A DNA stretch of 64,000 bases from a virus (taxonomy: Duplodnaviria > Caudoviricetes), in IMG/VR virus record IMGVR_UViG_3300048881_000734, positions 5,116-69,115 of that record; one strand, written 5' to 3'. Shown piece by piece: positions 1 to 64,000 of the stretch. Each line of letters begins with the position of its first letter. Positions within the stretch are counted from its first letter, which is position 1. The translations under genes and the position numbers were made by a program. The notes beneath the pieces are model-generated. The model had not been told where the DNA came from and did not search any database. It saw nothing but the letters and a program-made list of their open reading frames with translations.

Positions 1-120
1 ACAAAAAAAACAGGGAAGATAAAAACTATCAACCCTGCTTTAATTAATTATCGTTTACTCATACTTTCGCATTTTCAACTGCACTTATTATGTCCATATT
101 AGGTTATGGGCCCCTTTAAT

Positions 121-420
121 TTAACGTCTACGTGGCGGACGATAATGCCGCGGTTGATGTTTGTGCTTTGGAGGTGGTGCGTGAACATGCGCCGGAGGAG
201 GCCCATGCCGTTGTGCTCTATAGGATTTCCCGTGAGCTGGATGGAGCCAATGAGCCCTTACCCAACCACCTCTATTCCAGTGACCAGTAATCCATGTCCA
301 GCTCACAACAATCGGACCTGAATTGACAGTCACACCAATGTTTGTAGAGTGCGCATCCGCTGTAGGTGATACAGCAAGAAGACCCACCACTACCAGACTC
401 CCAATGATTTTTGATAGCAT
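121..420 (-). CDS. Secreted His/Pro-rich hypothetical protein
   Basis: N-terminal signal peptide (MLSKIIGSLVVVGLLAVSPTADA); WxxGHW repeats; GGAGG SD upstream. Confidence 0.7.
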   Translation of the reverse strand: MLSKIIGSLVVVGLLAVSPTADAHSTNIGVTVNSGPIVVSWTWITGHWNRGGWVRAHWLHPAHGKSYRAQRHGPPPAHVHAPPPKHKHQPRHYRPPRRR

Positions 421-456
421 TTGCTACCTCCTTCGGCTATCCAGCCATTCAATTAA

Positions 457-484
457 ATAATACACTAATTGGTAAGTTTGTTCA
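457..484 (-). promoter_or_regulatory. Class A (sigma70-like) promoter
   Basis: TGAACA-N16-TATTAT upstream of 121..420. Confidence 0.45.
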
Positions 485-491
485 CGTAAAA

Positions 492-567
492 TGGCTGCCC
501 CTCGCGGGCTCGAACCGCGGACCCAATGATTAACAGTCATTTGCTCTACCAACTGAGCTAAGGGGCA
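492..567 (-). tRNA. tRNA-Asn(GUU), canonical
   Basis: 76 nt cloverleaf, acceptor UGCCCCU/AGGGGCA, loop CU-GUU-AA, encoded CCA. Confidence 0.95.
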
Positions 568-574
568 ATAGTTA
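568..574 (+). promoter_or_regulatory. Class B (putative late) promoter element
   Basis: ATAGTTA 5 nt before ATG at 580. Confidence 0.3.
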
Positions 575-579
575 TTTTT

Positions 580-834
580 ATGGATCGAATCGACCCCGAC
601 TCAAACATACAGGTTGGAGACATTCTTAAATTAAGAGAGAGGTTCCAGGATTCTGCCACATTCGCCATCGTTATCGACATCAACCGAGCAGAAAGCTTTG
701 GGGAAGGTGGCTGGATTTCTTTTGATTATCTCGTCATGAATGAGAAGGAAGAATTAATTCATATCAGCGAAAGCTGCGTTGAGAAAATCCTATACTCAAA
801 TAAAAAAAGACCGGCCATAAATGGCCGGCCTTAA
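580..834 (+). CDS. Small SH3/KOW-like hypothetical protein
   Basis: 84 aa ORF with VGDIL..AIVI beta-rich pattern. Confidence 0.6.
   Translation: MDRIDPDSNIQVGDILKLRERFQDSATFAIVIDINRAESFGEGGWISFDYLVMNEKEELIHISESCVEKILYSNKKRPAINGRP
801..830 (-). terminator. Intrinsic terminator (possibly bidirectional)
   Basis: GGCCGGCCAT-TT-ATGGCCGGTC followed by T7 on the minus strand. Confidence 0.8.
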
Positions 835-844
835 AGGGGGTAAA

Positions 845-1500
845 AAGCGCAGCATACCTCGCCTTTTACTCTCGTGACCCCCAATTTCAGTTGACCTGAA
901 GATGTCCCCTTTCCGGGTTAGAGGTGCACACACCAGCCTGTAAGACTGTTCACGAGCTTTCTCCCTGTTCTTAGGCTGTAATACCTACGGAACAGCACGC
1001 CCTACTATCGTTATGATATTCTGAGCTTCTTTGAGTGAGCTGTACACTTCACCTCGCCGTTGCCCGCCCTGCTTCCAAACCTTGGGAGCATATCCACAGG
1101 ACCCCTTTCGGGACGATGGTCTTGTTGCCAATTCCACCAGAGAGACTTCTATCACCGATAGTTGAATTCTAAAAAGCTTTCGCCCTTCTTCCCAAGACAG
1201 TTGATAGGCTTTCGCCTTGTCTTAGTTTGCCCTTATCCCGTTTTCGCGATGAATCCACAAGTCCGCGAATATCTTCAGTAGCACTTCCCTAGCGGAATAG
1301 GGACTCATACCTTAGATCACTGAACGACTTCAAAGGTTCCACCCTTTTTAACTCGTCCCCTCTCTTAGTCGGGCGGCATACCGTAAGAACGATACCTTCC
1401 CAATCGAGGTTTTCTCTATACCAATCCATCATAGACGGAGAGGCCCCAGGAACCAGTAACTTTACCTGAGTTTTTCTGACCCGAGAACCTGGGTCATGTC
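845..1500 (-). ncRNA. Large structured ncRNA candidate (GOLLD/ROOL-like size and context)
   Basis: ~650 nt with no ORF of 60 aa or more on either strand; several hairpins including GAAA tetraloops; promoter upstream, terminator downstream, inside a tRNA cluster. Confidence 0.65.
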
Positions 1501-1531
1501 ATTTGAGTTGTTAAAGAACGATTGTGATAAG

Positions 1532-1559
1532 ATTATACGCTACATATTGAGAGTGTACA
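1532..1559 (-). promoter_or_regulatory. Class A promoter for the large ncRNA
   Basis: TGTACA-N16-TATAAT. Confidence 0.6.
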
Positions 1560-1587
1560 TAGAGAGATCATCTTTTTTCAAAAAAAA

Positions 1588-1674
1588 CTGGAGCGGAAGG
1601 ATTCGAACCTCCAAGGCGCACAATGCACCACCCGGGAAACAACCGGGCGCGTCTGCCAATTCCGCCACACCCCA
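1588..1674 (-). tRNA. Atypical class II (long variable arm) tRNA with GUU (Asn) anticodon
   Basis: Acceptor UGGGGUG/CGCUCCA plus G73; Leu-like D arm GGCGGAAUUGGCAGACGC; stem CCCGG/CCGGG; loop UU-GUU-UC; T arm GGAGG-UUCGAAU-CCUUC; no encoded CCA. Confidence 0.75.
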
Positions 1675-1678
1675 ATTC

Positions 1679-1753
1679 TGGAGCGGATGACTGGATTCGA
1701 ACCAGCGACCACCACGTTGGCAACGTGGAGCTCTACCACTGAGCTACATCCGC
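1679..1753 (-). tRNA. tRNA-Gly(GCC)
   Basis: Cloverleaf, loop UU-GCC-AA, CCA end. Confidence 0.95.
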
Positions 1754-1758
1754 ATAAA

Positions 1759-1834
1759 TGGTGGAGGATGTCGGACTCGAACCGACGACCTGCTGCGTGC
1801 AAGGCAGCTGCTCTCCCAGCTGAGCTAATCCCCC
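1759..1834 (-). tRNA. tRNA-Ala(UGC)
   Basis: Cloverleaf, G3:U70, loop CU-UGC-AC, CCA end. Confidence 0.95.
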
Positions 1835-1910
1835 TGGAGCCACCGAGAGGACTCGAACCCCCGACCAGCTGATTACAAATCAGCTGCTCTACCAACTGAG
1901 CTACGGTGGC
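1835..1910 (-). tRNA. tRNA-Thr(UGU)
   Basis: Cloverleaf, loop UU-UGU-AA, CCA end; abuts tRNA-Ala with no spacer. Confidence 0.95.
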
Positions 1911-1914
1911 AAAC

Positions 1915-3804
1915 TTATGAGCTGGCGTCTTCGAAATCTGCATCAACCACCTCATCATCGGGATATACAGACGCTACTTCTGGCTCTGTGTCAGGAGGGC
2001 CTTCCTGTTGCGTATACATTTCTTGTGCCGCCTTGTGCAGAATAGCTTCAAGATTTTTATGCGCTGTCTCAAGAACATCTGGGTCATCACTATCCATCGC
2101 AGCTTCAGCTTCTTCACATCCAGCGGTCAGCTGGGTGACAAGCTCGCTGTTAAACTTATCAGAATTCTCTTCAACCATCTTCTTCGTTTGATAAACGAGA
2201 TTGTCAAGCTTATTTCTTCCTTCAATAACACGTAGACGAAGCTTGTCTGCTTCCTCATTTTCTGAGGCTTCATCCACCATTCGCTGAATGTCTTCATCAG
2301 CCAGTGAGCCCCCACCCGTAATAGTGATAGACTGCTCCTTTCCTGTCGCTTGATCTTTCGCAGATACATGAACAATTCCATTTGCGTCAATATCAAATGT
2401 TACCGCAATCTGCGGCATACCGCGGCGAGCGGGAGGAATTCCATCCAATCTGAAATTGCCCAGAGTCCGGTTGTCCCCCGCAAAGTTTCTTTCGCCCTGC
2501 AGAACCTTAATATCCACCGAAGACTGGTTGTCTGTAGCTGTGGAAAACGTCTCGCTCTTCTGACATGGAATTGTCGTATTACGCTCAATAAGCCGTGTCA
2601 TAACACCGCCCAACGTTTCGATGCCCAAAGAGAGGGGCGTCACATCAAGTAAGAGAATATCATGGACATCACCAGAAAATACACCACCCTGAACTGCTGC
2701 GCCAAGAGCTACAACCTCATCCGGATTGACGGAACTATTAGCTTTCTTCCCAAAGTACTTCTCTACGGCGTCTCGAACAGCGGGAATTCGTGTAGAACCA
2801 CCAACAAGAATAATCTCATCAATATCGCTCGGCTTGAGGCCAGCATCCTTTAGAGCGCCCTTTACCGGCGTAAGTGTACGTTTAACAATGGGCTCAATCA
2901 TTTGCTCAAATTTAGAGCGGGCAATACTGATAGCCAAATGCTTGGGACCTGTTTGATTCGCTGTCAAAAACGGAAGATTAATCTCTGTTTGTTGTGCTGC
3001 CGAAAGCTCGATCTTGGCCTTTTCTGCTGCGTCTTTCAAGCGCTGAAGCACCATCTTGTCATTAGAGAGATCGATACCAGTATCCGACTCGAATGTCTTC
3101 AAAAGGTGTCCAATTAAAATTTGGTCAACATCATCACCACCAAGGTGAGTATCTCCATTTGTACTCATTACTTCCACAACATTGTCTGAAATATCTAAGA
3201 CACTCACATCGAATGTTCCGCCGCCTAAGTCAAATACTACAACTTTCTGGTCACCAGACTTGTTGTCCATCCCATAAGCTAACGCGGCTGCTGTAGGTTC
3301 GTTAATAATACGCTTTACCTCCAGACCGGCGATCTTTCCTGCATCCTTCGTGGCTTGGCGTTGGGCATCATTGAAATATGCAGGCACTGTAATAACAGCT
3401 TCCGTCACTTCTTGCCCCAGATACTTCTCGGCGCTTCGCTTGAGCTTCAATAGAATTTGTGCAGAAATTTCCGGTGGGGAAAGTGTCTTGTCATTAACCT
3501 TGATACGACACGTGCCCTCTTTTCCAGAAACAACGCTATATGGCATTTTGCCAGCTTCTTCTTGAATCTCATTAAGCTTCATGCCCATAAAACGCTTCAC
3601 TGAGGAAATCGTATTCGTGGGATTTGTGATAGCTTGCCGTCGAGCAGCAGCTCCAACCAAACGATCCCCATCAGCCGTATACCCGACCATGCTGGGTGTC
3701 GTTCTTGTTCCCTCTTCATTATTAATGACTTTCGGTTCTTTGAGGTCCATTACTGCAACGCAGGAATTTGTAGTACCCAAATCGATTCCGATAACTTTAC
3801 TCAT
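1915..3804 (-). CDS. dnaK: Hsp70 chaperone DnaK
   Basis: [53 protein letters not shown]. Confidence 0.98.
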
Positions 3805-3881
3805 AGGTTTGTTCTCCTTTTACCCAATATTCCAAATTTAAACACAAATTTGACAATGAACACCCTTTATCTTAAAAAAAA

Positions 3882-3957
3882 TGGTGGGCCGCCAGGGACT
3901 CGAACCCTGAACCTACGGATTAAAAGTCCGTTGCTCTGCCTGTTGAGCTAGCAGCCC
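3882..3957 (-). tRNA. tRNA-Lys(UUU)
   Basis: Cloverleaf, loop CU-UUU-AA, CCA end. Confidence 0.95.
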
Positions 3958-3987
3958 TTATCACCGGACCGCTACCTCCAGCAAAAA

Positions 3988-4182
3988 TTACCCTGAATAT
4001 CTCTTTTTCAATCGGGGATCAGCTTCTCGTCCCGTCTTGAACGGAGGCCGCTTTGTTTCTCCCATACAATAATCCAGCTCTTTTTGAAGGCCCTCTGTAT
4101 TTCTACCAGCCTTCTCAAACTTTCTAATCTTCGACATCAGTCGTCTCACATGCTGATTTTGTCGTTGTGCTTTGGAACCCAT
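3988..4182 (-). CDS. Small basic hypothetical protein
   Basis: 64 aa ORF with GGAG SD and its own class A promoter. Confidence 0.65.
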   Translation of the reverse strand: MGSKAQRQNQHVRRLMSKIRKFEKAGRNTEGLQKELDYCMGETKRPPFKTGREADPRLKKRYSG

Positions 4183-4208
4183 TTGCTCTCCTAAGTAAAA
4201 CCTTTGGT

Positions 4209-4236
4209 ATATTATTCGAGGCCGTCGAGTATTACA
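4209..4236 (-). promoter_or_regulatory. Class A promoter
   Basis: TGTAAT-N16-TAATAT. Confidence 0.45.
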
Positions 4237-4847
4237 GGATTTTTTTCAATCTTCTTTCGCAAGACCTTATGTAGCCCAGGATTGACACGAAGGGCTTTGG
4301 GCAAAACCTCATGCCGAATGTAGTTCCGCATGAAGCGAGTGTCCTCGTTACTGGGATCGATAACGTGCGGAATATTATGTCTGTCACACCAATCCTCAAA
4401 TATAGCTTTCCGTGTCATGAGGAAGGGCCTCAAATACCTTCCGCGCCTTGAGGGGATTAATCTACCTTCGCCATGTAGCGAAGTGAACAGCCAGGTTTCT
4501 GCTACGTCATCTAAATGATGGCACGTAATAACAGGCCGGGTGGAATACTCGGGGGTCCAAGACACTTGCTCAAAAAACTCATACCTCTGCTTCCTCCAAA
4601 AATCTTCTTTCGAGTCACCCGGTGGGGGTGTGGTGAGGAGCCGAGATGTCAAGAGGGGTAATCCCCGCTCCTTGCAGAAATCAGTAACAAGTTGCTCAGC
4701 CTCATGTGCATGTGGGGTTCCATGGTTATAGTGAAGTACCATGACGTTCCTACTTTTCGAAAGAAAATCCAGCGCTGCCATTGAGTCCGGACCTCCTGAA
4801 ACGGCAATCGAAATCTTATGAGGAACCGATTCGTTGAGTCTAATCAT
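4212..4847 (-). CDS. tilS: tRNA(Ile)-lysidine synthase, N-terminal catalytic domain only
   Basis: PP-loop AVSGGPDSMA, HHLDDVAET, RPFL, DPSN, RNYIRH; 211 aa, lacks the usual C-terminal domains. Confidence 0.9.
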   Translation of the reverse strand: MIRLNESVPHKISIAVSGGPDSMAALDFLSKSRNVMVLHYNHGTPHAHEAEQLVTDFCKERGLPLLTSRLLTTPPPGDSKEDFWRKQRYEFFEQVSWTPEYSTRPVITCHHLDDVAETWLFTSLHGEGRLIPSRRGRYLRPFLMTRKAIFEDWCDRHNIPHVIDPSNEDTRFMRNYIRHEVLPKALRVNPGLHKVLRKKIEKNPVILDGLE

Positions 4848-4866
4848 TCTATTTCCGGTAAGATGG

Positions 4867-4944
4867 TGGTAGGGCTGCTGGGACTTGAACCCAGAACCAC
4901 CGGTTTATGAGACCGACGCTCTGACCTGATTGAGCTACAGCCCT
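4867..4944 (-). tRNA. tRNA with CAU anticodon, probably tRNA-Ile2
   Basis: Cloverleaf AGGGCUG/CAGCCCU, loop CU-CAU-AA, CCA end; directly upstream of tilS. Ile2 versus Met is inferred from context. Confidence 0.85.
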
Positions 4945-4952
4945 ATAGGAAT

Positions 4953-4980
4953 ATAGTAAGCAATCTTATGAGTGTTTACA
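4953..4980 (-). promoter_or_regulatory. Class A promoter for the tRNA(CAU)-tilS unit
   Basis: TGTAAA-N16-TACTAT. Confidence 0.55.
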
Positions 4981-5326
4981 AGCCTTCAAGGGGCTCTAAA
5001 TGACGAAAATCATATCCTTCTAGAGCAATCCGGGCGCCGTCGTAAAGAAAGACATGATGCTTCTTTAAGCCGCCAACAAGCTTTTTGAGCCAAATGGGCC
5101 CGATATAAAACAGGGGTGTAAGTCGATCTTTGTCTCGTTGTCGCTTATTTGGCCACGCATGTGGAGGTGGGTCCTGATGAATCCATGCAGGCATCAAAAA
5201 GCCAGGAATGAATCCGGCCTCGAAGCATGTGTCTAATTCGTGTTGAGTAAGATTCTTAGTGTAGGATCTCGGTATACGTCCTTTCGCACAAAGAATTTGG
5301 CCTGGTTGGGCTTCACCGACTTTCAT
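4976..5326 (-). CDS. Hypothetical protein
   Basis: 116 aa ORF in a run of overlapping genes. Confidence 0.6.
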   Translation of the reverse strand: MKVGEAQPGQILCAKGRIPRSYTKNLTQHELDTCFEAGFIPGFLMPAWIHQDPPPHAWPNKRQRDKDRLTPLFYIGPIWLKKLVGGLKKHHVFLYDGARIALEGYDFRHLEPLEGL

Positions 5327-5507
5327 TTCGACGAAGCCTCCGGCGCTTAAGCTTAGCAGCCAGGGGAATTGTTACACATTCAGCCAAGGTACCAGCTATA
5401 CAGATCGCAAACCCTGCGTAAATAACGATAACAGCGCCGAGTATCTTTTGCGACAAGGGTTTGTTCCTGTATTCTTCTCTACGAGAATTCTCACTCCACG
5501 GCTCCAT
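5313..5507 (-). CDS. Small membrane protein
   Basis: One hydrophobic segment; GGAGG SD. Confidence 0.6.
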   Translation of the reverse strand: MEPWSENSRREEYRNKPLSQKILGAVIVIYAGFAICIAGTLAECVTIPLAAKLKRRRLRRNESR

Positions 5508-5533
5508 CGCAACCTCCTAAGTCTAAGTAATTA

Positions 5534-5561
5534 AATCTAAGAGAATTTCTAGCAATTTACA
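5534..5561 (-). promoter_or_regulatory. Class A promoter
   Basis: TGTAAA-N16-TAGATT. Confidence 0.45.
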
Positions 5562-5563
5562 CA

Positions 5564-5773
5564 CTAGTCCAAATCAGCTCTCATCAGATCAGACAAATCG
5601 TGTGTCACCACTGTTCCGTCACGATACTGCACAGCAGCTAATTGTCGTCCAGTGGGCGAACCCTCAGTCATCCATACATTGGCAGTTTTGTCTGTTGTTA
5701 TCTCCACGACAGTACCAATTTTCGCCATATTGAGATAATGATATACCGGTGTACCCACCTTAATATTCTGCAT
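5564..5773 (-). CDS. Small SH3/KOW-like hypothetical protein
   Basis: IKVGTPVY..KIGTVVEI. Confidence 0.65.
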   Translation of the reverse strand: MQNIKVGTPVYHYLNMAKIGTVVEITTDKTANVWMTEGSPTGRQLAAVQYRDGTVVTHDLSDLMRADLD

Positions 5774-5963
5774 TCGACTCTTCCTCCAGTCTTCTTGCTA
5801 ATCTTAACACATCTTTTGAAAATGTATCCGTAAATAACCACGGGAAAATCGAGTGAATAGTACAAGTGATGCTTAACTTGAGCGCCCACAGCGCGAATTT
5901 AACAGCTCGAATGGCATGTTGGAAGTATGTCATATTGACTTCTTTAAGATGTTGAATTGGCAC
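5760..5963 (-). CDS. Small conserved hypothetical (DUF6356-like)
   Basis: TYFQH..A...IHSIFPWLF pattern; real start probably at MTYFQH. Confidence 0.55.
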   Translation of the reverse strand: MPIQHLKEVNMTYFQHAIRAVKFALWALKLSITCTIHSIFPWLFTDTFSKDVLRLARRLEEESNAEY

Positions 5964-6157
5964 TAGTTCCCTCCAGACTTCAAGATATCAAAATCATCTC
6001 GGTCTAATGGATAAGTACCATGAGGAAAACTAACAAGCCAGTGGACTTGGCCAATTTTTTCTAAAATAATTCCCACACTTCCAGTGTCAAGACAGATCAC
6101 CAAATCACCCTGCTTCGGGGTGCGCGACTTTCTACCTTTCTTCCTTGCTCCAGACAT
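5963..6157 (-). CDS. Small SH3/KOW-like hypothetical protein
   Basis: KQGDLVIC..GSVGIILE. Confidence 0.6.
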   Translation of the reverse strand: MSGARKKGRKSRTPKQGDLVICLDTGSVGIILEKIGQVHWLVSFPHGTYPLDRDDFDILKSGGN

Positions 6158-6503
6158 ACTTCACCCATGAATATAGTTTGCGATCTTTAAGATAATCTAA
6201 ATCTTGATCGTTCGCATAAGCTTCCTGCTCAAACGGAATCATTTCATATGCACGGGCGCCGTTCCTATATCGTATTAGTCCTACAATCCAGAAGAGAGGA
6301 TACAATATAAGGAAACCCAGGAGCAAAAGCTCCACCCATTGTTTGAAGTGTATTGTCTCGTGATTCTTTCCCTCTTCGCTTAATTCGCCACGACAAAAAA
6401 CAAAGAGACCCAGGCTTATGGCCCATATATCGATGGGTGACACTTTCGAAAGAATCACAGGTAACCTGGAGTTTTCTACAAAAACTGGAAAAAAGTTCTT
6501 CAC
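6132..6503 (-). CDS. Membrane-associated HExxH metallopeptidase-like protein
   Basis: NHETIHFKQWVE followed by a TM segment and FEQEAY. Confidence 0.6.
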   Translation of the reverse strand: MKNFFPVFVENSRLPVILSKVSPIDIWAISLGLFVFCRGELSEEGKNHETIHFKQWVELLLLGFLILYPLFWIVGLIRYRNGARAYEMIPFEQEAYANDQDLDYLKDRKLYSWVKYVWSKEER

Positions 6504-6607
6504 CTGGCTTTCCCTGCTCGAGAGCGGAATGTTAGATTATTAGTCGTGGTCAACATTCTCACAAAAACTCCCAGGAAAACCATTGGTAAATATATCACAA
6601 CTCATCG

Positions 6608-6614
6608 ATAGTTA
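6608..6614 (+). promoter_or_regulatory. Class B promoter element
   Basis: ATAGTTA upstream of the protease gene. Confidence 0.35.
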
Positions 6615-6617
6615 ATA

Positions 6618-7322
6618 TTGGAGGCATCCCTTATGAAAAAAATTCTCTCTTTCTTCTTCTTAGCGCTTATCGTTCTTATCTCGCCTGCTCAATCGGAAGA
6701 GCCATCAATACCAAGCGCTACTGTAATCGACGGAACAGCCGATGTCTTATTTACCAACGCCCAACGAGCAAGTCGAAGCAGCGCAGTAAAAGTGGAGGGA
6801 TTAGAGGGAGGCCACGGTTCTGGTACATATCTCGAAATGTCCGGTCACCATCTGGTCATTACAGCAAGACATGTGGTGGATCGAAATGATATATACTACA
6901 TCTCCACAGGCTCTGAAAAAGTCGTTGGACAAGTTATCTGGAAATCGCAGACGAAAGACATGGCTGTCCTTAAAATACCAAGGTTAACATCTCGGACGGC
7001 TGTTACTCTTGCTCGTACAGGCGAGCTCGTTGTAGGCGAAGAAATCACCTACACAGGTTACCCCTCTGACTATCAATTATTGACCACAAAGGCGCACGTG
7101 GCTGGCTTTGAAAATAGCCCACGCTCGACGCTACTACAGGGGTTTGTTTGGTTTGGGTACTCAGGCTCAGGAGGCTTTGACAATTCGGGAAGGCTTCGTA
7201 CGATTATTTTTGCCATCGCAGTTGAAAACTTTCGTGGTCACCCTGCATTGTTAGAGACTCTGGTTTATACTCATGAAATAAGCAGAAAAGAGGTCGCTCA
7301 AATACGCGCTGCGCTTGACTAG
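6618..7322 (+). CDS. Secreted trypsin-like (S1) serine protease
   Basis: Signal peptide; GSG, ITARHVV (His), KDMAVL (Asp), GYSGSG (Ser); likely start at MKKIL. Confidence 0.85.
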   Translation: MEASLMKKILSFFFLALIVLISPAQSEEPSIPSATVIDGTADVLFTNAQRASRSSAVKVEGLEGGHGSGTYLEMSGHHLVITARHVVDRNDIYYISTGSEKVVGQVIWKSQTKDMAVLKIPRLTSRTAVTLARTGELVVGEEITYTGYPSDYQLLTTKAHVAGFENSPRSTLLQGFVWFGYSGSGGFDNSGRLRTIIFAIAVENFRGHPALLETLVYTHEISRKEVAQIRAALD

Positions 7323-9271
7323 GGAGCCATCTGCTCCATTTGAGTGTACAGCTTCGATCGCAATTTATCCAGAGTGGGATCATCTTCGGGTAATTGCTCC
7401 CAGTAATGACGAATTGCGTTTGGGAGCTGTGGGTCATCTAAATCGAAGCCATGCCTCAGCATATCCATAGCATCCTCTTTACCATAAACAGCTAGCAGGT
7501 CCTCGGCCCCATCATGTGCATGCGCATCAATCTCAATATGCGAGCGCAGATAGTCTTGAATGTAAAGTTTCTTTCTACCCTCTTTGCGAATTTTTTCGTT
7601 TCCTTCTTCGTCAAACTCACCAGTGGGCTCATACACTTCCCAGTATTTCGGGTCATTATCATCGGGGACCTGGGACGGATCTTGAATCATTTCTTCAAAT
7701 GCCTCGGCATCATCCAGGCCCTTCTTTTCTCCCTGTTTCTTCATTTGCTTATAGTGGACAAGCTCATGACGGACGGTCTGAGCTATATGCCTCGTCAGCG
7801 CATTCGGGTCCAAAGCTGGAAGATCGACTTCTGCTGTCATGCTTTCCATGTCAATGGTGTTTCTCCCGGGGTTTTGTTTGGAAACATACCAGCGAGCGTC
7901 AGTAAGCCACCTATTAGGATATGCCGGATGGTCGGGGTGGAGTGTCATCCCGTCAATGTCTGTAGTGTCGTGAGAATTAATGACGACATCAATATCTAGC
8001 TCTAATTCATCAAAAATATCCTGAAGAGCTATGGTCAGCGCTTCCATTGCTGGGGTGGCATTCACTGAACCAGCTCTCGTAGAAATTAAGTCAATATCCT
8101 CTTGAGAATTTGGCTCATCCCAAAATCTAGATGCCAAGATAGCGGCATCTATTTTTTTGAAATATGCTTCGGGTAATGTAGTCACTTCTAATAAAATACC
8201 TCTCACATATTCTCTGAGCAATGCTTCATTCATTTCTTCTTCATCCCACTTCTCGTGGCCGAGCCAGATGTCTTTTATCTCGGAATGTTCTTGTTGATTA
8301 ATCTTACCAACATCAACATAGTTGTTCAAATAACTGTCCACTAATTGCTCTATGGCCAAACCTGAGTCAGCAGCTTCTCCTCTAAAGCCGATAAGAAATG
8401 CTGGAACTTCGCACGCTTGCGTGAAGTAATGGAAATAGCTGTCTCCCTCGGTTGGCGGAGGAACTGGACAATTAGGACGCTCAAACGGTTTGCCGCGCTG
8501 GGTAAGATGATGAATTTCATGCGGTATAACATTGGATAATTCTTGCCTCAGCTTTTTCAATAGATCAGGCGTCATCTCTAGCGCTGGTGAAAACTCTGCC
8601 CTAACAGTTATAAGAGCCTCAGCGCTTTCACCATAGCCAGCATCGGCATCAATATTCCACCCGGGGTGATCGGCAGAAAAATCAGCAAATGATATGTCTA
8701 CATCAACGTCGAAAAAAGCACCGCCTTCGTCTTCCCAATTTTCAGCCCACGTATCAGGCGCAATGGGATAGTCCCACGTGTATGTATTTAGAAGCCTCTG
8801 CTCCTCAAGCCCTGCAGTGAAGACTTCCATAATTTCCTCGATGATGGGAACGGCAACATCTGAATAATGAAAATTAGGATCCGACAGACTAAAGGCAGCT
8901 GCCTCAAACAAGCTCGTTGAACTTGCCAAAAGCCCCTGGACAATGTCTCCAACTGTGATACCCTTATCAGTAAACCAGCCCTTGTTCGCTTCGAGGGCAA
9001 ACATCGCTGGTCCAGCAGAGGGAATACCCAGCATGTTGTGTGGCTCCATATCTTCTATGTTGAGGATGGTACCTTCCGAATCAAGATATGCAATAGAAAG
9101 AGGGATGTACGTATTCTTCATCCAGAAGCTTCGCTCTTCCGAATTGGGAAAAGAGAAAAGCATCCCAGAATCAGTGGGAAGGAAGTTTCTATACATCAGA
9201 CCGAGCTGCCTTGCTGCGTGGTCATCAGCTCTTTCGACATTTATGGAACTACCATTAATGACAAGCTTCAT
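7319..9271 (-). CDS. Multidomain protein: DUF192 plus two HExxH domains joined by the LLREY-type linker
   Basis: RQLGLMYR..GMLF..FWMKNTYIPLSIAY; PHEIHH; RHELVH; internal NEALLREYVRGILLE. Confidence 0.8.
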   Translation of the reverse strand: MKLVINGSSINVERADDHAARQLGLMYRNFLPTDSGMLFSFPNSEERSFWMKNTYIPLSIAYLDSEGTILNIEDMEPHNMLGIPSAGPAMFALEANKGWFTDKGITVGDIVQGLLASSTSLFEAAAFSLSDPNFHYSDVAVPIIEEIMEVFTAGLEEQRLLNTYTWDYPIAPDTWAENWEDEGGAFFDVDVDISFADFSADHPGWNIDADAGYGESAEALITVRAEFSPALEMTPDLLKKLRQELSNVIPHEIHHLTQRGKPFERPNCPVPPPTEGDSYFHYFTQACEVPAFLIGFRGEAADSGLAIEQLVDSYLNNYVDVGKINQQEHSEIKDIWLGHEKWDEEEMNEALLREYVRGILLEVTTLPEAYFKKIDAAILASRFWDEPNSQEDIDLISTRAGSVNATPAMEALTIALQDIFDELELDIDVVINSHDTTDIDGMTLHPDHPAYPNRWLTDARWYVSKQNPGRNTIDMESMTAEVDLPALDPNALTRHIAQTVRHELVHYKQMKKQGEKKGLDDAEAFEEMIQDPSQVPDDNDPKYWEVYEPTGEFDEEGNEKIRKEGRKKLYIQDYLRSHIEIDAHAHDGAEDLLAVYGKEDAMDMLRHGFDLDDPQLPNAIRHYWEQLPEDDPTLDKLRSKLYTQMEQMAP

Positions 9272-9274
9272 CTG

Positions 9275-10126
9275 TCACCCTCTATTGATTATGATTCCCT
9301 TGTGCCTAAATAGGTCGTTATCAATAGTATATGACAGGTGCATCCTCTCTATGTCGTAAATAATCCTATCATCAGTCGGCCCGTCAAAATCATACCCAAA
9401 AATAGTCAGCTCTCTGTTGAAGAACTTTTGAACAATTTCCTTGGAAGCCGAATCATAATAATTTCTATAATCTTTCTTCCGGCGGTGGCTGACATTTGTT
9501 TTCTCAGCTGGTGGATGTTCGATATCTTCAAAGCCAGCAGCGGAGAGAAGATGCTCCATTCCTTCTTCCAGGTGCTCGGCTCTAACTACAAAATCCACAA
9601 CAGCAGAGCCGCCCTGACCAAACCACTGAGAGTACATCATCCTCTTCCAGTAAGACGTATTGAGAGCATGATTCCACGCGACCTTAGGACTACAGAACTT
9701 TTCTACGAACTCAGGAAAACTTCTGATCCCATAGATGTAATTAACATTCCCCCATCCATCCTCTGTTTCTGGAGTTCCATGGAGATACCAGCTCACAAGC
9801 CAAGAGAATGGATTTCTCGTAAGAGAAAATTTCAGCATATTATCCCATGTATTCGGTCGGAGTGGATAGCTTTGCTGGACTTGAAGTTTTATATCGATTC
9901 CATCAACTCTCCCAAAAATGGGTGTTGTAAGCTGTTCAACTTTAAGGAAGGGAAAGGGGTGAGGGTCGGCAATGTGGTATGTCTCTATCCCGCGCTGGTT
10001 GAGGTACCACTTCACAGCCGTCCCTGCAGTCTTTGGAACATGAATGAAAAACACGCGCTGGGTTTCTGGAAGAATGCCCCACCGTGACGCAACCCTCTCT
10101 TCAAATCCTTCAGGATATTCTTGCAT
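9275..10126 (-). CDS. Sulfotransferase family 2 protein
   Basis: FFIHVPKTAGTAV (5'-PSB loop), RNPFSWLVSWY (3'-PB), DFVVRAEHL. Confidence 0.85.
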   Translation of the reverse strand: MQEYPEGFEERVASRWGILPETQRVFFIHVPKTAGTAVKWYLNQRGIETYHIADPHPFPFLKVEQLTTPIFGRVDGIDIKLQVQQSYPLRPNTWDNMLKFSLTRNPFSWLVSWYLHGTPETEDGWGNVNYIYGIRSFPEFVEKFCSPKVAWNHALNTSYWKRMMYSQWFGQGGSAVVDFVVRAEHLEEGMEHLLSAAGFEDIEHPPAEKTNVSHRRKKDYRNYYDSASKEIVQKFFNRELTIFGYDFDGPTDDRIIYDIERMHLSYTIDNDLFRHKGIIINRG

Positions 10127-10306
10127 TCTTAAACTCCTGTTGGATTTTAAGAGAATTGAAGAAGATGTACTACCCTAGCGCTGCAACAACCATCGCATAT
10201 ACCAAAAAAGACGTCATCGTACAAAGGGTCCCCAAAGCAAGAGCCCCACACACGACGTCTTTAAGAGTTACCCCCCGCCAGTGCATCCATTTTTTTATTC
10301 TTTTTA

Positions 10307-10636
10307 TCATTTCTCATACTTCTCCGCGTATCCTTCTGCAAGCAGCCAATCGTTAATACACTCGTCCTCGAGCCAGATTTCTCCAAGCCAACGACCGTAT
10401 TTCCCTTTTTTGTCTTGTTGCGTTTTTAGCTTTATCCACTTGCTACCGATCTTTCCCCGCAGTGCGTCTCTTGATTTGAGTCCTTCTGGGCGCTCTGGGC
10501 CACGCACTTCGGGAGTGTTAATCCTGAGGAGACGAATCTTCTGCTTATGAAGCACAATATCAAAGCCCAAGTCGATGTCAACTGTGATTGTGTCACCATC
10601 ATAGACTTTCCTCACGTATGCCCTATATTCGTACAT
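10307..10636 (-). CDS. Thermonuclease (SNase-like)
   Basis: VYDGDTITVDIDLGF, RLLRINTPE, GKYGRWLG. Confidence 0.9.
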   Translation of the reverse strand: MYEYRAYVRKVYDGDTITVDIDLGFDIVLHKQKIRLLRINTPEVRGPERPEGLKSRDALRGKIGSKWIKLKTQQDKKGKYGRWLGEIWLEDECINDWLLAEGYAEKYEK

Positions 10637-11097
10637 TATACCCTCGCATCACGTTGTCGCATCGTACCAAGTAGCTCTTCGTCCCATGGACCTTCATACC
10701 CTGACAAATAACACTTATTCATCGCTTCCTCAGCGGTAAACTCATCAGTGACTTCAGGCTGATACATGTCATAATAAACGTCTTTTGGAATTCCGTCCGG
10801 CTTCGTTATCTTTGTCTGATCATCGAAAACCAAGTCGCCCATCTCAACCCATGCATGGACGATAGGTTTCGGCGGCCGCTTCCACTTGTCAGTCACCTTC
10901 CCATGTACGACCTTGAACTTGTCCATGTTGCCAAGATCCGGATGCTTGGTGCCTGACTGGTCTGGGTCATCAGGTGGAGTGTAGTGATCCTCAAACCACT
11001 CCTCAGCTTTCTGAATTGTGAATGGAAAGCACATGCCTTGAGCTAAAACCTTCTGCTCGCGCAGAAGCTCTCTTATGTATTTACGCAGCAGACTCAT
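10636..11097 (-). CDS. Tagged papain/transglutaminase-like Cys-His protein
   Basis: N-terminal MSLLRKYIRELLRE; GMCF, VVHG, HAWVE. Confidence 0.6.
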   Translation of the reverse strand: MSLLRKYIRELLREQKVLAQGMCFPFTIQKAEEWFEDHYTPPDDPDQSGTKHPDLGNMDKFKVVHGKVTDKWKRPPKPIVHAWVEMGDLVFDDQTKITKPDGIPKDVYYDMYQPEVTDEFTAEEAMNKCYLSGYEGPWDEELLGTMRQRDARV

Positions 11098-12782
11098 CTT
11101 CTTGCCCACTTCTTTAAGGCTTCCCAATCCCGGTGTTCGCGGGGGAACTTTCCTTGTGGGTTTTTTCGAGGGTGATTGGTGAAAGCCACCGCCCCTGGAT
11201 ATTGATAACTCATCTGCATGAGCGATCGGAAGTTCCGAAATCCCGAAATAGTCGAATCACCGAGTATTTCATTTGGGTTCATATCAGATTGCCAATTCAT
11301 ATGAATGAGTTCCATGACGTCAATGTGTCTCTTATTGAATTCATTATGCGCTGGCACTTCGTGCAGTGGTCCTTCACGACCGATAACTGGACCCTCTGCA
11401 ACTTCTTGGCCTTGCTCTAGATACGCATCGACCAGATCAACAATAGCGTTTAGATGCTCAGCTAGCTCTTCAGCGCCGGGTATCATTTCAGCTATCTGGA
11501 TACCCTGATTAGCAGTATCCCAAAACATTCGAAGGATCTTCTCATGCGTTTCATCATCGATGGCTTCATTCAATAGCCCCCTTATGTACTCACGTAACAG
11601 GCTCTCTCCAACGATCTCATCATATGCGACCATCTCTGCGTCTATCAACGCTTTTCCAAGATCCGGACCCTTTATTCCTTGAGCCATAAGCTCTTGGGGA
11701 TTTCCTGCTTGTGGCGCAGCGACATAGTCTAAAAACTTTTTAGCAGCAGCAGGAGTAGGAACACCGAAAACTGCCGCAAATTCCGTTATAACCGCAGGGT
11801 CAAGCTTGAATCGCTTAAAGTCTTTTTTGAGCTGTGGCGCAGTTTCTCTTGACATGCCCTTAAACGCCACGAGAAACTGAACCAGTTTCGATTCGTCGTT
11901 TGAGTATCTTATTTTTTTTAGAGTGGTGCCTACAGCTGGTGGGTCGTTATTTCCCAATAGCGAAGCTGTCTGGATTATGGCGTTTTGCGTCGTTGGTCCA
12001 GATATGTCGACATCAAGACCTGGAAAAATCTGCTCGAACAGGCCGAGCTCTTCCGTCAGCTCCAGGAAGTAACCAACATCCTGAGCCGATGTTATTCCCT
12101 TGGTAAATTCATCTCTTATCCGTTCTGGCGACACTTCTCTCAATTCATTGTCATCGAGAATCGCTTGCTTTGTTTCCTCATCTAACTCAGACCCAGTACG
12201 TCCCGCAAATCTAACCGCTCGTAGAATTCGAAGCGGGTCTTCTGCAAATCTGTCTGCAGCTGCGCCAACGGGTCGAACGATGCCGTCCTCAATATCCTGA
12301 ATACCCCCAACGAAATCAATAACTTCCTGAGAAGACATGTCGTAGAAAAGAGCATTCATTGTAAGGTCTCTACGTTGGGCGTCTGTTTCCATGTCTGTAA
12401 AGCTCACATCATCCGGTCGTCGGCCGGAGCCAATGTCTTCCCGGAATGTAGCAACTTCATATTCATTCCCAGCAGGTGTCTTTACAAGCACCACACCAAA
12501 TGACTCGCCAACCGGCTTAATTTGAAGCTGAGGATCTCGCTGAAGAATCTTGGTAACTTTCTCAGGTGGAGCGTTGGTAGCCACATCATAATCTTTTGGT
12601 GATTGACCCATGAGGGCATCTCGTACTGCGCCGCCGACAAGATAAAGTTCCATGCCCGCTGATTCCATTCTCTTTTGAATATCTTGAAGATCAGCAGGGA
12701 CTGATATGTTGAGTGATTGCCGAACCGGTCCGGCTTCGTCACCCTCTACAATAACTTTGATATATTGATGCAACAGGTTCAT
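11094..12782 (-). CDS. cca: CCA-adding enzyme / tRNA nucleotidyltransferase with tagged C-terminal extra domain
   Basis: LVGGAVRD, KDYDVAT, RRDLTMNAL, EDPLRILRAVRF; N-terminal MNLLHQYIKVIVE and internal ESLLREYIRGLLNE. CCA versus poly(A) activity not resolved. Confidence 0.85.
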   Translation of the reverse strand: MNLLHQYIKVIVEGDEAGPVRQSLNISVPADLQDIQKRMESAGMELYLVGGAVRDALMGQSPKDYDVATNAPPEKVTKILQRDPQLQIKPVGESFGVVLVKTPAGNEYEVATFREDIGSGRRPDDVSFTDMETDAQRRDLTMNALFYDMSSQEVIDFVGGIQDIEDGIVRPVGAAADRFAEDPLRILRAVRFAGRTGSELDEETKQAILDDNELREVSPERIRDEFTKGITSAQDVGYFLELTEELGLFEQIFPGLDVDISGPTTQNAIIQTASLLGNNDPPAVGTTLKKIRYSNDESKLVQFLVAFKGMSRETAPQLKKDFKRFKLDPAVITEFAAVFGVPTPAAAKKFLDYVAAPQAGNPQELMAQGIKGPDLGKALIDAEMVAYDEIVGESLLREYIRGLLNEAIDDETHEKILRMFWDTANQGIQIAEMIPGAEELAEHLNAIVDLVDAYLEQGQEVAEGPVIGREGPLHEVPAHNEFNKRHIDVMELIHMNWQSDMNPNEILGDSTISGFRNFRSLMQMSYQYPGAVAFTNHPRKNPQGKFPREHRDWEALKKWARR

Positions 12783-13297
12783 GCTTTCACCTTCCCCATA
12801 CTGAAAGCGACCGGCTTAAACTTGGACCAGTTTTTGCCGCCCTTCTTATCAGCAATGAAAACATTGATGGTGGCTATCTCTATTTCTTCGCCCTTCGGAA
12901 TCCTTACCTCGCTTTCATCTGAAAACATACCTGGCTCTTCACCGGCAGCCTGCGGGTCATACCCGAAATCATTCGGTACTTTGCCCCAAAACATTACATG
13001 AAGGGTCTTGCCTCGATTAGTCGCGGACCACACATCGGCAAAGCTTGAAGCAACATCCATATCTAGTGTCCAGGACTCGCCAATCTCTTCATTTTCCAGC
13101 TGAGCCATGATAAATGAGCCAGCCTCACGTTCACTTAACGCGGAGGATTGGTTTCTGGCGAGCTTTCTTATTTGTGACGCTAGACCCGCAGAGGGCATAT
13201 CAATCTTCATTCCGCGATAAATGTATCTGAAACCTGGTCCGGCGGAGTTATCTCTTTCTGTTATTATCTCTCTTATGTATTCACGTAATAGATTCAT
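12779..13297 (-). CDS. Tagged ADP-ribosyltransferase-like protein (R-S-E)
   Basis: MNLLREYIREIITE; YRG, ESWT, ESEVRI. Confidence 0.6.
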   Translation of the reverse strand: MNLLREYIREIITERDNSAGPGFRYIYRGMKIDMPSAGLASQIRKLARNQSSALSEREAGSFIMAQLENEEIGESWTLDMDVASSFADVWSATNRGKTLHVMFWGKVPNDFGYDPQAAGEEPGMFSDESEVRIPKGEEIEIATINVFIADKKGGKNWSKFKPVAFSMGKVKA

Positions 13298-13731
13298 TTT
13301 GGCTCCCTGATCATATGCCCATAATCATTAGTGCTGGGGACAAATCCAACGGAGCCATAAAACCTATAAAGATCATCGTGTTCTGCGCCAAACTCTCCGT
13401 ATGCCCCTACCTCTAGCTCAAGCGTAATATCGTACATGTCTGCTTTATTTACAACTGTTTCCATTACATTTCTGGCGTATCCTTTTTTGTAACACTCATC
13501 AGACTCCCGACCTTTTGAATCTACGGTCTCTATAAAGTCAAACCGGACTGTGTCAGAATCTGTATGATCTTTGAGGCTTATTCTTACCTCGCACCCATCG
13601 GGAAACTTTTCTACCAAAGTACCTTTTGGACCGCTGTAAAAGCTAGCTTTCATCTCATCAAGGAACATATTCGCTGGACCATTCCGCTCTGTAAGAAGTA
13701 TCTGTCTTATGTATTCACGCAGCAGATTCAT
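13294..13731 (-). CDS. Tagged GNAT acetyltransferase
   Basis: MNLLREYIRQILLTE; KKGYARNVM, LYRFYGSVGF. Confidence 0.65.
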   Translation of the reverse strand: MNLLREYIRQILLTERNGPANMFLDEMKASFYSGPKGTLVEKFPDGCEVRISLKDHTDSDTVRFDFIETVDSKGRESDECYKKGYARNVMETVVNKADMYDITLELEVGAYGEFGAEHDDLYRFYGSVGFVPSTNDYGHMIREPK

Positions 13732-14746
13732 CTTTACAACCCTCATCTGCGCTTATCAGCTCTTTTATTCCAGATGCGTTCCATACACAGCCTGACGCGA
13801 CATCCCACCCGTAATACCAGTCTGAATCCATCCGCATGTCATGCAGATAGGGGCAGATCTCAATACCATCATAGTGACTTGCAACCTTTGGCCAGTCAAT
13901 CTTGATATCTCCATAGCTGTTGGTAGTAACACCATACATCTTATTAAACTTCTTGAAGTCGTCGTTATTTGTTATGAATAGAATCTCATAATCATTCAAA
14001 ATAACATCATACGAACTATCATACCTGCTTGCGCCGTCAGTTAGACCCGTCCTACAAAACTCCTTCCAGTCGATGGAGCTACCGTCTTGGCACTCGTACC
14101 ACAGACCATCGGGCTTGTAACCAATCTCCTGGGAAAACCCACTAACCTGTGGTTCTTTACCATCTCGAGTATCTTGTCGACTGTGGTGGATACGTACCTT
14201 CTCACCGCCAGTCAAGGGGAAGTGAGATTCACGAATAAGCTCTCTTATGTATTCACGGAGTAAGGATTCTTTCATCGGGCGTAGCGAGCCAGGCCGGACC
14301 AAGAGTTCGTCCTCCACAAAATCGCCGGCCGGCCAGAGATGTTCAACTGAAACTAGAACATCAGAACGATTCACCATATATGATGCGACGGTGGCGCCCT
14401 TGCCGCCATAATAGCCACCGCTACAGCCCCCATCAGCAACTCTCTTGTTAGTCGTCACCGATGTTACGTCACCGGCTAATCCGCCGCATCGCCAAACTTG
14501 AATCTCGTCTGGAAAATCAGAGGCTATGGCAGCCTGAGTTTTCTGATACATCTCATCGGCAGCTGCTTGAACGTCTTCCATCCGTACAGTGTTTAGATCA
14601 TATTGAGTAGCGAAATAATCCAGCACATCTTCCTGATTCGGATCAGCCCAAAGATATGATATGTTTTCAGATTGACAACAGCCATCATCTGCTATTGTTT
14701 GTGCCAGCCAGCTCTGAAATGACATGAATTTCATTCCGGGCTCCAT
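13715..14746 (-). CDS. Two-domain protein: ART-like domain, linker, unknown domain
   Basis: VWRCG, TSVTT, EDELLV; internal KESLLREYIRELIRE; C-terminal KPDGLW..YDGI..WDVASG domain. Confidence 0.6.
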   Translation of the reverse strand: MEPGMKFMSFQSWLAQTIADDGCCQSENISYLWADPNQEDVLDYFATQYDLNTVRMEDVQAAADEMYQKTQAAIASDFPDEIQVWRCGGLAGDVTSVTTNKRVADGGCSGGYYGGKGATVASYMVNRSDVLVSVEHLWPAGDFVEDELLVRPGSLRPMKESLLREYIRELIRESHFPLTGGEKVRIHHSRQDTRDGKEPQVSGFSQEIGYKPDGLWYECQDGSSIDWKEFCRTGLTDGASRYDSSYDVILNDYEILFITNNDDFKKFNKMYGVTTNSYGDIKIDWPKVASHYDGIEICPYLHDMRMDSDWYYGWDVASGCVWNASGIKELISADEGCKDESAA

Positions 14747-16224
14747 AGCTCTTCGCGCGCAGTGTTGTAAATCGGTACCCCAAATTCGGAAGCCACTCTG
14801 AATATCTCGCCAATCTTACCGGGAGCCTCGACTGTATCACCAGCTTCGCCCCATTCAATAACTCTCTCTTCCCACTCGGCACTGACGGCGATGACACCAA
14901 CCGCATTCCAATTATCAACCAGCGCTTCGTTGCCACCAGACCGGCTTTGTGAAGGATCCCATGTAGACTGGTCCACTACATACGGAATGCTTCGTGCCAT
15001 CCGCTCTCCAAACTCGGACCCCGGCTTGAGCATCCCATACCTGCTAAAGTCTTTCGACATTGTGGGACGCTTGTTGATACCGGAGGATTTTTTCTGCTGT
15101 TCGTACTCTTCATCAGTCACATCGCTGGTAAGCCCCGGCATGTAATCATACATGTGACCGCTGTACAAGGCATCTTGATCGTTAGCTGCTAACGTAATTC
15201 GACCCTTGATCCACAGTCCAAACTTGTAGTCTCCGAGAGGACGAAGCCACCCCTCACCCGGGGGAGTCATTGTGGCTGACAACTCGTCTTTGCCGCTGCC
15301 GGGCAGATGGGCCAATGAATAAATGTCCTTCGCCCAGTGTACCGTGTCTAAAGTGGATAGCCACTCATGGTCAGCGTTTACTCTGAATGCATCCTTGATC
15401 GCCTTCCCACCAGCCTTCCCGATTTCGCCACCATAAAAGTGTTCTCCCTCTGGATCCATCTTATCAGAAGCCTTGGCCAGGTCTTGGACGAAGCCCATCG
15501 GGTCTTCAAGAAGTAACGCTTCAGCCAATCCCATGTCCTTATACCAATTAACGATAACGTCATTGGTGTTTTGTCCAACCCAATTTTTCTTCTGTCTGCC
15601 TTTTGCCTTACCGTCTTGACCCATGGTTTTTCTATCGGCCTTGTCCCAGCCGTATTCATTGACTTCTAAAAGCATCTCGCGAATGTACGACCTCAATGCG
15701 CTCTCAATAACAACATCAGCGTCTATGTCACACGGGGCATCTAAAACCTGATTGACGAAATGCGGAATAGCTTCCAAGCCCAGACCCTCGATCATCTTTA
15801 CGAAAGTTTCTAAATGATTCGATCTATCATCCCAAACTTGTACAACTTCTAAATCAGGCATGCCTGCTATAAACTGCTCCATCATCGATGATTTCCACGG
15901 TGCTGTTCCACCCCCGGGCTTCAAATGGACTTCGTCAAAAGACAAACCTGCACCTGCTATCAATTCTTCCACTCGTGCTGACAGCTCGGGGGAAGCGCCA
16001 CGGCCTGTCATCAGAACCGTGTACACTTCAGGATTCCCTATACTTTCCATAGCATCTGATACTGTGCTGTTAATCCACATCCCACTTGGATCGACAACAC
16101 ATGGCGGAGTAAGCGACTGAAGTGTATCATACCAACTACCAATGTGCCCTTCCCAATCATCTGGATGCATAGGGCTCATGAAGAGAGTCGCATCAAAATC
16201 GTATATGTGAAGTTCTCTAATCAT
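14731..16224 (-). CDS. HAD phosphatase (Swiss-army-knife RNA-repair-like), linker, unknown domain
   Basis: IYDFDATLF, LMTGR, LKP, VWDDR; internal IESALRSYIREMLLE. Confidence 0.75.
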   Translation of the reverse strand: MIRELHIYDFDATLFMSPMHPDDWEGHIGSWYDTLQSLTPPCVVDPSGMWINSTVSDAMESIGNPEVYTVLMTGRGASPELSARVEELIAGAGLSFDEVHLKPGGGTAPWKSSMMEQFIAGMPDLEVVQVWDDRSNHLETFVKMIEGLGLEAIPHFVNQVLDAPCDIDADVVIESALRSYIREMLLEVNEYGWDKADRKTMGQDGKAKGRQKKNWVGQNTNDVIVNWYKDMGLAEALLLEDPMGFVQDLAKASDKMDPEGEHFYGGEIGKAGGKAIKDAFRVNADHEWLSTLDTVHWAKDIYSLAHLPGSGKDELSATMTPPGEGWLRPLGDYKFGLWIKGRITLAANDQDALYSGHMYDYMPGLTSDVTDEEYEQQKKSSGINKRPTMSKDFSRYGMLKPGSEFGERMARSIPYVVDQSTWDPSQSRSGGNEALVDNWNAVGVIAVSAEWEERVIEWGEAGDTVEAPGKIGEIFRVASEFGVPIYNTAREELWSPE

Positions 16225-16907
16225 AACTTGCTTGTCTGCCTTGCGAGAAAGCCCTCTCGATCACCCGGAGCACCGTGGTCGTAATCACGAATCCAGAATG
16301 AGTATGAATTAGGGTGGCGGGATATGTTAACCGTAAACTCCCCAGACATCGCAACTGTGAAAGGATGCACTTTCTCCCATACTTCTGGAGTGTCAGTATC
16401 GCCGACAAATCCGTCAACATTCTCAACGAACTCGTCTGGTGGTATTTCTACAGTCACCGACGTCGAGGCTTGGGCACGATTCGTATATCGCACTTCTACG
16501 TTCGTGCCTTCTAGTGAATTAAAGAGCTCAACAGCCTGTTGTATGTAATCTTCATCTTGAGTTTTTATCAACTCAAAAATTGGCTCAAGGTCCGCGGGGC
16601 TAGACTGTAGTATGGGGGACTCCATCAAAAGTAGCTCACGAACATATGCTCGAAGAGACTCAAGGACAGACGGGTCTGCCATCAACGCGTGGTCCAGCTT
16701 TTCGAACCACTCTTCTTTTGTTTTGGGTCTGGTTTCGGGAGAATTGAGGTCGATGGCTTCTTTTCCATTGACGAGTATAATACCTTCTTCTCGGTTTATC
16801 ATCACAGACACGCCTGGGTTCTTTCGCTTCCACTGCATCTTGATGCTCTTCGCCATGAGTTCATCAGTCTTATCAATTCTTTCTTGTAGCGTCAGTTTGC
16901 TCATCAC
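16221..16907 (-). CDS. Two-part hypothetical protein with internal linker
   Basis: Internal VLESLRAYVRELLLME. Confidence 0.7.
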   Translation of the reverse strand: MMSKLTLQERIDKTDELMAKSIKMQWKRKNPGVSVMINREEGIILVNGKEAIDLNSPETRPKTKEEWFEKLDHALMADPSVLESLRAYVRELLLMESPILQSSPADLEPIFELIKTQDEDYIQQAVELFNSLEGTNVEVRYTNRAQASTSVTVEIPPDEFVENVDGFVGDTDTPEVWEKVHPFTVAMSGEFTVNISRHPNSYSFWIRDYDHGAPGDREGFLARQTSKL

Positions 16908-17611
16908 ACATTCCCCACAATTATCTTCAAGTGCTCTTCGCCGGCGCCGTAACTTCTAGAATACCACCCATCCTTTCCAGGACCGTAGTCTTTGGTAGGA
17001 TGTTTTCCTACCCACTCCATGTCTCGCTGAATCAGAGCTCTCGCTTTTTCTTCGTCGGTGACAACGGGTACTCCGGCTGACATTGCAATTTCTGCAGGCT
17101 TACCAGAAACTTCAGCAAACGTACCAGGCTGCTGGACGAGTTCAAGCAACCTTGAAATGCTGATTCTCTTGCCAGCTCCCCCGTCATGACCCATGCCACC
17201 AATCTTTAAATTAGATCCGCGCATTTTTCCGAAGACCACAGCATCGGGTGCAGGGTCATCATCCACATCCACCACATCAAAAAATGTGTACTCACCCGGT
17301 AGCATCTCAGCAGACTTCACTTTTAGATTTCCGCCCTCAAGACCAGCGTATGCTGCTTGGACCAGATCAAAAATCTCATCATCAAGGTCAATCTCTGGAG
17401 TATGTACTGCAATCTCTTCTTCAGGAACATCCATCCACTGACCGCTCGTTGGATTGAGGTCGGCAAACTTCTTCTCGCTTATTATCTCTCTTAGAAATCC
17501 CCTGAGTAGTGCTTCATTCACAACCTCTTGTTCTAGCGTATCAAGAATATCAGCGGCCACAGGGACATTTTGCGTATTGACTTGTGTAAAGATTTCCTGT
17601 TTTTTTCTCAT
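16904..17611 (-). CDS. Tagged hypothetical protein
   Basis: NEALLRGFLREIISE near the N-terminus; ATGA overlap with upstream gene suggests start at MRKKQ. Confidence 0.7.
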   Translation of the reverse strand: MRKKQEIFTQVNTQNVPVAADILDTLEQEVVNEALLRGFLREIISEKKFADLNPTSGQWMDVPEEEIAVHTPEIDLDDEIFDLVQAAYAGLEGGNLKVKSAEMLPGEYTFFDVVDVDDDPAPDAVVFGKMRGSNLKIGGMGHDGGAGKRISISRLLELVQQPGTFAEVSGKPAEIAMSAGVPVVTDEEKARALIQRDMEWVGKHPTKDYGPGKDGWYSRSYGAGEEHLKIIVGNV

Positions 17612-17955
17612 AATCCACTCTCTGTCTCGAGATCCCACGGACCCCAGTGGCCGTAATCTAGGATCTTCGTGCGGGCTTCTTCCCACGGATACTCAATGAC
17701 ATTATCGATTCTATCAATCTGCCCGATCGTGTAATAAAGCTGGACCGGCATTGAGATGTCTCTCCCGTTTGATTTGTCGATGACAGTCGAACCATCGAGT
17801 ACCCAAGCATGCCCAAATGGTATTCCAGCGATGGGACCTTGACCCATAACTTCACCATGCACGAGAATAAACTGGCAGTCATCTGGATTTCCAAATCCGC
17901 ATTTGTCCATTATGAACTTGCCTGCTGCTTCATAACAATCGCCGCCTGTACTCAT
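17608..17955 (-). CDS. Papain/transglutaminase-like Cys-His protein (paralog of 10636..11097)
   Basis: GDCYEAA, LVHG, HAWV. Confidence 0.6.
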   Translation of the reverse strand: MSTGGDCYEAAGKFIMDKCGFGNPDDCQFILVHGEVMGQGPIAGIPFGHAWVLDGSTVIDKSNGRDISMPVQLYYTIGQIDRIDNVIEYPWEEARTKILDYGHWGPWDLETESGL

Positions 17956-18476
17956 TAGAAATACTCCGCCCCCTTCGTCTTGATGTCCGGATATTTCTCT
18001 GCCATCTTGTCTTTCAGGTGGCCGATCTCTTTCCGCATCATCTTACCAAAATTAACGTAGTCACCCGGTTGGGGGATCGTTTGGTAGAACTCGTCGATTA
18101 ACTTACTAGCAACACCGCTGCCTTGGGAATCTCCCCGAGTTTTCATGTAATCGATGTACCAAAACGTAGCGCCGCTGGAAACCTCACCCTCGCTATGGTA
18201 GTCTAAAAATCCGATGATGCAAACATCGCTAACCCCAGGGACTATTTCATCAAGAACTGGCTTTTTTAATCGCTTTCCACCCTTTGAGTACTTTCGCCAA
18301 TTTTCCCATTCCTTAAAATAAGCATCACGTTTTTCTGGTGGGTCTGTCACTCCGGTGTCACAATATGCGATGCGCTTTACGTTGCTCGCACGGTTGTAGG
18401 TAAGCGGAGAATCAACTTCTCGAAACTCGACACTCTCTCTTAAAAATTCTTTTAGATACTCTCTGAGAAGGCTCAT
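17955..18476 (-). CDS. Tagged GNAT acetyltransferase
   Basis: MSLLREYLKEFLRE; YIDYMKT..QGSGVASKLI (motif A). Confidence 0.65.
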   Translation of the reverse strand: MSLLREYLKEFLRESVEFREVDSPLTYNRASNVKRIAYCDTGVTDPPEKRDAYFKEWENWRKYSKGGKRLKKPVLDEIVPGVSDVCIIGFLDYHSEGEVSSGATFWYIDYMKTRGDSQGSGVASKLIDEFYQTIPQPGDYVNFGKMMRKEIGHLKDKMAEKYPDIKTKGAEYF

Positions 18477-18775
18477 TAATTCCTCCGTACTGAATAAGCT
18501 TTCCCTGCCGGTGGGGGAGCGGGAGCAAGTTGGTCCATTGTCTTCTTGAGAATGTCCCCAACACTCCATGTCGGGCCCGCGTTAGTGCATTCATACTCTA
18601 CAACTTTTCCCTGGTCGTCAGGAAGCTCCCCCACAGACAAAACAATCCCCTCGCTACCCTGGTGCTTGCAATTATCGTTTATATTGATAATCGCGTCGCC
18701 TTCCATGGGCTCGAAGGTGTGGCTTTGAAAAGTTTCCCTAAGTATACTTCGAATATACTCTCTTAGGATGTTCAT
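18476..18775 (-). CDS. Tagged small SH3-like protein
   Basis: MNILREYIRSILRE; EGDAII..GIVLSV. Confidence 0.7.
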   Translation of the reverse strand: MNILREYIRSILRETFQSHTFEPMEGDAIININDNCKHQGSEGIVLSVGELPDDQGKVVEYECTNAGPTWSVGDILKKTMDQLAPAPPPAGKAYSVRRN

Positions 18776-18779
18776 ACAC

Positions 18780-19526
18780 TTATCCCCGCAATACTGACAT
18801 AAGTATTTTGCGGAGACGGTCTTTTATCCCTTCTTTACAAGTTTGAGGTGCTGCAGCGCTTCCATTTGTGACCTGATATGCTGAAACCTTCACATTTGGG
18901 GAATATTGTTTACATAATTGGGCCACAGCCCTTACATTCCGCTCACTGTCATCGTAGAAAATTAATTCTTCTGGTTGGTGCTGATCTATGTACTGTGCGA
19001 GGACAGAAGCCTTCCCAGCCGGCGTTTCGCCGTCCATATCGCCCACTGTGTGCAACTGATCGTCCCCAATGCCTACTCCATTGTTGTTTAAGAACTCGAG
19101 GATCTGCTGCCGGTTCTGGGGCATTATATTCGTCCCCTGAGCGGGGCTGAACATCTCTTTATTACCCGCTCGAGCTGTCACAACTAAAGCTACAGCCTCA
19201 GGGTCGGCCTGGGCCTCTGCCAACTTTGATAACATCGAGCTAATCCCGGTTGAGAGCTCCATATCAATCGATGCTGTTCCAGAATAATCTATTTCATCCT
19301 CAGCACCCTTAGGGACTGCAAGATCTTCAAATAATGCGAAGTTCGCGGAATCAAGCCACCAGAAATCTTGTTCATTTCTGACGTATTGAATATTGTTGTC
19401 TAATAGAAAGTCTTCAAACGCGGGATCAGGCGATCCATCGGCCAAAAGCCTTCGGACGCCGATGGTAGAAACGGTTTGAGCTAAAGTATCATCGAAATCA
19501 AATGCTATGATTCTCTTAATAGGCAT
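18780..19526 (-). CDS. HAD-family phosphatase
   Basis: FDFDDTL, VTAR, FYDDSERN; C-terminal RLRKILMSVLRG. Confidence 0.8.
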   Translation of the reverse strand: MPIKRIIAFDFDDTLAQTVSTIGVRRLLADGSPDPAFEDFLLDNNIQYVRNEQDFWWLDSANFALFEDLAVPKGAEDEIDYSGTASIDMELSTGISSMLSKLAEAQADPEAVALVVTARAGNKEMFSPAQGTNIMPQNRQQILEFLNNNGVGIGDDQLHTVGDMDGETPAGKASVLAQYIDQHQPEELIFYDDSERNVRAVAQLCKQYSPNVKVSAYQVTNGSAAAPQTCKEGIKDRLRKILMSVLRG

Positions 19527-19531
19527 ATCCT

Positions 19532-19538
19532 TAAATAT
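19532..19538 (-). promoter_or_regulatory. Class B promoter element
   Basis: ATATTTA heading the tagged-gene run. Confidence 0.45.
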
Positions 19539-19568
19539 ATTGTAGAGAAAGACCTATAAATGTACAGC

Positions 19569-20483
19569 TCACCCTTCTGGACGTTCTACAACTCGAATAT
19601 TGATCTGGGGCTCGTGGCCTTCAGGTGTTTTGTCGATAACACCTTCAAAATCGCATTCTTTAGGGAAATAATAAAAAACAAACTCCTTGTCTGGCAAGTG
19701 CATCGCAACCTGAGAGGTTGTCATCATGCCCGTGTCAGGAAGCGTCCGGCGGAGCATGTTATTATTAGACTCTGGCTCTAGATGTTGTTGAGCGATGGCG
19801 GGAGCGATCTCTTCAAACTCACTAACGTCAGCTAATTCAACTTCAGCTTGAGCTTTCCTAATCTTGGAAGACATATAGTCATCTGGCCGTCTTTCTGGTG
19901 AATATCCGGCGCCGACGTGTTCATGACCGTGATTTGTACGTACGTCATAGCCGGTGGTTGGGTCCAACTTATTAATAATTGGAGTATGCTCAGAGGACAT
20001 TTCAATGCTGTATAAAGAAGTAGGGTTCCCAACGAACGTGTGACCCTTAATTCCGCCCATATAGCCAACAAGAGACTTTATAGCTTCATCTATGTCTTGA
20101 AACTGCAGTGCGTTAATCATTCTAGGGCCATCATCTGACGAGACCTTCCCTTTCGTTTTATCTTTGATAGCTTTTTCATCATCTGATATTGAAAGAGCAG
20201 AATTAATAACACCGAGTCCATGAGAATTCATACCCTCGGCATATCCGGTATCGAGATCCTCAAAATAAACCACCTCTGTCCCATCCGGCAGAAGGTCTCT
20301 AACAATCTCAATACGAGCGTGATAATTTCGGTCTCTGGATTTCGCCAAAACATGGCCCCCGTCAGCAGAACCGGCCACGATTATACACTCATCCATCCTT
20401 CGGTAATTGTTCAACCGTGCTAGCACAGCTTCCAATAATCGTATTTCGTTCACGGGGACTCCAGAAAAAATAAGTGAAGACAT
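19569..20483 (-). CDS. Ntn-hydrolase (peptidase C45-like) with propeptide
   Basis: MDE|CIIVAG..LAKSRD, EGMNSHGL, RTNHG; possible GTG start at 20453 with GGAG SD. Confidence 0.7.
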   Translation of the reverse strand: MSSLIFSGVPVNEIRLLEAVLARLNNYRRMDECIIVAGSADGGHVLAKSRDRNYHARIEIVRDLLPDGTEVVYFEDLDTGYAEGMNSHGLGVINSALSISDDEKAIKDKTKGKVSSDDGPRMINALQFQDIDEAIKSLVGYMGGIKGHTFVGNPTSLYSIEMSSEHTPIINKLDPTTGYDVRTNHGHEHVGAGYSPERRPDDYMSSKIRKAQAEVELADVSEFEEIAPAIAQQHLEPESNNNMLRRTLPDTGMMTTSQVAMHLPDKEFVFYYFPKECDFEGVIDKTPEGHEPQINIRVVERPEG

Positions 20484-20486
20484 CTC

Positions 20487-20493
20487 TAAATAT
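20487..20493 (-). promoter_or_regulatory. Class B promoter element
   Basis: ATATTTA. Confidence 0.4.
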
Positions 20494-20547
20494 GTTGTAA
20501 AAATCGTGATGTTGATAAATATAATAAGAAAAACCAAACCTTTTCAT

Positions 20548-20884
20548 GGGGGCGTAAGGGCTTCGACGGGGTAGAACTAAGGGGAGAGTGCAAGCAGGTA
20601 AGATACGACCTAAACTGTTCAAAAACAATAGTTGCAAATAACAACACACACTACGAATACGCCCTCGCGGCATAGTCGGGTGGTCGCCTAAAACCATCTA
20701 TCCAAGATAGGCTTGAGCAGTTGACCCTGCTGACCAATAAAAGGTCACCAGTCCTCACTCGGTCACAGCGGAGGCAAAAAATGCAGTGACTATCCTACTG
20801 ATCGGAGAAATGATCAGACAAGCTTGTGGATGACTCAAACTGAAGCTATTGCGGACGCGGGTTCGACTCCCGCCGCCTCCACCA
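20548..20884 (+). ncRNA. ssrA: tmRNA
   Basis: 5' GGGGGCG pairs with 3' CGCCUCC-A-CCA with G3:U; T arm GCGGGUUCGACUCCCGC; tag ORF 20634..20675 ANNNTHYEYALAA*. Confidence 0.95.
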
Positions 20885-20899
20885 CTTTAGGAATTCAGC

Positions 20900-21301
20900 A
20901 TGAATCAAAATTTACAAAACAAACTATTCGCAAAGTATCCAAAAATCTTTCGGCAAAAAGATCTTTCTATGCAAGAGACTTGCATGTGCTGGGGAATAAC
21001 ATGCGGAGATGGATGGTATGATTTGCTCGATCGATTGTGCAGTCAAATCCAGTCTCATGTAGATCGGAGAAACGAGCCACAGATCGAAGCCACACAAGTA
21101 AAGACAAAATGGGGCGGATTGAGATTCTATACTAACCGGTCGAATGATTATATCGATGGCTTGATTGCTATGGCTGAGGAAATGTCATATAAGATAAAAG
21201 AGGAAACTCCGTTTGAAAAATATCTTGACAAAGCTATCCAAAACCAAGTGGAAGAATACGAAGAAGAAATCGATCTCTACAAAACCTACGGCGGAGATTA
21301 A
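20900..21301 (+). CDS. Conserved phage hypothetical protein
   Basis: CGDGWYDLL..QVKTKWGGLRFY pattern. Confidence 0.75.
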   Translation: MNQNLQNKLFAKYPKIFRQKDLSMQETCMCWGITCGDGWYDLLDRLCSQIQSHVDRRNEPQIEATQVKTKWGGLRFYTNRSNDYIDGLIAMAEEMSYKIKEETPFEKYLDKAIQNQVEEYEEEIDLYKTYGGD

Positions 21302-21376
21302 CACAGCCGTCATCTCCTATACACTTGAATTGGAGCTTGCTCCAACTCATTTCACACACACACAAAGGAGAATAAA

Positions 21377-21592
21377 ATGAGTGATAAAAACAAAAGCGGG
21401 TACCAGCTTCGCGCAGATATGCTGGGAATGGCTACAGGTATTGTAGTAGACAGGACTAATCGTCTTGAACAAAATGAGCATTTTAAAGCAGAAAATGATC
21501 AAGGATACTGTCGAGAGGAAGTAGCACCTTATACTGCTGAGGATGTTATTGCTGAGGCTGAGAAGCTTTACGCATTCGTTCAAAAGAAGTAA
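21377..21592 (+). CDS. Small phage hypothetical protein
   Basis: AGGAG SD; YQLRADML..EDVIAEAEKLYAFV. Confidence 0.75.
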   Translation: MSDKNKSGYQLRADMLGMATGIVVDRTNRLEQNEHFKAENDQGYCREEVAPYTAEDVIAEAEKLYAFVQKK

Positions 21593-21608
21593 ATAAGATA
21601 TCCGCAGG

Positions 21609-21647
21609 GAGGCCCGGGGTTATAGGGGTCTCATTTTTTATTTTTTT
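21609..21647 (+). terminator. Intrinsic terminator
   Basis: GAGGCCC..GGGGTCTC stem followed by T-rich run. Confidence 0.6.
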
Positions 21648-21664
21648 CCTGATCTAGTTAGAAT

Positions 21665-21940
21665 ATGGGCATGAGTAAAGAAGGAAAAACGAAATATCTG
21701 TGCAACATTTATGATGACCGGCCGGAAACGTGTAGAAAATATCCGTGGAATCATGCAAACCAGATATTCCCTGAGTGCATCTTTTATGATAAAGAAAATC
21801 AAAAGCTCAGGACACAGGAAGAGCAATTAACGCTCAACACAGAGAAGGAAATTAGCGACTATTGCGTTGATTGTGGACGATGTTGTTTTTTCGGCCCGGC
21901 AGCATGCAGCATGTTACGTATCGTAAGAACAGATAATTAA
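21665..21940 (+). CDS. YkgJ-like Cys-cluster protein, apparently circularly permuted
   Basis: CNIYDDRPETCRKYP precedes CVDCGRCC. Confidence 0.65.
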   Translation: MGMSKEGKTKYLCNIYDDRPETCRKYPWNHANQIFPECIFYDKENQKLRTQEEQLTLNTEKEISDYCVDCGRCCFFGPAACSMLRIVRTDN

Positions 21941-21951
21941 CCATAAACCGC

Positions 21952-21958
21952 ATATTTA
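21952..21958 (+). promoter_or_regulatory. Class B promoter element
   Basis: ATATTTA upstream of the tubulin-like gene. Confidence 0.45.
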
Positions 21959-21996
21959 ATATAGGAATGTGGGGCCAGATTATCGGAGAATAAACA

Positions 21997-23208
21997 ATGG
22001 CTTCGGGAACCTGGACCCTTAGAGGAATAAAATTCAATGATTACTCAGGAATGTCTCAATCAGATTTGCTTGAAATTCTTGAAACCCTCATCCCAGATGA
22101 GATAATAAAAGAGGAAAAACATATGTCACCAACCAACGGAAACAAAGACGACACATATATCAACGCACCGGATGCAGGCGATGATTTCGATTTTGTCATG
22201 GCTTACGATGATGATCCAGCGGAAGCTGATGAGAGATTATTGCCTGAAAATGTAGCTGCATCAGCTATCTCGTGCGGATTTATTGGCGTCGGCGGAGGTG
22301 GGGGAAAGTTAGCAAAAGCTTTCCTTGATCTTGGGTTCAACAAGACGATTCTTGTTAACACGACAGAGAAGGATCAGCCTGGTGGACTCGATGCATCTCA
22401 CTTCGTGTTGGTGCCTGGAGCTGATGGAGTTGGTAAAGATATTACACTCGGAAAGCAGGTACTTCAAGAAAACAGCGCGTTCGTTGAAGACGCGGTGAGA
22501 ACGCGGTTGGGGCAAATAGACTGGCTATTCGTTTGTGCCGGTGGTGGTGGCGGGACTGGTAGCGCGTGCCATGAGCTGCACGGCTCACTGAGCAGATACC
22601 TTTCCTCGATCGAGTCTTCAGGCAAGGTTGTTTATATTATCACCAAGCCTACAGCACAAGAGATGCTCAACCCCACGATTTCTAAAAATTACAAATCCTT
22701 GATGGAAGACATCAGCGAAACTCCCCACATTTTGATCGATAACGAAAAGCAGTTACAACTGTTGAGAGGTAAGGTAGGAATGATGAATATGTTCCCATCT
22801 GCGAATCGTAACTTTGCAAAGCTCTTGGCTCAAGTTCTTAAACTCGCCGATGAGCATACAGAGATCCAAACTTTCGACACAAAAGATTTAGAAAAATGCT
22901 TAAGCACTGACGGACGAATGGTCATTGGAAGCACTGTCGTTAGAGATGTAACAAGGAGCGATCTCGGGTCGTTGGTCTACCAGGGATGTCTCCGGTCATC
23001 GCCATGTCCCACTCCCACAAGCGGTGGAGCGACGGGTACTCTTCTCCTCATCGTCAATAGCAGCATGGCAACAGATCCTGATGTAAGTCGAAGACTCGAG
23101 TCCGCGTTCTCTTACGTGGGTGGAAGAGCAGCAACGTTATTCTCAGGAGTGTATGTAAAGGAAGGAATTCCGGGATTGATCGCAATCACATTACTCGGCG
23201 GATTGTAA
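21997..23208 (+). CDS. Tubulin/FtsZ-superfamily GTPase (PhuZ/TubZ/CetZ-like)
   Basis: FIGVGGGGGK, VNT, GADGVGKD, AGGGGGTGS signature, TFDxxD T7 loop; second SD-ATG at 22123. Confidence 0.85.
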   Translation: MASGTWTLRGIKFNDYSGMSQSDLLEILETLIPDEIIKEEKHMSPTNGNKDDTYINAPDAGDDFDFVMAYDDDPAEADERLLPENVAASAISCGFIGVGGGGGKLAKAFLDLGFNKTILVNTTEKDQPGGLDASHFVLVPGADGVGKDITLGKQVLQENSAFVEDAVRTRLGQIDWLFVCAGGGGGTGSACHELHGSLSRYLSSIESSGKVVYIITKPTAQEMLNPTISKNYKSLMEDISETPHILIDNEKQLQLLRGKVGMMNMFPSANRNFAKLLAQVLKLADEHTEIQTFDTKDLEKCLSTDGRMVIGSTVVRDVTRSDLGSLVYQGCLRSSPCPTPTSGGATGTLLLIVNSSMATDPDVSRRLESAFSYVGGRAATLFSGVYVKEGIPGLIAITLLGGL

Positions 23209-23209
23209 A

Positions 23210-24199
23210 ATGAGCTTCACTGAAAACAGGCTACTTCAAATAATCAGAGAAGAAGTCCTCCACCACCAAAAGCGAAAGATTAACGAGGCTCTCTTTGGGT
23301 TAATCGTAGAGGGAGTCTATGATCCGGGTATTTTGAAAGCCGTCTTTATGGCGGGTGGACCTGGTAGTGGAAAGTCTTACACTGCGAAAGATATTTTCGG
23401 TGGGATTAACAAAGTCGAAGACAAAGAAGCGATGCAAGCGCTTATCGACAACGACATAGAAGTAACTGAAACAATTCTAAAAGACGCAACTAATTCCATG
23501 AGCACAGAGTATGGATTACGTCTCGTAAATTCTGACCCTGCCTTTGAAAAATTCTTAAGAGATATGGGAATCGAGCCGAGTGAGCTAGCTGGTATGAGTG
23601 ATGAAGAATTTGAAGCGCTCACAGAGCCTGATGACTCACCCCGAGGCAGAGCAAAGACGATGAAAGGGCATCAACAGTCGCAATACATGAAGGGTCGGAT
23701 TGGACTTATTGTTGATGGAACTGGTGATGACTATCCCAAGATGGCAGCAAAAAAAGCTCAGGTTGAAGCGATCGGTTACGACACTGCGATGATCTTTGTT
23801 AACACATCTCTTGAAGTTGCCCTTGACCGAAACAGAAAACGTGATCGTGTCTTAAAAGATGAGCTGGTAGAAGAAATCTGGACAAAAGTCCAGGCAAACT
23901 TGGACCAATTCCAGAATTTATTTGGGAGCGACTTTATAGTTGTCAACAACACCAGCTACAGTACCGATGAAGCAAAAGTAGCGGCGATGGACGCTGCGCG
24001 GGCCTTTGTTGAATCGCCTATCGAAAATCCTATCGGAAGAAAATGGGTCGAATCTGAACTAGCCTGGAAAGAATTTGAACGCGGTCCCGAAGATGAGCAA
24101 CGGAAAGCGCCGTTTCAGAGAGAACGGACTCTTGGTGATCCTGACGATCCTGACAGGGAAGAAAAGTCAGGTACCGGCAGTCGGCGACGCAACGCTTGA
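23210..24199 (+). CDS. P-loop kinase (zeta-toxin/Pnkp kinase-like) with tag-like N-terminus
   Basis: MAGGPGSGKS, IVDGTG, FVNTSLEVALDRNRKR; N-terminal RLLQIIREEV. Confidence 0.75.
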   Translation: MSFTENRLLQIIREEVLHHQKRKINEALFGLIVEGVYDPGILKAVFMAGGPGSGKSYTAKDIFGGINKVEDKEAMQALIDNDIEVTETILKDATNSMSTEYGLRLVNSDPAFEKFLRDMGIEPSELAGMSDEEFEALTEPDDSPRGRAKTMKGHQQSQYMKGRIGLIVDGTGDDYPKMAAKKAQVEAIGYDTAMIFVNTSLEVALDRNRKRDRVLKDELVEEIWTKVQANLDQFQNLFGSDFIVVNNTSYSTDEAKVAAMDAARAFVESPIENPIGRKWVESELAWKEFERGPEDEQRKAPFQRERTLGDPDDPDREEKSGTGSRRRNA

Positions 24200-24949
24200 G
24201 GGTTCTGATAACACCTCAACATCAACGACTTCTGTGAGGGTAGTCTCTTTAGTCTCCCACAGAACTCGAACATAAGTGGTCACCGCGCCCCGGACCTTCT
24301 CAAGTACAATTCCAATCCGGTCTGTTATTGGACACCTGACTGTTGATCCTTTTCTTGCTTTCATGTTTGTTCCCCTTAATTGTTCTCGGATCACTGATCT
24401 CAATGTTCTCATTTCTGCGGATTCGGTGAGGGCTGTCAATTCTTTCCAGTGGGTTAATGCCACGCCGGTTGGCATGCCACCAGACGCTTGAGTTACTTGA
24501 GCAATCGCATCTTTATATTTTGCTTTCTGGCTGTCGGTTGGAGCAGTTGAAAGATTATGAAGCATATCTGCTAGCTTAACACGAAGTGCCAAAGGCTCAC
24601 CCAACAAAGAAATCATGTATGCTCCGTAATCGCTACCTGATTCGTGTGTTAGAGTTTGAACTGCATTTATCACTTCTTCACCAGCCGCAGGGTCTCCAAT
24701 AGAGCCGCGGATAAAAGACTCCATTTCCTCTATCGAAGAAACAGTTGCACCAGGTGCATCCTCCAAAGAATCGTGAAGCAAAGCGACCATCTGCGCGGCG
24801 TAATCATCCGGATAATACCGCCGAACGATATTCCTTACTTCTGATGGATGTGTGAAATATTCAGCCCCGCTCCTACGCTTTTGACCCATGTGAGCCATTT
24901 GAGCGGTAGAATAAACGTCTTCGAAATCTTCTCGAGTGAAACCGGGCAT
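24167..24949 (-). CDS. HD-domain (p)ppGpp hydrolase-like protein (small alarmone hydrolase) plus SH3-like tail
   Basis: AHMGQKRRSGAEYFTHP, LLHDSLED, VKLADMLHNL; TLRSVIREQL linker. Confidence 0.8.
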   Translation of the reverse strand: MPGFTREDFEDVYSTAQMAHMGQKRRSGAEYFTHPSEVRNIVRRYYPDDYAAQMVALLHDSLEDAPGATVSSIEEMESFIRGSIGDPAAGEEVINAVQTLTHESGSDYGAYMISLLGEPLALRVKLADMLHNLSTAPTDSQKAKYKDAIAQVTQASGGMPTGVALTHWKELTALTESAEMRTLRSVIREQLRGTNMKARKGSTVRCPITDRIGIVLEKVRGAVTTYVRVLWETKETTLTEVVDVEVLSEPSSVASPTAGT

Positions 24950-24954
24950 GTCTA

Positions 24955-24961
24955 TAAATAT
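24955..24961 (-). promoter_or_regulatory. Class B promoter element
   Basis: ATATTTA 5 nt before ATG. Confidence 0.4.
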
Positions 24962-25308
24962 CACATAAAGAGCTGGATGGCTAAAATGGCGAATGATAAT
25001 ATCACGCATAGCATAGTCTTAATGGTGAACATCGATTCGCCCAAAAAATAATAGGTGAAAAACGGAAATATGAAATATGATAACGCAAAAGCAAAAAACC
25101 TGACGCCCCACGCGGACTCTCCTAACGCGGCGTAGCCGTACCGAGTTCCATAATATGCTAAAAGAGTAATGGGGACTGCCAAAGATAACGTGACGTAAAT
25201 ACTCTTAGCTTCCCAATATTCATTGACAAGCTGTAGATTTGCTGAAAACCAAACCATGACATGCAGAGCTATAAAACAGAATGCACAATACAGAAGATTC
25301 ATATTCAT
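24961..25308 (-). CDS. Four-TM small membrane protein
   Basis: Four hydrophobic segments, DMT-like size. Confidence 0.7.
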   Translation of the reverse strand: MNMNLLYCAFCFIALHVMVWFSANLQLVNEYWEAKSIYVTLSLAVPITLLAYYGTRYGYAALGESAWGVRFFAFALSYFIFPFFTYYFLGESMFTIKTMLCVILSFAILAIQLFM

Positions 25309-25490
25309 TAATCACCCTTCGTTGAAATCACTTCAGCAATATCTGCATCGATGATGTCCATCGATTCCCCGTCGACGATCACAGAGTAAAAAACCCCAAG
25401 AGCTGAACCGGCATTGGTGATCTTTGTCACCAACGCAATCCTGCCGTCGAATCGTAAGCGTACAACAGTTCCGACACCTATTATGCCCAT
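25308..25490 (-). CDS. Small SH3/KOW-like protein
   Basis: VGTVVRL..IALVTKI. Confidence 0.55.
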   Translation of the reverse strand: MGIIGVGTVVRLRFDGRIALVTKITNAGSALGVFYSVIVDGESMDIIDADIAEVISTKGD

Positions 25491-25675
25491 GCGACTAAAT
25501 ATTCTCTTGAAAGGGTATAGATTGCGCCTAAATAAAGCACTTCAAAAGTCGGGCGGCGAGTATTATACACTTCCCGCAGACACAGCACAATTTCACCACC
25601 CATAAAAATAGAATTACCCCAAAGCGAAAGCTGTAATGGATGCGCAAAAGTAACGATGCCCAATTCACCAATCAT
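25481..25675 (-). CDS. Small hypothetical protein
   Basis: ATGA overlap with upstream gene. Confidence 0.5.
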   Translation of the reverse strand: MIGELGIVTFAHPLQLSLWGNSIFMGGEIVLCLREVYNTRRPTFEVLYLGAIYTLSREYLVAWA

Positions 25676-25965
25676 TTCTTCACCTCTTCGAACGCGCTAA
25701 TATCACACGGACCATGCCATACTCCATCGCAAATTACTTCAATGGATTTCTTAAGCGCAATAAAGTTGGACTTCGGATTGTAGTTTCTGTCATGAGTGCT
25801 CAAGTCAGATTCTTTCGGGCCAGATGTGACAATGCATAGGGAACGCTCAGGTGGGTAGAGCTCAACTAGCTTGTCATGTCTCAGTCCCAAGCTTAGTACA
25901 CAATAGTCATTAGACCACCGCTTTACCAAGGTTCCCTTCTTAATCATATCTCCATCTCCTCCCAC
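25672..25965 (-). CDS. Small hypothetical protein
   Basis: KKGTLVKR; probable start at MIKKG. Confidence 0.55.
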   Translation of the reverse strand: MGGDGDMIKKGTLVKRWSNDYCVLSLGLRHDKLVELYPPERSLCIVTSGPKESDLSTHDRNYNPKSNFIALKKSIEVICDGVWHGPCDISAFEEVKK

Positions 25966-26300
25966 TCGCCTGACCAGTTGGTATATCTTACCTTGCTAAT
26001 TCCAGCCTTACGAATCTGCTCTACACAAAGCGCGCAGGGTCGGGCCATGGTCCGCTCGTGATTGCACTTTCTGAAACGAATCACTTCAAGCTCATCACCC
26101 GGTTGGGCAAATCGAAGTACATTCATTTCTGCATGCATGTGAGAGCCCCATGTCCCATCGGCATACTGCCGCTTGTATTTGGGGTGCGTTTTATAAGTGT
26201 TCTCACCGATCTTAACAACTTTTCCACGCCGCCTTAAGATAGCAGCGATATGATAAGACCTCCCATTATTCAACGCAAGATTTTTAGCTCGATAGTACAC
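25944..26300 (-). CDS. Zinc-dependent deaminase (cytidine/dCMP deaminase fold)
   Basis: HAEMNVL and RPCALC. Confidence 0.8.
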   Translation of the reverse strand: MYYRAKNLALNNGRSYHIAAILRRRGKVVKIGENTYKTHPKYKRQYADGTWGSHMHAEMNVLRFAQPGDELEVIRFRKCNHERTMARPCALCVEQIRKAGISKVRYTNWSGEWEEMEI

Positions 26301-26308
26301 TGGGCATC

Positions 26309-26653
26309 TTAGGCTCCTATGTCTGAAATTTTATTAACTCTATCTGTTACTATCGTGTCTATTATCTTACGAATATTCTTACATTCTTCAGAGTAAGACT
26401 CGTAGAAATCACGAACCCAATATTTGTAGACATCAGCATGATACGACACATTCTCTGGTTTGAGCTCGGTGATCTTTACCACCCACTCGCGAATTGACTC
26501 TCTATCATCGCCCTTTAATTCTGCCGGACATTTCCCGGACGGGATTACAAGATTACGATGAGGAGATCTTGTCTTTACGCTTCCCTCCGCGGGTCGTCCC
26601 CACTTAGAAGTGTTCGCTTTCCGAATCCGGGATGTTCTCTTTTTTTTAGCCAT
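26309..26653 (-). CDS. Hypothetical protein
   Basis: Probable start at MAKKKR within the longer ORF 26309..26815. Confidence 0.6.
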   Translation of the reverse strand: MAKKKRTSRIRKANTSKWGRPAEGSVKTRSPHRNLVIPSGKCPAELKGDDRESIREWVVKITELKPENVSYHADVYKYWVRDFYESYSEECKNIRKIIDTIVTDRVNKISDIGA

Positions 26654-26912
26654 CCTGATGAACCCAAACGACCATATACGTCGCTGAGGTGTCATATCGA
26701 TCCTTTTCAGCGATTGCGGTCGATGGAACAGTGTAGGGGGTAAAGCCAGTAGACGATTGCCATCCCGTCTGTGCCAAAGCTGTACAGTCTGATTGTAGCA
26801 TGATGGCTCTTCCATCCAGGTCTGGATAGAAAAAACCCCTCTCGCCCGCGACAGATCTACGGACGGTCTCTCCTCGTTTAAGCTCGATGATAGTCATGTT
26901 TAGTTTCTCCAA
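26646..26912 (-). CDS. Hypothetical protein
   Basis: 88 aa ORF filling the gap in the gene run. Confidence 0.55.
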   Translation of the reverse strand: MEKLNMTIIELKRGETVRRSVAGERGFFYPDLDGRAIMLQSDCTALAQTGWQSSTGFTPYTVPSTAIAEKDRYDTSATYMVVWVHQDG

Positions 26913-27211
26913 TAAATCAATTCGATGGTGTTCCCAAACGGATCACTCCTATAAACATAACAACTACCGTCCCGATGTTCATGATAATCAGGACCTAAAT
27001 CTTCAAGACAATTAACGCGAAATGCCGTGTGCGGAGGGTGCTGACCCGGGATGGTTAGCGCTATACTAATTCCATTCACGTCTAGCATTGCCCATGTTTC
27101 GTCGACATATTTAACTGTTGCATTGAGATCACCAACGTACCAATCAACGGCCAGCTTTATATCATCAACGTTTATAGCTACATGATCAAACTCTAGTGTT
27201 GTGTCACTCAT
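26900..27211 (-). CDS. VOC/glyoxalase-family protein
   Basis: FDHVAINVDD..WY, HTAF, DPFGNTIEL. Confidence 0.85.
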   Translation of the reverse strand: MSDTTLEFDHVAINVDDIKLAVDWYVGDLNATVKYVDETWAMLDVNGISIALTIPGQHPPHTAFRVNCLEDLGPDYHEHRDGSCYVYRSDPFGNTIELIYWRN

Positions 27212-27557
27212 CGGGTGTCTCCGCCAGTGTCAATTCATCAGGGAGGAAAAAATTAACGTCACCACCGTCCTCCAGGACCGCGATGACGCGTAAGTCAGAA
27301 AATGACCCAGATAAAATAGGCCCCAAGTTTCCAAGTTCCGAAGAAGCGGCATGACCTAAACAAAGATACACCTTCCCATCCTTTTCATCCACCCAGATGT
27401 CTTCCTTAACAATAGAGTTATAGACAACAATGTCTCCGGGCGATAACGGATTATTACCGCTTGGATCTTTTGTGTTTTCTCCTCGGCTTCGGCTTCCTTT
27501 TCTTCGAGTGAGTGGTTTTGCTTTTTTTGTCATTGTAAACCATCTGCAATTCGGCAT
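27204..27557 (-). CDS. SH3-like hypothetical protein
   Basis: SPGDIVVY; 5' end overlaps def, start uncertain. Confidence 0.45.
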   Translation of the reverse strand: MPNCRWFTMTKKAKPLTRRKGSRSRGENTKDPSGNNPLSPGDIVVYNSIVKEDIWVDEKDGKVYLCLGHAASSELGNLGPILSGSFSDLRVIAVLEDGGDVNFFLPDELTLAETPDE

Positions 27558-28098
27558 GATCTCTCTCGAAATCTGCGGTCGTCTCCTTTCTCAGACGAGA
27601 AATTCTCTTCATTTCTTTTTTTATTTTCTTCGTAAGAAGCTGACGCTTCAGTCTTGAAAGCTTATCAAGGTAAAGCACTCCATCGAGATGGTCTACCTCA
27701 TGCTGAATGCATGCGGCAGCGAGGCCCTTTAAGTTAAACCAGCGCTCTTCCCATTTCTCATTATAGAAGACAACTTTACATTGTGAATATCTTGGAACTC
27801 TCTCCATAACAAATGGCACAGAAAAACAAGCTTCTTCAGATTGCCACATTTCACCAGACAAAGTCAGCGAAGGATTAATCATCACGAGACTTTCTCCATC
27901 CTCGAAATCCAAATGGCTGGGATTCACCACGATAACCCTTCTGTAAATTCCAATCTGCGGTGCTGCTAAACCAAGACCACCCGTGACATTGAACGTATCA
28001 AGAAGGTCATCAACAATAGGCCCGTAATCCTCTTTGGTCAGCGGGGTAGATTTCTGTTTAAGTGACAAGTCGGGCCACTGAATAACTTTTCTGAACAT
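27454..28098 (-). CDS. def: Peptide deformylase with basic C-terminal tail
   Basis: GLGLAAPQIG, EACFS, QHEVDHLDG. Confidence 0.95.
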   Translation of the reverse strand: MFRKVIQWPDLSLKQKSTPLTKEDYGPIVDDLLDTFNVTGGLGLAAPQIGIYRRVIVVNPSHLDFEDGESLVMINPSLTLSGEMWQSEEACFSVPFVMERVPRYSQCKVVFYNEKWEERWFNLKGLAAACIQHEVDHLDGVLYLDKLSRLKRQLLTKKIKKEMKRISRLRKETTADFERDHAELQMVYNDKKSKTTHSKKRKPKPRRKHKRSKR

Positions 28099-28103
28099 AA
28101 ATC

Positions 28104-28289
28104 CTACTTTTCAGCTAGCTGTGAATACCAGACACCGAAGCAGAGCAGCGATGTAATAAAACTAAAAATTGCCTGTATTTGAAAATCTGCTGAAACGAAA
28201 TATGTTCCAAGCCCAACGTTAATAAACGTTAAAAAGAGAAATATTGCCTCCCGAATGGAGGTAGGAAAAAGCTTTACCAATATCCTCAC
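28104..28289 (-). CDS. Small two-TM membrane protein
   Basis: GTGA overlap start; two hydrophobic segments. Confidence 0.55.
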   Translation of the reverse strand: MRILVKLFPTSIREAIFLFLTFINVGLGTYFVSADFQIQAIFSFITSLLCFGVWYSQLAEK

Positions 28290-28585
28290 TTGGTGTTCTT
28301 CTTCTTCTGTCGCGTAGACTTCTTGGTGGCAGACTTGCGCAAGGGTCGTTCTGCAGCTGGAACATGCCACGTTTCGTTAGACGTATCTTCAGACAACTTA
28401 ATCTTAACATTGGCGGCTACACCAGCTGAAGGTGTGTCAAGAAATACCGGATATGCTGGTGCGTCAACGTCATGCTGCGCACACCACTCCGCTAAATCAA
28501 GATCTGTCGTAATTCCCTTATCAACAAAATACTGCTTTACATCTTTAATTCTTCGGCGATGCAAAAATCTTTCAAAAGTTCTCAT
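28286..28585 (-). CDS. Hypothetical protein with basic tail
   Basis: 99 aa ORF in operon-like run. Confidence 0.65.
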   Translation of the reverse strand: MRTFERFLHRRRIKDVKQYFVDKGITTDLDLAEWCAQHDVDAPAYPVFLDTPSAGVAANVKIKLSEDTSNETWHVPAAERPLRKSATKKSTRQKKKNTK

Positions 28586-28933
28586 TTAATTCCACTCCGT
28601 TCCTGGATCTTCTTCATTTCTTCGAGCACCGGGCAATGCAAATTTGTTTTGTCCCTTCTGAAAAACCTCTTGCTTCACTTCATGCTCTAATCTGCGAATC
28701 TTCTTTTCTACGACAAGCCACACGTTGGAGGGCATTTCGCTGTCGCCGAAACAGTCCCACGGTGTATTCTTGAGCCAGAACAAAGCTTTCTCAACATTGG
28801 GAGGTGCAGCCATTAGCATTGCTTTCAGCTCATCCAAAAATTCCCCCATTAGATCTTCATCCCAGTTTAACGCTTCAAGTAGCTCAGTGTGACCGCGGAG
28901 GTCATCTAAATACCCAAGAATATGGTTAATCAC
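28586..28933 (-). CDS. Hypothetical protein
   Basis: ATGA overlap. Confidence 0.65.
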   Translation of the reverse strand: MINHILGYLDDLRGHTELLEALNWDEDLMGEFLDELKAMLMAAPPNVEKALFWLKNTPWDCFGDSEMPSNVWLVVEKKIRRLEHEVKQEVFQKGQNKFALPGARRNEEDPGTEWN

Positions 28934-29211
28934 AGCTTGATACCTTCAGCCTCGATAATATCAGCCACTGACTCTTGGAATCGCGGGTCGAGAGCAATCC
29001 GATCGATCTCGTCCTTTGACATCCCCTGCATTTCACAGATAGGTTCAGCTAGCTTTCTCATCCCAGACAAGAAATAATTACGTGCTGCCGAATGCTTCAT
29101 GGGAAATCCATCATTCGTCATAATTTCGGCAATTTCGCGGTAACCTTTACCACCGCGGTCGCCTACAGTTGCGTAGCCATTGTCGGCCTTAAATCCCTTG
29201 GGCATGCTCAT
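28930..29211 (-). CDS. Putative HTH DNA-binding protein
   Basis: GYREIAEIMT..HSAARNYF; co-transcribed with the sigma factor. Confidence 0.55.
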   Translation of the reverse strand: MSMPKGFKADNGYATVGDRGGKGYREIAEIMTNDGFPMKHSAARNYFLSGMRKLAEPICEMQGMSKDEIDRIALDPRFQESVADIIEAEGIKL

Positions 29212-29969
29212 CGTGTACCTCGCTTCTTAAGCTGCTTATACTCTTTGTTTTTAATTGGAAAATTCTCATGGTCTGCACAGTCTTCAGACAGACCAAACCG
29301 TAGCCTAATAATCTTTTCTTCACGCGAAGACAATGACTTCAGGGACTGGATAAGAGTCTGTCGGATGACAGTCTTATCCATCTCATCACCCGGATCTCTA
29401 TCATCCACCCCTCCCACAACCTCTGCAAAGGTACGGCTACCGGAGTCGTCCTTACTCATAGGACGATCAAGAGAGAGCGCATGCGCGCCCGACTTTCGGA
29501 TAGCCTTTAGTGTCTCAACAGGCACACCTACCGCTGTCGCAATTTCTTGTGGAGAAGGCTCACACTTGAATTGTTCCAGATACTCTTCGCGGAACTTGTA
29601 CGCCTTATACATCACCGCTCGGGCAGAAGTTGGCATCTTGATAGCTCCCGACTGGCCGGCAACATGAGACTGCACCGCCTGACGAATCCACCACACAGCA
29701 TATGTGCTAAACTTAAACCCTTTACGCCAATCAAATCGATCAACTGCTCGAATCAAGCCAATATTGGACTCTTGCACCAGGTCCTCAAACGAGCACCCCT
29801 TGTCGCGGAAATTCTTTGCAATTGAAATCGCGAGTCGGAGATTCGCTGAGATCATTCGATCTCTTGCGCGCTGATCTCCAGCCTCAATTGCTTTTGCTAG
29901 CTCAACCTCCTCTGCACGAGACAGAAGATTGTGTTTTCCAACTTCCTTAAAATAACTTTCTAGAACCAA
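29208..29969 (-). CDS. Sigma-70 family sigma factor (regions 1.2-4)
   Basis: YFKEV..LLSRAEEVELA, ANLRLA, DLVQESNIGLIRAVDRFD..KGFKFSTYAVWWIRQ, REEKIIRLRFGL; TTG start with GGAGGT SD. Confidence 0.93.
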   Translation of the reverse strand: MVLESYFKEVGKHNLLSRAEEVELAKAIEAGDQRARDRMISANLRLAISIAKNFRDKGCSFEDLVQESNIGLIRAVDRFDWRKGFKFSTYAVWWIRQAVQSHVAGQSGAIKMPTSARAVMYKAYKFREEYLEQFKCEPSPQEIATAVGVPVETLKAIRKSGAHALSLDRPMSKDDSGSRTFAEVVGGVDDRDPGDEMDKTVIRQTLIQSLKSLSSREEKIIRLRFGLSEDCADHENFPIKNKEYKQLKKRGTR

Positions 29970-30026
29970 GTCGACCTCCGTGGACAGTTAAAACAGTGGG
30001 TGCTGTATAGTCCCACCATCATTATT

Positions 30027-30055
30027 ATTATACACTATTTTAGCGGCGATTTGCA
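30027..30055 (-). promoter_or_regulatory. Class A promoter for the sigma gene
   Basis: TGCAAA-N17-TATAAT. Confidence 0.5.
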
Positions 30056-30315
30056 CGATTTTTTGAAAACTTTTTATTTTTTTGATACTCTGCATGAGCA
30101 TCACGGCGAGCTACTCTGTGCTCTAATTCTCGGTAAAGATAGCAGATCTCTGTCTCCACTTTCAAGAGTCTTTCTTGAAGAATCTCATCTTTCCTATTAC
30201 GCTTGAGGTCATGCATCAGACGGTCTCGCTTGTAAGAAAGGCCGCTCATCTCGCGGCTGAGTCGATCTTCACGAACATACGGAATATCATTAGTGGCAAC
30301 TGTCATTTTTTCCAT
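30040..30315 (-). CDS. Coiled-coil hypothetical protein
   Basis: 91 aa ORF. Confidence 0.65.
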   Translation of the reverse strand: MEKMTVATNDIPYVREDRLSREMSGLSYKRDRLMHDLKRNRKDEILQERLLKVETEICYLYRELEHRVARRDAHAEYQKNKKFSKNRANRR

Positions 30316-30354
30316 CCTTGTTTAATTATAGCAACGTACAAAAACCAGCTCTCT

Positions 30355-31935
30355 TTACTCATCATCCCTGACCATTGCGCAGCCAATTGATAGTAAATTG
30401 ATAGAAACACTTGAAGCGTTTTGAAGCGCTAAACGCGTAACTTTCGCGGGGTCAACTATTCCTGCTTTCATTAGATTGCAGACGTCTCCATTATTTCCAT
30501 TATAACCGAAATTCTTAGGTTTTTCAATAATTCTCTCTAAAATAACCTCGGGAACCGAGCCACAATTTGCTGCAATCTGTTTGAGTGGTTCACATGCAGC
30601 GCTGTATAAAATTTTATGACCAATCGAGATATCAGGGTCTGCTCTCATCTTAGACTTTGCAATACGTGCAACCAACGAACCACCACCCGCTACGATTCCC
30701 TCTTGCATTGCGGCTTTTGTCGCATAAAGAGCATCTTCCACGCGGTCTTTTCGCTCACTAATCTCAGACTCTGTTGCACCACCGACTCTTAGGATGCCAA
30801 TACCACTGTTCATTCTCTTGACACGACGATTTAAGACATTCATCATTTCCATATCATCAGAATATTCTAACGATGCTTGCTTTATTTGTAGCACCCTTTC
30901 CTCTATTGCCGCTTTAGAACCCGCCACCCCAATAAAAATAGTTCTGAATCGATATGACGACATTTTTTTGCATGATCCGAGATCGACCAGCTTTTTCCCT
31001 CGCCATCCGGATGGTTCGCCAGTAAGTGTCTCAGTCCCAAGCAAAATTGCCAAATCATGCAAAGACTCCAGTCTAGAACTTCCAAATTCTGGGGCAGCTA
31101 AAACGCAAGCACGAATAAGATTTTTTGAATGGTTAAGAATCAAGCCCTGTAGAGCGTCACCAGTGGTTTCGGGCCCAATAATTACAAGCGGTCGATTCTC
31201 TCTAGCGGCTTCTTCCATAAAATGCATAAGATCATGAACAGAACTAATCCTTTGGTCAGTTACGAGGATGGCTGGATTAAACAGCTCACATGACATTCTT
31301 GCGGGCTTGTTAACAAAGTATGGTGATACATACCCACGGTCAAGCTCACACCCATCAACAATCTCTAGCGAAGATTCGAAACCCTTCGCCTCATCGACCG
31401 TAACTGTTCCGTGATCACCCACAGCCTTTATTGCCTGCACAATCAAGTCCGCCAAGTCCGGCTCATTATTAACAGAGATATTTGCGACGCGTCGTAAGTC
31501 TTCGTCAGACTTCACGGGTACGGCGGAGTTCCTTATTTCGTCGCATAAGGTTTCTGTCGCTGCTCGAATACCCGAGCGGATATCCCTTAATTCATGGCCT
31601 CCAGCCAGCGCCTTCAGTCCTTCTTGAAAAATTGCGCATGCCAATACAGTGGCTGTGGTAGTACCATCACCTGCTTCTTCGGCGGTCCGTTGAGCTGCTT
31701 CTCTTACAAGCTGAACACCGAGATTCGCGAACCGATCTCGAAGATTAATTGCACGAGCAACCGTAACACCATCTTTCGTCAAAATTGGTGGCGCATCATC
31801 CTGCTCGATCAAGACATTCTTTCCGCTTGGGCCCATCGTTACTCGCACAGCGTCAGCAAGCTTTTCAACTCCGACCCTGATTAGGTCTCGAGATTCTTCG
31901 GAAAACGTAATGACCCGATTACTCTGAGAGATCAT
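30355..31935 (-). CDS. groEL: GroEL-like chaperonin
   Basis: TMGPSGKNV, TKDGVTVA, GDGTTTATVLA, GGATE, DALYAT..GIVAGGG. Confidence 0.95.
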   Translation of the reverse strand: MISQSNRVITFSEESRDLIRVGVEKLADAVRVTMGPSGKNVLIEQDDAPPILTKDGVTVARAINLRDRFANLGVQLVREAAQRTAEEAGDGTTTATVLACAIFQEGLKALAGGHELRDIRSGIRAATETLCDEIRNSAVPVKSDEDLRRVANISVNNEPDLADLIVQAIKAVGDHGTVTVDEAKGFESSLEIVDGCELDRGYVSPYFVNKPARMSCELFNPAILVTDQRISSVHDLMHFMEEAARENRPLVIIGPETTGDALQGLILNHSKNLIRACVLAAPEFGSSRLESLHDLAILLGTETLTGEPSGWRGKKLVDLGSCKKMSSYRFRTIFIGVAGSKAAIEERVLQIKQASLEYSDDMEMMNVLNRRVKRMNSGIGILRVGGATESEISERKDRVEDALYATKAAMQEGIVAGGGSLVARIAKSKMRADPDISIGHKILYSAACEPLKQIAANCGSVPEVILERIIEKPKNFGYNGNNGDVCNLMKAGIVDPAKVTRLALQNASSVSINLLSIGCAMVRDDE

Positions 31936-32120
31936 CCCTTTAGTAGCCTCTTATTGGTAGAAGATTCCTGGAGCGGGGTCGTCAACAACCTTTTCGCACC
32001 AGTAATTACATTCACAGCAACCAATAGATCCCCATCCTGAACTGCAACTTCATCGCCCTCCAGAATTCCGAGAGCTCTCATTTCAACCAGTTTTTCATCC
32101 GGTAAAGTATTTCCTGCCAT
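31932..32120 (-). CDS. Small hypothetical protein
   Basis: 62 aa, ATGA overlap with groEL; no GroES motifs. Confidence 0.6.
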   Translation of the reverse strand: MAGNTLPDEKLVEMRALGILEGDEVAVQDGDLLVAVNVITGAKRLLTTPLQESSTNKRLLKG

Positions 32121-32934
32121 CTTTCAACTCCATAAATGGCGTGGAAAATTTATTCCACGCAGCATCACTAATCATACTCTTAAATTTTAACAACGTAAAG
32201 GTATCACGTAAAGTCTCAAGTGGCATCTCTGGGAATGAATATTCGACCTGCAGACGCTCGGTACTAGAGAACGAATCTAGTGCAATCATTTCAAGGTTTT
32301 CAAGATATTTGACTCTAGCTTCAGGCTTCTTCTCAAAAAAAGCTTCAAGGTTTTTCCCTTCCAGAAGAGCAGCTGCGCGCTTATTCCCTATCCCGGGGAT
32401 TCCCGAAATATTATCAGATGAATCCCCACGTAGGGCTTTCCAGCGTGCATATGGATACTCTGGTACCTCTCTGAAGTCTTTCTTGATAGGATTGTATAGT
32501 AACGTGTTGTCAGCATCCTGACACAACTGGATAAAGTCTGTGTCACTGGAAACAATAACCTTTTCATCTTCTGCGGGTATCAACCCCAGCACCAGGTCAG
32601 CGATTACATCGTCTGCCTCTGCCTCTGGATGTCGCGCAGTTACAAATGGTACTGAGGTCTTGATAATCTTCTCAGCTTCTTTCTTTTGCGCTCGGAACCC
32701 ATCTTTATCATGATAAACTCGAGTCCCCTTATAGGAAGCCTGAAGCTCCATCCGCTTTTTGGGATACCCATCCAGCACAAAATAGACATAGTCTGGAGAA
32801 AATTTCTCTATGATGGGTTTCAGGCTTCGAAAGAATGTATGAATAATAACATTATCATACTTCCGCTGATAGCATGAGTGCCGTGCCCGGAATAATAGAT
32901 TGTTAGCGTCTAGAATCAGATGCTTCATAATCAC
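32095..32934 (-). CDS. 5'-3' exonuclease / flap endonuclease (T4 RNase H-like)
   Basis: LILDANNL, EADDVI, SSDTDF, GDSSDNISGIPGIG. Confidence 0.92.
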   Translation of the reverse strand: MIMKHLILDANNLLFRARHSCYQRKYDNVIIHTFFRSLKPIIEKFSPDYVYFVLDGYPKKRMELQASYKGTRVYHDKDGFRAQKKEAEKIIKTSVPFVTARHPEAEADDVIADLVLGLIPAEDEKVIVSSDTDFIQLCQDADNTLLYNPIKKDFREVPEYPYARWKALRGDSSDNISGIPGIGNKRAAALLEGKNLEAFFEKKPEARVKYLENLEMIALDSFSSTERLQVEYSFPEMPLETLRDTFTLLKFKSMISDAAWNKFSTPFMELKDGRKYFTG

Positions 32935-33332
32935 ATCCTCAGCTTTGCTACCTGACCGCCTTCTAAAACGACCTCAGCATATTCACCCTCGCTCGGGACT
33001 GGAAGTTTTTGATCAACACTCGCCGGAACAAAAGTTTTCGAGGCCTCAACGGCTGCTGATACTAAGCCATCGATCGCCCTAGTTGTGCGTTCAATCATAA
33101 ACGCCTTAATCTCTTCGGGAGTCGCAAATAAGTCCACCGTCGCAGGATCCACCTCAACCGACTTGAGGTTCTTTCCTGAGCGTACCTGTAAGACATACGT
33201 GACCTTCGAAGAATTTTCCATTGATGTTCGTACGATTTTCTCCGAAACTAGCGCAGGAATAACTTGTTCTGTTTTACTTGAGATAAAATAAACAATGGCA
33301 CCGACGCTAAAATGCTCATTAGCAGATTTCAT
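32931..33332 (-). CDS. Hypothetical protein
   Basis: VGAIVYF; ATGA overlap. Confidence 0.65.
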   Translation of the reverse strand: MKSANEHFSVGAIVYFISSKTEQVIPALVSEKIVRTSMENSSKVTYVLQVRSGKNLKSVEVDPATVDLFATPEEIKAFMIERTTRAIDGLVSAAVEASKTFVPASVDQKLPVPSEGEYAEVVLEGGQVAKLRM

Positions 33333-33984
33333 TTAGATCCTCCAGCTGTATTCGAAATTGTGATGTTTTATTATACCACATCTCAAGCTTTTGTGCAGCT
33401 GTTTCTCTCTCTTTTTCGGTTTCCGCGGTGGACATAGCTTCTTCATATTTTGTCATATACTCAAGACGCTTATCAACAAACCCACCTACAAGCGGGATGC
33501 ACTTCTTAAAAGCGAGATGCTTATTTAGCCGAGCTTTTCCTCTGGAGCCTGGAGAGGGATCCTTAAAATCATCGGGTGTCAATGATGGAAACAAAAACAC
33601 ACCAACTCGCTCATGCTTTCGGTCAAACATTAGATAAAGGAAATCACAGCTTCCCTTCTTTTCCAGCGTGGCTTTATCGGTCTGAAGATGCCATGATCCC
33701 GTCTTTCCCTGGCACACTACCTTGCACTCAAGCTCCCTATCACCCAGGCAGCTGATTACGATATCAGCCATACCTGTACGGCCGTCATTCTTGCACTCAC
33801 CAAATGACTCGTGGATGGCCTTGGCAAAAAAATGCTCTTGAGCGGCTGAGATTAGAATGTTTTGGCGCCCAACATCACCCGTGATATCAATGCCATGGCT
33901 ATGATATAGCCCCTTAATATCTGAAAATAGTTGATTAATATTTCGAATCGCGCGAACAGATGAATCTCTAGTGAGATATTGCAT
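33319..33984 (-). CDS. PD-(D/E)xK restriction-endonuclease-like protein
   Basis: E...ADIVI..ELECKV, DFLYL. Confidence 0.55.
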   Translation of the reverse strand: MQYLTRDSSVRAIRNINQLFSDIKGLYHSHGIDITGDVGRQNILISAAQEHFFAKAIHESFGECKNDGRTGMADIVISCLGDRELECKVVCQGKTGSWHLQTDKATLEKKGSCDFLYLMFDRKHERVGVFLFPSLTPDDFKDPSPGSRGKARLNKHLAFKKCIPLVGGFVDKRLEYMTKYEEAMSTAETEKERETAAQKLEMWYNKTSQFRIQLEDLNEIC

Positions 33985-34026
33985 AGATTGCTCCTATGGG
34001 CCTATATGTGGGTCTTCCACATTCTT

Positions 34027-34054
34027 ATTATACCCCAATGTAAGCAATTTTACA
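34027..34054 (-). promoter_or_regulatory. Class A promoter
   Basis: TGTAAA-N16-TATAAT. Confidence 0.6.
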
Positions 34055-34061
34055 CAATTAT

Positions 34062-34424
34062 TCAATCTCCCAACACATTATTTCGCACTTTTTCAGTGAT
34101 TGCCATACCCTTCGGTATTGCTGTCGCGAGGGGATCCAACCCAAGCACTAAACGAACCTTATCATAAATTTCCTGAGGCAAACCGGTTCTCAAAACATTC
34201 ATGTCTGCATACTGATGTAGATCCAAGTTTACGATAGGGATTGGTTCCCCAGTTGGCCCCGGTTCAAACTCCCCTGTCTCACACGCCTCAAAGATAAACA
34301 AAACATTGGGCATTTTCTCTGTAGGGGGTACATCTATGAACGGTATCTTTGACGTCAACCCATCATCAGCTTCTTCATAACAAATTTCTGGCACCCAATG
34401 GGTGGCTCTTTCTTCAAATGACAC
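34062..34424 (-). CDS. Hypothetical protein
   Basis: GGAG SD, 120 aa. Confidence 0.7.
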   Translation of the reverse strand: MSFEERATHWVPEICYEEADDGLTSKIPFIDVPPTEKMPNVLFIFEACETGEFEPGPTGEPIPIVNLDLHQYADMNVLRTGLPQEIYDKVRLVLGLDPLATAIPKGMAITEKVRNNVLGD

Positions 34425-34477
34425 AAATCCCTCCGTCTCTGTGGATTATATTAAAAAAGCGAACAGATTAAAGTAAA

Positions 34478-35749
34478 TCACATTGACAATAGGTCTTCTT
34501 CTAAACCCAGAATAATGTCTGCGAATTCTTTTCCCTTTGGTCCGGTCTTGGCAATCGTTTCTAAATCTGCACGTGGCATTTCAGCAACGAAGCCGATTAA
34601 TTCGCCCAAACTCTGTTGCTTTGCTTGCGTAACAACATCACCAAACGCAGCAGCGATAACGCCTTGCTCTATAATTGGGTCCCAAGCCTCTGGCGGAGCA
34701 TCATCAGGTATTGCACCACCATCCGGCAGTTGCTTCAAGTCTTCCAGTATTTTTTCAGCCTCTTCGCCGCCGGCGGCAATAATATCTTTCTGTTCCTGGA
34801 TTGCTTTTTCAGTTTCAGCGGCTTGAGGCTGAAGATCGATTCCAGCTTGTGCGAGGGGGGGAATAAGCTGGAATAATTCGTCAAGTGACTTCGCTTGTGT
34901 GACGGCATTTAAGCCCTCAAGCATCTCTCCGTACTGAGCTTTTACGGCTTCAACTTCAGCTTTTTTATTAGCGATTATATCGTCAGCGTAGCCCCCTATT
35001 TTTTCGCCTGCACCTGAATTTTCTAGCCAGTCGGCAGCCATTTCTTCCATCTCGGAGTCGTTAAAGTCAACATCTTTCTTCTCTTCCTCACCTTCACGGA
35101 GGATCATTTCTAGTTCATCTATCTCATCCAAGCCCTCAGATTGGCCAGTGCGTACGCCCATATTAGCTGTTGTCAACCCCATATCAGGGCCAAAGAATAA
35201 GTTCTTTAAGTCGTCCATTATCCCTCGAATTGGACCCTTGTCACCGGCTTGAGCTTTAGCTGGAATGTATCCTGAACCAAGACCCATCATTTTACCCATG
35301 TTTCCGAACTTATCTCCCAAGAACTCAGTAACAGGCTCTGCTGTTTCCGCCACCTCTTTCCCAAGCACGCCACCCAAATAGACTCCGGGGTTCATCATGA
35401 ACATGATCAACTGCGCATCAGGAGATGATAAAGCCTCGACTGTCGAAGACATTGCTGTTTTCATTTCCCCCTTGTATTTTTCTCGATCGGACCGGAACTT
35501 ATCCATTAATTGCTTCTGCTTCTCGGGATTAAATGTGAACGCAGACTCAATCGTTGTAAGAGTACCTGCAGCCACATCTTTAACGGCAACCTGGGCTACC
35601 TTGAATACGTCAACGAAGGGACCTATGAATGTGTTGTAAAACTCATCTGCAGAGGGTGGGACAAGATCACCCCATGTAACATCTTCGAGCTGTTCACTTA
35701 AGATTTTTCGAATCTCATTTCTTACAAATATTTCGTCAAGCTCTCTCAT
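34478..35749 (-). CDS. Acidic helical protein with tag-like N-terminus (virion candidate)
   Basis: FVRNEIRKILSE; very E/D/A-rich. Confidence 0.7.
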   Translation of the reverse strand: MRELDEIFVRNEIRKILSEQLEDVTWGDLVPPSADEFYNTFIGPFVDVFKVAQVAVKDVAAGTLTTIESAFTFNPEKQKQLMDKFRSDREKYKGEMKTAMSSTVEALSSPDAQLIMFMMNPGVYLGGVLGKEVAETAEPVTEFLGDKFGNMGKMMGLGSGYIPAKAQAGDKGPIRGIMDDLKNLFFGPDMGLTTANMGVRTGQSEGLDEIDELEMILREGEEEKKDVDFNDSEMEEMAADWLENSGAGEKIGGYADDIIANKKAEVEAVKAQYGEMLEGLNAVTQAKSLDELFQLIPPLAQAGIDLQPQAAETEKAIQEQKDIIAAGGEEAEKILEDLKQLPDGGAIPDDAPPEAWDPIIEQGVIAAAFGDVVTQAKQQSLGELIGFVAEMPRADLETIAKTGPKGKEFADIILGLEEDLLSM

Positions 35750-35997
35750 GGTACTACAAATCCTTCTTTCTCTGGTTCATTCAACCTTACACCGGTTTGT
35801 ATCCAATAATTATCAATCAAGTTCGCCTCGAATTTATTTAATCGCTGCTTTTTTGTCTTTGGGTCTCTAGTAGAAAAATTCGAACGATCTTGTGGCGATA
35901 ATGTCACCAGCAAAACTTTCTTTAATTCTACCCAGTTCTCGACGCCCAAGACACGACCCAGGGAAACCGCTTCTTTTATTATTTCGTACTCAGTCAT
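35746..35997 (-). CDS. Hypothetical protein
   Basis: ATGA overlap. Confidence 0.65.
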   Translation of the reverse strand: MTEYEIIKEAVSLGRVLGVENWVELKKVLLVTLSPQDRSNFSTRDPKTKKQRLNKFEANLIDNYWIQTGVRLNEPEKEGFVVP

Positions 35998-36833
35998 TTA
36001 AGCAATCCTGATATGGGCAGTGGCGGCAAGTCGACTTTCTTCTGCTGCTTCTTTTCAATCAAAAATTGCTCGCTTCTTATACTATATGTGCTCTCTTTGA
36101 ATTTGAAATAGAAACCCGGGTTAGAAGCGAGAGGAATAGCAAAATTACTCTCTAATATACCGTCAATAAAGTCCTCAATAACTTCTCGCGAATAGGAGCT
36201 GAGCCCTGGTGTGGAAGAAAAACTCTTTCCCTCTGTAAGGTGCATCATCCCACGGACCTGCTCTTGAAAGTCCGCAAAAACCCCTACACCCGAAATATTC
36301 GAAAGCTTAATAACTGGATCAGGGATCAAGCGAAAATCTTCCCCGAGCTCGCCAGAGTCTAAATCACCCTTTAATTTCTCGAACATTCTTTCCAGTAATG
36401 GTGTTGTGACCTGCTGACCTCGAGAATTTAATCTAACGGCTTTTCTAAAAATCACCATCGGTGTATTACTGGATCCAGCCATTCGAATTTCTGGGTGGAG
36501 GATTTCCAATAAAACCCAACTAGATGAACCCGCAGAAAAAGGCCAAATATCCGTGCACGTTTTTTCAACTTCGGTGAGCGCGCTCAAAACAATCAGCTCA
36601 CGATTTTTAGTCTTCATGCGCTCAGCGATATCACGTGCGGAAACAACACTGGTCCCCAGATCAAGTGGGTGACGCGCGTGAGTGAACCGGCCCGACTCGT
36701 GGAGCCGCACATAGACCTTCACACACTCGAAAACCGGTCGAACGATAGGACATTGATGACAAAGAAAATCAGCTATCTCTAAAAGATCAGAATTGTCAAT
36801 ATCAGCTAGCTTGTATCGTTCTTCTACCAGCAT
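35994..36833 (-). CDS. Hypothetical protein
   Basis: 279 aa ORF. Confidence 0.7.
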   Translation of the reverse strand: MLVEERYKLADIDNSDLLEIADFLCHQCPIVRPVFECVKVYVRLHESGRFTHARHPLDLGTSVVSARDIAERMKTKNRELIVLSALTEVEKTCTDIWPFSAGSSSWVLLEILHPEIRMAGSSNTPMVIFRKAVRLNSRGQQVTTPLLERMFEKLKGDLDSGELGEDFRLIPDPVIKLSNISGVGVFADFQEQVRGMMHLTEGKSFSSTPGLSSYSREVIEDFIDGILESNFAIPLASNPGFYFKFKESTYSIRSEQFLIEKKQQKKVDLPPLPISGLLK

Positions 36834-37862
36834 CTATGCAGAATCCGCTAAGTTTAACTTCGATTGTAGTTTTAGTTCATCATCCTGCTTCGAAATCTTA
36901 TTAGCGGCGCGTAATTTCTGACGAAGGTATTTGAGAGTACCATTCAAGCTAGATCTATCAGCCGTACCTCTCTTCAGCCCATCACGTTGATCAGCTGTAT
37001 CATCAATCCGGCTTGTCAAATCCTTAATACAAGCAGAGCTTCCAAAATCTACAATCTGCCCACCAACACAACGATGAGAGTCTGAAGCAGAATAGTTCTC
37101 TAAAACGATTCGTAACTGCAGAGATTTGTCGGCAATTTCACCAACAATAATCGGTGCCTCGCCCGGGGGGAGGTTATCAATCCCAACTTCTTCGGGCTCG
37201 CCAGCTGGAGTTTGGGATTTTTCTTTATCTTCCGGCTTGGATATCTTTATCCCCATCTGACTTGGACGCGGGGCATCCTCACCAGAGGTTCCGCCAGTTA
37301 AGATGGCTCCGATTGCAGCAAGATATGCGAAGAGCGCATCAGTCTCGCCATGGCCAAGCTCATCAAAGTAATCTTCTAATGCTCCGGAAATTTCCTCATC
37401 TTTGAGGCTTTTTCCTGCCCTCAGATTATTGATCTGCTTTTCTATTTGTGCATAGGAAATCATGGCAGGAAGAACATCAGGAGCCTGGACTTCGAAGTCT
37501 CCCTCATTCCCTTCATCTTCATCATCACCGCCGGGCTTCGGCTTAGCTTCTATCTTGCCTTCATCTTCATCTTCATCTTCATCATCATCATCATCTCCCT
37601 CATCGGTAATTTCTTCTTTCTTCGCCTTTGGGGGAGCGCGGAGTTTTTCATCATCAATTAACTTAGAAAGCGCAGCTTGCTTAGATTCTTCATCGGCTAT
37701 CTGAAATTCTTCCAATAAAATTGTTGAAGCAATGATGCCAGCGATTTCATTTAGATTTCTTTTCATTTTTTCCTCGTATCCATCGAACTGAATTTTGCCA
37801 TCGCTCAGAATAAAGCCGCACTCTCTCTCGCTGAACGTGATGCTGATCATCCTTCGCGACAC
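36834..37862 (-). CDS. Acidic low-complexity protein
   Basis: DDDDDEDEDEDE tract; TILLEE; start uncertain (possibly MKRNL). Confidence 0.7.
   Translation of the reverse strand: MSRRMISITFSERECGFILSDGKIQFDGYEEKMKRNLNEIAGIIASTILLEEFQIADEESKQAALSKLIDDEKLRAPPKAKKEEITDEGDDDDDEDEDEDEGKIEAKPKPGGDDEDEGNEGDFEVQAPDVLPAMISYAQIEKQINNLRAGKSLKDEEISGALEDYFDELGHGETDALFAYLAAIGAILTGGTSGEDAPRPSQMGIKISKPEDKEKSQTPAGEPEEVGIDNLPPGEAPIIVGEIADKSLQLRIVLENYSASDSHRCVGGQIVDFGSSACIKDLTSRIDDTADQRDGLKRGTADRSSLNGTLKYLRQKLRAANKISKQDDELKLQSKLNLADSA
37561..37596. repeat. Coding (TCATCT)n/(TCA)n microsatellite
   Basis: Encodes the D/E tract. Confidence 0.8.
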
Positions 37863-37944
37863 TCTCTTGCGCTTTCCTTTTCCGAGCCTGTTTCTCCTCG
37901 ATATCTTTCATGAATTTTTCAAAATACGACATTGTCTCCTCCAA
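37747..37944 (-). CDS. Small basic hypothetical protein
   Basis: GGAG SD before MSYFE. Confidence 0.5.
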   Translation of the reverse strand: MEETMSYFEKFMKDIEEKQARKRKAQESVAKDDQHHVQRERVRLYSERWQNSVRWIRGKNEKKSK

Positions 37945-38374
37945 ATGTTAAGCTAAGCAAAAACTGATGAGGAGCTAGTTTCATAAAGTCCCAGCATTCT
38001 AAGACTGTATTATTACAAGAAAAACCCGCAGCTCCATTTAGCTTGATATTAATTTCTTCATCGTTGGACATAGAACCGTGAAGGCGCTTAAGCACATCCT
38101 GTGTGATATTGGTTACCTCAAATGAGAGAATCATTTTATCATTTAACTGACGGATGGTGTGTAGGGTTCCAGGCAACTCGACCATATCCATAACATCATC
38201 AATGCCAGAGATGAACAGCGCGTGGCTGTCGGCGGAAGAGAGCGGTGTTTGGCGCTGGCCAGCAGCCCCATCCATTAATTCTCGCAAACCCTCTGACATG
38301 ATCATGTTATCTGGATTCCCCAACACGCGCTCATATTCTTCATTTATTACTCTTATGTTATTATCTGTAGCCAT
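37919..38374 (-). CDS. Hypothetical protein
   Basis: 151 aa ORF. Confidence 0.65.
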   Translation of the reverse strand: MATDNNIRVINEEYERVLGNPDNMIMSEGLRELMDGAAGQRQTPLSSADSHALFISGIDDVMDMVELPGTLHTIRQLNDKMILSFEVTNITQDVLKRLHGSMSNDEEINIKLNGAAGFSCNNTVLECWDFMKLAPHQFLLSLTFGGDNVVF

Positions 38375-38768
38375 ATCCTACATCTCCCAATAGACTCACG
38401 TCATTAAAAATATCATCGCACCGGCTTGCATACTCTAAATCAAGCTCTGTCACAGCATCTAAATCATGAGTCCAGACCTCAACCACAACACCCATCCCAT
38501 CGGCTAAAATGCGGCCGTTGTGGCCTGATTGCACTTCATCTTCCAATAATTCTTTCAAGAACCAATTCCGCCTTTCGATATCTTCAAAATCAAACTTCCT
38601 CACCAAGCGCTCAGGGTCGGCGGCAACCGCCCAAGTACTTTCTTCAGCAGAAAGGGGGAGCTCGTCCACATGCTCGACGACTAAACCAAACATGTCTCCG
38701 TCAGGAGACTTTTGTTTATTAAGATAGTTTTTCATCACTGATCGAAGCATCATTAATCCTCCTGTCAC
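38361..38768 (-). CDS. Pterin-4a-carbinolamine dehydratase-like protein
   Basis: LVRKFDF..GHN..VEVWTHD..VTELDLEYA. Confidence 0.7.
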   Translation of the reverse strand: MTGGLMMLRSVMKNYLNKQKSPDGDMFGLVVEHVDELPLSAEESTWAVAADPERLVRKFDFEDIERRNWFLKELLEDEVQSGHNGRILADGMGVVVEVWTHDLDAVTELDLEYASRCDDIFNDVSLLGDVGYGYR

Positions 38769-39802
38769 CCACGTACATTCATCGCATCTACGACAGATTG
38801 CATTAGTTTAGAGTGAGGTAATCCATCAAAGTAGGCTTTGGCTCTGTCGGCAAGATTGCCTTTTCCGTCGGCTGCTGGCAGATCTTTTAATTCTTTCACA
38901 GGATCCAGACCAAGCTTCTTAGCATCCCGGACCATCTTGTTATACACATTAGTCAAGAATCCATCCCATATAAAAAACTTCAGTGGGTCCCAACCTCGAG
39001 CTGCATCTGGTGCTGACTTGAGCTCATCTGCATCTTGCTGCTCAATCGCTTCCAGCTCAAGCAAAGCATTCGCGAAGAAGTCTAGCGCCCACACGTGGAT
39101 CTGATCCATATCACCAGGGAAATCATCGTATATTAATCTGAAGTGCTTCAGCGCGTCGCCCTCAATCTTCTTTACGCCGCTGGTACTGAGGCCCATCTCC
39201 TGAGCAATTTGATCAAGCGTTACTTCACCAGCATGTGGATCCCCTCGATCTATCGCTTCTAAGTCATCATCAGATGGGCCCCAATCATCGTCGTCGTCGT
39301 CGTCGAAGCGTGAGCCAAGCTTAAATTCGTCCCATCGGCCCTGTTCGCTGAGCAATGAAAGTAGCAGCTGGTTTTTGATTATTGCTCGAGCTTCTTGTAC
39401 TTCTTCAGGTTCATTCATGCCACCCTGATCAACAACTTCCACACTTACGACTTCATGGTCATCGACAAACTTCTTAAATTTCGCGTAGGTCTTTTCGGCA
39501 ATTTCGGCATCGTCTGGTAACTTCTGTGCCAGTGCATAAAGGGCACGGGCGAGATCTTGGTTATTGACTGGCGCGTATTCGGGATCATCCACCGGTGGCA
39601 TATCTTCGCTTAACTGCGTTGACATCTGGGGCTGTGGACTGATTGGCATTGTGAGAGGATCTTCTTCCTCTGGGCCATCATCTACAAATTGCGTACCGGC
39701 TCTCTCGCCGTCAGCCCAACTCGACTCGCTATATTTCGGATATGTATCTTCGAAAAGTAGCTTTCTAGCTTGGTGCCTTAAATTGTTAAAGTTCTTTCTC
39801 AT
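38765..39802 (-). CDS. Acidic protein with tag-like segments and a short HTH-like motif
   Basis: LRHQARKLLFE; SLLSE; TLDQIAQEMGLSTSGVKKIE. Confidence 0.65.
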   Translation of the reverse strand: MRKNFNNLRHQARKLLFEDTYPKYSESSWADGERAGTQFVDDGPEEEDPLTMPISPQPQMSTQLSEDMPPVDDPEYAPVNNQDLARALYALAQKLPDDAEIAEKTYAKFKKFVDDHEVVSVEVVDQGGMNEPEEVQEARAIIKNQLLLSLLSEQGRWDEFKLGSRFDDDDDDDWGPSDDDLEAIDRGDPHAGEVTLDQIAQEMGLSTSGVKKIEGDALKHFRLIYDDFPGDMDQIHVWALDFFANALLELEAIEQQDADELKSAPDAARGWDPLKFFIWDGFLTNVYNKMVRDAKKLGLDPVKELKDLPAADGKGNLADRAKAYFDGLPHSKLMQSVVDAMNVRG

Positions 39803-39820
39803 TACGAACCACCTCACTAC

Positions 39821-39827
39821 TAAATAT
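39821..39827 (-). promoter_or_regulatory. Class B promoter element
   Basis: ATATTTA, then GAGGTG SD. Confidence 0.45.
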
Positions 39828-39847
39828 GAAGAAGTTTAGTAGTTTTT

Positions 39848-40297
39848 CTATTGACCTGCAGCTTGATTCATCGCAACGCCTGCTCCGATAGTAATTCCCA
39901 CACCGGTAACGATTCCAATGATCAAAACCCACTCCGGAGACAGCTTCGGTTTGGTGAGCCTTTCTTCTAAGAAAATGCTGTAATCTCTATAACCTGTAAG
40001 CTGCGTTTCGTAAAGATCGGTTCGTATCTGAAAATTTGAGTTACACGTATCAAGCTCTAATTGCTTAGCGGCCAGAGCGGTTGAGACCGCTAAGTCGATA
40101 TTCGCTTGACAACGTGCCTGTTGCTGCTCAAGATTCGCGAGCAGAACCGCGGCATCGGTGGTGGTCAGAATCACCCCATCAAATGGAGCGGGGTCTCCTT
40201 CCTTGATAGGAATAGGCTCTGCACCGTAAGAAATTGTAGGGTAAAATATAAGGAACGCGCATATCCACGCGACCATTATTGTCTGAAATAATTTCAT
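39848..40297 (-). CDS. Exported coiled-coil protein with C-terminal TM (lysis accessory candidate)
   Basis: Signal peptide, APFDGVIL, C-terminal hydrophobic helix. Confidence 0.5.
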   Translation of the reverse strand: MKLFQTIMVAWICAFLIFYPTISYGAEPIPIKEGDPAPFDGVILTTTDAAVLLANLEQQQARCQANIDLAVSTALAAKQLELDTCNSNFQIRTDLYETQLTGYRDYSIFLEERLTKPKLSPEWVLIIGIVTGVGITIGAGVAMNQAAGQ

Positions 40298-40314
40298 ACC
40301 AAACTGTATGAAAA

Positions 40315-41346
40315 TTAGCTGTTTAGTAAACCAGCAAGCTTACGCCAGCGCTCAAGGACGAGGTCACCATCAACGTGCTGCGATTCTTTCTTTCCAGTCC
40401 GACCTTTCAGCTCTTCTTCCTTCGCACCGCCCGTGGGCGCGCCAATTCCCTCTTGGCCCTCTTCCCAACCGTAAGGTTCATTTACGTCAACCTCACCTGC
40501 CGAGAGAGCCGCCACTGCTTCCGGAACATCGGGCTCATCAATAACGGGCATATCTTCGCGCGTCGGGGCACTACCAGGAAGATCGAAGCTCACTGCTCCA
40601 AGGTTCGTTACAAACTTATCAACCGCAGCGTCGACTGCTGCTTCACCCACTTCGTCTGTCCACTTTTCGATGGTCGACTGTACGACATCGGGGTCCATCT
40701 GATACGCACCGTTCTGAAGATACTTTTCTAGCTGATCGCGAATCGGACCCTCTTCAAACTGATCGAAGCCGCCGGTTGCGGGCTTACCCGCTGTAACGCC
40801 AAACCGTCCTACGGTCAATGCGTTCAAAACAGGAATCAACTGGTCAGCTGGAAAATCAACACCATAACCACCGATTTGAGCAGAGGGATCTACCATAGCT
40901 GTTGCAACCCAGCGGTGGTGGCCATCCATGATATGCTTATCGCTAGAAATGAATGCGCCAAGGTCCCCACCGGCTTTGTCGTCTCTGATCATACCAAGAG
41001 CCATGCTAAGCGCTTTCTCAATATTCATACTGGATTGAGAGGGCTTTAAGTCACCAACTGAAAACGAAGCGCCCCCAACATTGATTACATCATCCGCACT
41101 TCCGCCATCAGTTTCATCCTTACCAGACGAGACTACTGCATGAGCCTTATCAACATCACTAGCAACTGCCGAAAGTGGAAGTGGAAAGCGTGCCGTATCA
41201 ACTTTCTTAGGATCGGCATCCTCTCTTAAAACTTCTCGAATTTCTTTTAAGATCACATTTCGTAATTGGTTGCTACCCACTCTCGTGGGTGTGGATGTTG
41301 TAGACTTCATCCCTAAAGCTTCTTTTAGTGTTCTTCTTCTTTTCAT
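40315..41346 (-). CDS. ParB/sulfiredoxin-like domain protein with tag-like segment
   Basis: LKPSQ, IMDGHHRW; LRNVILKEIREVLRE; C-terminal ERWRKLAGLL. Confidence 0.7.
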   Translation of the reverse strand: MKRRRTLKEALGMKSTTSTPTRVGSNQLRNVILKEIREVLREDADPKKVDTARFPLPLSAVASDVDKAHAVVSSGKDETDGGSADDVINVGGASFSVGDLKPSQSSMNIEKALSMALGMIRDDKAGGDLGAFISSDKHIMDGHHRWVATAMVDPSAQIGGYGVDFPADQLIPVLNALTVGRFGVTAGKPATGGFDQFEEGPIRDQLEKYLQNGAYQMDPDVVQSTIEKWTDEVGEAAVDAAVDKFVTNLGAVSFDLPGSAPTREDMPVIDEPDVPEAVAALSAGEVDVNEPYGWEEGQEGIGAPTGGAKEEELKGRTGKKESQHVDGDLVLERWRKLAGLLNS

Positions 41347-41375
41347 TTCAATCCCCTTGGGCGGTTCAATATCAT

Positions 41376-41382
41376 TAAATAT
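41376..41382 (-). promoter_or_regulatory. Class B promoter element
   Basis: ATATTTA. Confidence 0.45.
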
Positions 41383-41387
41383 TCGCT

Positions 41388-41792
41388 CTAATGCAAATAT
41401 TCCTTAAGCTTCGAAGCAATATCTTCTTCTGGTGATTCAGAGGCAAGAATTTCTTTTACTCTTTTTCTCTTCTCTTCATCAAGCGCCTCAAGCTTTTTCT
41501 GAAATTCCTCTTCCGCTTCCTCATTCGAGGAAAGAAATTTCTCTAGATTTTTGCGGAGTGCCTCTCTCTCTTTTTCAGAAGCCTCCGCCTCAGAGTCAAG
41601 TAATAAATCGACAAGCTTATTTTTCTCTTCCAAAACTTTCCTGGCATCACTACCTCGTCGTGTAATCGCTAGCATCCCCAAGATCCCTACGACAACCCCG
41701 ACCAGAAGCTCCCACCTTTCCCTACACCACGAAAGAAAAGAAGCCCATCCGGCCTTAATAGCTAACCACGTTATCACTTGCCGTGTCTCCAA
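41388..41792 (-). CDS. N-terminal TM plus coiled coil (i-spanin-like topology)
   Basis: LLVGVVVGILGMLAIT followed by E/K-rich helix. Confidence 0.45.
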   Translation of the reverse strand: METRQVITWLAIKAGWASFLSWCRERWELLVGVVVGILGMLAITRRGSDARKVLEEKNKLVDLLLDSEAEASEKEREALRKNLEKFLSSNEEAEEEFQKKLEALDEEKRKRVKEILASESPEEDIASKLKEYLH

Positions 41793-42034
41793 GCGATCGC
41801 TGCGTCAATGACAGATTGACCGCCGATGTAAATCATTGCAATCATTCCCCACGTTTCGCTATCCAGGCTGGCCCAAGCCAGCAATCCGGTTGCTGTTAAA
41901 AACACAAAAAATTTCCGAGATATGACTCGGCCAACAATTCTATCCAGAAGCCCTAGCTTTTCGCCCTCAATAAGCGCTTGCGCTTCTTTCATACCAATTT
42001 CATTATCACCCATTGTAGCTCCTGGTTTTGCCAT
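41774..42034 (-). CDS. Two-TM holin-like protein
   Basis: SRKFFVFLTATGLL..WGMIAMIYIGGQSVID; AGGAG SD favours start at 42013. Confidence 0.5.
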   Translation of the reverse strand: MAKPGATMGDNEIGMKEAQALIEGEKLGLLDRIVGRVISRKFFVFLTATGLLAWASLDSETWGMIAMIYIGGQSVIDAAIAWRHGK

Positions 42035-42041
42035 TAAGTAT
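42035..42041 (-). promoter_or_regulatory. Class B promoter element
   Basis: ATACTTA. Confidence 0.35.
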
Positions 42042-42048
42042 ATCCAAA

Positions 42049-42312
42049 TTAATTATCGTCACGCGTGTTGGAAAACCCAAACATTAACTGAGCAGGGTCT
42101 ATTTCTGTTAAAAAATGTGTTACCATCTCTTGAATATTTCGAACATCATTAGCAACCAAATCATTGTTCCTAGAAATTGCTACTATCGCGCTCTGTAAAT
42201 TTTGCAGCGTCAATGACAGCGATCGGTAGTCTCTCTCTAACTGAGTGATTCGTTCCAATGCCGCTTTGAGTTCCTCATCTTTTTTTTTATCTTTAGAAGA
42301 TGACCACCACAT
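42049..42312 (-). CDS. Coiled-coil hypothetical protein
   Basis: 87 aa heptad pattern. Confidence 0.6.
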   Translation of the reverse strand: MWWSSSKDKKKDEELKAALERITQLERDYRSLSLTLQNLQSAIVAISRNNDLVANDVRNIQEMVTHFLTEIDPAQLMFGFSNTRDDN

Positions 42313-42313
42313 T

Positions 42314-42601
42314 TTATTTCTCCGCAGAAGAATCTTTTAGAATATCATACTTTTCGATTACATCAAAAACGCTTTCTGCATCGGTACCGACAACCTTGCG
42401 TAATTCTTTGTCACCCTTCTCACTAGATATCTTCTCCACTATTTTAACCAAAGCGGGGTCTCCGTTAACCAACCGAGAAATAAGACCCTCTACAATCTCT
42501 TGCATCGAAAGCTTTTTCCGGAAAGCAAGTACTCGGAATTCGGCGTGGGTCTCTGTAAGAAGATTAAAGTGTACCGACTTCTTGCGCACCCAGTTGCTCA
42601 T
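42314..42601 (-). CDS. Ribbon-helix-helix-like small protein
   Basis: KSVHFNL..HAEFRVLA..SMQEIVEGLI. Confidence 0.55.
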   Translation of the reverse strand: MSNWVRKKSVHFNLLTETHAEFRVLAFRKKLSMQEIVEGLISRLVNGDPALVKIVEKISSEKGDKELRKVVGTDAESVFDVIEKYDILKDSSAEK

Positions 42602-43251
42602 ACACCGGCGCCCGCTGAAGCTCCTACAGCGATAGGCACTTGCTCATCGTACTCTTCACGAGTTGCCTTTTCTTCTTCTTTTCGCGCGATGTCGTGGCGA
42701 GTAGACAATAATTCTTCAACTTCATCTGCCACTTCCTCGCCATACTTGTCCAAGAGGAAGCTACGCGCTTTTGACATAATCATTTCTTCGATGTCAAAGA
42801 ACGCATCAAAATTTAATATAATACGAGCGGTCTCAGCGGCAAATCTATCTACATCAATTGCAATATCGTCCTGCTCTCTTAACAGTAGCCGCTTCAAAGA
42901 ATACCCTTCTTCCTGGACTTGAGCACTTTTTATAGAGTCAGACTCAATATCAACAAAGATGGCTTGAAGTTGATCGTCTAGCGATTTTTCATATCTGATC
43001 TTGTCGGACTCTTCTGCTTTCGGACCTTCATCTTCTTCCTCATCGCCACCCTCTTCTTCGCCGCCCTCTTCTTCGCCACCTTCTTCGTCGCCACCCTCTT
43101 CTTCGTCGCCGCCAAATGGATCGTCACCGCCCTCTTCTTCGCCGCCGCCTTCTTCTTCTTCTTCTTCACCGCCACCGAATGGATCATCCTGCTCTAGCAA
43201 AACACCACTATAAGCTTTTCGGAAAAATTCTTTCAAATCATCTCTCTTCAT
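42598..43251 (-). CDS. Acidic Gly/Glu-repeat protein with tag-like segments
   Basis: GVLLEQDD, RLLLREQDD, (GGEEE)n. Confidence 0.75.
   Translation of the reverse strand: MKRDDLKEFFRKAYSGVLLEQDDPFGGGEEEEEEGGGEEEGGDDPFGGDEEEGGDEEGGEEEGGEEEGGDEEEDEGPKAEESDKIRYEKSLDDQLQAIFVDIESDSIKSAQVQEEGYSLKRLLLREQDDIAIDVDRFAAETARIILNFDAFFDIEEMIMSKARSFLLDKYGEEVADEVEELLSTRHDIARKEEEKATREEYDEQVPIAVGASAGAGV
43028..43190. repeat. Coding tandem repeat (GGE/DEEE)
   Basis: Imperfect CCCTCTTCTTCGCCGCC-type units. Confidence 0.8.
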
Positions 43252-43967
43252 TTTTCACTCCCAAGGCCGGCTGACAGGATTTTTCCAAGCTTATCAGCCC
43301 GGCGAACTCTCAGCTCAATAAGGTTCCAATTTAATTCTTTCATCATGGCAAAGATATATTGCCGGCGATCGTTAAGATAGTCTCTAAAATACGCTCGCTC
43401 TTGGACCGATAACACAATAACAGGATACGAGTTCATGGGAATCCCCACTTCGTTTCCATCAACGAAAATGTTAATATAGCGATCAATGAACCCATTATAG
43501 ATTGTGCAAACCCACCCGTCTCGAGATGCCATCCCACATGCAATGAAGTCCTTCTGCCAATCTTCAAAGGTCCCAAAGTCGCGGGCGAGTCTCATATACA
43601 CCAGACTATCCATCGTAATCTTGGAAGTGGGGTCAGCAATATTATCGAAATAATAAGCAGACAAAAATGATCCATTCATGTTATAAGTTTCTTCCTGCTT
43701 AATTCCCCTGAAGGAAGAATCCTTTGGGTTGGAAGCAGAGCGATCCACCGAATCAAGCTTCGCAGAAACGTCGTTAAGGGCATCGACATACTCATGAAGA
43801 TTTTCTACGTTGGCCGTGATGGCTTTTTTGCTAAGCATGTCGGTATTGAGATCATATTTCTTTGCTTGCACAACATAAGACTCAGACAACTGCTTCTCTT
43901 CTTTCTTAGAGTCTTTATACAGCGTCTCGTTTATGGCTTTCAGTATCTCTTGTTCGTTAATTGGCAT
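43248..43967 (-). CDS. Fe/Mn superoxide dismutase-fold protein lacking metal ligands
   Basis: YVDALN, FGTFEDWQKDF, GWV, PVIVLSVQERAYFRDY, LNWNLI. Confidence 0.75.
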   Translation of the reverse strand: MPINEQEILKAINETLYKDSKKEEKQLSESYVVQAKKYDLNTDMLSKKAITANVENLHEYVDALNDVSAKLDSVDRSASNPKDSSFRGIKQEETYNMNGSFLSAYYFDNIADPTSKITMDSLVYMRLARDFGTFEDWQKDFIACGMASRDGWVCTIYNGFIDRYINIFVDGNEVGIPMNSYPVIVLSVQERAYFRDYLNDRRQYIFAMMKELNWNLIELRVRRADKLGKILSAGLGSEK

Positions 43968-44456
43968 TTAATCCACCTCATATTCTTTTTCAAATTCTTC
44001 TTGATCGACCACAAAAACGATTTCATCTTTCGGTTCTTCTGGCAAGTCACCAATGGCCTGGACTCGGGCGTCGATGTCTACCTCAGCGCTTGGGTCTAGC
44101 AAATCTGGAATCCTTGGATCAGCTTCTTCTTCATTAAGCGCTCCAATATCATCGGGTCCACCTAACACTTCTTCTCCCCCACCGGGTGGGTCAAATCTCG
44201 GCTCCTCGGGCTCACGAAGAACAATCTGAACCTGCCCGGGCTTGTCACCCTTCACATGAGCGATTGTGTATTCATACCCAGACTTCTTGTGTCGAACCTT
44301 CAAGTCTGGTGAAAGCACCAGGTTACCGCGGTCGTCAAATACTTCTGATTCTCCGAGCACCTCGTTAAGACGGTTTTCATATTCGAGTCTAAATATTTCT
44401 AAAAGGAATGCTGAATCTGCCATTATCTTCTCCGGATACCTGCTAATACTTCCCAT
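43968..44456 (-). CDS. Acidic hypothetical protein
   Basis: VRHKKSGYEYTI; probable start at MADSA. Confidence 0.65.
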   Translation of the reverse strand: MGSISRYPEKIMADSAFLLEIFRLEYENRLNEVLGESEVFDDRGNLVLSPDLKVRHKKSGYEYTIAHVKGDKPGQVQIVLREPEEPRFDPPGGGEEVLGGPDDIGALNEEEADPRIPDLLDPSAEVDIDARVQAIGDLPEEPKDEIVFVVDQEEFEKEYEVD

Positions 44457-46447
44457 CGAGCTGATTCGATCAACACTCCTTGCTGACCAAACCTTCTGTC
44501 CAAGTAACGATGTACTGATTTACGCACCATTCCGCGGGTTAACCGAACGTTACTTTCTGCTGTAACTTTCAACATTTGTGCAGCAATCTGTGGAATTAAT
44601 TCAGACAAAGAATCAAAATTCTTCTTTGCAAAACGCTTACTCTTTGTCAGCGTCTCTTCATGCTCTCCGCGCCACATATCAATTGCAGCCTGAACTTCAC
44701 CCTCGATCGCTTTAGCGGCATCTTCGAGAGCTGTATTGACGAGATCTTTAAGACCACCAATTCTGTCTTTAGCTTGGAGAGATTTTTGAGAAGTATCAGA
44801 CAGTCCACCCATCCAGTTGTCTAATGCTGCTGCGACAGCGACAGCTGGTGGTTGTTCCTGGCTGGCGGCTTCCTTGGCGGCGGTCTCAAGCTCAGTCTGT
44901 GCAAGCTCCTGCTCTTCGGCAGCTTCCTCTTCGGAAACGGGAGCGCCTTCTTCACCGTCGGCACCTTCTTCTCCAGCAACCGCGATTTTTTTATCGAGCA
45001 ATTCTTGATCATTCACATCAGTAGCCCACGCGGTTACACCTTTTTCATCTGGTGCAGCTCCAGTCGTCTTACCAATCGTTACAAATGCATTCAGGACATC
45101 TTCAAAGGGGATTCCTTCCTCCTCTTGCTCAAATAGTAAAGATGTCAAACTATTCTCATGAAGCAGAGGTCTTTTTCGTTCCCAGTGAGCCACAAACAAT
45201 TTGCTTGCTTCTTCGTCGCTTAAAAGATTCTTTACAAGTTCCCCGCCCGCATCGCCGAGGTGCTTATCACCAAGATCAGCCAGCGCATCCAGGTTCTTGA
45301 AATTCGAGGCAATTTCTTCATCGGCGGCATCAACGGCCTCGGGCGCGATTTCTGCAACTTGCTCAGGTGTTGAGCCATCCGGACCAGACTGGAACATTTG
45401 TAATATCTTGGCAGCCATTGCCTGTTGTCTGGCTGTCAAAGAATCCAGCTTCCCTTGAAGCGCGGAATCGAATGCAGCTGCATCGGCTGGCTCAAGAGAT
45501 CCCTTAACAGCTGCTGAAACTTCTTTTGCCGTATCTGCATCTTGAGCCAGAGCTTCAGCACCAGCTTGAGCTGCTTTCATATCAGGGGCGGCGGCAGCCA
45601 TCTTTTGTCCCTGCTGAGCAGCGGCTGCTGCAGCTGAGGTCTCAGAAGTTTCTGTCGCAATTTGCTCGGTCGATCCTACCAGCGCAGTTTGCACACCCTG
45701 GAGATTTACAGCAGTAAATTCTTCAAAGGGAGAAGAAAGGATGGCAGCGAGTATTACCTCATCTTCGACAAGGTTACCGGAATCATCTCCACCGAAAAGC
45801 TTTGAAATAAAGCCCATCACCTTGTCAAAAAAGCCTCCGCCTTCGGCTTCAGCTGCTTTAGACCCTGTCTCCCAAGCTTTGTTAAACCAATCGGGAACGA
45901 CGTACGTCTTTTCTACTGCTTTCTCAATATCTTCGACTGTCGGAAACTCGGGAGCATCATCCCCGCCTTCCCCAGCAGCATTTGCCAAATCGCCGATCGT
46001 TTGGGTAGGATCCTCTGGCTTCGCACCGGAAATCTCTCCCTTAACCGCTTCAACACACTGAACGACAGCTGCCATCTCACCACAAACATCTTGAATCTTC
46101 GTCGTTAAATCTGCGGCTGCATCGGCGCGTTTCTTCGGGTCAGACTTCTCATCATATAACGCAGAGAAATCCACCTTCGATGCTGCCTCTATTGCCTGGA
46201 TGACCGCCTGCCACTCTGGCGTGTCAGGAAGCGATGAACCTAAGTCATCCAAGGCGCCTAAAAATGCCTGAACACCTTCATCCATCTCGCCCTTATCTTC
46301 ATCGTTAAGTGCTTCGGTCAATAAGCCTTGAAGGCTACCGCCTCGTATAAAATCTTCTGAAAACAAATCAACCTGAGTCTTGATAAACATAGACACACAT
46401 TGCTTGGATAAATCGTGAACTAACCCACTCATGTTTCGAAACTCCAT
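44423..46447 (-). CDS. Large acidic Ala-rich protein (virion candidate)
   Basis: GLLTE, SLLFE; C-terminal ARWEVLAGI. Confidence 0.75.
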   Translation of the reverse strand: MEFRNMSGLVHDLSKQCVSMFIKTQVDLFSEDFIRGGSLQGLLTEALNDEDKGEMDEGVQAFLGALDDLGSSLPDTPEWQAVIQAIEAASKVDFSALYDEKSDPKKRADAAADLTTKIQDVCGEMAAVVQCVEAVKGEISGAKPEDPTQTIGDLANAAGEGGDDAPEFPTVEDIEKAVEKTYVVPDWFNKAWETGSKAAEAEGGGFFDKVMGFISKLFGGDDSGNLVEDEVILAAILSSPFEEFTAVNLQGVQTALVGSTEQIATETSETSAAAAAAQQGQKMAAAAPDMKAAQAGAEALAQDADTAKEVSAAVKGSLEPADAAAFDSALQGKLDSLTARQQAMAAKILQMFQSGPDGSTPEQVAEIAPEAVDAADEEIASNFKNLDALADLGDKHLGDAGGELVKNLLSDEEASKLFVAHWERKRPLLHENSLTSLLFEQEEEGIPFEDVLNAFVTIGKTTGAAPDEKGVTAWATDVNDQELLDKKIAVAGEEGADGEEGAPVSEEEAAEEQELAQTELETAAKEAASQEQPPAVAVAAALDNWMGGLSDTSQKSLQAKDRIGGLKDLVNTALEDAAKAIEGEVQAAIDMWRGEHEETLTKSKRFAKKNFDSLSELIPQIAAQMLKVTAESNVRLTRGMVRKSVHRYLDRRFGQQGVLIESARWEVLAGIRRR

Positions 46448-46469
46448 CTGCTAATATAACGCTTAGAAC

Positions 46470-46487
46470 TAAATATGGAGTAAATAT
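46470..46487 (-). promoter_or_regulatory. Tandem class B promoter elements
   Basis: ATATTTA twice (46470..46476 and 46481..46487). Confidence 0.5.
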
Positions 46488-46495
46488 GTCTGGTG

Positions 46496-46915
46496 CTACG
46501 TTGTGTAACGTCTAACCGCAACTCCCGCAGACATAAGTAGTTCGACTCCGGACAGATCCCTATATTCTTCATCATAAACAACTTCTTTTATACCGCCGTT
46601 AATCATGGCTTTTGCACACATCTTGCATGGGCTTAGGGTCACATACATGATTTTCTTCCCGCGGATATTATAGTCGCACTTTAACAAAGCGTTAATCTCA
46701 GCGTGGATCATTCCTGAATTTCCTGGCTCTATAGACTCTACTTCGTTTGGGCCACCCGAATAATTTCCGTTGTAGCCTACAGCCAGCACCTGTGTGTTTT
46801 CTTTCGTAACAATGACCGCACCTACCTGGTACCGCGGATCATACGACCGACGAGCAATGGAATGGGCAAAGCCCATCCATATTTCATCCCACGGGGGTCT
46901 ACCAACCGAGCTCAC
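46496..46915 (-). CDS. dCMP deaminase
   Basis: RPPWDE, VGAVIV, GYNG, HAEINAL, LSPCKMC. Confidence 0.92.
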   Translation of the reverse strand: MSSVGRPPWDEIWMGFAHSIARRSYDPRYQVGAVIVTKENTQVLAVGYNGNYSGGPNEVESIEPGNSGMIHAEINALLKCDYNIRGKKIMYVTLSPCKMCAKAMINGGIKEVVYDEEYRDLSGVELLMSAGVAVRRYTT

Positions 46916-47549
46916 TTAGATACCTCTTTAGACTATCACAACTCTCAACTTCATCACCCCACACAGACCAGCCCGCAAGCTGCTGACGACCAAAAAGCTC
47001 AACCTTCGACTGGTCGGGAAACATTTGCTCAATCCGAGCTCTAACTTCATCAGGTTTCTTGCTGTGCTGCTCTCGCATATGCTCAAGATATTGTCTGACA
47101 TTTCGGGCACCCCTGGGACGTGGAATCTTTCCGTTCTTTCCTACCAAGCAAAGCTCACACTGAGACATGGTATAAAATCCTGGATTGACTCTCATCTTGT
47201 TCCAGACAAAAGCCACCGTAGAGTATTTTAAGCCCCAGCTTTTTAGAAGCTCAATGCCCTGGTCCAGGTGTGGGTTTGTACACCACATGAAAACAAGAGA
47301 ATCTTCATTCAGAAGCTTCTGCATTGGAAACTGCTTGAGCTGTTTTAGCTTGAGTGTACCATAATGCTTGCGAGCGCCACCTGTATCCCCCATTCCAGGC
47401 TTAGAATGTTGTAGCTGACCTTTGTAATCCCATGGTGGATCCAAATAGACAATGTCAAACCTCGGGTTCTGCGTCGTCAAAAAGTTCTTCAATGTGTTTC
47501 TCCTTAGGCAAAGTAAACCCTGCTGCTTTCTTGTGGCCACCGCCACCAA
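46899..47549 (-). CDS. MT-A70 family N6-adenine methyltransferase
   Basis: DIVYLDPPW, LVFMW, HSKKP, VELFGR; start uncertain. Confidence 0.9.
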   Translation of the reverse strand: MVAVATRKQQGLLCLRRNTLKNFLTTQNPRFDIVYLDPPWDYKGQLQHSKPGMGDTGGARKHYGTLKLKQLKQFPMQKLLNEDSLVFMWCTNPHLDQGIELLKSWGLKYSTVAFVWNKMRVNPGFYTMSQCELCLVGKNGKIPRPRGARNVRQYLEHMREQHSKKPDEVRARIEQMFPDQSKVELFGRQQLAGWSVWGDEVESCDSLKRYLSELGW

Positions 47550-48309
47550 ATCCCTTTGCTATTTCAGAGACATCAACCATCTCATGAAATGCTCGTAAAC
47601 TTACTTTAGTGTTTTGACTCTCATGATCCCAATACCAAATCAAAGCGAAATCGCAATCCGGTGCAAGGCGGGCTCCAATCTCAGACATCCAATGTGATGA
47701 ATTTACAACGAGTACCTCTTTGCCACCCATTTTTCTTTTTTGAGCTTGCTCACAAACTTTCTTAACTACTGTCTTGGAATAGGCCAAAATATACGAGCCC
47801 CGCTTACAAGCGTCATCAAAAACAGAGTCATCTTCAAACTTTTCAAATTCTTCGAACTCAAAAGGAACCATGTCGAAAGCAGCGCTGAACTCTTTGGAAT
47901 ACTCTAGCTTCCACTCCCAGAGGTCGCGGTCTTGAATATACTTGATAAATTTCGGTGGCTCCTTACCTGGATGGAAATATTCCCAAGCAAGTATTGCACC
48001 ACTCTTTGTCATATCGAAATGAGTGTTTGAAATATCGTGTAGCTCTACCATCGCCGACTTGTGATGATCAATAATAAGCAGGTTCTTTGCTTTTTTTATC
48101 ATTTTTTTTGTAGTTGTTTTGCCATAAGAGAAATCAAGTATCACCACATTTTTTCCCTTTACGTCGGGTGGTGGTGTTCCATGTTTACAGGCAAAATACT
48201 CTGCCCTATTTCCAAGCTGTTTCCAGGCTGCATAAGCAGCCCCGAATCCATCAGTGCAATCTGCATGATAAATGACTACGTTAACTGAATTGGGGTCCAT
48301 TGAACTCAT
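47455..48309 (-). CDS. DHH/DHHA1 phosphoesterase
   Basis: YHADCTDG, LDFS, IDHH, GGGGHKKAAGF. Confidence 0.9.
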   Translation of the reverse strand: MSSMDPNSVNVVIYHADCTDGFGAAYAAWKQLGNRAEYFACKHGTPPPDVKGKNVVILDFSYGKTTTKKMIKKAKNLLIIDHHKSAMVELHDISNTHFDMTKSGAILAWEYFHPGKEPPKFIKYIQDRDLWEWKLEYSKEFSAAFDMVPFEFEEFEKFEDDSVFDDACKRGSYILAYSKTVVKKVCEQAQKRKMGGKEVLVVNSSHWMSEIGARLAPDCDFALIWYWDHESQNTKVSLRAFHEMVDVSEIAKGFGGGGHKKAAGFTLPKEKHIEELFDDAEPEV

Positions 48310-48329
48310 AATAATCCTGGGATAGAATT

Positions 48330-48761
48330 TTAATTATCATTTTCTGGGTGAACGTACGTATACCTCGTGTCATCAATAACTTCTCTACCATAATCATCCT
48401 CCAAGCGGACAGCTTCGCTACCGTATCCCGAGGATATTTCGAACACAACACTGTCATCGATGGCGGTCAGTCTATAAGCGCAGCCTGCCTGTACGTTCAA
48501 CAGACTTCCCTTTTCTAAGCGCACAATTCTGGCAGGTTCCGCGGTGGGATCCTGAAAATGTTTTTCATCAGCAATCTCAGCTTTAATCACGCCGTGCTGT
48601 ATGTAGAGCACTTCAGATTTGCAAGGATGAAACTTTAAACTAGTGCGGTGGCCGGCCAGGAGGTGGATTTCTTTTCCTTGAAATATTCCACCCCACGTAA
48701 TTTCGAAGCCCCACGGTTTTTCCGTGGACTTCGCTTCACCGGTCCAGATGCATCTATTCAT
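48330..48761 (-). CDS. Cupin, mannose-6-phosphate isomerase-like
   Basis: EKPWG, TSLKFH..KSEVLYI, RLEDDYGR. Confidence 0.8.
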   Translation of the reverse strand: MNRCIWTGEAKSTEKPWGFEITWGGIFQGKEIHLLAGHRTSLKFHPCKSEVLYIQHGVIKAEIADEKHFQDPTAEPARIVRLEKGSLLNVQAGCAYRLTAIDDSVVFEISSGYGSEAVRLEDDYGREVIDDTRYTYVHPENDN

Positions 48762-49774
48762 TACTCAATTAGCTCCCACCATTTCAATGTCCTTCCTAGT
48801 CCGTCCCAAAATTGTACTTGAGGGCTCCACCCAATTTCTCTACCAATTTTATTTATACACGCGAGTGTGTGCTTAACATCGCCGGCGCGTTCGGGTGCAT
48901 TGGTAACTGCTAAATCAGAAAAATGCTCCTTCAATGTGGCCAAAATTTGGTTATTAGAAACCGACTCACCAGTGGCCACGTTATAGACTTCAAATCCAAT
49001 TGGAGTATCATGATCTGCCACGACCAGCATTGCGGTGGCGATATCTTTCACATATACCATATCACGGGTTTGTTCGCCGTCGCCATCGCTACGGAGGGGT
49101 TCATTCTTAGAAAGACGAGTACACCACGCTGCAATTGCTGTAGAGTATGGTGAGTCCCCCAGCTGACCAGGACCATAGACATTAAAAAAGCGCAATGCTA
49201 CGAAGTCCATCTCATACAGCTTATTATACATTTCACCAAATTGCTCCACAACAAGCTTTTGTAGCCCGTAGGGAGATGTCGGATCCTCAGCTTGACCCTC
49301 ATTTGTTGGCAACTGGGATACCTCACCATAGCATGCTGAGGAAGATGCAAATACAAACCGGTCAATGTTGTGAATTGCTGCTGACATTAATTCAATTGTC
49401 TTCTGAACGTTCGTATGCGTGGTCAGTGCTGGATACTTTACTGAAAATTCCACTCGCGGATTAGCAGCTAAGTGGAAAATAACATCATATCGAGATTTCG
49501 CCACACGAGACAACACTGGCCCAGCGGCAAAATCAGAAGTTATCACCAATAACTTTCCGGGAGTGGCAGCGATTGCAGGCGCTTGTTCTTTATCATATAG
49601 ATGAAGAAGATGCTCAGTGACAGTCCTAAATTCCAGCCCCTCAAGAGCTGTTAAGTCTCCGTTAGAAAGGTCATCAACCCCTTCAACATCCCAACCGGCA
49701 GCTATAAGCTGCCTGGTTACGTGACTTCCAATAAACCCACAGCAACCTGTGACCAATGCTTTACGTGTGTGCAC
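48761..49774 (-). CDS. NAD-dependent nucleotide-sugar epimerase (GalE/WbpP-like)
   Basis: LVTGCCGFIGS, FHLAA, ASSSACYG, YGLQK, RFFNVYGP. Confidence 0.93.
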   Translation of the reverse strand: MHTRKALVTGCCGFIGSHVTRQLIAAGWDVEGVDDLSNGDLTALEGLEFRTVTEHLLHLYDKEQAPAIAATPGKLLVITSDFAAGPVLSRVAKSRYDVIFHLAANPRVEFSVKYPALTTHTNVQKTIELMSAAIHNIDRFVFASSSACYGEVSQLPTNEGQAEDPTSPYGLQKLVVEQFGEMYNKLYEMDFVALRFFNVYGPGQLGDSPYSTAIAAWCTRLSKNEPLRSDGDGEQTRDMVYVKDIATAMLVVADHDTPIGFEVYNVATGESVSNNQILATLKEHFSDLAVTNAPERAGDVKHTLACINKIGREIGWSPQVQFWDGLGRTLKWWELIE

Positions 49775-50318
49775 AAAAATCCTCCGCCTTCCAATTTTTA
49801 TTAATTCCTAAGAACATTTTAATCTTTTTCACCTGTTTGTTCAAGTCCATGTCATCTGTTTCCAAAATCAGAAAATCACATCCCGTATATTCTGCAAACT
49901 CACGATAATTAGCGTCCAATATTCTTAACATCTCAGGTGGCAATTGATCAGGATATTGGTCATCGATTAAGCCAGAATAATCCTGTCGTAAGCAAATGAT
50001 AAACTTTCCACCAACTTCACGAAAATTCTTATCCATCCAATCAATCGCCGACATATCGGTACCCCGACCGAATGCAGTTGCGTACACAAGCTCACATGGG
50101 TAAAAGCGATCCAAGATAACCGATATATTCGTTTGACGAATAAAGTCCATCAAAAATGGGCCGCCATATCGGAGCAAATTAAGAAAATAATCCGAACTAT
50201 CAAGCTGTGTCTTCCATTCACCAGAGTTTTTGAACACAGGAAGTCCCGTCTGACGAGAGAGCTCTTCAGCAATGTTCGACTTTCCAGTCATGTCTGGTCC
50301 GATAAACGCAAGCTTCAT
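49761..50318 (-). CDS. Thymidylate-kinase-like dNMP kinase
   Basis: GPDMTGKS, LDRFYPCELVY. Confidence 0.85.
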   Translation of the reverse strand: MKLAFIGPDMTGKSNIAEELSRQTGLPVFKNSGEWKTQLDSSDYFLNLLRYGGPFLMDFIRQTNISVILDRFYPCELVYATAFGRGTDMSAIDWMDKNFREVGGKFIICLRQDYSGLIDDQYPDQLPPEMLRILDANYREFAEYTGCDFLILETDDMDLNKQVKKIKMFLGINKNWKAEDFCAHT

Positions 50319-51370
50319 GCCTGGTAGTCCCCCAGAAAGTGCTCGAGAAGATCTACCCTATACTCAGGCCTTGGATCGATTACAGTCCTCAGAGCCTCCT
50401 CCTGTGCATCAACCAAAGCTTTCCGCTCAGCGGCATTTAAAGTTGCGATCCACCTCACCTTTTCAATAACATCTGTAATAGAATCGACAAGAAGCGATCC
50501 ATCAGTCAGACCAACGGGAACAGCATGTTCAAACTCAGTTGGAATCAAGGCTGGAACATTACTCTTTATCGCTTCGAAAAAACGACCTGTGATGTTCCCA
50601 AAGGGTGTGTACGCATCTTTGGTGATGTGTGTAACAGTAAGAGAAGAATTTAATACGCCAAAAATATCTTTATACGCCAAGCGGGGTCCGAAAGCAACAT
50701 GCGGAGTTTGAGCGATCAAGACGCCTGGGTCTGTTCGTTCCGGAGATTTATTGAGCCAATTTCCATAAATTGAAGTTTGAATACCGTGCATTCGCAAATA
50801 TTTGCTTGGCTCAACATAGTACTTGTTGAACTGGTACTCTCGCTCGTAATTGTTCCCAACGTATGTATAGTTGTAAGAATACTCAACTGGGTCATAATAC
50901 CGCTTCATATAATTGCACCATGGGATAGTAATACGCTTTCGAGTCTGGTGTTGCGGGGCGACGCATGCATCTGCAAGAATTGCATTCGGCCACCTTTCTT
51001 CTTCTTCGGGAGTCATCTTTAGATCTCCGTCCACAATCACAATCGGAATGCCTTGCTCATGATAATAATCTAGAACTTCGCACTGGCGTTTGTAGTCCGG
51101 CTCTACTGGATTCTCTCCCGAGTTTTTCCATGTTGGCCAGCGCCACTCGACATAAAGAATATCCCCATCGGGATAGCCTGTATTGTCATATTGCACACCC
51201 GGATATTGCTCATCATCGCGGAGCATTTGTAGCTGTATTGGCGTGTGGCCACGCTTTAGCAATTCATTAACAAAATCAACTCGATTTCCACGTTCACCGT
51301 CTGGGGTCTCAACAATGCTGTTCTTCTCGAGCGGGGTAATAAAGCCCCAAAAACTATACAATACCTTCAT
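50315..51370 (-). CDS. GT-B glycosyltransferase resembling T4 DNA beta-glucosyltransferase
   Basis: 351 aa; YGNW, ITGRFFEAIKSNVPALIPTEFE, RKALVDAQEEAL align by eye with the T4 BGT C-terminal domain as recalled (FGNA, ITLRVWETMASDAVMLIDEEFD, RKEMLSIQHDIL). Confidence 0.7.
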   Translation of the reverse strand: MKVLYSFWGFITPLEKNSIVETPDGERGNRVDFVNELLKRGHTPIQLQMLRDDEQYPGVQYDNTGYPDGDILYVEWRWPTWKNSGENPVEPDYKRQCEVLDYYHEQGIPIVIVDGDLKMTPEEEERWPNAILADACVAPQHQTRKRITIPWCNYMKRYYDPVEYSYNYTYVGNNYEREYQFNKYYVEPSKYLRMHGIQTSIYGNWLNKSPERTDPGVLIAQTPHVAFGPRLAYKDIFGVLNSSLTVTHITKDAYTPFGNITGRFFEAIKSNVPALIPTEFEHAVPVGLTDGSLLVDSITDVIEKVRWIATLNAAERKALVDAQEEALRTVIDPRPEYRVDLLEHFLGDYQA

Positions 51371-51385
51371 TTTTTCTCCATAATA

Positions 51386-52516
51386 TTATTCATTATAACC
51401 GATCCAGCCACGGTTTTCAAGTTCACGCTTGGCTTTTACCAAAGCGGAGCCGATCACCTGGTGCATATCGTAATACTTGTACTCTGACAATCTTCCCCCG
51501 AAGATAACACCTTCTTCCGCATATGCCATTGCAGCATATTTCTTGTACATGGTACTGTTCTTCTCATCATTGATTGGATAGTAGGGTGTTTTACCACGGA
51601 CATATTCATCTGAATACTCTCGAGTAACAATCGTATTCTTCAGCTTCTTAGCTTCATTAGGCAAAAAATGCTTGTGCTCAACAATCCGAGTGAAGGGAAT
51701 ATCTGGATGGGTATAATTTACCACAGCGTTCCCCTGAAAGTCTCCGTCGAGCTCTTCATGCTCAAAGCGAAGTGTCCGATACTCCAGCTCCCCATGACAG
51801 AAATTAAAGTACTCATCAATCTTACCCGTAAAAACAACTTTTTCTGCCAGCATATCATATACTTCACGATGTTCAAAGTAGTCTGAGTCTGTTTTTACCT
51901 CAATCCCTTCCAGCATATTAGCGACCATCGCAGTGTACCCGTCAACCGGAATTCCCTGGTATTTATCAAAGAAATAATTTTCATCGAAGGTAAGACGAAT
52001 TGGAAGCCGCTTTATAATTGACGCAGGAAGCTCCTTTGGATCGCGCTGCCACTGCTTCATGGTATACCCCTTGATGAAAGTCTCGTACACTTCACGCCCT
52101 ACCTGCGATAGAATCCAATCCTCAAGATTATCAGGATTTTCGCAGGGGATACGCACTTCTTCTAGCTTTTTCTCTGCTTCTGCGGGTGTCTTCACACCCC
52201 AGAGCTGGTGAAGCGTCATTAAGTTAATGGGGAAGGAAAAAATTCGATCCTTGAAACGGATCTTTGGTTTGTTGACATAATTGTTGAACGTTGCAAAGCG
52301 ATTAACGTACTTCCAAATTTTCTCATTGTTCGTGTGGAAAATATGAGCGCCATACACATGCACATCGATTCCGTTCCTCTTTTCTGAATAAACATTTCCG
52401 CCGATGTGTGGACGCTTGTCAAGCACGATACACTTGTAACCGGAATCTGTCATTTCCCTGGCAAACGTTGCACCGAATATTCCAGCGCCTACGATTAGAT
52501 AGTCGAATTCTTTCAC
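51386..52516 (-). CDS. glf: UDP-galactopyranose mutase
   Basis: IVGAGIFG, HIGGN, HVYGAHIFHT, YTMKQW, YQGIP, TRIVEHKHF, PYYP, GRLSEYKYYDM. Confidence 0.96.
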   Translation of the reverse strand: MKEFDYLIVGAGIFGATFAREMTDSGYKCIVLDKRPHIGGNVYSEKRNGIDVHVYGAHIFHTNNEKIWKYVNRFATFNNYVNKPKIRFKDRIFSFPINLMTLHQLWGVKTPAEAEKKLEEVRIPCENPDNLEDWILSQVGREVYETFIKGYTMKQWQRDPKELPASIIKRLPIRLTFDENYFFDKYQGIPVDGYTAMVANMLEGIEVKTDSDYFEHREVYDMLAEKVVFTGKIDEYFNFCHGELEYRTLRFEHEELDGDFQGNAVVNYTHPDIPFTRIVEHKHFLPNEAKKLKNTIVTREYSDEYVRGKTPYYPINDEKNSTMYKKYAAMAYAEEGVIFGGRLSEYKYYDMHQVIGSALVKAKRELENRGWIGYNE

Positions 52517-53544
52517 TTCTTTCTCCTTGTGTTGAATGCATAACCACTGAATCTTAAATCTCTAAGAAGGTTTGCTGCTTCTTCTTTTTGGTCTAGCTTC
52601 CTCAGGCGATCTGCCGCTAAAATGACGGCCCAATCAGCCCAAACAAAAGCCGATGCCGAAGGATATGCAAACGATCGTCGTAAGCTTGATTCAACTGCGT
52701 CTAAACTGGTGGCAGTAGAAATATCATCCTCAAACTCCATTAGTCGATCGATCCAAAACGAAAGCTCGTCGCGAGAGGTACACTCAACTGCTGGCATTGC
52801 GCGGTGGCGCTTATATAATTCAAACTGAGACTTATTGACATTGGCAGTTTTCAGAATCGTTTCTGCCATATGAAAATGTCGCTCATATATGTGCAGAGAA
52901 TTACTCATATGAGTATAGGCACCAAGCTCCACACCAAGCTCATTCGCAAGAAGCTCCTGGAATAGAGTGAATGCTGGAATGTCATAAGCAATCCCAAAGA
53001 TCACATCTGAACTCCTCATATTGACAATCTGATGGAGCTTTCCGTCTCTAATAAAAAATTGAAGAGCCAGTGTGCATGGGACGTCTAGCTTGGCATCAAC
53101 GCTATCGTCAGGTACTCGCAAATGCATGACCGCTCTACGAGAGTCTGGGTCTCGCTTCAATTCGTTAACAACGTATTCCCACTGATTAAGCCTTCCACCC
53201 GCAATCTTGGGGTGCTCTTTGAAAAGACGAGCGCCATACGCAGAATTTGCAGTTACCCCATCATCACTAATATCTTTCCAGAACTTCGAGTATTTCGCGA
53301 TCCACTCTGTCTTGTCATTACCAGAAAGATACCACAGCAATTCAGCAACCATATAGGTCACGCTAAACTTTCGGCCGGCGACATAGGGGATGCGATCCCG
53401 GGGATTTAGAATCGTAAAAGAAGCCGCAAGAATTTCTTTAACCTTTTGTCCTCGGGGCGCCGCTTCAAAATCCGGGGTCTCATAAACATTTCTGACAAGT
53501 GCTAGATAGCAATGCGTGAAAGATTGATAGGTTCCAATGTGCAC
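52513..53544 (-). CDS. Thymidylate-synthase homolog, dCMP-specific (dCMP hydroxymethylase-like)
   Basis: AELLWYLSG, YGAR, DSRRA, catalytic PCT, MRSSDVIFGIAYD with Asp at the ThyA Asn177 position, SLHIYERH. Confidence 0.85.
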   Translation of the reverse strand: MHIGTYQSFTHCYLALVRNVYETPDFEAAPRGQKVKEILAASFTILNPRDRIPYVAGRKFSVTYMVAELLWYLSGNDKTEWIAKYSKFWKDISDDGVTANSAYGARLFKEHPKIAGGRLNQWEYVVNELKRDPDSRRAVMHLRVPDDSVDAKLDVPCTLALQFFIRDGKLHQIVNMRSSDVIFGIAYDIPAFTLFQELLANELGVELGAYTHMSNSLHIYERHFHMAETILKTANVNKSQFELYKRHRAMPAVECTSRDELSFWIDRLMEFEDDISTATSLDAVESSLRRSFAYPSASAFVWADWAVILAADRLRKLDQKEEAANLLRDLRFSGYAFNTRRKK

Positions 53545-53580
53545 TTTTTACTCCACTTAATAGTGATTGTAGACTTTTTT

Positions 53581-53608
53581 ATCATATACGAAGACGCTTA
53601 ACTTTACT
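53581..53608 (-). promoter_or_regulatory. Class A promoter heading the modification operon
   Basis: AGTAAA-N16-TATGAT. Confidence 0.45.
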
Positions 53609-56600
53609 CATAGATGTTTGATATCCGAAATCATTTTTCTTAATTTCGGCAACACACAGACTGTACAGCGGCAGTTCAGTTTCACCATCCCATCCCCAAC
53701 AAAACATTCGAAAATTCTTTCCGTCAAGGCCAGTTGCTGTGACAAGAAGATAGGGCCTCTTGTTCTTTGTAAGCTTTTCCTTCACATCTGAAACAAGGAA
53801 CCAATAGAGGTCATGGCCATTAGCTTCGATACCATCGATACACTGGATCCCTTTCTCCACCAAACGCTCCTGAACTTCACCGCTAATCAATGTCGAGGCG
53901 TTAAAAGAACCGAAGTGCTTGACGCTGTTTTCCACCCGCTCTCGGCGTGACCAGCGACCGGACCCCTGAGTATCAAGAAGAGCTTCTTTGAAGTTATTCT
54001 TTCCACGCTCAGGATCTCGTTTGGTCCATTTCTTAATATCGGTGTTGCGATTTATGAGCACCTCATGCATGTGCTTATAGCTTTCAAACATATTCCCAGG
54101 ACCGACCAAATTCATGGACTCAAATGCCCGGATGTTGATGAGCGCCTCAAGAGCACGTTTGTTAAACTTTGAGTGTCTCCATTTTCCTTCTTCGGTCCAC
54201 AGCAAGTCATCAATATTCTCATAAGGTCGATTCATAACGAGCTCATCAATCGCTGCTTCGCCAATTCCCTTGCAAGACAAGAGGGAGGGCATAAACTTCT
54301 TACCTTCAAGGATGGTCCACTTCTTCGTGGCGTAATTGATGTCAAGCGGAACTACGTCATAGCCAAGTGCCTTAACTTCTGCAAACGCTTTTGCGCGCTT
54401 CTTGTCATTCCCAGACATTGCTTCTAGATATGCACAGAGCCATTCTTCCTCGTAGTATGTGAGTAACCAAGCGCAATAATACGAGTCGATTGCATACGAA
54501 ACAGCATGCGCTTTGTTAAACCCGTAGCCTGAGAAATACAGAATCTTTTCGTACAAGTCATCTGCAAGCTGCTCATCTACTCCGTTACTCACAGCCCCGG
54601 CGACGAATCGAGTCTTGATCCCTCGAGCCTGAGCTAGTGACTCAGCTGCCTCTGACGCTTTTCGCTTCATAATGCTACGGCGAACAGTGTCAGTTTCTTC
54701 TTCAGGGAAACCAGCCACAACAGAACACAACTTCATGATCTGCTCTTGGAAAACAATCATACCATACGTTTCTTCAAGGACCTCTTTGATCAGTGGGTGG
54801 CCATAATCCACGCTTTCAGGATTGTTCTTGGCCTTGATATAGTGCCTGTCTACCTTCGCTGTGAGTGGGCCAGGCCGGTAAATCGATGTCAACGTTGCAA
54901 TATCAACGATGCTTTTCGGCTTCGCCTTTCGAAACAGGTTTCTAGACCCACGGTTCGCTAACTGGAACACACCGGGAAAACGACCCTCAGCATAAACGTG
55001 TGTGTAAACATGTTGATCATTCATATCCAGAACTTTCGGATCCATATGATTGTTAAACCATTCATAGACTTGGTCAAATGTTGGGTCTTCAATCCCTTCC
55101 TTCCGGTGCAAGATTAATTCGATTGTTCTTTGAATAATACGCAATGTCTCTAGCCCAAGCAAGTCAAACTTAATCCAGCCAAAAGTTTCTAAATGCTTGT
55201 AATTCATCCCCTCAGCCCAAGGCGTCTGGAGCTCTCCCCTTGCCTTAATGAGTGGCATCCGCTCTGCAATATCTTCAGCAACAATGCAACCACCTGCGTG
55301 CCGGCCCAAGGCTTTGTTCTGCTTGAACAGGACCTGAATCGGTTCAGCCACTTCTGGATGCATCGCGATGAATGTACTAAATTTCTTTGAATGAGCTAAC
55401 GCATCTTCATAAAGAAGAACGAATAGGTTCTTATCAGTACCAGGCTTGAAGACTGCGCGCCTGACATCTTCGTCGACAGAGGAAAGAGCTTTGTTGACTT
55501 CGTTAAAGGGGATGCCATAAAAGCGCGAAATATCTTTCACCAACGACTTCAATTTGAAAGTGTTGTAGTTAGAGATCGGAACAATATTGGCATCTCCCCA
55601 CTCCTCCTTCATCATATGAAGCAGAAGATCGCGGTCGCCGACATCTGTGTCAATATCGGGAGCACCTTTTCGTGATGGGTTCAAAAACCTCTCAAACATC
55701 AGATCATATTCAAATGGATCGACGTCCGTTAGACGAAGAACATACGCCACCAAGCTTCCCGCGGCGGAGCCCCGACCTGGTCCGACGAGCATTGCCTTCT
55801 TAGCAATGTTGATGATTGCGGTCATGGTTAAAAAGTATCTAGAAAACTTCTTATCCTTAATGACTTGAAGCTCATATTTCAATCGTTCGATATACTTTTG
55901 ATCACCTGCGAGTCCGCGCTCAATGAGCCCCTCCTTACATGCTTCGAGAAGCGCTCTGTCATCAGTCTGCCCTTCGGGAACAACATAAGATGGAAGCTTC
56001 ATCGTGCGGTCTGGGGAAATCTCTTGGATCTCTTCATGGACAATCTGGTGTGGTCGTTCGATGGCGGCTTTCACCAGCTCATCATCATAAAACTCCATAC
56101 CCTCAGTGCTTTTAAGATATGTGTCCCACAGCTGCTCCGCATTCTTTGGATAGAGCTCGCACTTCAAGTCGTCTTTCGACTTAGGGAGCTTGGACGGATC
56201 AAAATCCCGATAGTTAAGCCACCCAAGCTTTTTGTAGAGCTCACGCTCACGCCAATGTTCTGGACGTGCATAATGTGAATCAGTTGTCACGACAAGCTTG
56301 TCTTCAATACCCTCTTGCTGCGCAAACTCAATGATGGCTCGATTCACAAGATGTTGGGCAGGGAGCTGGTTAAATTGAATCTCAAGATGTACATCCTTCA
56401 TACCCACCGCATCAACTAGCCCCTGATAAGCATTCCCGACGCCAGTCATAACATTGTTACGAAACGATGGATCGTTCATTAACTTATAGCTTAAATCATC
56501 AAACTCGACCTGCTGCGCGTGGCGGAAGACCTCATAAGCAAGAGGGCCGCCAATACAAGCCGTCGAGACCATCAGGTGGCCACCTTCGGCCGCTTCCCTT

Positions 56601-57202
56601 AACATCCTATAGTCGATGCGCGGAAACCTATAGAAACCCTCTCTGTAGCCTCGACTTACAAGGTGGAATAATCTTTGGAGACCCTCACTTGTCTTAGGCA
56701 AAACCACCAGGTGGTGCCGGCGCTTGACGGGATCATAAAACTTCGAAGACTTTGTCTCATCTTCGTTCTCAATTGTCAAGCCGATGTCATCGCTTCCAAT
56801 ATCAATAATCTCATCATCACCATCAACAATAGCTGTAAGAGGTGTGGCGATTGCTTCTCGCCGAGCGCGTAATTCAAACAGCGCCTTCTTATCACCCTTC
56901 TTTGCTGCTTGGCGAATATCATAATCCAAGTGCCAGGCTTCCAGGTCTGGATGGACATACATCTCACACCCTGGAACGAATTTAAACTTTCCCCCTCGCT
57001 TCTGAATCTTCTCTGCGTGGAGAAAAGCATGGCCGAATGAATTCATGTGACCATGATTCGTAAGACACCAGCCATCCATTCCATTCTCTATAACAAAATC
57101 GATATGTTCTTGCGGGTACCCAAGGCCATCAAATGTGCTGAACCCATCATGTGCATGAAGGGAAATAAACTTACTGGGGGGCGTAAGTAATGTCTTTCTC
57201 AT
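53582..57202 (-). CDS. dnaE: DNA polymerase III alpha subunit (family C)
   Basis: PHP domain (HAHDGFS, TNHG, PGCE), GPGRGSAAGSLV, PDIDTD, RHAGG, KFDLLGL, SGYGFNKAHAVSY, C-terminal OB-like region. Confidence 0.97.
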   Translation of the reverse strand: MRKTLLTPPSKFISLHAHDGFSTFDGLGYPQEHIDFVIENGMDGWCLTNHGHMNSFGHAFLHAEKIQKRGGKFKFVPGCEMYVHPDLEAWHLDYDIRQAAKKGDKKALFELRARREAIATPLTAIVDGDDEIIDIGSDDIGLTIENEDETKSSKFYDPVKRRHHLVVLPKTSEGLQRLFHLVSRGYREGFYRFPRIDYRMLREAAEGGHLMVSTACIGGPLAYEVFRHAQQVEFDDLSYKLMNDPSFRNNVMTGVGNAYQGLVDAVGMKDVHLEIQFNQLPAQHLVNRAIIEFAQQEGIEDKLVVTTDSHYARPEHWRERELYKKLGWLNYRDFDPSKLPKSKDDLKCELYPKNAEQLWDTYLKSTEGMEFYDDELVKAAIERPHQIVHEEIQEISPDRTMKLPSYVVPEGQTDDRALLEACKEGLIERGLAGDQKYIERLKYELQVIKDKKFSRYFLTMTAIINIAKKAMLVGPGRGSAAGSLVAYVLRLTDVDPFEYDLMFERFLNPSRKGAPDIDTDVGDRDLLLHMMKEEWGDANIVPISNYNTFKLKSLVKDISRFYGIPFNEVNKALSSVDEDVRRAVFKPGTDKNLFVLLYEDALAHSKKFSTFIAMHPEVAEPIQVLFKQNKALGRHAGGCIVAEDIAERMPLIKARGELQTPWAEGMNYKHLETFGWIKFDLLGLETLRIIQRTIELILHRKEGIEDPTFDQVYEWFNNHMDPKVLDMNDQHVYTHVYAEGRFPGVFQLANRGSRNLFRKAKPKSIVDIATLTSIYRPGPLTAKVDRHYIKAKNNPESVDYGHPLIKEVLEETYGMIVFQEQIMKLCSVVAGFPEEETDTVRRSIMKRKASEAAESLAQARGIKTRFVAGAVSNGVDEQLADDLYEKILYFSGYGFNKAHAVSYAIDSYYCAWLLTYYEEEWLCAYLEAMSGNDKKRAKAFAEVKALGYDVVPLDINYATKKWTILEGKKFMPSLLSCKGIGEAAIDELVMNRPYENIDDLLWTEEGKWRHSKFNKRALEALINIRAFESMNLVGPGNMFESYKHMHEVLINRNTDIKKWTKRDPERGKNNFKEALLDTQGSGRWSRRERVENSVKHFGSFNASTLISGEVQERLVEKGIQCIDGIEANGHDLYWFLVSDVKEKLTKNKRPYLLVTATGLDGKNFRMFCWGWDGETELPLYSLCVAEIKKNDFGYQTSMSKVKRLRI

Positions 57203-57221
57203 AATATCTCCGAATTAGAGT

Positions 57222-57249
57222 ATTCTAAAAGAATATAAGCATATTTTCA
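57222..57249 (-). promoter_or_regulatory. Class A promoter for dnaE
   Basis: TGAAAA-N16-TAGAAT. Confidence 0.45.
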
Positions 57250-57435
57250 GGAGAAAGCCGGGTGAGGGGGTATTTTTTCTATGGACGTCCTCTGGACATA
57301 AATGACGTGATTAGATATCAATAAAGCGGCCCAGTCTTCTTCTAGAGAAATAACGAGCCCGAAATCTCCTGGGTGGAGCAGGTAGGTGGCATTATCGTCA
57401 CCAACCCCAACATGCTCATCCATAAGCACTGCCAT
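57247..57435 (-). CDS. Small SH3-like protein
   Basis: HPGDFGLVIS. Confidence 0.5.
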   Translation of the reverse strand: MAVLMDEHVGVGDDNATYLLHPGDFGLVISLEEDWAALLISNHVIYVQRTSIEKIPPHPAFS

Positions 57436-57449
57436 GTCACCCGGGCGTG

Positions 57450-58145
57450 TCAGGGCTCACCTCGCTCTGACAAAAGCTGTTCTGCCTGCTCTTCAGTAAG
57501 AGAAAACCCACGAGATGAAAGAAGAGTCCGAAGCATTTTTGCCCTTAATGAGGGAACCCCCAAAGACTCTCCCCATTGCCACTCTTCCGTATTTTCGACT
57601 GTGGCGATATCTTCTCGAATATTTTTAATCTTAGTGGTCAATAACGGGATGAGAGCTTCGTCATTCATGTCTGCCTCGATATCTAATTCGACTGCTACAC
57701 CGATGAGGTCATCAAGCTTACCGGCCTCGAGAGCTTTACTCGCACGTAAAAAACTCTGCCGAAGCTTTTCCCTCAACCCATCATCACTGATTCTGTCAGG
57801 ATGCGTCATTAGAGCAATCTTCTTAAATAACTTTCGAGCCCACCCTGGTGCTTCAGACTTTTTAGGCCCTGCTTTCTCAGGAAAATATTCTGCATCTCTC
57901 GCTCTGTAGTCTGGGTCATCTCTCGCTAAATCAAATATCTTGTGTTCATTTTCGGCAGTGCTTTCATCATCCACTCTTTCAGTAATTTCACCGGCTCTGT
58001 TGGTAAAAAATGTCAGGTCCCTCAGATATTCGTTCTTATATTCTTCATGCAATTCCACTATTTGGAAATAATAATGATGAAGCATTTGAAGCTCGGATTG
58101 TAACAGCCTGATTTTTCGTCGGGCAATTCTTGGGGGAATATGCAT
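57450..58145 (-). CDS. J-domain co-chaperone-like protein
   Basis: LFKKIALMTHPDR (helix II plus HPD). Confidence 0.75.
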   Translation of the reverse strand: MHIPPRIARRKIRLLQSELQMLHHYYFQIVELHEEYKNEYLRDLTFFTNRAGEITERVDDESTAENEHKIFDLARDDPDYRARDAEYFPEKAGPKKSEAPGWARKLFKKIALMTHPDRISDDGLREKLRQSFLRASKALEAGKLDDLIGVAVELDIEADMNDEALIPLLTTKIKNIREDIATVENTEEWQWGESLGVPSLRAKMLRTLLSSRGFSLTEEQAEQLLSERGEP

Positions 58146-58156
58146 AGCATCTCTAA

Positions 58157-58546
58157 CTATGCATTCAGTCGATCACATATAATCTCATGTTTCCTTATGT
58201 AAGCATCAAAAAATTCTTTATGGTCAACTCCAGCTAACACAATTATTGCCATAAAATAATTGAACGCATCAATCATTTCTTCAAGAAATTCTTCGCGATT
58301 GAAGTCTGGCATCCCATAGGTCGCTTCCCTGTGGTCTTTCCAATTCTTCAAATGTAAAAGGGCTTCAAAAAGCTCTTCCATTCCACGAAAAGCAAGTTCT
58401 CGAATAGCTTGCTGATTTTGTTTTTTGCTGAGGTCAACCGGCCACTCAGGATACGCATCAGGTACCCTCTCATTTATCATCCGCATGAACTCTTCACGCA
58501 GAGAAAACATTTCCTCTAATTTATTCTGCTGTGGCTTCATCGGCAT
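58157..58546 (-). CDS. Dimeric all-alpha dNTP pyrophosphatase (dUTPase/dCTPase, MazG-like)
   Basis: EELFEAL..KNWK, LEEMIDAFNY. Confidence 0.8.
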   Translation of the reverse strand: MPMKPQQNKLEEMFSLREEFMRMINERVPDAYPEWPVDLSKKQNQQAIRELAFRGMEELFEALLHLKNWKDHREATYGMPDFNREEFLEEMIDAFNYFMAIIVLAGVDHKEFFDAYIRKHEIICDRLNA

Positions 58547-58781
58547 CAGCGCTATGATCTGCTTCGCGGAGCTCAGTCATCATCTTTTCCAGGTTGCCAT
58601 TAAAGTTTTCAGCATATGCTGGATCTAGATTGATCGTACCTGTGACGTTATCAATCGTAAACTGCACAGCTCTAAAATGATCAATGATATCTGTACCGGT
58701 CAGCATAGCAAGCTGCAAAAGCTGTGCGACATGACCAATCGTTGTATCAGACATAGTGTGGACATTTGTTGTAGGTTCCAT
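58521..58781 (-). CDS. Small hypothetical protein
   Basis: AGGAG SD; QLLQLAMLTGTDIID. Confidence 0.7.
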   Translation of the reverse strand: MEPTTNVHTMSDTTIGHVAQLLQLAMLTGTDIIDHFRAVQFTIDNVTGTINLDPAYAENFNGNLEKMMTELREADHSADADEATAE

Positions 58782-58802
58782 TTTTTCTCCTTAACTAGAC
58801 GT

Positions 58803-58831
58803 ATTATAGTCACATCTTACGATAGTGTACA
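58803..58831 (-). promoter_or_regulatory. Class A promoter
   Basis: TGTACA-N17-TATAAT. Confidence 0.5.
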
Positions 58832-59239
58832 TAGAAAAGTGTGATAATCCACTAAGGCATGATCGACCGGGTCGACATCTTGCCACTCACCCTTTATGAA
58901 TATTCGATGAGCATCATCAGCATATTTTCCGCACCCATAAAGCTCAATTACATTACTCCACCGCTTAGTGACAAACTCTTCGCTAAATGCCTTAAGTGTT
59001 CTAACTCTGCGATTTACTAGCCCAAGCGGCTTCAGGATTGCACGTAGGTCTTCTTCAACTGCTTCAACCACTGCTTCCGGATTAGGAAAAAGTTGAAAGA
59101 ATGTTGCTATCATCGGCTCAACTTGCTTTCTTGCGGTCTGGTTCAGTAGAAGACAAACCACAAGCATCTTCCACTCGTCCGGCCAATAGCGTTCTTGCAA
59201 GAGATCGAATGGAGATTCGGGTGGGATCCATGTTACCAT
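58817..59239 (-). CDS. MBD4-like HhH-GPD DNA glycosylase
   Basis: WKMLVVCLLLNQT, LKPLGL, ELYGCGKYADD, EWQDVDPVDH. Confidence 0.85.
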   Translation of the reverse strand: MVTWIPPESPFDLLQERYWPDEWKMLVVCLLLNQTARKQVEPMIATFFQLFPNPEAVVEAVEEDLRAILKPLGLVNRRVRTLKAFSEEFVTKRWSNVIELYGCGKYADDAHRIFIKGEWQDVDPVDHALVDYHTFLCTLS

Positions 59240-59244
59240 ATGTT

Positions 59245-59272
59245 ATGATAACAGTTTTCTCTGTTTTTTACA
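59245..59272 (-). promoter_or_regulatory. Class A promoter
   Basis: TGTAAA-N16-TATCAT. Confidence 0.5.
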
Positions 59273-59588
59273 GATAATTCATCGCCCAAGCAAAGGCGGC
59301 CATAGCAAATTGGACCACTGCAAAAACAGTGACTGCTTTTGTCTTAAAAACCTTGAGGTCTTCCACTTCTTTGACCATTGTGCTCAGCTGTGTTGGGGAC
59401 GCCACTTCGTCGATCTTCTCTTTCCAAGCCTTGAGATCATCAACACGATCTTCTCTTTCACGCATTCTAGCAATTTCCTGCTTAAGCTCTTGAATTTCTG
59501 AATTCAGAGATTGAATGCTGCTAGCTAGCGTCTCAAGTTCTTTAAGAACCAGACGTGAATATTCACTCCAGCCACTATCTTCAGGCAT
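59268..59588 (-). CDS. Coiled coil with C-terminal TM helix
   Basis: Heptad repeats, then AVTVFAVVQFAMAAFAWA. Confidence 0.7.
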   Translation of the reverse strand: MPEDSGWSEYSRLVLKELETLASSIQSLNSEIQELKQEIARMREREDRVDDLKAWKEKIDEVASPTQLSTMVKEVEDLKVFKTKAVTVFAVVQFAMAAFAWAMNYL

Positions 59589-59844
59589 TGTCTTCCTCCG
59601 TTGTGGCTTCTGGTAAAGCGCAAAGTTGTCTTAAGATATTCTCTATCCGGGTCTTACACCAAGTGCATCGTGGATCCTTCTCATGCGGAGCCTCTAATTC
59701 ACCAAGCACGTCTTGAAGCTCACTGATGACAAAGTCTCTAACTTCAAACCCAGCCTTCCATTCCACTGACTTGCTACACAGCTGGTCTCTCAAATTGCGA
59801 AGCTTCGCCACTCTCTCTTGAAAACAGTCAGAATCACTAGACAT
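59581..59844 (-). CDS. Small hypothetical protein
   Basis: 87 aa with CxxC. Confidence 0.6.
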   Translation of the reverse strand: MSSDSDCFQERVAKLRNLRDQLCSKSVEWKAGFEVRDFVISELQDVLGELEAPHEKDPRCTWCKTRIENILRQLCALPEATTEEDNA

Positions 59845-59895
59845 ACAGATACTCCAAACAAACGCTACGCAGAATATGCATTCTTAATTATACGT

Positions 59896-60600
59896 TTATC
59901 TGCGATTTTCTTTATATGCGCTGATTGTTTCGGGCCAAATTTCTTCTGCGATCTGTAGACACGCTTTAGCTAGCTGCTGTATCTCCCACTGGGCACCTTC
60001 GTGAATTCGAAGCTCAATAAATTTTAGAAGATTGTTGAGATTAACCGTGCCATAATACTCTGAATAGAGATTCTGGGGAAGCACTCCTCGCGCCTGCTCA
60101 CGACAAACTCCGTTCTTCATCAAGTCATTGTAGAGTCTTAAAGACAGTTGATGGTGCTGAGCTACGCAGTACGAAGCCGTCAGCCCGTAATCTGTATCAC
60201 TCAAGTCTGGAATTATGACTGGGTCAATTTTGTTTTTTAAATTGGAGGCTTGACGATTTGACTTGTGCTGTGTCCGAAATTCTTTTGGCTCGTAAAAGCG
60301 AATATCGACGTCTGTATATCGACGAGATATCTCGTTGTATGACCAAGTTCTATGCCGATGATGCTGGCTACGCACGAACAGAGGCACAATAAAGCGAAAC
60401 GTAATCACATTATGCTCGAAGGTGGATGTATGCTTGTGCTTGATAAGATATCTGATAAGCTTCTTATCTTTTTCGTCAAGCTCTGCCCGTGTTTTTCCAA
60501 ATGAAACTCGAGCGCTATTAACAATCGTTAAGTCGGTTCCCATGTGCTCCACATATTCAACGGCCCCAATGCCGTCGTCATAAAGCTCAATTCTCTTCAT
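59896..60600 (-). CDS. thyX: Flavin-dependent thymidylate synthase
   Basis: VNSARVSF, HTSTFEH, RSQHHRHRTWSYNEISRRY, REQARGVLP, AQWEI. Confidence 0.96.
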   Translation of the reverse strand: MKRIELYDDGIGAVEYVEHMGTDLTIVNSARVSFGKTRAELDEKDKKLIRYLIKHKHTSTFEHNVITFRFIVPLFVRSQHHRHRTWSYNEISRRYTDVDIRFYEPKEFRTQHKSNRQASNLKNKIDPVIIPDLSDTDYGLTASYCVAQHHQLSLRLYNDLMKNGVCREQARGVLPQNLYSEYYGTVNLNNLLKFIELRIHEGAQWEIQQLAKACLQIAEEIWPETISAYKENRR

Positions 60601-61032
60601 TCAGTACTCCATGTCTTTACGAATTTCTTCTTCACTCTTCGCTCTTTTATCTTCATACTCTTGCTTTACATTAATGATCGGGACCGGCTCACCGTCGCCA
60701 TCAATTCTCACAAACGTCATTTCAACGCTGCACACTGAACGTTGCGATCCGTTTACCACGCTATGCCGTCGAGCCTCAAGCTGAGTTGTGATTGAAGTCG
60801 TGCCAATCTTAATAACATCGCCGTAAATTTTAATGATTTGTCCGGGTCGGACCGGCTTATTGAAGACAACTTCTGATATACATTTCGTCACCATCCGAGG
60901 GGAGCCGCACACCTGCGCCGTGAATGCCGCGCCGGCTTCATCAAGCCACGAAAGCATGACGCCACCGAACAAGTTGCCATGTACCCCGATATTCTGCCCT
61001 TTACAGATATGTGTTGAAATAAGTTGCATCAT
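60601..61032 (-). CDS. Hotdog-fold acyl-CoA thioesterase
   Basis: HGNLFGGVMLSWLDEA, FNKPV, IGTTS. Confidence 0.9.
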   Translation of the reverse strand: MMQLISTHICKGQNIGVHGNLFGGVMLSWLDEAGAAFTAQVCGSPRMVTKCISEVVFNKPVRPGQIIKIYGDVIKIGTTSITTQLEARRHSVVNGSQRSVCSVEMTFVRIDGDGEPVPIINVKQEYEDKRAKSEEEIRKDMEY

Positions 61033-61038
61033 GTTCTT

Positions 61039-61066
61039 ACTCTAATTCTTACATGACAAATTTACA
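61039..61066 (-). promoter_or_regulatory. Class A promoter
   Basis: TGTAAA-N16-TAGAGT. Confidence 0.45.
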
Positions 61067-62059
61067 AAGCTGCAATACCACCTTATAGGGATCGCATCCT
61101 GACGAGGGTCGTCGATCTTCTAAATAACCCTTCCACCCATCTTCAACGACCGCTGTTGGAATCCTGACTGATGTGTCACGGGAGCCGACACCGTAAGTAA
61201 AGCTGCTCAAGCTTGCTGTTTCAAATCCACCAGTGAGGCGGAGGCCGTTATCTTCTCCATACTCAGAGATTGATTCAATGTGACGAGTCTCCATATTGGC
61301 TAATATTCTTTCAAACTCTTCCTCACCACCGGATTCTCGCATTAGCTTTGTGGAGAAATTAGTGTGGCAACCAGAACCATTCCACCCATCATGAGGCTTC
61401 GGATGCCACTCAACACCGATATCCAAATCTTCGCACATAAGCTCAAGTAGATATCGACTTACCCATAAAGAATCAGCGGCTGTAATTGGATTTTCCGCAA
61501 AACACTGGTATTCCCACTGACCGGGAGAAACCTCAGCGTTGTATCCCACAATCTGAATACCGATTCCGTTACAAAATGTTGCATGCTCTCGGACGAGTTT
61601 TTTATATTTTACGCTTCCGCCCGAAGAACAGTAGTATCGAGAATCCTTAATAGGCTCGCCCTGATCGGGCCAAAAAATATTTTTCCCGTTCGCGGTGAAG
61701 AAATACTCTTGCTCAAACCCTACCCAGATTTCCTCTTTTTCAGCTCCTGCAGTCATCACTTCACGGAGCTTTGCTCGATAGTTGGTCCTGTGCGGTGTTC
61801 GATCTGCGTCAGGTAGGCAAACCTCACACATGGCAACATAATGATTATCTGCAATTTGATACAACGCCTGGGGCCTGAGAATTCTTTCCGAATTAGCGGT
61901 CTCCGCTTGGCCGGTCGAAGATCCATCAAAATTCCACTCAGGTACATTTAATTCTACCTCACCCTTTTCATCGGGGGTCAATACAATTGCTTTTGTTTTT
62001 GAACGTATGGATGGGTGCTTAAACCCATCCACCCAAATATAATCCAGATGAACTAACAT
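61049..62059 (-). CDS. glnII: Glutamine synthetase, type II (short form)
   Basis: YIWVDG, WNFDGSSTGQA, GFEQEY, NAEVSPGQWEYQ, HPKP..WNGSGCHTNFS, GYLEDRRP. Confidence 0.93.
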   Translation of the reverse strand: MLVHLDYIWVDGFKHPSIRSKTKAIVLTPDEKGEVELNVPEWNFDGSSTGQAETANSERILRPQALYQIADNHYVAMCEVCLPDADRTPHRTNYRAKLREVMTAGAEKEEIWVGFEQEYFFTANGKNIFWPDQGEPIKDSRYYCSSGGSVKYKKLVREHATFCNGIGIQIVGYNAEVSPGQWEYQCFAENPITAADSLWVSRYLLELMCEDLDIGVEWHPKPHDGWNGSGCHTNFSTKLMRESGGEEEFERILANMETRHIESISEYGEDNGLRLTGGFETASLSSFTYGVGSRDTSVRIPTAVVEDGWKGYLEDRRPSSGCDPYKVVLQLCKFVM

Positions 62060-62974
62060 TTATCTCTCCTTGATTTCCTTTAGCATCTTCACAATGTCTA
62101 GATTTGCACAATCTATTTTTTTCGATGTCTGATGATAATGACTAACAAATCCCTCAAACTTTCCATTTCGTACTGATGACTCCTGTTCCCTACTCGTCAT
62201 AAAGTCTTCATCACCAGACTCTGGGGCCTCAAAAGGGATGTCATAAGCATTATGGCAGGCAGCCCAAAGAGCCTTCAGCGCCTGAAGTTGGACATCATAA
62301 AATCCAGTAAAATCGCTCATCTTCTTTCCGTGAATCTTTCCATCAGTTACAACGGGCCGTTCGCCAAATCCATGACTAACATACCAGCTTTGGTATTTTG
62401 TATAATAAGCATTACTAATCTCTACGCCGATGGCGCACCGATTAACGGTACCGGCGTGCCATGCGCCATGCTGTGTATCCAACATCTGATAAATGGTGCC
62501 ATCGTTGTCAATTAAAAAATGAACAGAAATTCCTCGTTTGTTCAAGACCTTCGCACATGATTCTGAACTTAAGCAAACATCCCAATGGTTGACGAACATG
62601 ATAGGCTCTCTATCTGGCTTTCCAGAATAATCGTAATACGTCCCAGCCTTCGACTTAAACCCATCATCTTCATCCCACAAAACAACCTTGGGCCAATCAA
62701 TCGTGGTGGGGTGCCCGTTACAAATAATGTAGCTTTGGTCCTTCTCCTTCGGACAAGTGTAGATGTAATCGCTTATTTCGGCATCCCTTTCGGTCCACAC
62801 CCTCCGGTAGGTGGCAGGTCCGCACAGCCCATCAGAAGTCAGGCCTCTTTCCTTCTGCCATTTTCTGATAGCACTCACAAGCTTCTCATCATGATGTCTC
62901 ACTCCAAACCACTCGGGTGTCCACCCTAGCGAATCAGCTGAGCTCTTATTATAGAAAACTTTATCAATAGCCAT
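62060..62974 (-). CDS. Endolysin: peptidoglycan-binding domain plus N-acetylmuramoyl-L-alanine amidase
   Basis: WQKERGLTSDGLCGPAT; VNHWD, VHFLIDNDGTIYQ, WHAG, IGVEI, SH. Confidence 0.88.
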   Translation of the reverse strand: MAIDKVFYNKSSADSLGWTPEWFGVRHHDEKLVSAIRKWQKERGLTSDGLCGPATYRRVWTERDAEISDYIYTCPKEKDQSYIICNGHPTTIDWPKVVLWDEDDGFKSKAGTYYDYSGKPDREPIMFVNHWDVCLSSESCAKVLNKRGISVHFLIDNDGTIYQMLDTQHGAWHAGTVNRCAIGVEISNAYYTKYQSWYVSHGFGERPVVTDGKIHGKKMSDFTGFYDVQLQALKALWAACHNAYDIPFEAPESGDEDFMTSREQESSVRNGKFEGFVSHYHQTSKKIDCANLDIVKMLKEIKER

Positions 62975-62982
62975 TTGTGTTC

Positions 62983-63585
62983 CTATCCGAAATCAATATC
63001 GACAGAAACCTTAATCGAAATCTTTGGAACACGAAGATGATTCGCCATCCCGTGCTTCTTCGTTTCTATTGCGTCTAAAAACCAGTCCGCATGTTTCTTC
63101 TTGTCGACTATCTTAAGAAAGTAGTCATCTTTCTTTCCGCAGTTTTGCGCCATCATCTGGTAAACGATTGTGTTTAGCCTATCTGCTTCTAAAGCGCTAG
63201 CCTTCAATTCTTCCACCTTGCCCATATCCATCGATGAAACATCGTGAATCATCAACGTTGCATTGGGATCCATGAATCGATACCCTTGAGTCCCAAACGA
63301 AAAAAGAATCGCACCACAGGACATCGCTTTCCCTTCAATGATCGTGGCAACTGGTAACTCAGAATGCTTAATAGCACTTATCATTGACATGAGGCTATAG
63401 ACTTGACCCCCATATGAATCAATCACAACGGGGATTACCTTTTGTCCCGTATTATGGGCGGTCGCCACTTCTAAAGCAAATTTCTTTGCTGACTCTTCGT
63501 CAAATTTATTCACCCTGATTATTATAGGTTGCTTTCTTAGTTCTACTTCTTTTATTTTGGGATCTATCTCAGATGTCCAATGCAT
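62983..63585 (-). CDS. clpP: ClpP-like protease subunit
   Basis: IDSYGG, AMSCG (Ser), MIHD (His), DWFL (Asp). Confidence 0.88.
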   Translation of the reverse strand: MHWTSEIDPKIKEVELRKQPIIIRVNKFDEESAKKFALEVATAHNTGQKVIPVVIDSYGGQVYSLMSMISAIKHSELPVATIIEGKAMSCGAILFSFGTQGYRFMDPNATLMIHDVSSMDMGKVEELKASALEADRLNTIVYQMMAQNCGKKDDYFLKIVDKKKHADWFLDAIETKKHGMANHLRVPKISIKVSVDIDFG

Positions 63586-63961
63586 TTTGCTTCCTCCTGT
63601 AGTCTTCTATTGCAGCTTTTATTGCATCTTCTGCTAAAACAGAACAATGAATCTTTACGGGCGGGAGACATAATTCTTCAGCAATTTCGATATTCTTGAT
63701 ATCAATAGCTTCTGTTAATGATTTTCCCTTCACCCATGTAGTTACTAAAGAACTCGATGCGATGGCGGACCCACACCCAAATGTCTTAAATTTTGCATCT
63801 TCAATCACGCCGCTGTCATTAATCTTTAATTGAAGCTTCATGACATCCCCGCACGCCGGGGCACCTACAACGCCAGTTCCGACTGCGTTGTCAGACTTAT
63901 CTAACGACCCAACATTTTGTGGATTTTCGAAATGATCGATTACTTTTTCTGAATACGCCAT
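63569..63961 (-). CDS. iscU: Fe-S cluster scaffold IscU
   Basis: YSEKVIDHFENP, GAPACGDVM, FGCGSAIASSS, LPPVKIHCSVLAEDA. Confidence 0.96.
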   Translation of the reverse strand: MAYSEKVIDHFENPQNVGSLDKSDNAVGTGVVGAPACGDVMKLQLKINDSGVIEDAKFKTFGCGSAIASSSLVTTWVKGKSLTEAIDIKNIEIAEELCLPPVKIHCSVLAEDAIKAAIEDYRRKQNALDI

Positions 63962-63970
63962 CTTATCTCC

Positions 63971-64000
63971 TCACCCGCATTTCGCCATACCGCAATTCAA
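63971..64000 (-). CDS. C-terminal end of a gene cut by the window edge (possibly a class II ribonucleotide reductase)
   Basis: ...LNCGMAKCG* resembles the terminal Cys motif of NrdJ; only 9 codons visible. Confidence 0.3.
   Translation of the reverse strand: MNCGMAKCG

Follow-up and report, generated by a model that had tools for sequence, protein, structure and literature searches.

A candidate T4-style cytosine hypermodification module with an embedded UDP-galactopyranose mutase gene in a partial jumbo phage genome

Gene content of the block

The window analysed here, a stretch of 64,000 nucleotides, is part of a 69,115-bp IMG/VR contig. Since CheckV rates this contig as ~25% complete, it derives from a jumbo phage with a genome of ~280 kb. 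The ORF list and scans against Pfam, PHROG and NCBIfam revealed an unbroken gene block across positions 46496-60600 (Table 1), and every gene that an earlier note on this DNA had placed in a co-directional block was found on the minus strand. The genes for the ThyA homolog and the UDP-galactopyranose mutase (Glf) overlap by 4 nt, Glf is spaced from the glycosyltransferase (GT) gene by 15 nt, and the GT and kinase genes again overlap by 4 nt. The DnaE gene lies directly upstream of this modification module. The labels previously given to the DHH phosphoesterase, dCMP deaminase, polymerase, MBD4-like glycosylase and ThyX were supported by Pfam, PHROG and MBD4 matches, with residues 3-136 of the HhH-GPD protein matching the glycosylase domain of human and mouse MBD4 (E 4e-36). 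The DHH phosphoesterase is 59-93% identical in most of the relatives that retain its gene and 46% identical in one (L041). The earlier gene list held for the genes it named but overlooked the MT-A70 gene between DHH and the deaminase. Among the relatives compared, this gene was restricted to the window clade, and its start codon is uncertain, since a gene beginning at the listed TTG would share 95 nt with DHH.

Table 1. Predicted genes of the block, with the matches on which their names are based
Feature	Length (aa)	Position	Strand	Evidence
dCMP deaminase	139	46496..46915	-	PF00383 81 bits; phrog_174 E 8e-50
MT-A70 family DNA (adenine) methyltransferase		46899..47549	-	PF05063 92 bits; phrog_359 E 1e-60
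DHH/DHHA1 phosphoesterase	284	47455..48309	-	PF02272 36 bits; phrog_4771 E 1e-79
Small cupin	143	48330..48761	-	phrog_7851 E 1.5e-10
Extended-SDR NDP-hexose 4-epimerase	337	48761..49774	-	PF01370 167 bits
P-loop kinase, candidate hm-dCMP (dNMP) kinase	185	49761..50318	-	Walker A GPDMTGKS; phrog_761
GT-B glycosyltransferase, distant T4-BGT relative, predicted DNA hmC glycosyltransferase	351	50315..51370	-	profile, structure, synteny
UDP-galactopyranose mutase (Glf)	376	51386..52516	-	TIGR00031 373.7 bits (cut-off 303.75); PF03275 262 bits
ThyA-family predicted dCMP hydroxymethylase (5hmdCMP synthase)	343	52513..53544	-	PF00303 127 bits
DnaE-type DNA polymerase III alpha	1206	53582..57202	-	PF07733, PF17657, PF02811, PF14579
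MazG/PRA-PH-type NTP pyrophosphohydrolase		58157..58546	-	PF01503 26.3 bits (cut-off 21.3); phrog_12184 E 1.3e-13
MBD4-like HhH-GPD mismatch glycosylase	140	58817..59239	-	MBD4 match
ThyX flavin-dependent thymidylate synthase		59896..60600	-	PF02511 167 bits

The Walker A motif of the P-loop protein and its match to phrog_761 'thymidylate kinase' (E 9.5e-7) are consistent with the dNMP kinase named previously, but its PDB matches, to dGK and YorR, were weak (E about 0.1-0.3). The gene is kept beside the GT gene in nearly all relatives, and the gene at this position in L059 matches PF02223 above the cut-off. The SDR protein scored 158 bits against the GalE model, under the cut-off of 262, and its closest structures were the UDP-Glc/GlcNAc 4-epimerases 6DNT, 4ZRM, WbpP and WbgU. 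In the alignment to these structures, the window protein displays SSSACYGE and YxxxK, which we read as the epimerase catalytic triad, the dehydratase TDE motif appearing to be absent. Among relatives, the epimerase belongs to the core of the module, and the cupin is confined to the window clade and its sister clade. Pfam and PDB sequence searches returned no match for the cupin. It is possibly sugar isomerase-like, as the earlier label had it, the one support for this being its ESM-Atlas neighbours, which bear Cupin_2, MannoseP_isomer and Lyx_isomer. The MazG-like protein, without a match in a PDB sequence search, is a candidate dCTPase.

The ThyA homolog and the BGT-like glycosyltransferase

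The top PDB match of the ThyA homolog was the CMP hydroxymethylase MilA (E 2e-50). Its active-site signature, D143, C146, R166, S167, D169 and D177 in E. coli numbering, is identical to that of T4 gp42, and the D169N change of the 5-hydroxycytosine (5hoC) synthases described in 2026 is missing. This suggests that the protein is of the dCMP hydroxymethylase type, in agreement with its earlier description as dCMP-specific. The residue mapping was validated against PMC13326640, since the published 5hoC synthase of the control phage RL38J1 gave E143/N169/D177 and the ordinary thymidylate synthase P143/D169/N177. At the positions of MilA K133 and A176, the window protein has Arg and Ser; these deoxyribose-selecting positions point to a deoxyribo substrate. 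D143, C146, D169 and D177 were present in all ThyA homologs linked to the window GT family, and S167 in all except L061, which has Ala.

A search of the PDB with the GT family profile returned T4 BGT as the only match (E 2.6e-5), and hhalign of the GT against T4 b-gt gave E 1e-4. The matched stretch spans the UDP-binding Arg/Glu motif, and the profile alignment sets the BGT segment ITLRVWET, within which R269 and E272 of BGT presumably fall, against the invariant R263 and E266 of the window GT. The AF2 model (pLDDT 92.6) has a GT-B fold for which T4 BGT ranked top in Foldseek (E 1.2e-10) and VIA-align (Z 23.0), with many GT4 enzymes within 1-2 Z units of BGT in the structural ranking. PF13524 is present in GT homologs. 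No sequence match to BGT was detected for the N-terminal (acceptor) domain by Pfam scan or PDB profile search. An hmC-type synthase was located within 10 kb of the GT in 58/63 related loci, with GT identities of 26-86%. This linkage, the sole profile match and the top structural match sustain the earlier reading of the GT as T4-BGT-like, and the coupling of an hmC-type synthase to a BGT-like transferase is well supported.

Judged from sequence, the block is probably a jumbo-phage module for hypermodifying cytosine in the manner of T4, in which 5hmC would take the place of cytosine and would then be glycosylated. The ThyA homolog would convert dCMP to 5-hydroxymethyl-dCMP, as its gp42-identical signature suggests, the adjacent P-loop kinase would phosphorylate this product and the MazG-like enzyme may deplete dCTP. 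dTMP would be supplied by dCMP deaminase and ThyX, and hm-dCTP would be incorporated by the phage DnaE polymerase. After replication, the BGT-like GT-B enzyme would glycosylate 5hmC in DNA, using a UDP-hexose donor from the phage 4-epimerase (UDP-Glc to UDP-Gal). In the window clade, a co-transcribed Glf would contract the UDP-Gal donor to UDP-Galf and, if the GT inverts like BGT, the product would be beta-D-galactofuranosyl-5hmC. The T4 steps listed in the earlier note do have counterparts here, namely the predicted hydroxymethylase, kinase, NTP pyrophosphatase, dCMP deaminase with ThyX, and BGT-like transferase.

Placement of Glf and the sugar on hmC

Glf matched E. coli UGM (1I8T) at E 3e-125. 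Its His59 and Lys168 are as in E. coli UGM, whereas C. jejuni UNGM (4MO2) has R59 and R168, residues that we take to set GalNAc use in UNGM. Together with the score above the NCBIfam equivalog cut-off, these UDP-Gal-type residues support the mutase assignment. The ThyA homolog-Glf-GT arrangement is kept by all members of a GT clade that is monophyletic (support 100/99), and Glf adjoins the GT in L054 and L059/L064 as well. Placement of Glf beside the GT amounted to 3 changes on the GT tree, and 0/500 shuffles were as low. In addition, separate Glf lineages adjoin DNA-GT genes with hmC-type synthases in phages ATCCB and Aes508. Transferred Galf is plausible, and the single likeliest of the sugar options, yet it remains unproven because sister phages hold Glf in an ordinary glycan gene cluster. 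The Galf-hmC proposed earlier is thus retained as a tentative prediction, favoured by Glf lying beside such GTs in several Glf lineages and weakened by the wider distribution of Glf genes.

A second serious reading, somewhat less likely, is that 5hmC instead carries a pyranosyl hexose and that Glf serves another pathway. The GT donor would then be UDP-Galp from the epimerase, UDP-Glc or a HexNAc, and Glf would feed UDP-Galf to a separate GT2/GT4 cluster that makes a glycan of the virion or cell surface. A single gene relocation would then explain why Glf is found within the DNA module of the window clade. Consistent with this, the sister-clade contig G015 (GT 60% identical) has an equal module from which Glf is missing; its Glf, 62% identical to that of the window, lies ~100 kb away in a cluster ordered Epimerase-GMD-UDPGlcDH-SDR-Glf-PDDEXK-GT4-GT4. 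A homologous glycan cluster occurs in window-clade relatives, one of them 92% complete, and its GT2, GT4 and GT10-like genes could encode the real UDP-Galf users. In a FastTree tree printed without support values, the Glf of the window clade and that of the sister clade belong to a single larger Glf group, and there is no sign of a donor switch between the two clades, because their GTs show just 12 fixed differences, mostly conservative and none radical. More distant relatives have the module and epimerase with Glf absent altogether (e.g. G005, 84% complete). Most viral Glf genes do not lie near ThyA homologs: when the 63 nearest Glf loci of other viruses were examined, no ThyA homolog was found within 8 kb of any, and a single one had a BGT-like gene. 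We know of no GT-B enzyme that uses UDP-Galf.

Several findings nevertheless argue against a pyranosyl hexose with Glf serving another pathway. Glf recurs beside DNA-type GTs and hmC synthases across unrelated Glf lineages, and in the window it is co-directional with, and tightly packed among, DNA-metabolism genes. The glycan cluster, which holds a tail-fibre-like gene, has an internal GDP-sugar supply (GMD, DegT). One relative that carries Glf (G004, 188 kb, 67% complete) had no GT2 or GT1 match, and GT2 genes do not track Glf, because they are present in 4/5 relatives without it.

A glycan chain on hmC, in which a first pyranose would come from the BGT-like GT and Galf or other sugars from further GTs such as the PD-(D/E)XK-adjacent GT4 pair, is improbable. 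GT4-like enzymes that build multi-sugar chains are documented on 5hoC (PMC13326640), as are processive and second-step GTs on hmC (bioRxiv 2023.12.21.572611), and both GT4 proteins weakly match PF20706, 'GT4 in conflict systems'. Such a chain would resemble those of RL38J1 (Gal-Glc-Glc) and DLP3 (tri-arabinosyl). However, the GT4 genes are ~100 kb from the module, among tail-fibre-like, GDP-sugar and GT2/GT10-like genes typical of non-DNA glycans, and no second GT was found in the 69-kb contig. We also consider it quite improbable that Glf acts on UDP-GalNAc, UDP-L-Ara or a 6-deoxyhexose and that the base bears a different furanose. The closest solved SDR relatives include UDP-GlcNAc 4-epimerases (6DNT, WbpP, WbgU), the window Glf is nearly as close to C. 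jejuni UNGM as to E. coli UGM, and the sister-clade Glf adjoins a UDP-Glc dehydrogenase and an SDR, but the His/Lys pair and the equivalog score favour UDP-Gal. Action of the ThyA homolog and GT on free nucleotides or another acceptor, as with MilA in nucleoside-antibiotic synthesis, is very improbable: MilA is the closest solved relative and the acceptor domain lacks a BGT match, but the ThyA homolog has the deoxyribose-selecting Ser and Arg, the phage module, like that of T4, is placed between dCMP deaminase and the replicative polymerase, and its companions include a kinase, an NTP pyrophosphatase and an MBD4-like glycosylase.

Comparison with known systems

The window shares with T4 the synthase active-site signature, the order polymerase, hydroxymethylase, GT (genes 43 / 42 / b-gt), a GT-B transferase related to BGT, a dCMP deaminase and an NTP pyrophosphatase. 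In contrast to T4, its GT has no PF09198 N-terminal domain match in the Pfam scan, its 343-aa synthase belongs to the long, MilA-like type, and it has ThyX as thymidylate synthase and DnaE as polymerase. The donor is probably not UDP-Glc, because the window module adds a 4-epimerase, Glf, cupin, DHH and MT-A70. The GT-plus-epimerase logic of the module core is the same as in 'subclass II' clusters of metagenomic phages, whose GTs depend on co-expression of a partner SDR epimerase to attach Hex, HexNAc or HexA to 5hmC; that paper does not mention a mutase or furanose (bioRxiv 10.1101/2023.12.21.572611). There, 5hmC is made post-replicatively by a C5-methyltransferase and a TET-like dioxygenase, whereas the window has a ThyA homolog.

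Two cultured phages of other families have related arrangements. Lactobacillus phage ATCCB (MK504445) has adjacent genes for a ThyA homolog (D143/D169/D177), a BGT (PF09198) and Glf, and in Aeromonas Tulanevirus phage Aes508 two unannotated genes of ~350 aa and one for a gp42-type synthase come after Glf. The GTs of ATCCB and the Aeromonas Tulanevirus phages have no detectable homology to the window GT, and our literature search found no published DNA chemistry for these phages.

The Rhizobium phage RL38J1 (Pootjesviridae) has glycosyl-5-hydroxycytosine DNA, for which phage-made UDP-Galf was proposed as donor of the base-proximal galactose (Lee et al., NAR 2026, PMC13326640). It likewise encodes Glf (44.5% identical to that of the window), a ThyA-family cytosine-modifying enzyme, a kinase and DNA GTs, but tblastn detected no similarity of the window GT to any RL38J1 gene. 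Unlike in the window, a long distance separates Glf from the genes for the synthase and the GTs in RL38J1, and the D169N synthase of this phage gives 5hoC with an ether linkage, whereas the window enzyme keeps D169 and is of the hmC type. With this proposal, albeit one for 5-hydroxycytosine and not hmC, the earlier note's remark that it knew of no UGM-dependent Galf base is outdated. The idea of a mutase-dependent Galf on a phage base is thus no longer without precedent (NAR 2026, gkag646).

Gene content of the module

The source contig is 69,115 bp long and ~25% complete according to CheckV, and the window comprises its bases 5116-69115. Since the genomes of relatives reach 281-290 kb, the virus is a jumbo phage. 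Every gene at 44-64 kb in the ORF list lies on the minus strand. The order of transcription is ClpP, an amidase, a GlnII-like glutamine synthetase, a 4HBT thioesterase, ThyX, an MBD4-like glycosylase, a MazG/PRA-PH protein and the polymerase DnaE, followed by a ThyA homolog, the UDP-galactopyranose mutase Glf, a 351-aa putative glycosyltransferase (GT), a P-loop protein, an SDR protein, a cupin, a DHH phosphoesterase, an MT-A70 methyltransferase and dCMP deaminase. Pfam, PHROG and NCBIfam scans bore out the gene list of the earlier note, which had omitted only the MT-A70 methyltransferase. The genes it had labelled a dNMP kinase and a sugar-isomerase cupin are present, but these two assignments are weaker than it had stated. 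The P-loop protein has a Walker A motif and matches phrog_761, and its positional equivalent at the related locus L059 is a PF02223 thymidylate kinase; its matches in the PDB (dNK, YorR and cytidylate kinase) reached only E 0.1-0.8. PDB sequence searches with the cupin and the MazG-like protein returned nothing usable. The MBD4-like protein (140 aa, found in some relatives only) matched the mammalian MBD4 glycosylase domain over residues 3-136 (E 4e-36), and its match list includes the glycosylase-domain entries 4EW4, 4EVV and 4EW0, which we take to be 5hmU/T complexes.

Coordinates of the module genes and of other genes in the window
Feature	Coordinates	Strand
GlnII-type glutamine synthetase homolog	61049-62059	-
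4HBT thioesterase	60601-61032	-
ThyX	59896-60600	-
MBD4-like glycosylase	58817-59239	-
MazG/PRA-PH pyrophosphohydrolase	58157-58546	-
DnaE Pol III alpha	53582-57202	-
ThyA homolog	52513-53544	-
UDP-galactopyranose mutase Glf	51386-52516	-
351-aa protein (GT)	50315-51370	-
185-aa P-loop protein	49761-50318	-
SDR epimerase	48761-49774	-
143-aa cupin	48330-48761	-
DHH phosphoesterase	47455-48309	-
MT-A70 methyltransferase	46899-47549	-
dCMP deaminase	46496-46915	-
Hsp70	1915-3804	
Chaperonin	30355-31935	
CCA/poly(A) polymerase	11094-12782	
Tubulin/FtsZ-like	21997-23208	

The MT-A70 DNA methyltransferase, which sits between the DHH and deaminase genes, is 76-92% identical across most of the clade that carries Glf in the module, ~29% identical in some members and undetected at two loci (L023/L024). 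Its listed TTG start overlaps the DHH gene by 95 nt, and the true start is therefore probably later. Just upstream of ThyX lie the 4HBT thioesterase and the glutamine synthetase homolog (273 bits against NF041605, under the cut-off); both are possible auxiliary metabolic genes or additional modification enzymes. Also encoded in the window are a complete Hsp70/DnaK (832 bits), a Cpn60-like (GroEL-like) chaperonin and a CCA-adding/poly(A) polymerase, and one further gene matched tubulin/FtsZ weakly (24.6 bits, under the cut-off). A scan of 44.0-61.5 kb for promoters and terminators gave counts not above those of shuffled controls (31 versus 28.1 and 19 versus 15.5) and did not delimit transcription units; the top sigma-70-like match of the region (11/12) is at 51420-51392 on the minus strand, in the 3' end of Glf and just upstream of the GT start. 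Neither the module (megablast) nor the GT (tblastn) had a match among 50,697 phage records. In the sister clade, which has the module without Glf in it, the first 5300 positions of locus L008 (ENA contig k141_300373, 257,751 bp) hold a DnaE gene in pieces with intein-splicing domains (PF14890).

A predicted dCMP hydroxymethylase and a BGT-like glycosyltransferase

The ThyA homolog has a thymidylate-synthase fold (PF00303, 127 bits), with a PCT motif aligned to the catalytic Cys146 (E. coli ThyA numbering), and its closest solved structure is the CMP hydroxymethylase MilA (E 2e-50). Aligned to E. coli ThyA, the enzyme shows no gap between the catalytic Cys and position 177 and reads D143, C146, R166, S167, D169 and D177; all six residues are identical in the T4 gp42 sequence taken from the T4 record. 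Asp177 selects for cytosine over uracil; when residue 143 is acidic, water is let in and gives the hydroxymethyl group (Lee et al., NAR 2026, PMC13326640). The deoxyribose selectors Ser167 and Arg126' are also present (MRSSD and DSRRAV, compared to MRAND and DSKRAV in MilA). This Ser and Arg occupy the positions of Ala176 and Lys133 in MilA, where the A176S/K133R mutant changed its preference from CMP to dCMP (PMC5175136). ThyA homologs with D169N produce 5-hydroxy-dCMP instead (Lee et al. 2026, PMC13326640), and D169 is retained in the window enzyme and in every GT-linked homolog. As a control, the two ThyA-like genes of Rhizobium phage RL38J1 were read at the same positions, and gave P143/D169/N177 for the ordinary thymidylate synthase and E143/N169/D177 for the published 5-hydroxycytosine (5hoC) synthase. 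These residues match the published roles, indicating that the mapping is sound and that the window enzyme falls on the 5-hydroxymethylcytosine (hmC) side. With the diagnostic D169N absent, a 5hoC synthase of the RB69 gp48, DLP3 gp80 or RL38J1 gp216 type was ruled out. The ThyA homolog is thus predicted, from these residues, to be a T4 gp42-type dCMP hydroxymethylase.

The 351-aa protein had no Pfam match at E <= 0.01, including to PF09198, the N-terminal domain of the T4 glucosyltransferases. Its metagenome homologs number 158 at E <= 0.001, many of them with PF13524. When a profile of 45 homologs was searched against the whole PDB, the sole match was T4 beta-glucosyltransferase (BGT; E 2.6e-5), over its C-terminal 100 residues (240-339). 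In this match the BGT segment ITLRVWET faces the family-invariant R263 and E266; the segment presumably holds R269 and E272 of BGT, the UDP-binding Arg/Glu motif. Alignment of the GT with T4 b-gt using hhalign gave E 1e-4. An AF2 model built from the 45-sequence alignment reached a pLDDT of 92.6, compared to 33.6 from the single sequence. T4 BGT ranked first against this model in both Foldseek (E 1.2e-10) and VIA-align (1NZD; Z 23.0, rmsd 3.7 A, 308 residues), with many GT4-type GT-B enzymes trailing by 1-2 Z units (Z 21-22). In the N-terminal half, two aspartates (D114 and D116) are invariant across the family and may include a counterpart of Asp100, the catalytic base of BGT. The profile, hhalign and fold matches suggest a GT-B enzyme with the mode of action of BGT, and we predict the 351-aa protein to be a BGT-like enzyme outside PF09198.

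Genomic context is a stronger argument than fold or profile for linking the GT to hmC. The earlier note had proposed a synteny survey of UGM, BGT-like and hydroxymethylase genes. Across 63 GT loci from IMG/VR and public assemblies (relatives 26-86% identical), a ThyA homolog lies within 10 kb of the GT in 58, all 58 with D143, C146, D169 and D177. Three of the other five loci are truncated contigs. Together, these results suggest that hmC is probably both made and glycosylated by this phage.

Glf, the epimerase and the identity of the sugar

Glf is full length and scored 373.7 bits against TIGR00031 (equivalog cut-off 303.75), with an FAD-binding N-terminus (PF13450, 74 bits) and a GLF domain (PF03275, 262 bits). 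It matched E. coli UGM (1I8T, residues 4-364, E 3e-125) and C. jejuni UNGM (E 7e-124) almost equally well. At the positions of Arg59 and Arg168 of UNGM (4MO2) it has His and Lys, as does E. coli UGM; we take the two arginines to mark bifunctional UDP-Gal/GalNAc mutases, and His/Lys the UDP-Gal type. A literature search on the functional role of these UNGM residues returned nothing. The SDR protein scored 158.2 bits against the GalE model TIGR01179, below the cut-off of 262.3. Its nearest structures are 6DNT, 4ZRM, WbpP and WbgU, which are UDP-Glc/GlcNAc 4-epimerases, and dTDP-glucose dehydratase models scored lower. The alignment contains SSSACYGE and YGLQK (YxxxK), which we read as a Ser/Tyr/Lys triad without the Asp-Glu pair of 4,6-dehydratases. 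The protein is predicted to be an extended SDR of the 4-epimerase type, compatible with either an N-acetylated or a plain hexose substrate, and it is a core module gene in nearly all relatives. Paired glycosyltransferases and epimerases of phages have been shown to attach Hex, HexNAc or HexA to 5hmC in a manner that depends on the epimerase (bioRxiv 2023.12.21.572611), making the core of GT, epimerase and hmC a known kind of system.

Several observations connect Glf to the DNA transferase. The Glf gene overlaps that of the ThyA homolog by 4 nt and is separated from the GT by 15 nt, and this arrangement is found in 12 of 12 distinct members of one GT clade (support 100/99), here called the window clade. 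Glf also adjoins the GT in two further branches (L054 and L059/L064; PF03275 226 and 179 bits). The presence of Glf on the GT tree required 3 state changes, and none of 500 label shuffles gave a number as low. In a FastTree tree of Glf, printed without support values, the module-linked and cultured-phage Glf genes form separate lineages. Among cultured phages, Lactobacillus phage ATCCB has an hmC-type ThyA homolog, a true BGT (PF09198, 78 bits) and Glf as adjacent genes; its annotated 'beta-glucosyltransferase' gave no significant BLASTP match to the window GT, and hhalign E 0.027. The T4-like Aeromonas phage Aes508 (NC_019543: 147159-158202) encodes Glf and, after it, two proteins (358 and 348 aa) that lack both annotation and a Pfam match and are candidate DNA glycosyltransferases; its gp42 homolog carries the hmC signature. 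UDP-Galf made by the phage has been proposed as the source of the base-proximal galactose in RL38J1 (Lee et al., PMC13326640).

Other observations place Glf elsewhere. Among the 80 best viral relatives of the window Glf, 63 lie outside the window clade; a ThyA homolog was found within 8 kb of Glf in none of these 63 loci and a BGT-like gene near Glf in one, suggesting that Glf in viral contigs usually does something else. In the sister clade, where the GT is 57-60% identical to that of the window, the module has the cupin, DHH and deaminase genes, with Glf absent from it. The sister-clade contig G015 (171.5 kb) carries the module at one end and, ~100 kb away, a Glf 62% identical to that of the window, linking the two in one genome. 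This Glf lies in a glycan cluster of genes for an epimerase, GDP-mannose 4,6-dehydratase, UDP-glucose dehydrogenase, an SDR, Glf, a PD-(D/E)XK nuclease and two GT4 enzymes, and a GT2 gene lies just upstream of the cluster on a homologous contig (L094, 83% nucleotide identity). In G001, a window-clade genome that is 92% complete, the homologous cluster (G001:C1:34000-53999; 38-70% protein identity) lacks Glf and comprises a tail-fibre-like gene, three GT2 genes, a GT10-like gene, an epimerase, DegT, GMD, PD-(D/E)XK and two GT4 genes. Glf has thus moved between the glycan cluster and the module in the course of this phage family's evolution. The GT family profile found no match on five contigs with a glycan-cluster Glf, all of them fragments. 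As to other features of the cluster, the tail-fibre-like gene bears an endosialidase-chaperone domain, the GT4 pair are weak PF20706 'conflict-system GT4' matches, and the sister-clade version (L094 and the G015 locus L158) has UDP-Glc dehydrogenase, the SDR and Glf in addition.

The GT itself gives no evidence either way on the sugar donor, since only 12 differences, nearly all conservative, are fixed between the window clade and the sister clade. The non-trivial ones are K269 versus M/Q and L293 versus W/F, and neither is consistent in other Glf-linked lineages. The proposal of the earlier note, galactofuranosyl-hmC, divides: an hmC synthase and a BGT-like GT are supported, but galactofuranose (Galf) as the sugar is unproven, as Glf lies in a glycan cluster in the sister clade. 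We favour Galf tentatively. Somewhat less likely is a pyranose on hmC, with Glf serving another glycan. UDP-Galf could be made for a non-DNA glycan in both clades, with the window arrangement a single relocation, which fits the position of the sister-clade Glf and the near-unchanged GT; on the other side, GT2 genes also occur in 4 of 5 relatives without Glf, GDP-sugars are supplied from within the glycan cluster itself, and neither GT2 nor GT1 was seen in the 188 kb of one relative that carries Glf. The data also fit a model in which UDP-Galf feeds the BGT-like GT of each clade, in the sister clade in trans, and this too would account for a GT that has not changed. A sugar chain built on hmC by further glycosyltransferases is improbable; GT2, GT1 and NTP_transferase genes are absent from the 69-kb contig (~25% of the genome), and relatives carry such genes elsewhere. 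Another furanose is slightly less probable again, and it is very improbable that the module does not modify DNA. Glf beside a DNA glycosyltransferase is suggestive and non-diagnostic, because close relatives keep Glf in an ordinary glycan cluster.

Proposed pathway and comparison with known systems

In the pathway that we propose, the ThyA homolog would convert dCMP to 5hm-dCMP, as its residues suggest, and the P-loop protein may phosphorylate the product. The MazG-like enzyme may remove dCTP, dCMP deaminase and ThyX would supply dTMP, and DnaE would incorporate hm-dCTP, with hmC in DNA then glycosylated by the BGT-like GT. MBD4 excises T, U and 5hmU opposite G, and the MBD4-like glycosylase could fit the upkeep of an hmC genome, for example by repair of deaminated hmC. 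Slightly more tentatively than for the sugar alone, we suggest that a clade of ~280-kb jumbo phages replaces cytosine with beta-D-galactofuranosyl-5hmC, using a distant branch of BGT and UDP-Galf made by Glf. The same chemistry may occur in the cultured Lactobacillus phage ATCCB and in Aeromonas Tulanevirus, and the cultured phages that bear on the question are ATCCB and Aes508/phiAS4.

Glycosylation of hmC is the classic way in which phages shield their DNA from restriction enzymes and CRISPR. A further sugar alters how visible the DNA is to the type II and type IV nucleases of the host, GmrSD and McrBC among them, and also yields enzymes for 5hmC labelling chemistry. Published work already covers glycosyl-hmC, epimerase-dependent DNA glycosyltransferases and a proposed Glf-linked glycosyl-cytosine (on 5hoC). 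In the searchable literature we found no description of Galf on hmC or of the window GT family; searches for Galf and DNA hypermodification found PMC13326640 alone, and those for Glf of Aeromonas phages found nothing. The putative Galf-hmC module is known only from metagenomes. If the proposal is true, a hexofuranose would be shown on hmC for the first time, and the GT, as a previously unrecognised distant branch of the T4 BGT lineage, would be the first GT-B enzyme known to use UDP-Galf. The order of polymerase, hydroxymethylase and GT in the window is that of genes 43, 42 and b-gt in T4. Compared to the known DNA sugars, which are glucose, gentiobiose and arabinofuranose on 5hoC, Galf-hmC would add a ring form and would require a new kind of Galf-transferase.

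Follow-up and report, generated by a model that had tools for sequence, protein, structure and literature searches.

Coating cytosines with sugar is one of the main defences of phages against restriction enzymes and CRISPR. T4 β-glucosyltransferase (BGT), a base-flipping, inverting enzyme that moves a sugar to 5-hydroxymethylcytosine (5hmC) in duplex DNA, is a standard reagent for mapping 5hmC. We take G188, R191, R195, T267, R269 and E272 of its C-terminal domain to be the UDP-binding residues, and Asp100, after strand 4 of the N-terminal domain, to be the catalytic base. The enzyme, which draws on host UDP-glucose, belongs to CAZy family GT63 and Pfam family PF09198 (PDB 1QKJ, 1J39 and 1C3J).

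Several other phage systems provide points of comparison. BGT-like GT-B phage enzymes of 'subclass III' put a hexose or heptose on 5hmC, and the same survey also linked GT-B matches on IMG/VR contigs to ThyS homologs (Pyle et al., 10.1101/2023.12.21.572611). Unlike the block described here, the enzymes tested there belonged to C5-methyltransferase/TET-type clusters, in which 5hmC arises post-replicatively; neither a furanose sugar nor a mutase is mentioned in that work. DNA furanosyltransferases are already known from arabinofuranosyl-5-hydroxycytosine (5hoC) (PMC13326640). Phages RB69, DLP3 and HY126 (PDB 9IQZ; PMC13326640) use GT-B enzymes to put a furanose from a UDP-furanose on a modified cytosine in DNA, although the sugar is a pentose (Araf), the base is 5hoC, and the donor is made from ribulose-5-P without a mutase. 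In Rhizobium phage RL38J1 (Pootjesviridae) a ThyA homolog, a GT and a kinase follow one another as in the present block, and the phage likewise encodes a Glf; UDP-galactofuranose was proposed as its DNA-sugar precursor, and galactose was reported as the base-proximal sugar (PMC13326640). Its base is 5-hydroxycytosine, however, and some 60 kb separate its Glf from the GT. No similarity was found to its transferases gp215 and gp237 or its kinase gp214, and we rejected orthology with them.

The arrangement closest in logic is that of Lactobacillus phage ATCCB (MK504445; gp45-gp47), a cultured 80-kb phage of a Gram-positive host, for which we found no published chemistry. In its complete genome a BGT homolog lies between a ThyA-homologous hydroxymethylase and Glf, the same three-gene logic as here. 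The ATCCB transferase is a true PF09198/BGT member (hhalign probability of 100% to BGT), and it also aligns with the profile of the family described below (92.3%) over the C-terminal domain. Aeromonas phage 25, too, encodes a Glf homolog (36% identity), but with our profiles the two proteins of ~350 aa next to it showed no detectable kinship to this family or to BGT (best 5.4%).

Organization of the gene block

The window is the whole 64,000-nucleotide stretch of viral DNA analysed, and all positions refer to it; every gene of the window named here lies on the minus strand. The GT-B glycosyltransferase (50315..51370, 351 aa) follows the gene for UDP-galactopyranose mutase (Glf, 51386..52516, 376 aa) after a 15-bp spacer (51371..51385). 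The spacer letters before the transferase ATG, tattatGGAGaaaaa, contain a Shine-Dalgarno sequence, with GGAG as the ribosome-binding site. At its other end the transferase gene shares the four letters ATGA, its stop and the next gene's start, with the gene for a 185-aa P-loop nucleotide-kinase-like protein (49761..50318). This arrangement, described in an earlier sequence-only reading as a GT-B protein 15 bp after glf and overlapping a kinase gene, is borne out by the ORF coordinates. Glf is identified by profile (PF03275, 3.3e-78; NAD_binding_8, 1.4e-20), and its score of 373.7 bits with the equivalog model TIGR00031 exceeds the cut-off of 303.75. The kinase-like protein matches phrog_761 thymidylate kinase (9.5e-7) and, weakly, deoxynucleoside kinases; it may be a 5hm-dCMP kinase.

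Upstream, glf overlaps by 4 nt the gene for a 343-aa ThyA-fold protein of the gp42/MilA type, a predicted dCMP 5-hydroxymethylase (52513..53544), and directly upstream of this module lies a DnaE-type DNA polymerase III alpha (53582..57202; phrog_405, 3.5e-223) that is syntenic in relatives. Further on are a MazG-like NTP pyrophosphohydrolase and candidate dCTPase (58157..58546; phrog_12184, 1.3e-13; PRA-PH, 1e-5) and ThyX, the genuine thymidylate synthase (59896..60600; phrog_85, 4.3e-66). Downstream of the kinase come a 337-aa NAD-dependent, GalE-like UDP-hexose 4-epimerase (48761..49774; PF01370, 4.4e-49), a 143-aa cupin-like protein (48330..48761; phrog_7851, 1.5e-10; Cupin_1 weakly), a DHH/DHHA1 phosphoesterase (47455..48309; domain and PHROG match, syntenic in relatives), an MT-A70 DNA methyltransferase found only in this subclade (46899..47549; PF05063, 4.9e-26) and a dCMP deaminase (46496..46915; PF00383, 7.8e-23). 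For the epimerase, TIGR01179 (GalE) was the best NCBIfam match, below its cut-off, and the best PDB matches were UDP-hexose 4-epimerases. Megablast of the gene block against phage records gave no match.

A transferase family related to T4 BGT

Taken alone, the transferase had no match in phage records (tblastn), PDB sequences (phmmer), Pfam, PHROG or NCBIfam; the link to BGT is therefore visible only through profiles. Its AlphaFold2 model has a GT-B fold (pLDDT 92.8, pTM 0.90), like T4 BGT, which is also 351 aa long. The family is large, with 256 clusters at 50% identity reaching E<=0.001. Every member whose source was traced came from a viral or metagenomic contig, the longest being 294 kb. 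When the family profile was searched against 177,635 PDB sequences, T4 BGT was the sole match (E 1.8e-5), and the match was collinear, with residues 227-332 falling on 234-338 of BGT. Profile alignment with hhalign gave a probability of 96.1% for the family against BGT in one comparison, and 98.4% (E 6.6e-15) against the BGT family over residues 164-346, the donor-binding C-terminal domain. Among the controls, the lone T4 BGT sequence scored 96.3% and the ATCCB homolog the value given above, whereas PF00534-positive GT1-type transferases of the same phage lineage, taken from a relative, scored 0.4-3.6% and the RL38J1 DNA transferases at most 0.4%. Judged by these profiles, the resemblance to BGT is far beyond chance.

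The aligned residues point the same way. The sequence-only reading had matched three motifs to T4 BGT by eye, and both HMMER and hhalign reproduced them (transferase/T4 BGT: IYGNW/FFGNA, ITGRFFEAIKSNVPALIPTEFE/ITLRVWETMASDAVMLIDEEFD and RKALVDAQEEAL/RKEMLSIQHDIL). The invariant residues G172, R177, T261, R263 and E266 align with the invariant BGT residues G188, R195, T267, R269 and E272, and BGT R191 falls in an alignment gap and has no counterpart, so that five of the six UDP-binding positions are kept. Identity to T4 BGT is nevertheless about 15%, and a scan of 42 family members with PF09198 gave no match at E<=1. Because no member matches the Pfam BGT model, we regard the family as new and BGT-related rather than as BGT itself. 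PF09198 clusters were among the nearest named neighbours of the transferase in the ESM Atlas. The transferase is also acidic, unlike T4 BGT (pI 5.0 against 9.0), but BGT homologs themselves span pI 4.7-9.4, and we discarded isoelectric point as a discriminator.

Comparison of the predicted structure with BGT and with surface-glycan transferases was less discriminating. A whole-chain fold comparison (VIA) placed four BGT entries first to third and fifth, with Z 21.4-22.0 over 297-308 aligned residues; GT4 enzymes scored within 1 unit of them, and we count this as a tie. The HY126 transferase scored below BGT, at Z 15.8. The N-terminal acceptor domain does not resemble that of BGT in any specific way. 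Aligned alone against BGT it reached 1.8% in hhalign, which is not significant; its separate AlphaFold2 model (pLDDT 86.5) matched generic Rossmann and GT-B N-terminal domains; BGT came 13th in the fold search (Z 8.1), behind PimA (Z 9.6); and Foldseek returned nothing below 1e-3. The likeness to BGT is real but confined to one half of the transferase, the C-terminal domain.

These results divide the claims of the sequence-only reading. Kinship to T4 BGT, rather than to a generic or CgeB-type transferase, holds up, since BGT is the sole PDB sequence match and the hhalign values are 96-98% against 0.4-3.6% for GT1-type enzymes. The proposed DNA-binding cleft is unconfirmed because the N-terminal domain is not specifically BGT-like, and the equation of a DGD motif with catalytic D100 is not established. 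Invariant D114 and D116 come after strand E110-113 of the model, and T4 BGT has an invariant Asp after its own fourth N-domain strand, but D116 pairs with D100 only in a forced global hhalign alignment. Either aspartate could act as the catalytic base.

Scans for other transferase classes also bear on family membership. The CgeB-type model PF13524 (Glyco_trans_1_2) matched 27 of 42 homologs (best 6.6e-11) but not the 351-aa protein itself; as genuine BGT homologs also match PF13524, this 'CgeB signature' does not discriminate. PF00534 (GT4/Glycos_transf_1) matched two of the 42 members, at 0.023 at best. Neither PF00534 nor PF00535 (GT-A/GT2) had a match on the source contig. The GlfT1/GlfT2-type galactofuranosyltransferases, which we take to be GT2 enzymes, have a GT-A fold, unlike the GT-B model of the present transferase. 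The 351-aa protein, encoded by an uncultured marine jumbo phage, is the founding member here of a previously unnamed phage GT-B family predicted to be nucleotide-sugar-dependent.

Base, acceptor and sugar

The ThyA-fold protein is most similar among PDB entries to MilA, a CMP hydroxymethylase (2e-50), with thymidylate synthases reaching only 3e-24. Its active site has C146, D143, D169 and D177, as in T4 gp42. In the published criteria (PMC13326640), the catalytic Cys is required, N177D marks cytosine specificity, L143D/E a hydroxymethyl product, and a retained D169 an enzyme other than a 5hoC synthase. At positions 143/169/177 the verified 5hoC synthase of RL38J1, gp216, has E/N/D and a true thymidylate synthase L/D/N, against D/D/D here and in the ATCCB hydroxymethylase. 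At 56 of 61 related viral loci the transferase gene has a ThyA homolog no more than 10 kb away, and all 56 of these linked homologs carry D143/D169/D177. This signature predicts 5hmC and not 5-hydroxycytosine, which we rejected because D169 is kept in every linked homolog; 5-hydroxymethyluracil was likewise rejected, position 177 being Asp and not Asn.

A kinase is present beside the transferase at 53 of the 61 loci, the hydroxymethylase linkage holds even in family members at 26-33% identity, and the module's neighbours are always replication and dNTP-pool genes (DnaE, dCMP deaminase, kinase, MazG, ThyX); T4 BGT, too, is encoded beside a dCMP hydroxymethylase in a replication region. Membership in a nucleotide or DNA pathway, as first proposed, is upheld by this linkage, and the context points to DNA as the likely target of the transferase. 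The hmC base suggested by the sequence-only reading stands as a prediction from D143/D169/D177.

The transferase, whose C-terminal domain is homologous to that of T4 BGT, probably completes a pathway of cytosine replacement like that of T4 by adding a hexose to 5hmC in DNA. The MazG-like enzyme and dCMP deaminase would handle the dC pool, with dTMP coming from ThyX. The ThyA-fold enzyme would convert dCMP to 5hm-dCMP, the P-loop kinase next door would begin its phosphorylation toward 5hm-dCTP, and DnaE polymerase would incorporate the product. The transferase would then place the hexose of a UDP-sugar on the hydroxymethyl group of 5hmC in DNA, possibly by base flipping, and the resulting sugar coat would shield the genome against host nucleases.

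Unlike T4 BGT, this transferase travels with genes that supply a galactose-type sugar, a 4-epimerase with or without Glf. The epimerase is kept with the transferase in most related loci, and it is this association of a UDP-hexose 4-epimerase with the family that suggests a galactose-configured sugar. Most likely, then, the cytosines of the phage DNA are coated with a galactose-type sugar, perhaps in the five-membered-ring form. Glf is present at 22 of the 61 loci, and the other 39 lack it but have the epimerase; it was acquired on at least three occasions and each time came to lie immediately upstream of the transferase or kinase. Among conserved positions of the transferase, L99V was the only change that we found to go with Glf. 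The furanose donor of the sequence-only reading is accordingly unproven, Glf being absent from most members and the two clades differing at a single conserved residue. Because Glf is co-transcribed with the transferase in this clade, UDP-galactofuranose is the leading candidate donor there, a choice we make tentatively. The full proposal is more tentative still: that the enzyme moves Galf from UDP-Galf, made by Glf and the epimerase, to 5hmC in duplex DNA and so forms galactofuranosyl-5hmC, through a BGT-related family widespread in marine jumbo phages. Both the identity of the sugar and its ring form are suggested by the supply genes.

Alternative readings and implications

A pyranose donor, either UDP-galactose from the 4-epimerase or UDP-glucose, has a substantial chance of being correct, if somewhat short of even. 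The acceptor would be the same 5hmC, and Glf would serve either another transferase, which adds to the sugar already on the DNA, or a separate glycan island of the phage. The conservation of the epimerase across the family against the patchy presence of Glf fits this reading, as does the lack of donor-pocket remodelling upon Glf gain. In close relatives (transferase 81% identical; a 280,913-bp contig that is 92% complete), genes for GT2, GT10 and GT1 enzymes that could use UDP-Galf lie 110-125 kb from the transferase, and multi-sugar chains on phage cytosines have a precedent (PMC13326640). Yet Glf was inserted beside the transferase/kinase unit in three independent lineages and not near other transferases, and the other transferase island has its own GDP-sugar pathway and adjoins a tail-fibre chaperone gene. 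Moreover, scans of the ATCCB genome with PF00535, PF00534 and PF13524 gave no transferase except the BGT homolog beside Glf, and phages without Glf could use that of the host.

The remaining readings concern the acceptor, and we find both improbable. In one, the sugar goes to a small molecule, a free nucleotide or nucleoside of 5-hydroxymethyl-cytosine, either ahead of replication or as part of a mildiomycin-like pathway. This would suit an acceptor domain that is not specifically BGT-like, a ThyA homolog closest among solved structures to MilA, from mildiomycin biosynthesis, and the Nuc_deoxyri_tr2 (MilB-fold) protein in one relative's cluster. The constant setting among replication and dNTP-pool genes argues against it, no further nucleoside-antibiotic genes were seen, and the characterised phage pairs of ThyA homolog and transferase all modify DNA post-replication (PMC13326640; 10.1101/2023.12.21.572611). 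Less probable again is a CgeB/YkvP- or GT4-type surface-glycan transferase that just happens to lie near nucleotide genes, with Glf and the epimerase serving a host or virion glycan. The PF13524 matches and the tied fold scores of GT4 enzymes (PimA, BshA and sucrose-phosphate synthase) would be expected of such an enzyme, but genuine BGT homologs share the former, and the sequence profile matched no GT4/CgeB-type PDB chain. The low hhalign values for GT1-type transferases and the persistence of the hydroxymethylase linkage in distant members also speak against this reading, and domain and PHROG scans found no flippase, polymerase or lipid-carrier genes in the block.

Under the preferred reading, of hexose transfer to 5hmC in DNA, members of this family accompany 5hmC synthesis in large uncultured phages and bring their own supply of a galactose-type sugar. 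If that sugar is galactofuranose, galactofuranosyl-5hmC would be a so far undescribed natural DNA base, and the transferase, with a donor orthogonal to UDP-glucose, a possible second tool for 5hmC tagging; its scaffold would differ from that of known galactofuranosyltransferases. If the sugar is plain galactose or glucose, the family would still add a new branch to the DNA glycosyltransferases, one in which sugar-supply genes are swapped around a fixed hydroxymethylase-kinase-transferase core.

Organization of the modification block

The sequence-only reading had described a 351-aa open reading frame (P0001; 50315-51370, minus strand) lying 15 bp downstream of glf and overlapping the next gene. 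Coordinates and ORFs were reproduced, and the ORFs, the Glf match, the 15-bp spacer and the ATGA overlap therefore establish this layout as correct as written. The 376-aa ORF upstream (51386-52516, minus strand) matched Pfam GLF (3.3e-78) and the NCBIfam equivalog TIGR00031 (373.7 bits; cut-off, 303.75), and is a bona fide UDP-galactopyranose mutase. The spacer contains a GGAG ribosome-binding site, P0001 terminates in an ATGA that doubles as the beginning of a gene for a 185-aa P-loop protein, and a 4-nt overlap joins glf to the ThyA-like gene upstream of it. Every gene in this part of the window is on the minus strand. The co-directional block encodes, in order, a DnaE-type polymerase, a ThyA-fold enzyme, Glf, the transferase, a P-loop kinase, a UDP-hexose 4-epimerase, a cupin-like protein, a DHH phosphoesterase, an MT-A70 methyltransferase and a dCMP deaminase; a MazG-like pyrophosphohydrolase and ThyX are encoded a few kb upstream.

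Several other features were observed in and around the block. A sigma-70-like promoter match (11/12; TTGAAA, 17 nt, TATAAT) at 51392-51420 (minus strand), inside the 3' end of glf and just upstream of the P0001 start, may act as an internal promoter or have arisen by chance; 25 such sites were seen in the region, with 19 expected. Just upstream of the block are genes for a short HhH-GPD base-excision-glycosylase-like protein (58817-59239, minus strand; 2.7e-11) and a glutamine-synthetase-like protein (61049-62059, minus strand; Gln-synt_C, 5e-16), adjoining ThyX and a 4HBT thioesterase. Downstream, a superoxide-dismutase-like protein (Sod_Fe_C; 43248-43967, minus strand) is retained in most related loci, at +6 to +9 kb.

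The source is an uncultured jumbo phage. Its IMG/VR record is a 69-kb viral contig, 25% complete by CheckV estimate, relatives' contigs reach 281-294 kb, and DnaK and GroEL are also encoded in the window. As a single query, P0001 had no match in Pfam, PHROGs, NCBIfam, PDB sequences or 50,697 phage records. A large protein collection yielded 158 homologs, all metagenomic, unnamed proteins, the longest contig measuring 294 kb, and the family search gave 256 representatives (50% identity) at E<=0.001. We compared 61 related loci (5 from assemblies and 56 from IMG/VR): 56 of the 61 have a ThyA homolog no more than 10 kb away, a P-loop kinase was found in 53, and a 4-epimerase in most. The ThyA linkage reaches family members of only 26-33% identity. 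Two relatives carry variations. In a 257-kb relative, the DnaE polymerase gene that precedes the module is split into pieces with Intein_splicing domains (1-3291). In a 294-kb relative, two SDR epimerases and a 395-aa Nuc_deoxyri_tr2 (MilB-fold) protein flank the transferase (4076-5263 and 6198-11578), and a ThyA homolog is close by; this arrangement may reflect another sugar or a twist on nucleotide salvage.

Relationship to T4 beta-glucosyltransferase

The closest relative of P0001 among known enzymes is T4 DNA beta-glucosyltransferase (BGT). A profile of 42 family members had a single match among 177,635 distinct PDB sequences, T4 BGT (E 1.8e-5), and the match was collinear (227-332 with BGT 234-338). 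Comparison with an alignment of BGT homologs by hhalign gave 96.1%, rising to 98.4% (E 6.6e-15; residues 164-346 with BGT 180-349) with a 233-sequence family profile. Single-sequence controls on the BGT side gave 96.3% for T4 BGT and 92.3% for the homolog of Lactobacillus phage ATCCB; as negative controls, two PF00534-type glycosyltransferases (GTs) from a close relative's genome gave 0.4-3.6%, and the DNA GTs of Rhizobium phage RL38J1 <=0.4%. By the single-sequence controls, the BGT signal of the family profile is specific. Five invariant residues (G172, R177, T261, R263 and E266) pair with BGT residues that are themselves invariant (G188, R195, T267, R269 and E272), and in an independent language-model search clusters of PF09198 (T4 BGT) were among the closest neighbours with a name. 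The alternative of a CgeB-type transferase had been raised from its PF13524 signature, which cannot discriminate because genuine BGT homologs also carry PF13524 matches.

The AF2 model, which is confident (pLDDT 92.8, pTM 0.90), has a GT-B fold. In structure searches with this model, T4 BGT stood at rank 3 in both the Foldseek and the wide VIA search, and its entries at ranks 1-3 and 5 in a second VIA look (Z 21.4-22.0); GT4 enzymes and T4 AGT tied with it, within one Z unit. The N-terminal domain of BGT binds DNA and carries D100. For this domain, hhalign of the family against BGT gave 1.8%, and a domain-only model matched generic GT-B N-domains (PimA, Z 9.6; BGT, Z 8.1). The N-terminal domain of P0001 is not specifically BGT-like, and the likeness holds for the donor-side C-terminal region only. 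Two invariant aspartates, D114 and D116, come after strand four, in a position like that of D100; D116 was paired with D100 by forced global alignment, the domain alone giving the same 1.8%, and the suggested correspondence is one of topology, not proof. The Pfam BGT model matched no family member scanned. This absence, the N-domain unlikeness and the tied fold scores argue for a new family related to BGT rather than a BGT.

Predicted base and sugar donor

The best solved relative of the ThyA homolog is MilA, a CMP 5-hydroxymethylase (2e-50), with thymidylate synthases at only 3e-24 and T4 gp42 at 4e-19. Some phage ThyA homologs make 5-hydroxycytosine (5hoC) rather than 5-hydroxymethylcytosine (5hmC); D169N is diagnostic of 5hoC synthesis, N177D is cytosine-specific, and L143D/E marks a non-methyl product (PMC13326640, published in 2026). 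The signature D143/D169/D177, that of T4 gp42, is present in the window enzyme and in each of the 56 linked homologs; the verified 5hoC synthase RL38J1 gp216 has E/N/D, and a true thymidylate synthase L/D/N. From these residues, the predicted base is 5hmC.

The association of the 4-epimerase with the transferase holds across the family and points towards a UDP-hexose of galactose configuration as donor. The furanose form, UDP-galactofuranose (UDP-Galf), is favoured by the repeated placement of Glf and by phage ATCCB. Glf is present in 22 of the 61 loci. Its distribution on the transferase tree picks out a well-supported clade of 12, including the window, and two separate lineages, requiring at least three changes in its presence; in each of these cases it immediately precedes the transferase or kinase gene. 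In the complete genome of the cultured phage ATCCB (MK504445, 34336-37391), a D/D/D hydroxymethylase, a true BGT homolog (hhalign 100%) and Glf are consecutive, labelled 'thymidylate synthase', 'beta-glucosyltransferase' and 'UDP-galactopyranose mutase' in GenBank, and PF00535, PF00534 and PF13524 scans found no other GT in this genome. Three points weigh against a Galf donor: no donor-pocket change arrived with Glf, the single conserved-position difference between the Glf-positive clade and Glf-negative relatives being L99V; a 92%-complete relative has further GT genes (GT2, GT10 and GT1) at another site, where they form an island beside a tail-fibre chaperone and have a GDP-sugar pathway of their own; and Glf-negative phages may rely on host Glf, so its presence or absence is not decisive. 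We regard the proposed furanose donor for P0001 as plausible but somewhat less likely than not.

A 280,913-bp relative (L072; G001:C1:35000-54900) has a separate glycan island adjoining the gene of a tail-fibre chaperone (Peptidase_S74). The GTs of this island comprise GT2 genes, a GT10 fucosyltransferase-like gene and two of GT1 type, and it also encodes two DegT aminotransferases, a GDP-mannose 4,6-dehydratase and an epimerase; this content suggests virion or host-surface glycosylation independent of the DNA module. The cultured T4-like Aeromonas phage 25 (NC_008208, 150841-154112) encodes a Glf homolog (36% identity); the two hypothetical proteins of ~350 aa that come after it match neither the P0001 family nor the BGT profile (best 5.4%).

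Comparison with known systems

Phage RL38J1 shows the same gene logic of ThyA homolog, transferase and kinase plus Glf, with GTs unrelated to the P0001 family; UDP-Galf has been proposed as precursor of its galactose-first glycan on 5hoC (PMC13326640). Arabinofuranosyl transfer to 5hoC DNA has been demonstrated experimentally in RB69, DLP3 and HY126 (PMC13326640), so that enzymes adding furanose sugars to DNA are already a known kind. Pyle et al. (10.1101/2023.12.21.572611) surveyed BGT-like GT-B enzymes acting on 5hmC and noted ThyS-associated GT-B contigs, reporting neither a furanose sugar nor a mutase. For Enterococcus phages, a paper of 2016 raised the speculation that glucosyl-5hmC might be extended by a Galf transferase; we found no description of galactofuranosyl-5hmC in the literature. 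The sequence-only interpretation is thus supported in part: P0001 most likely transfers a hexose to 5hmC in DNA and belongs to a new family related to BGT, and its module lends itself well to simple reconstitution.
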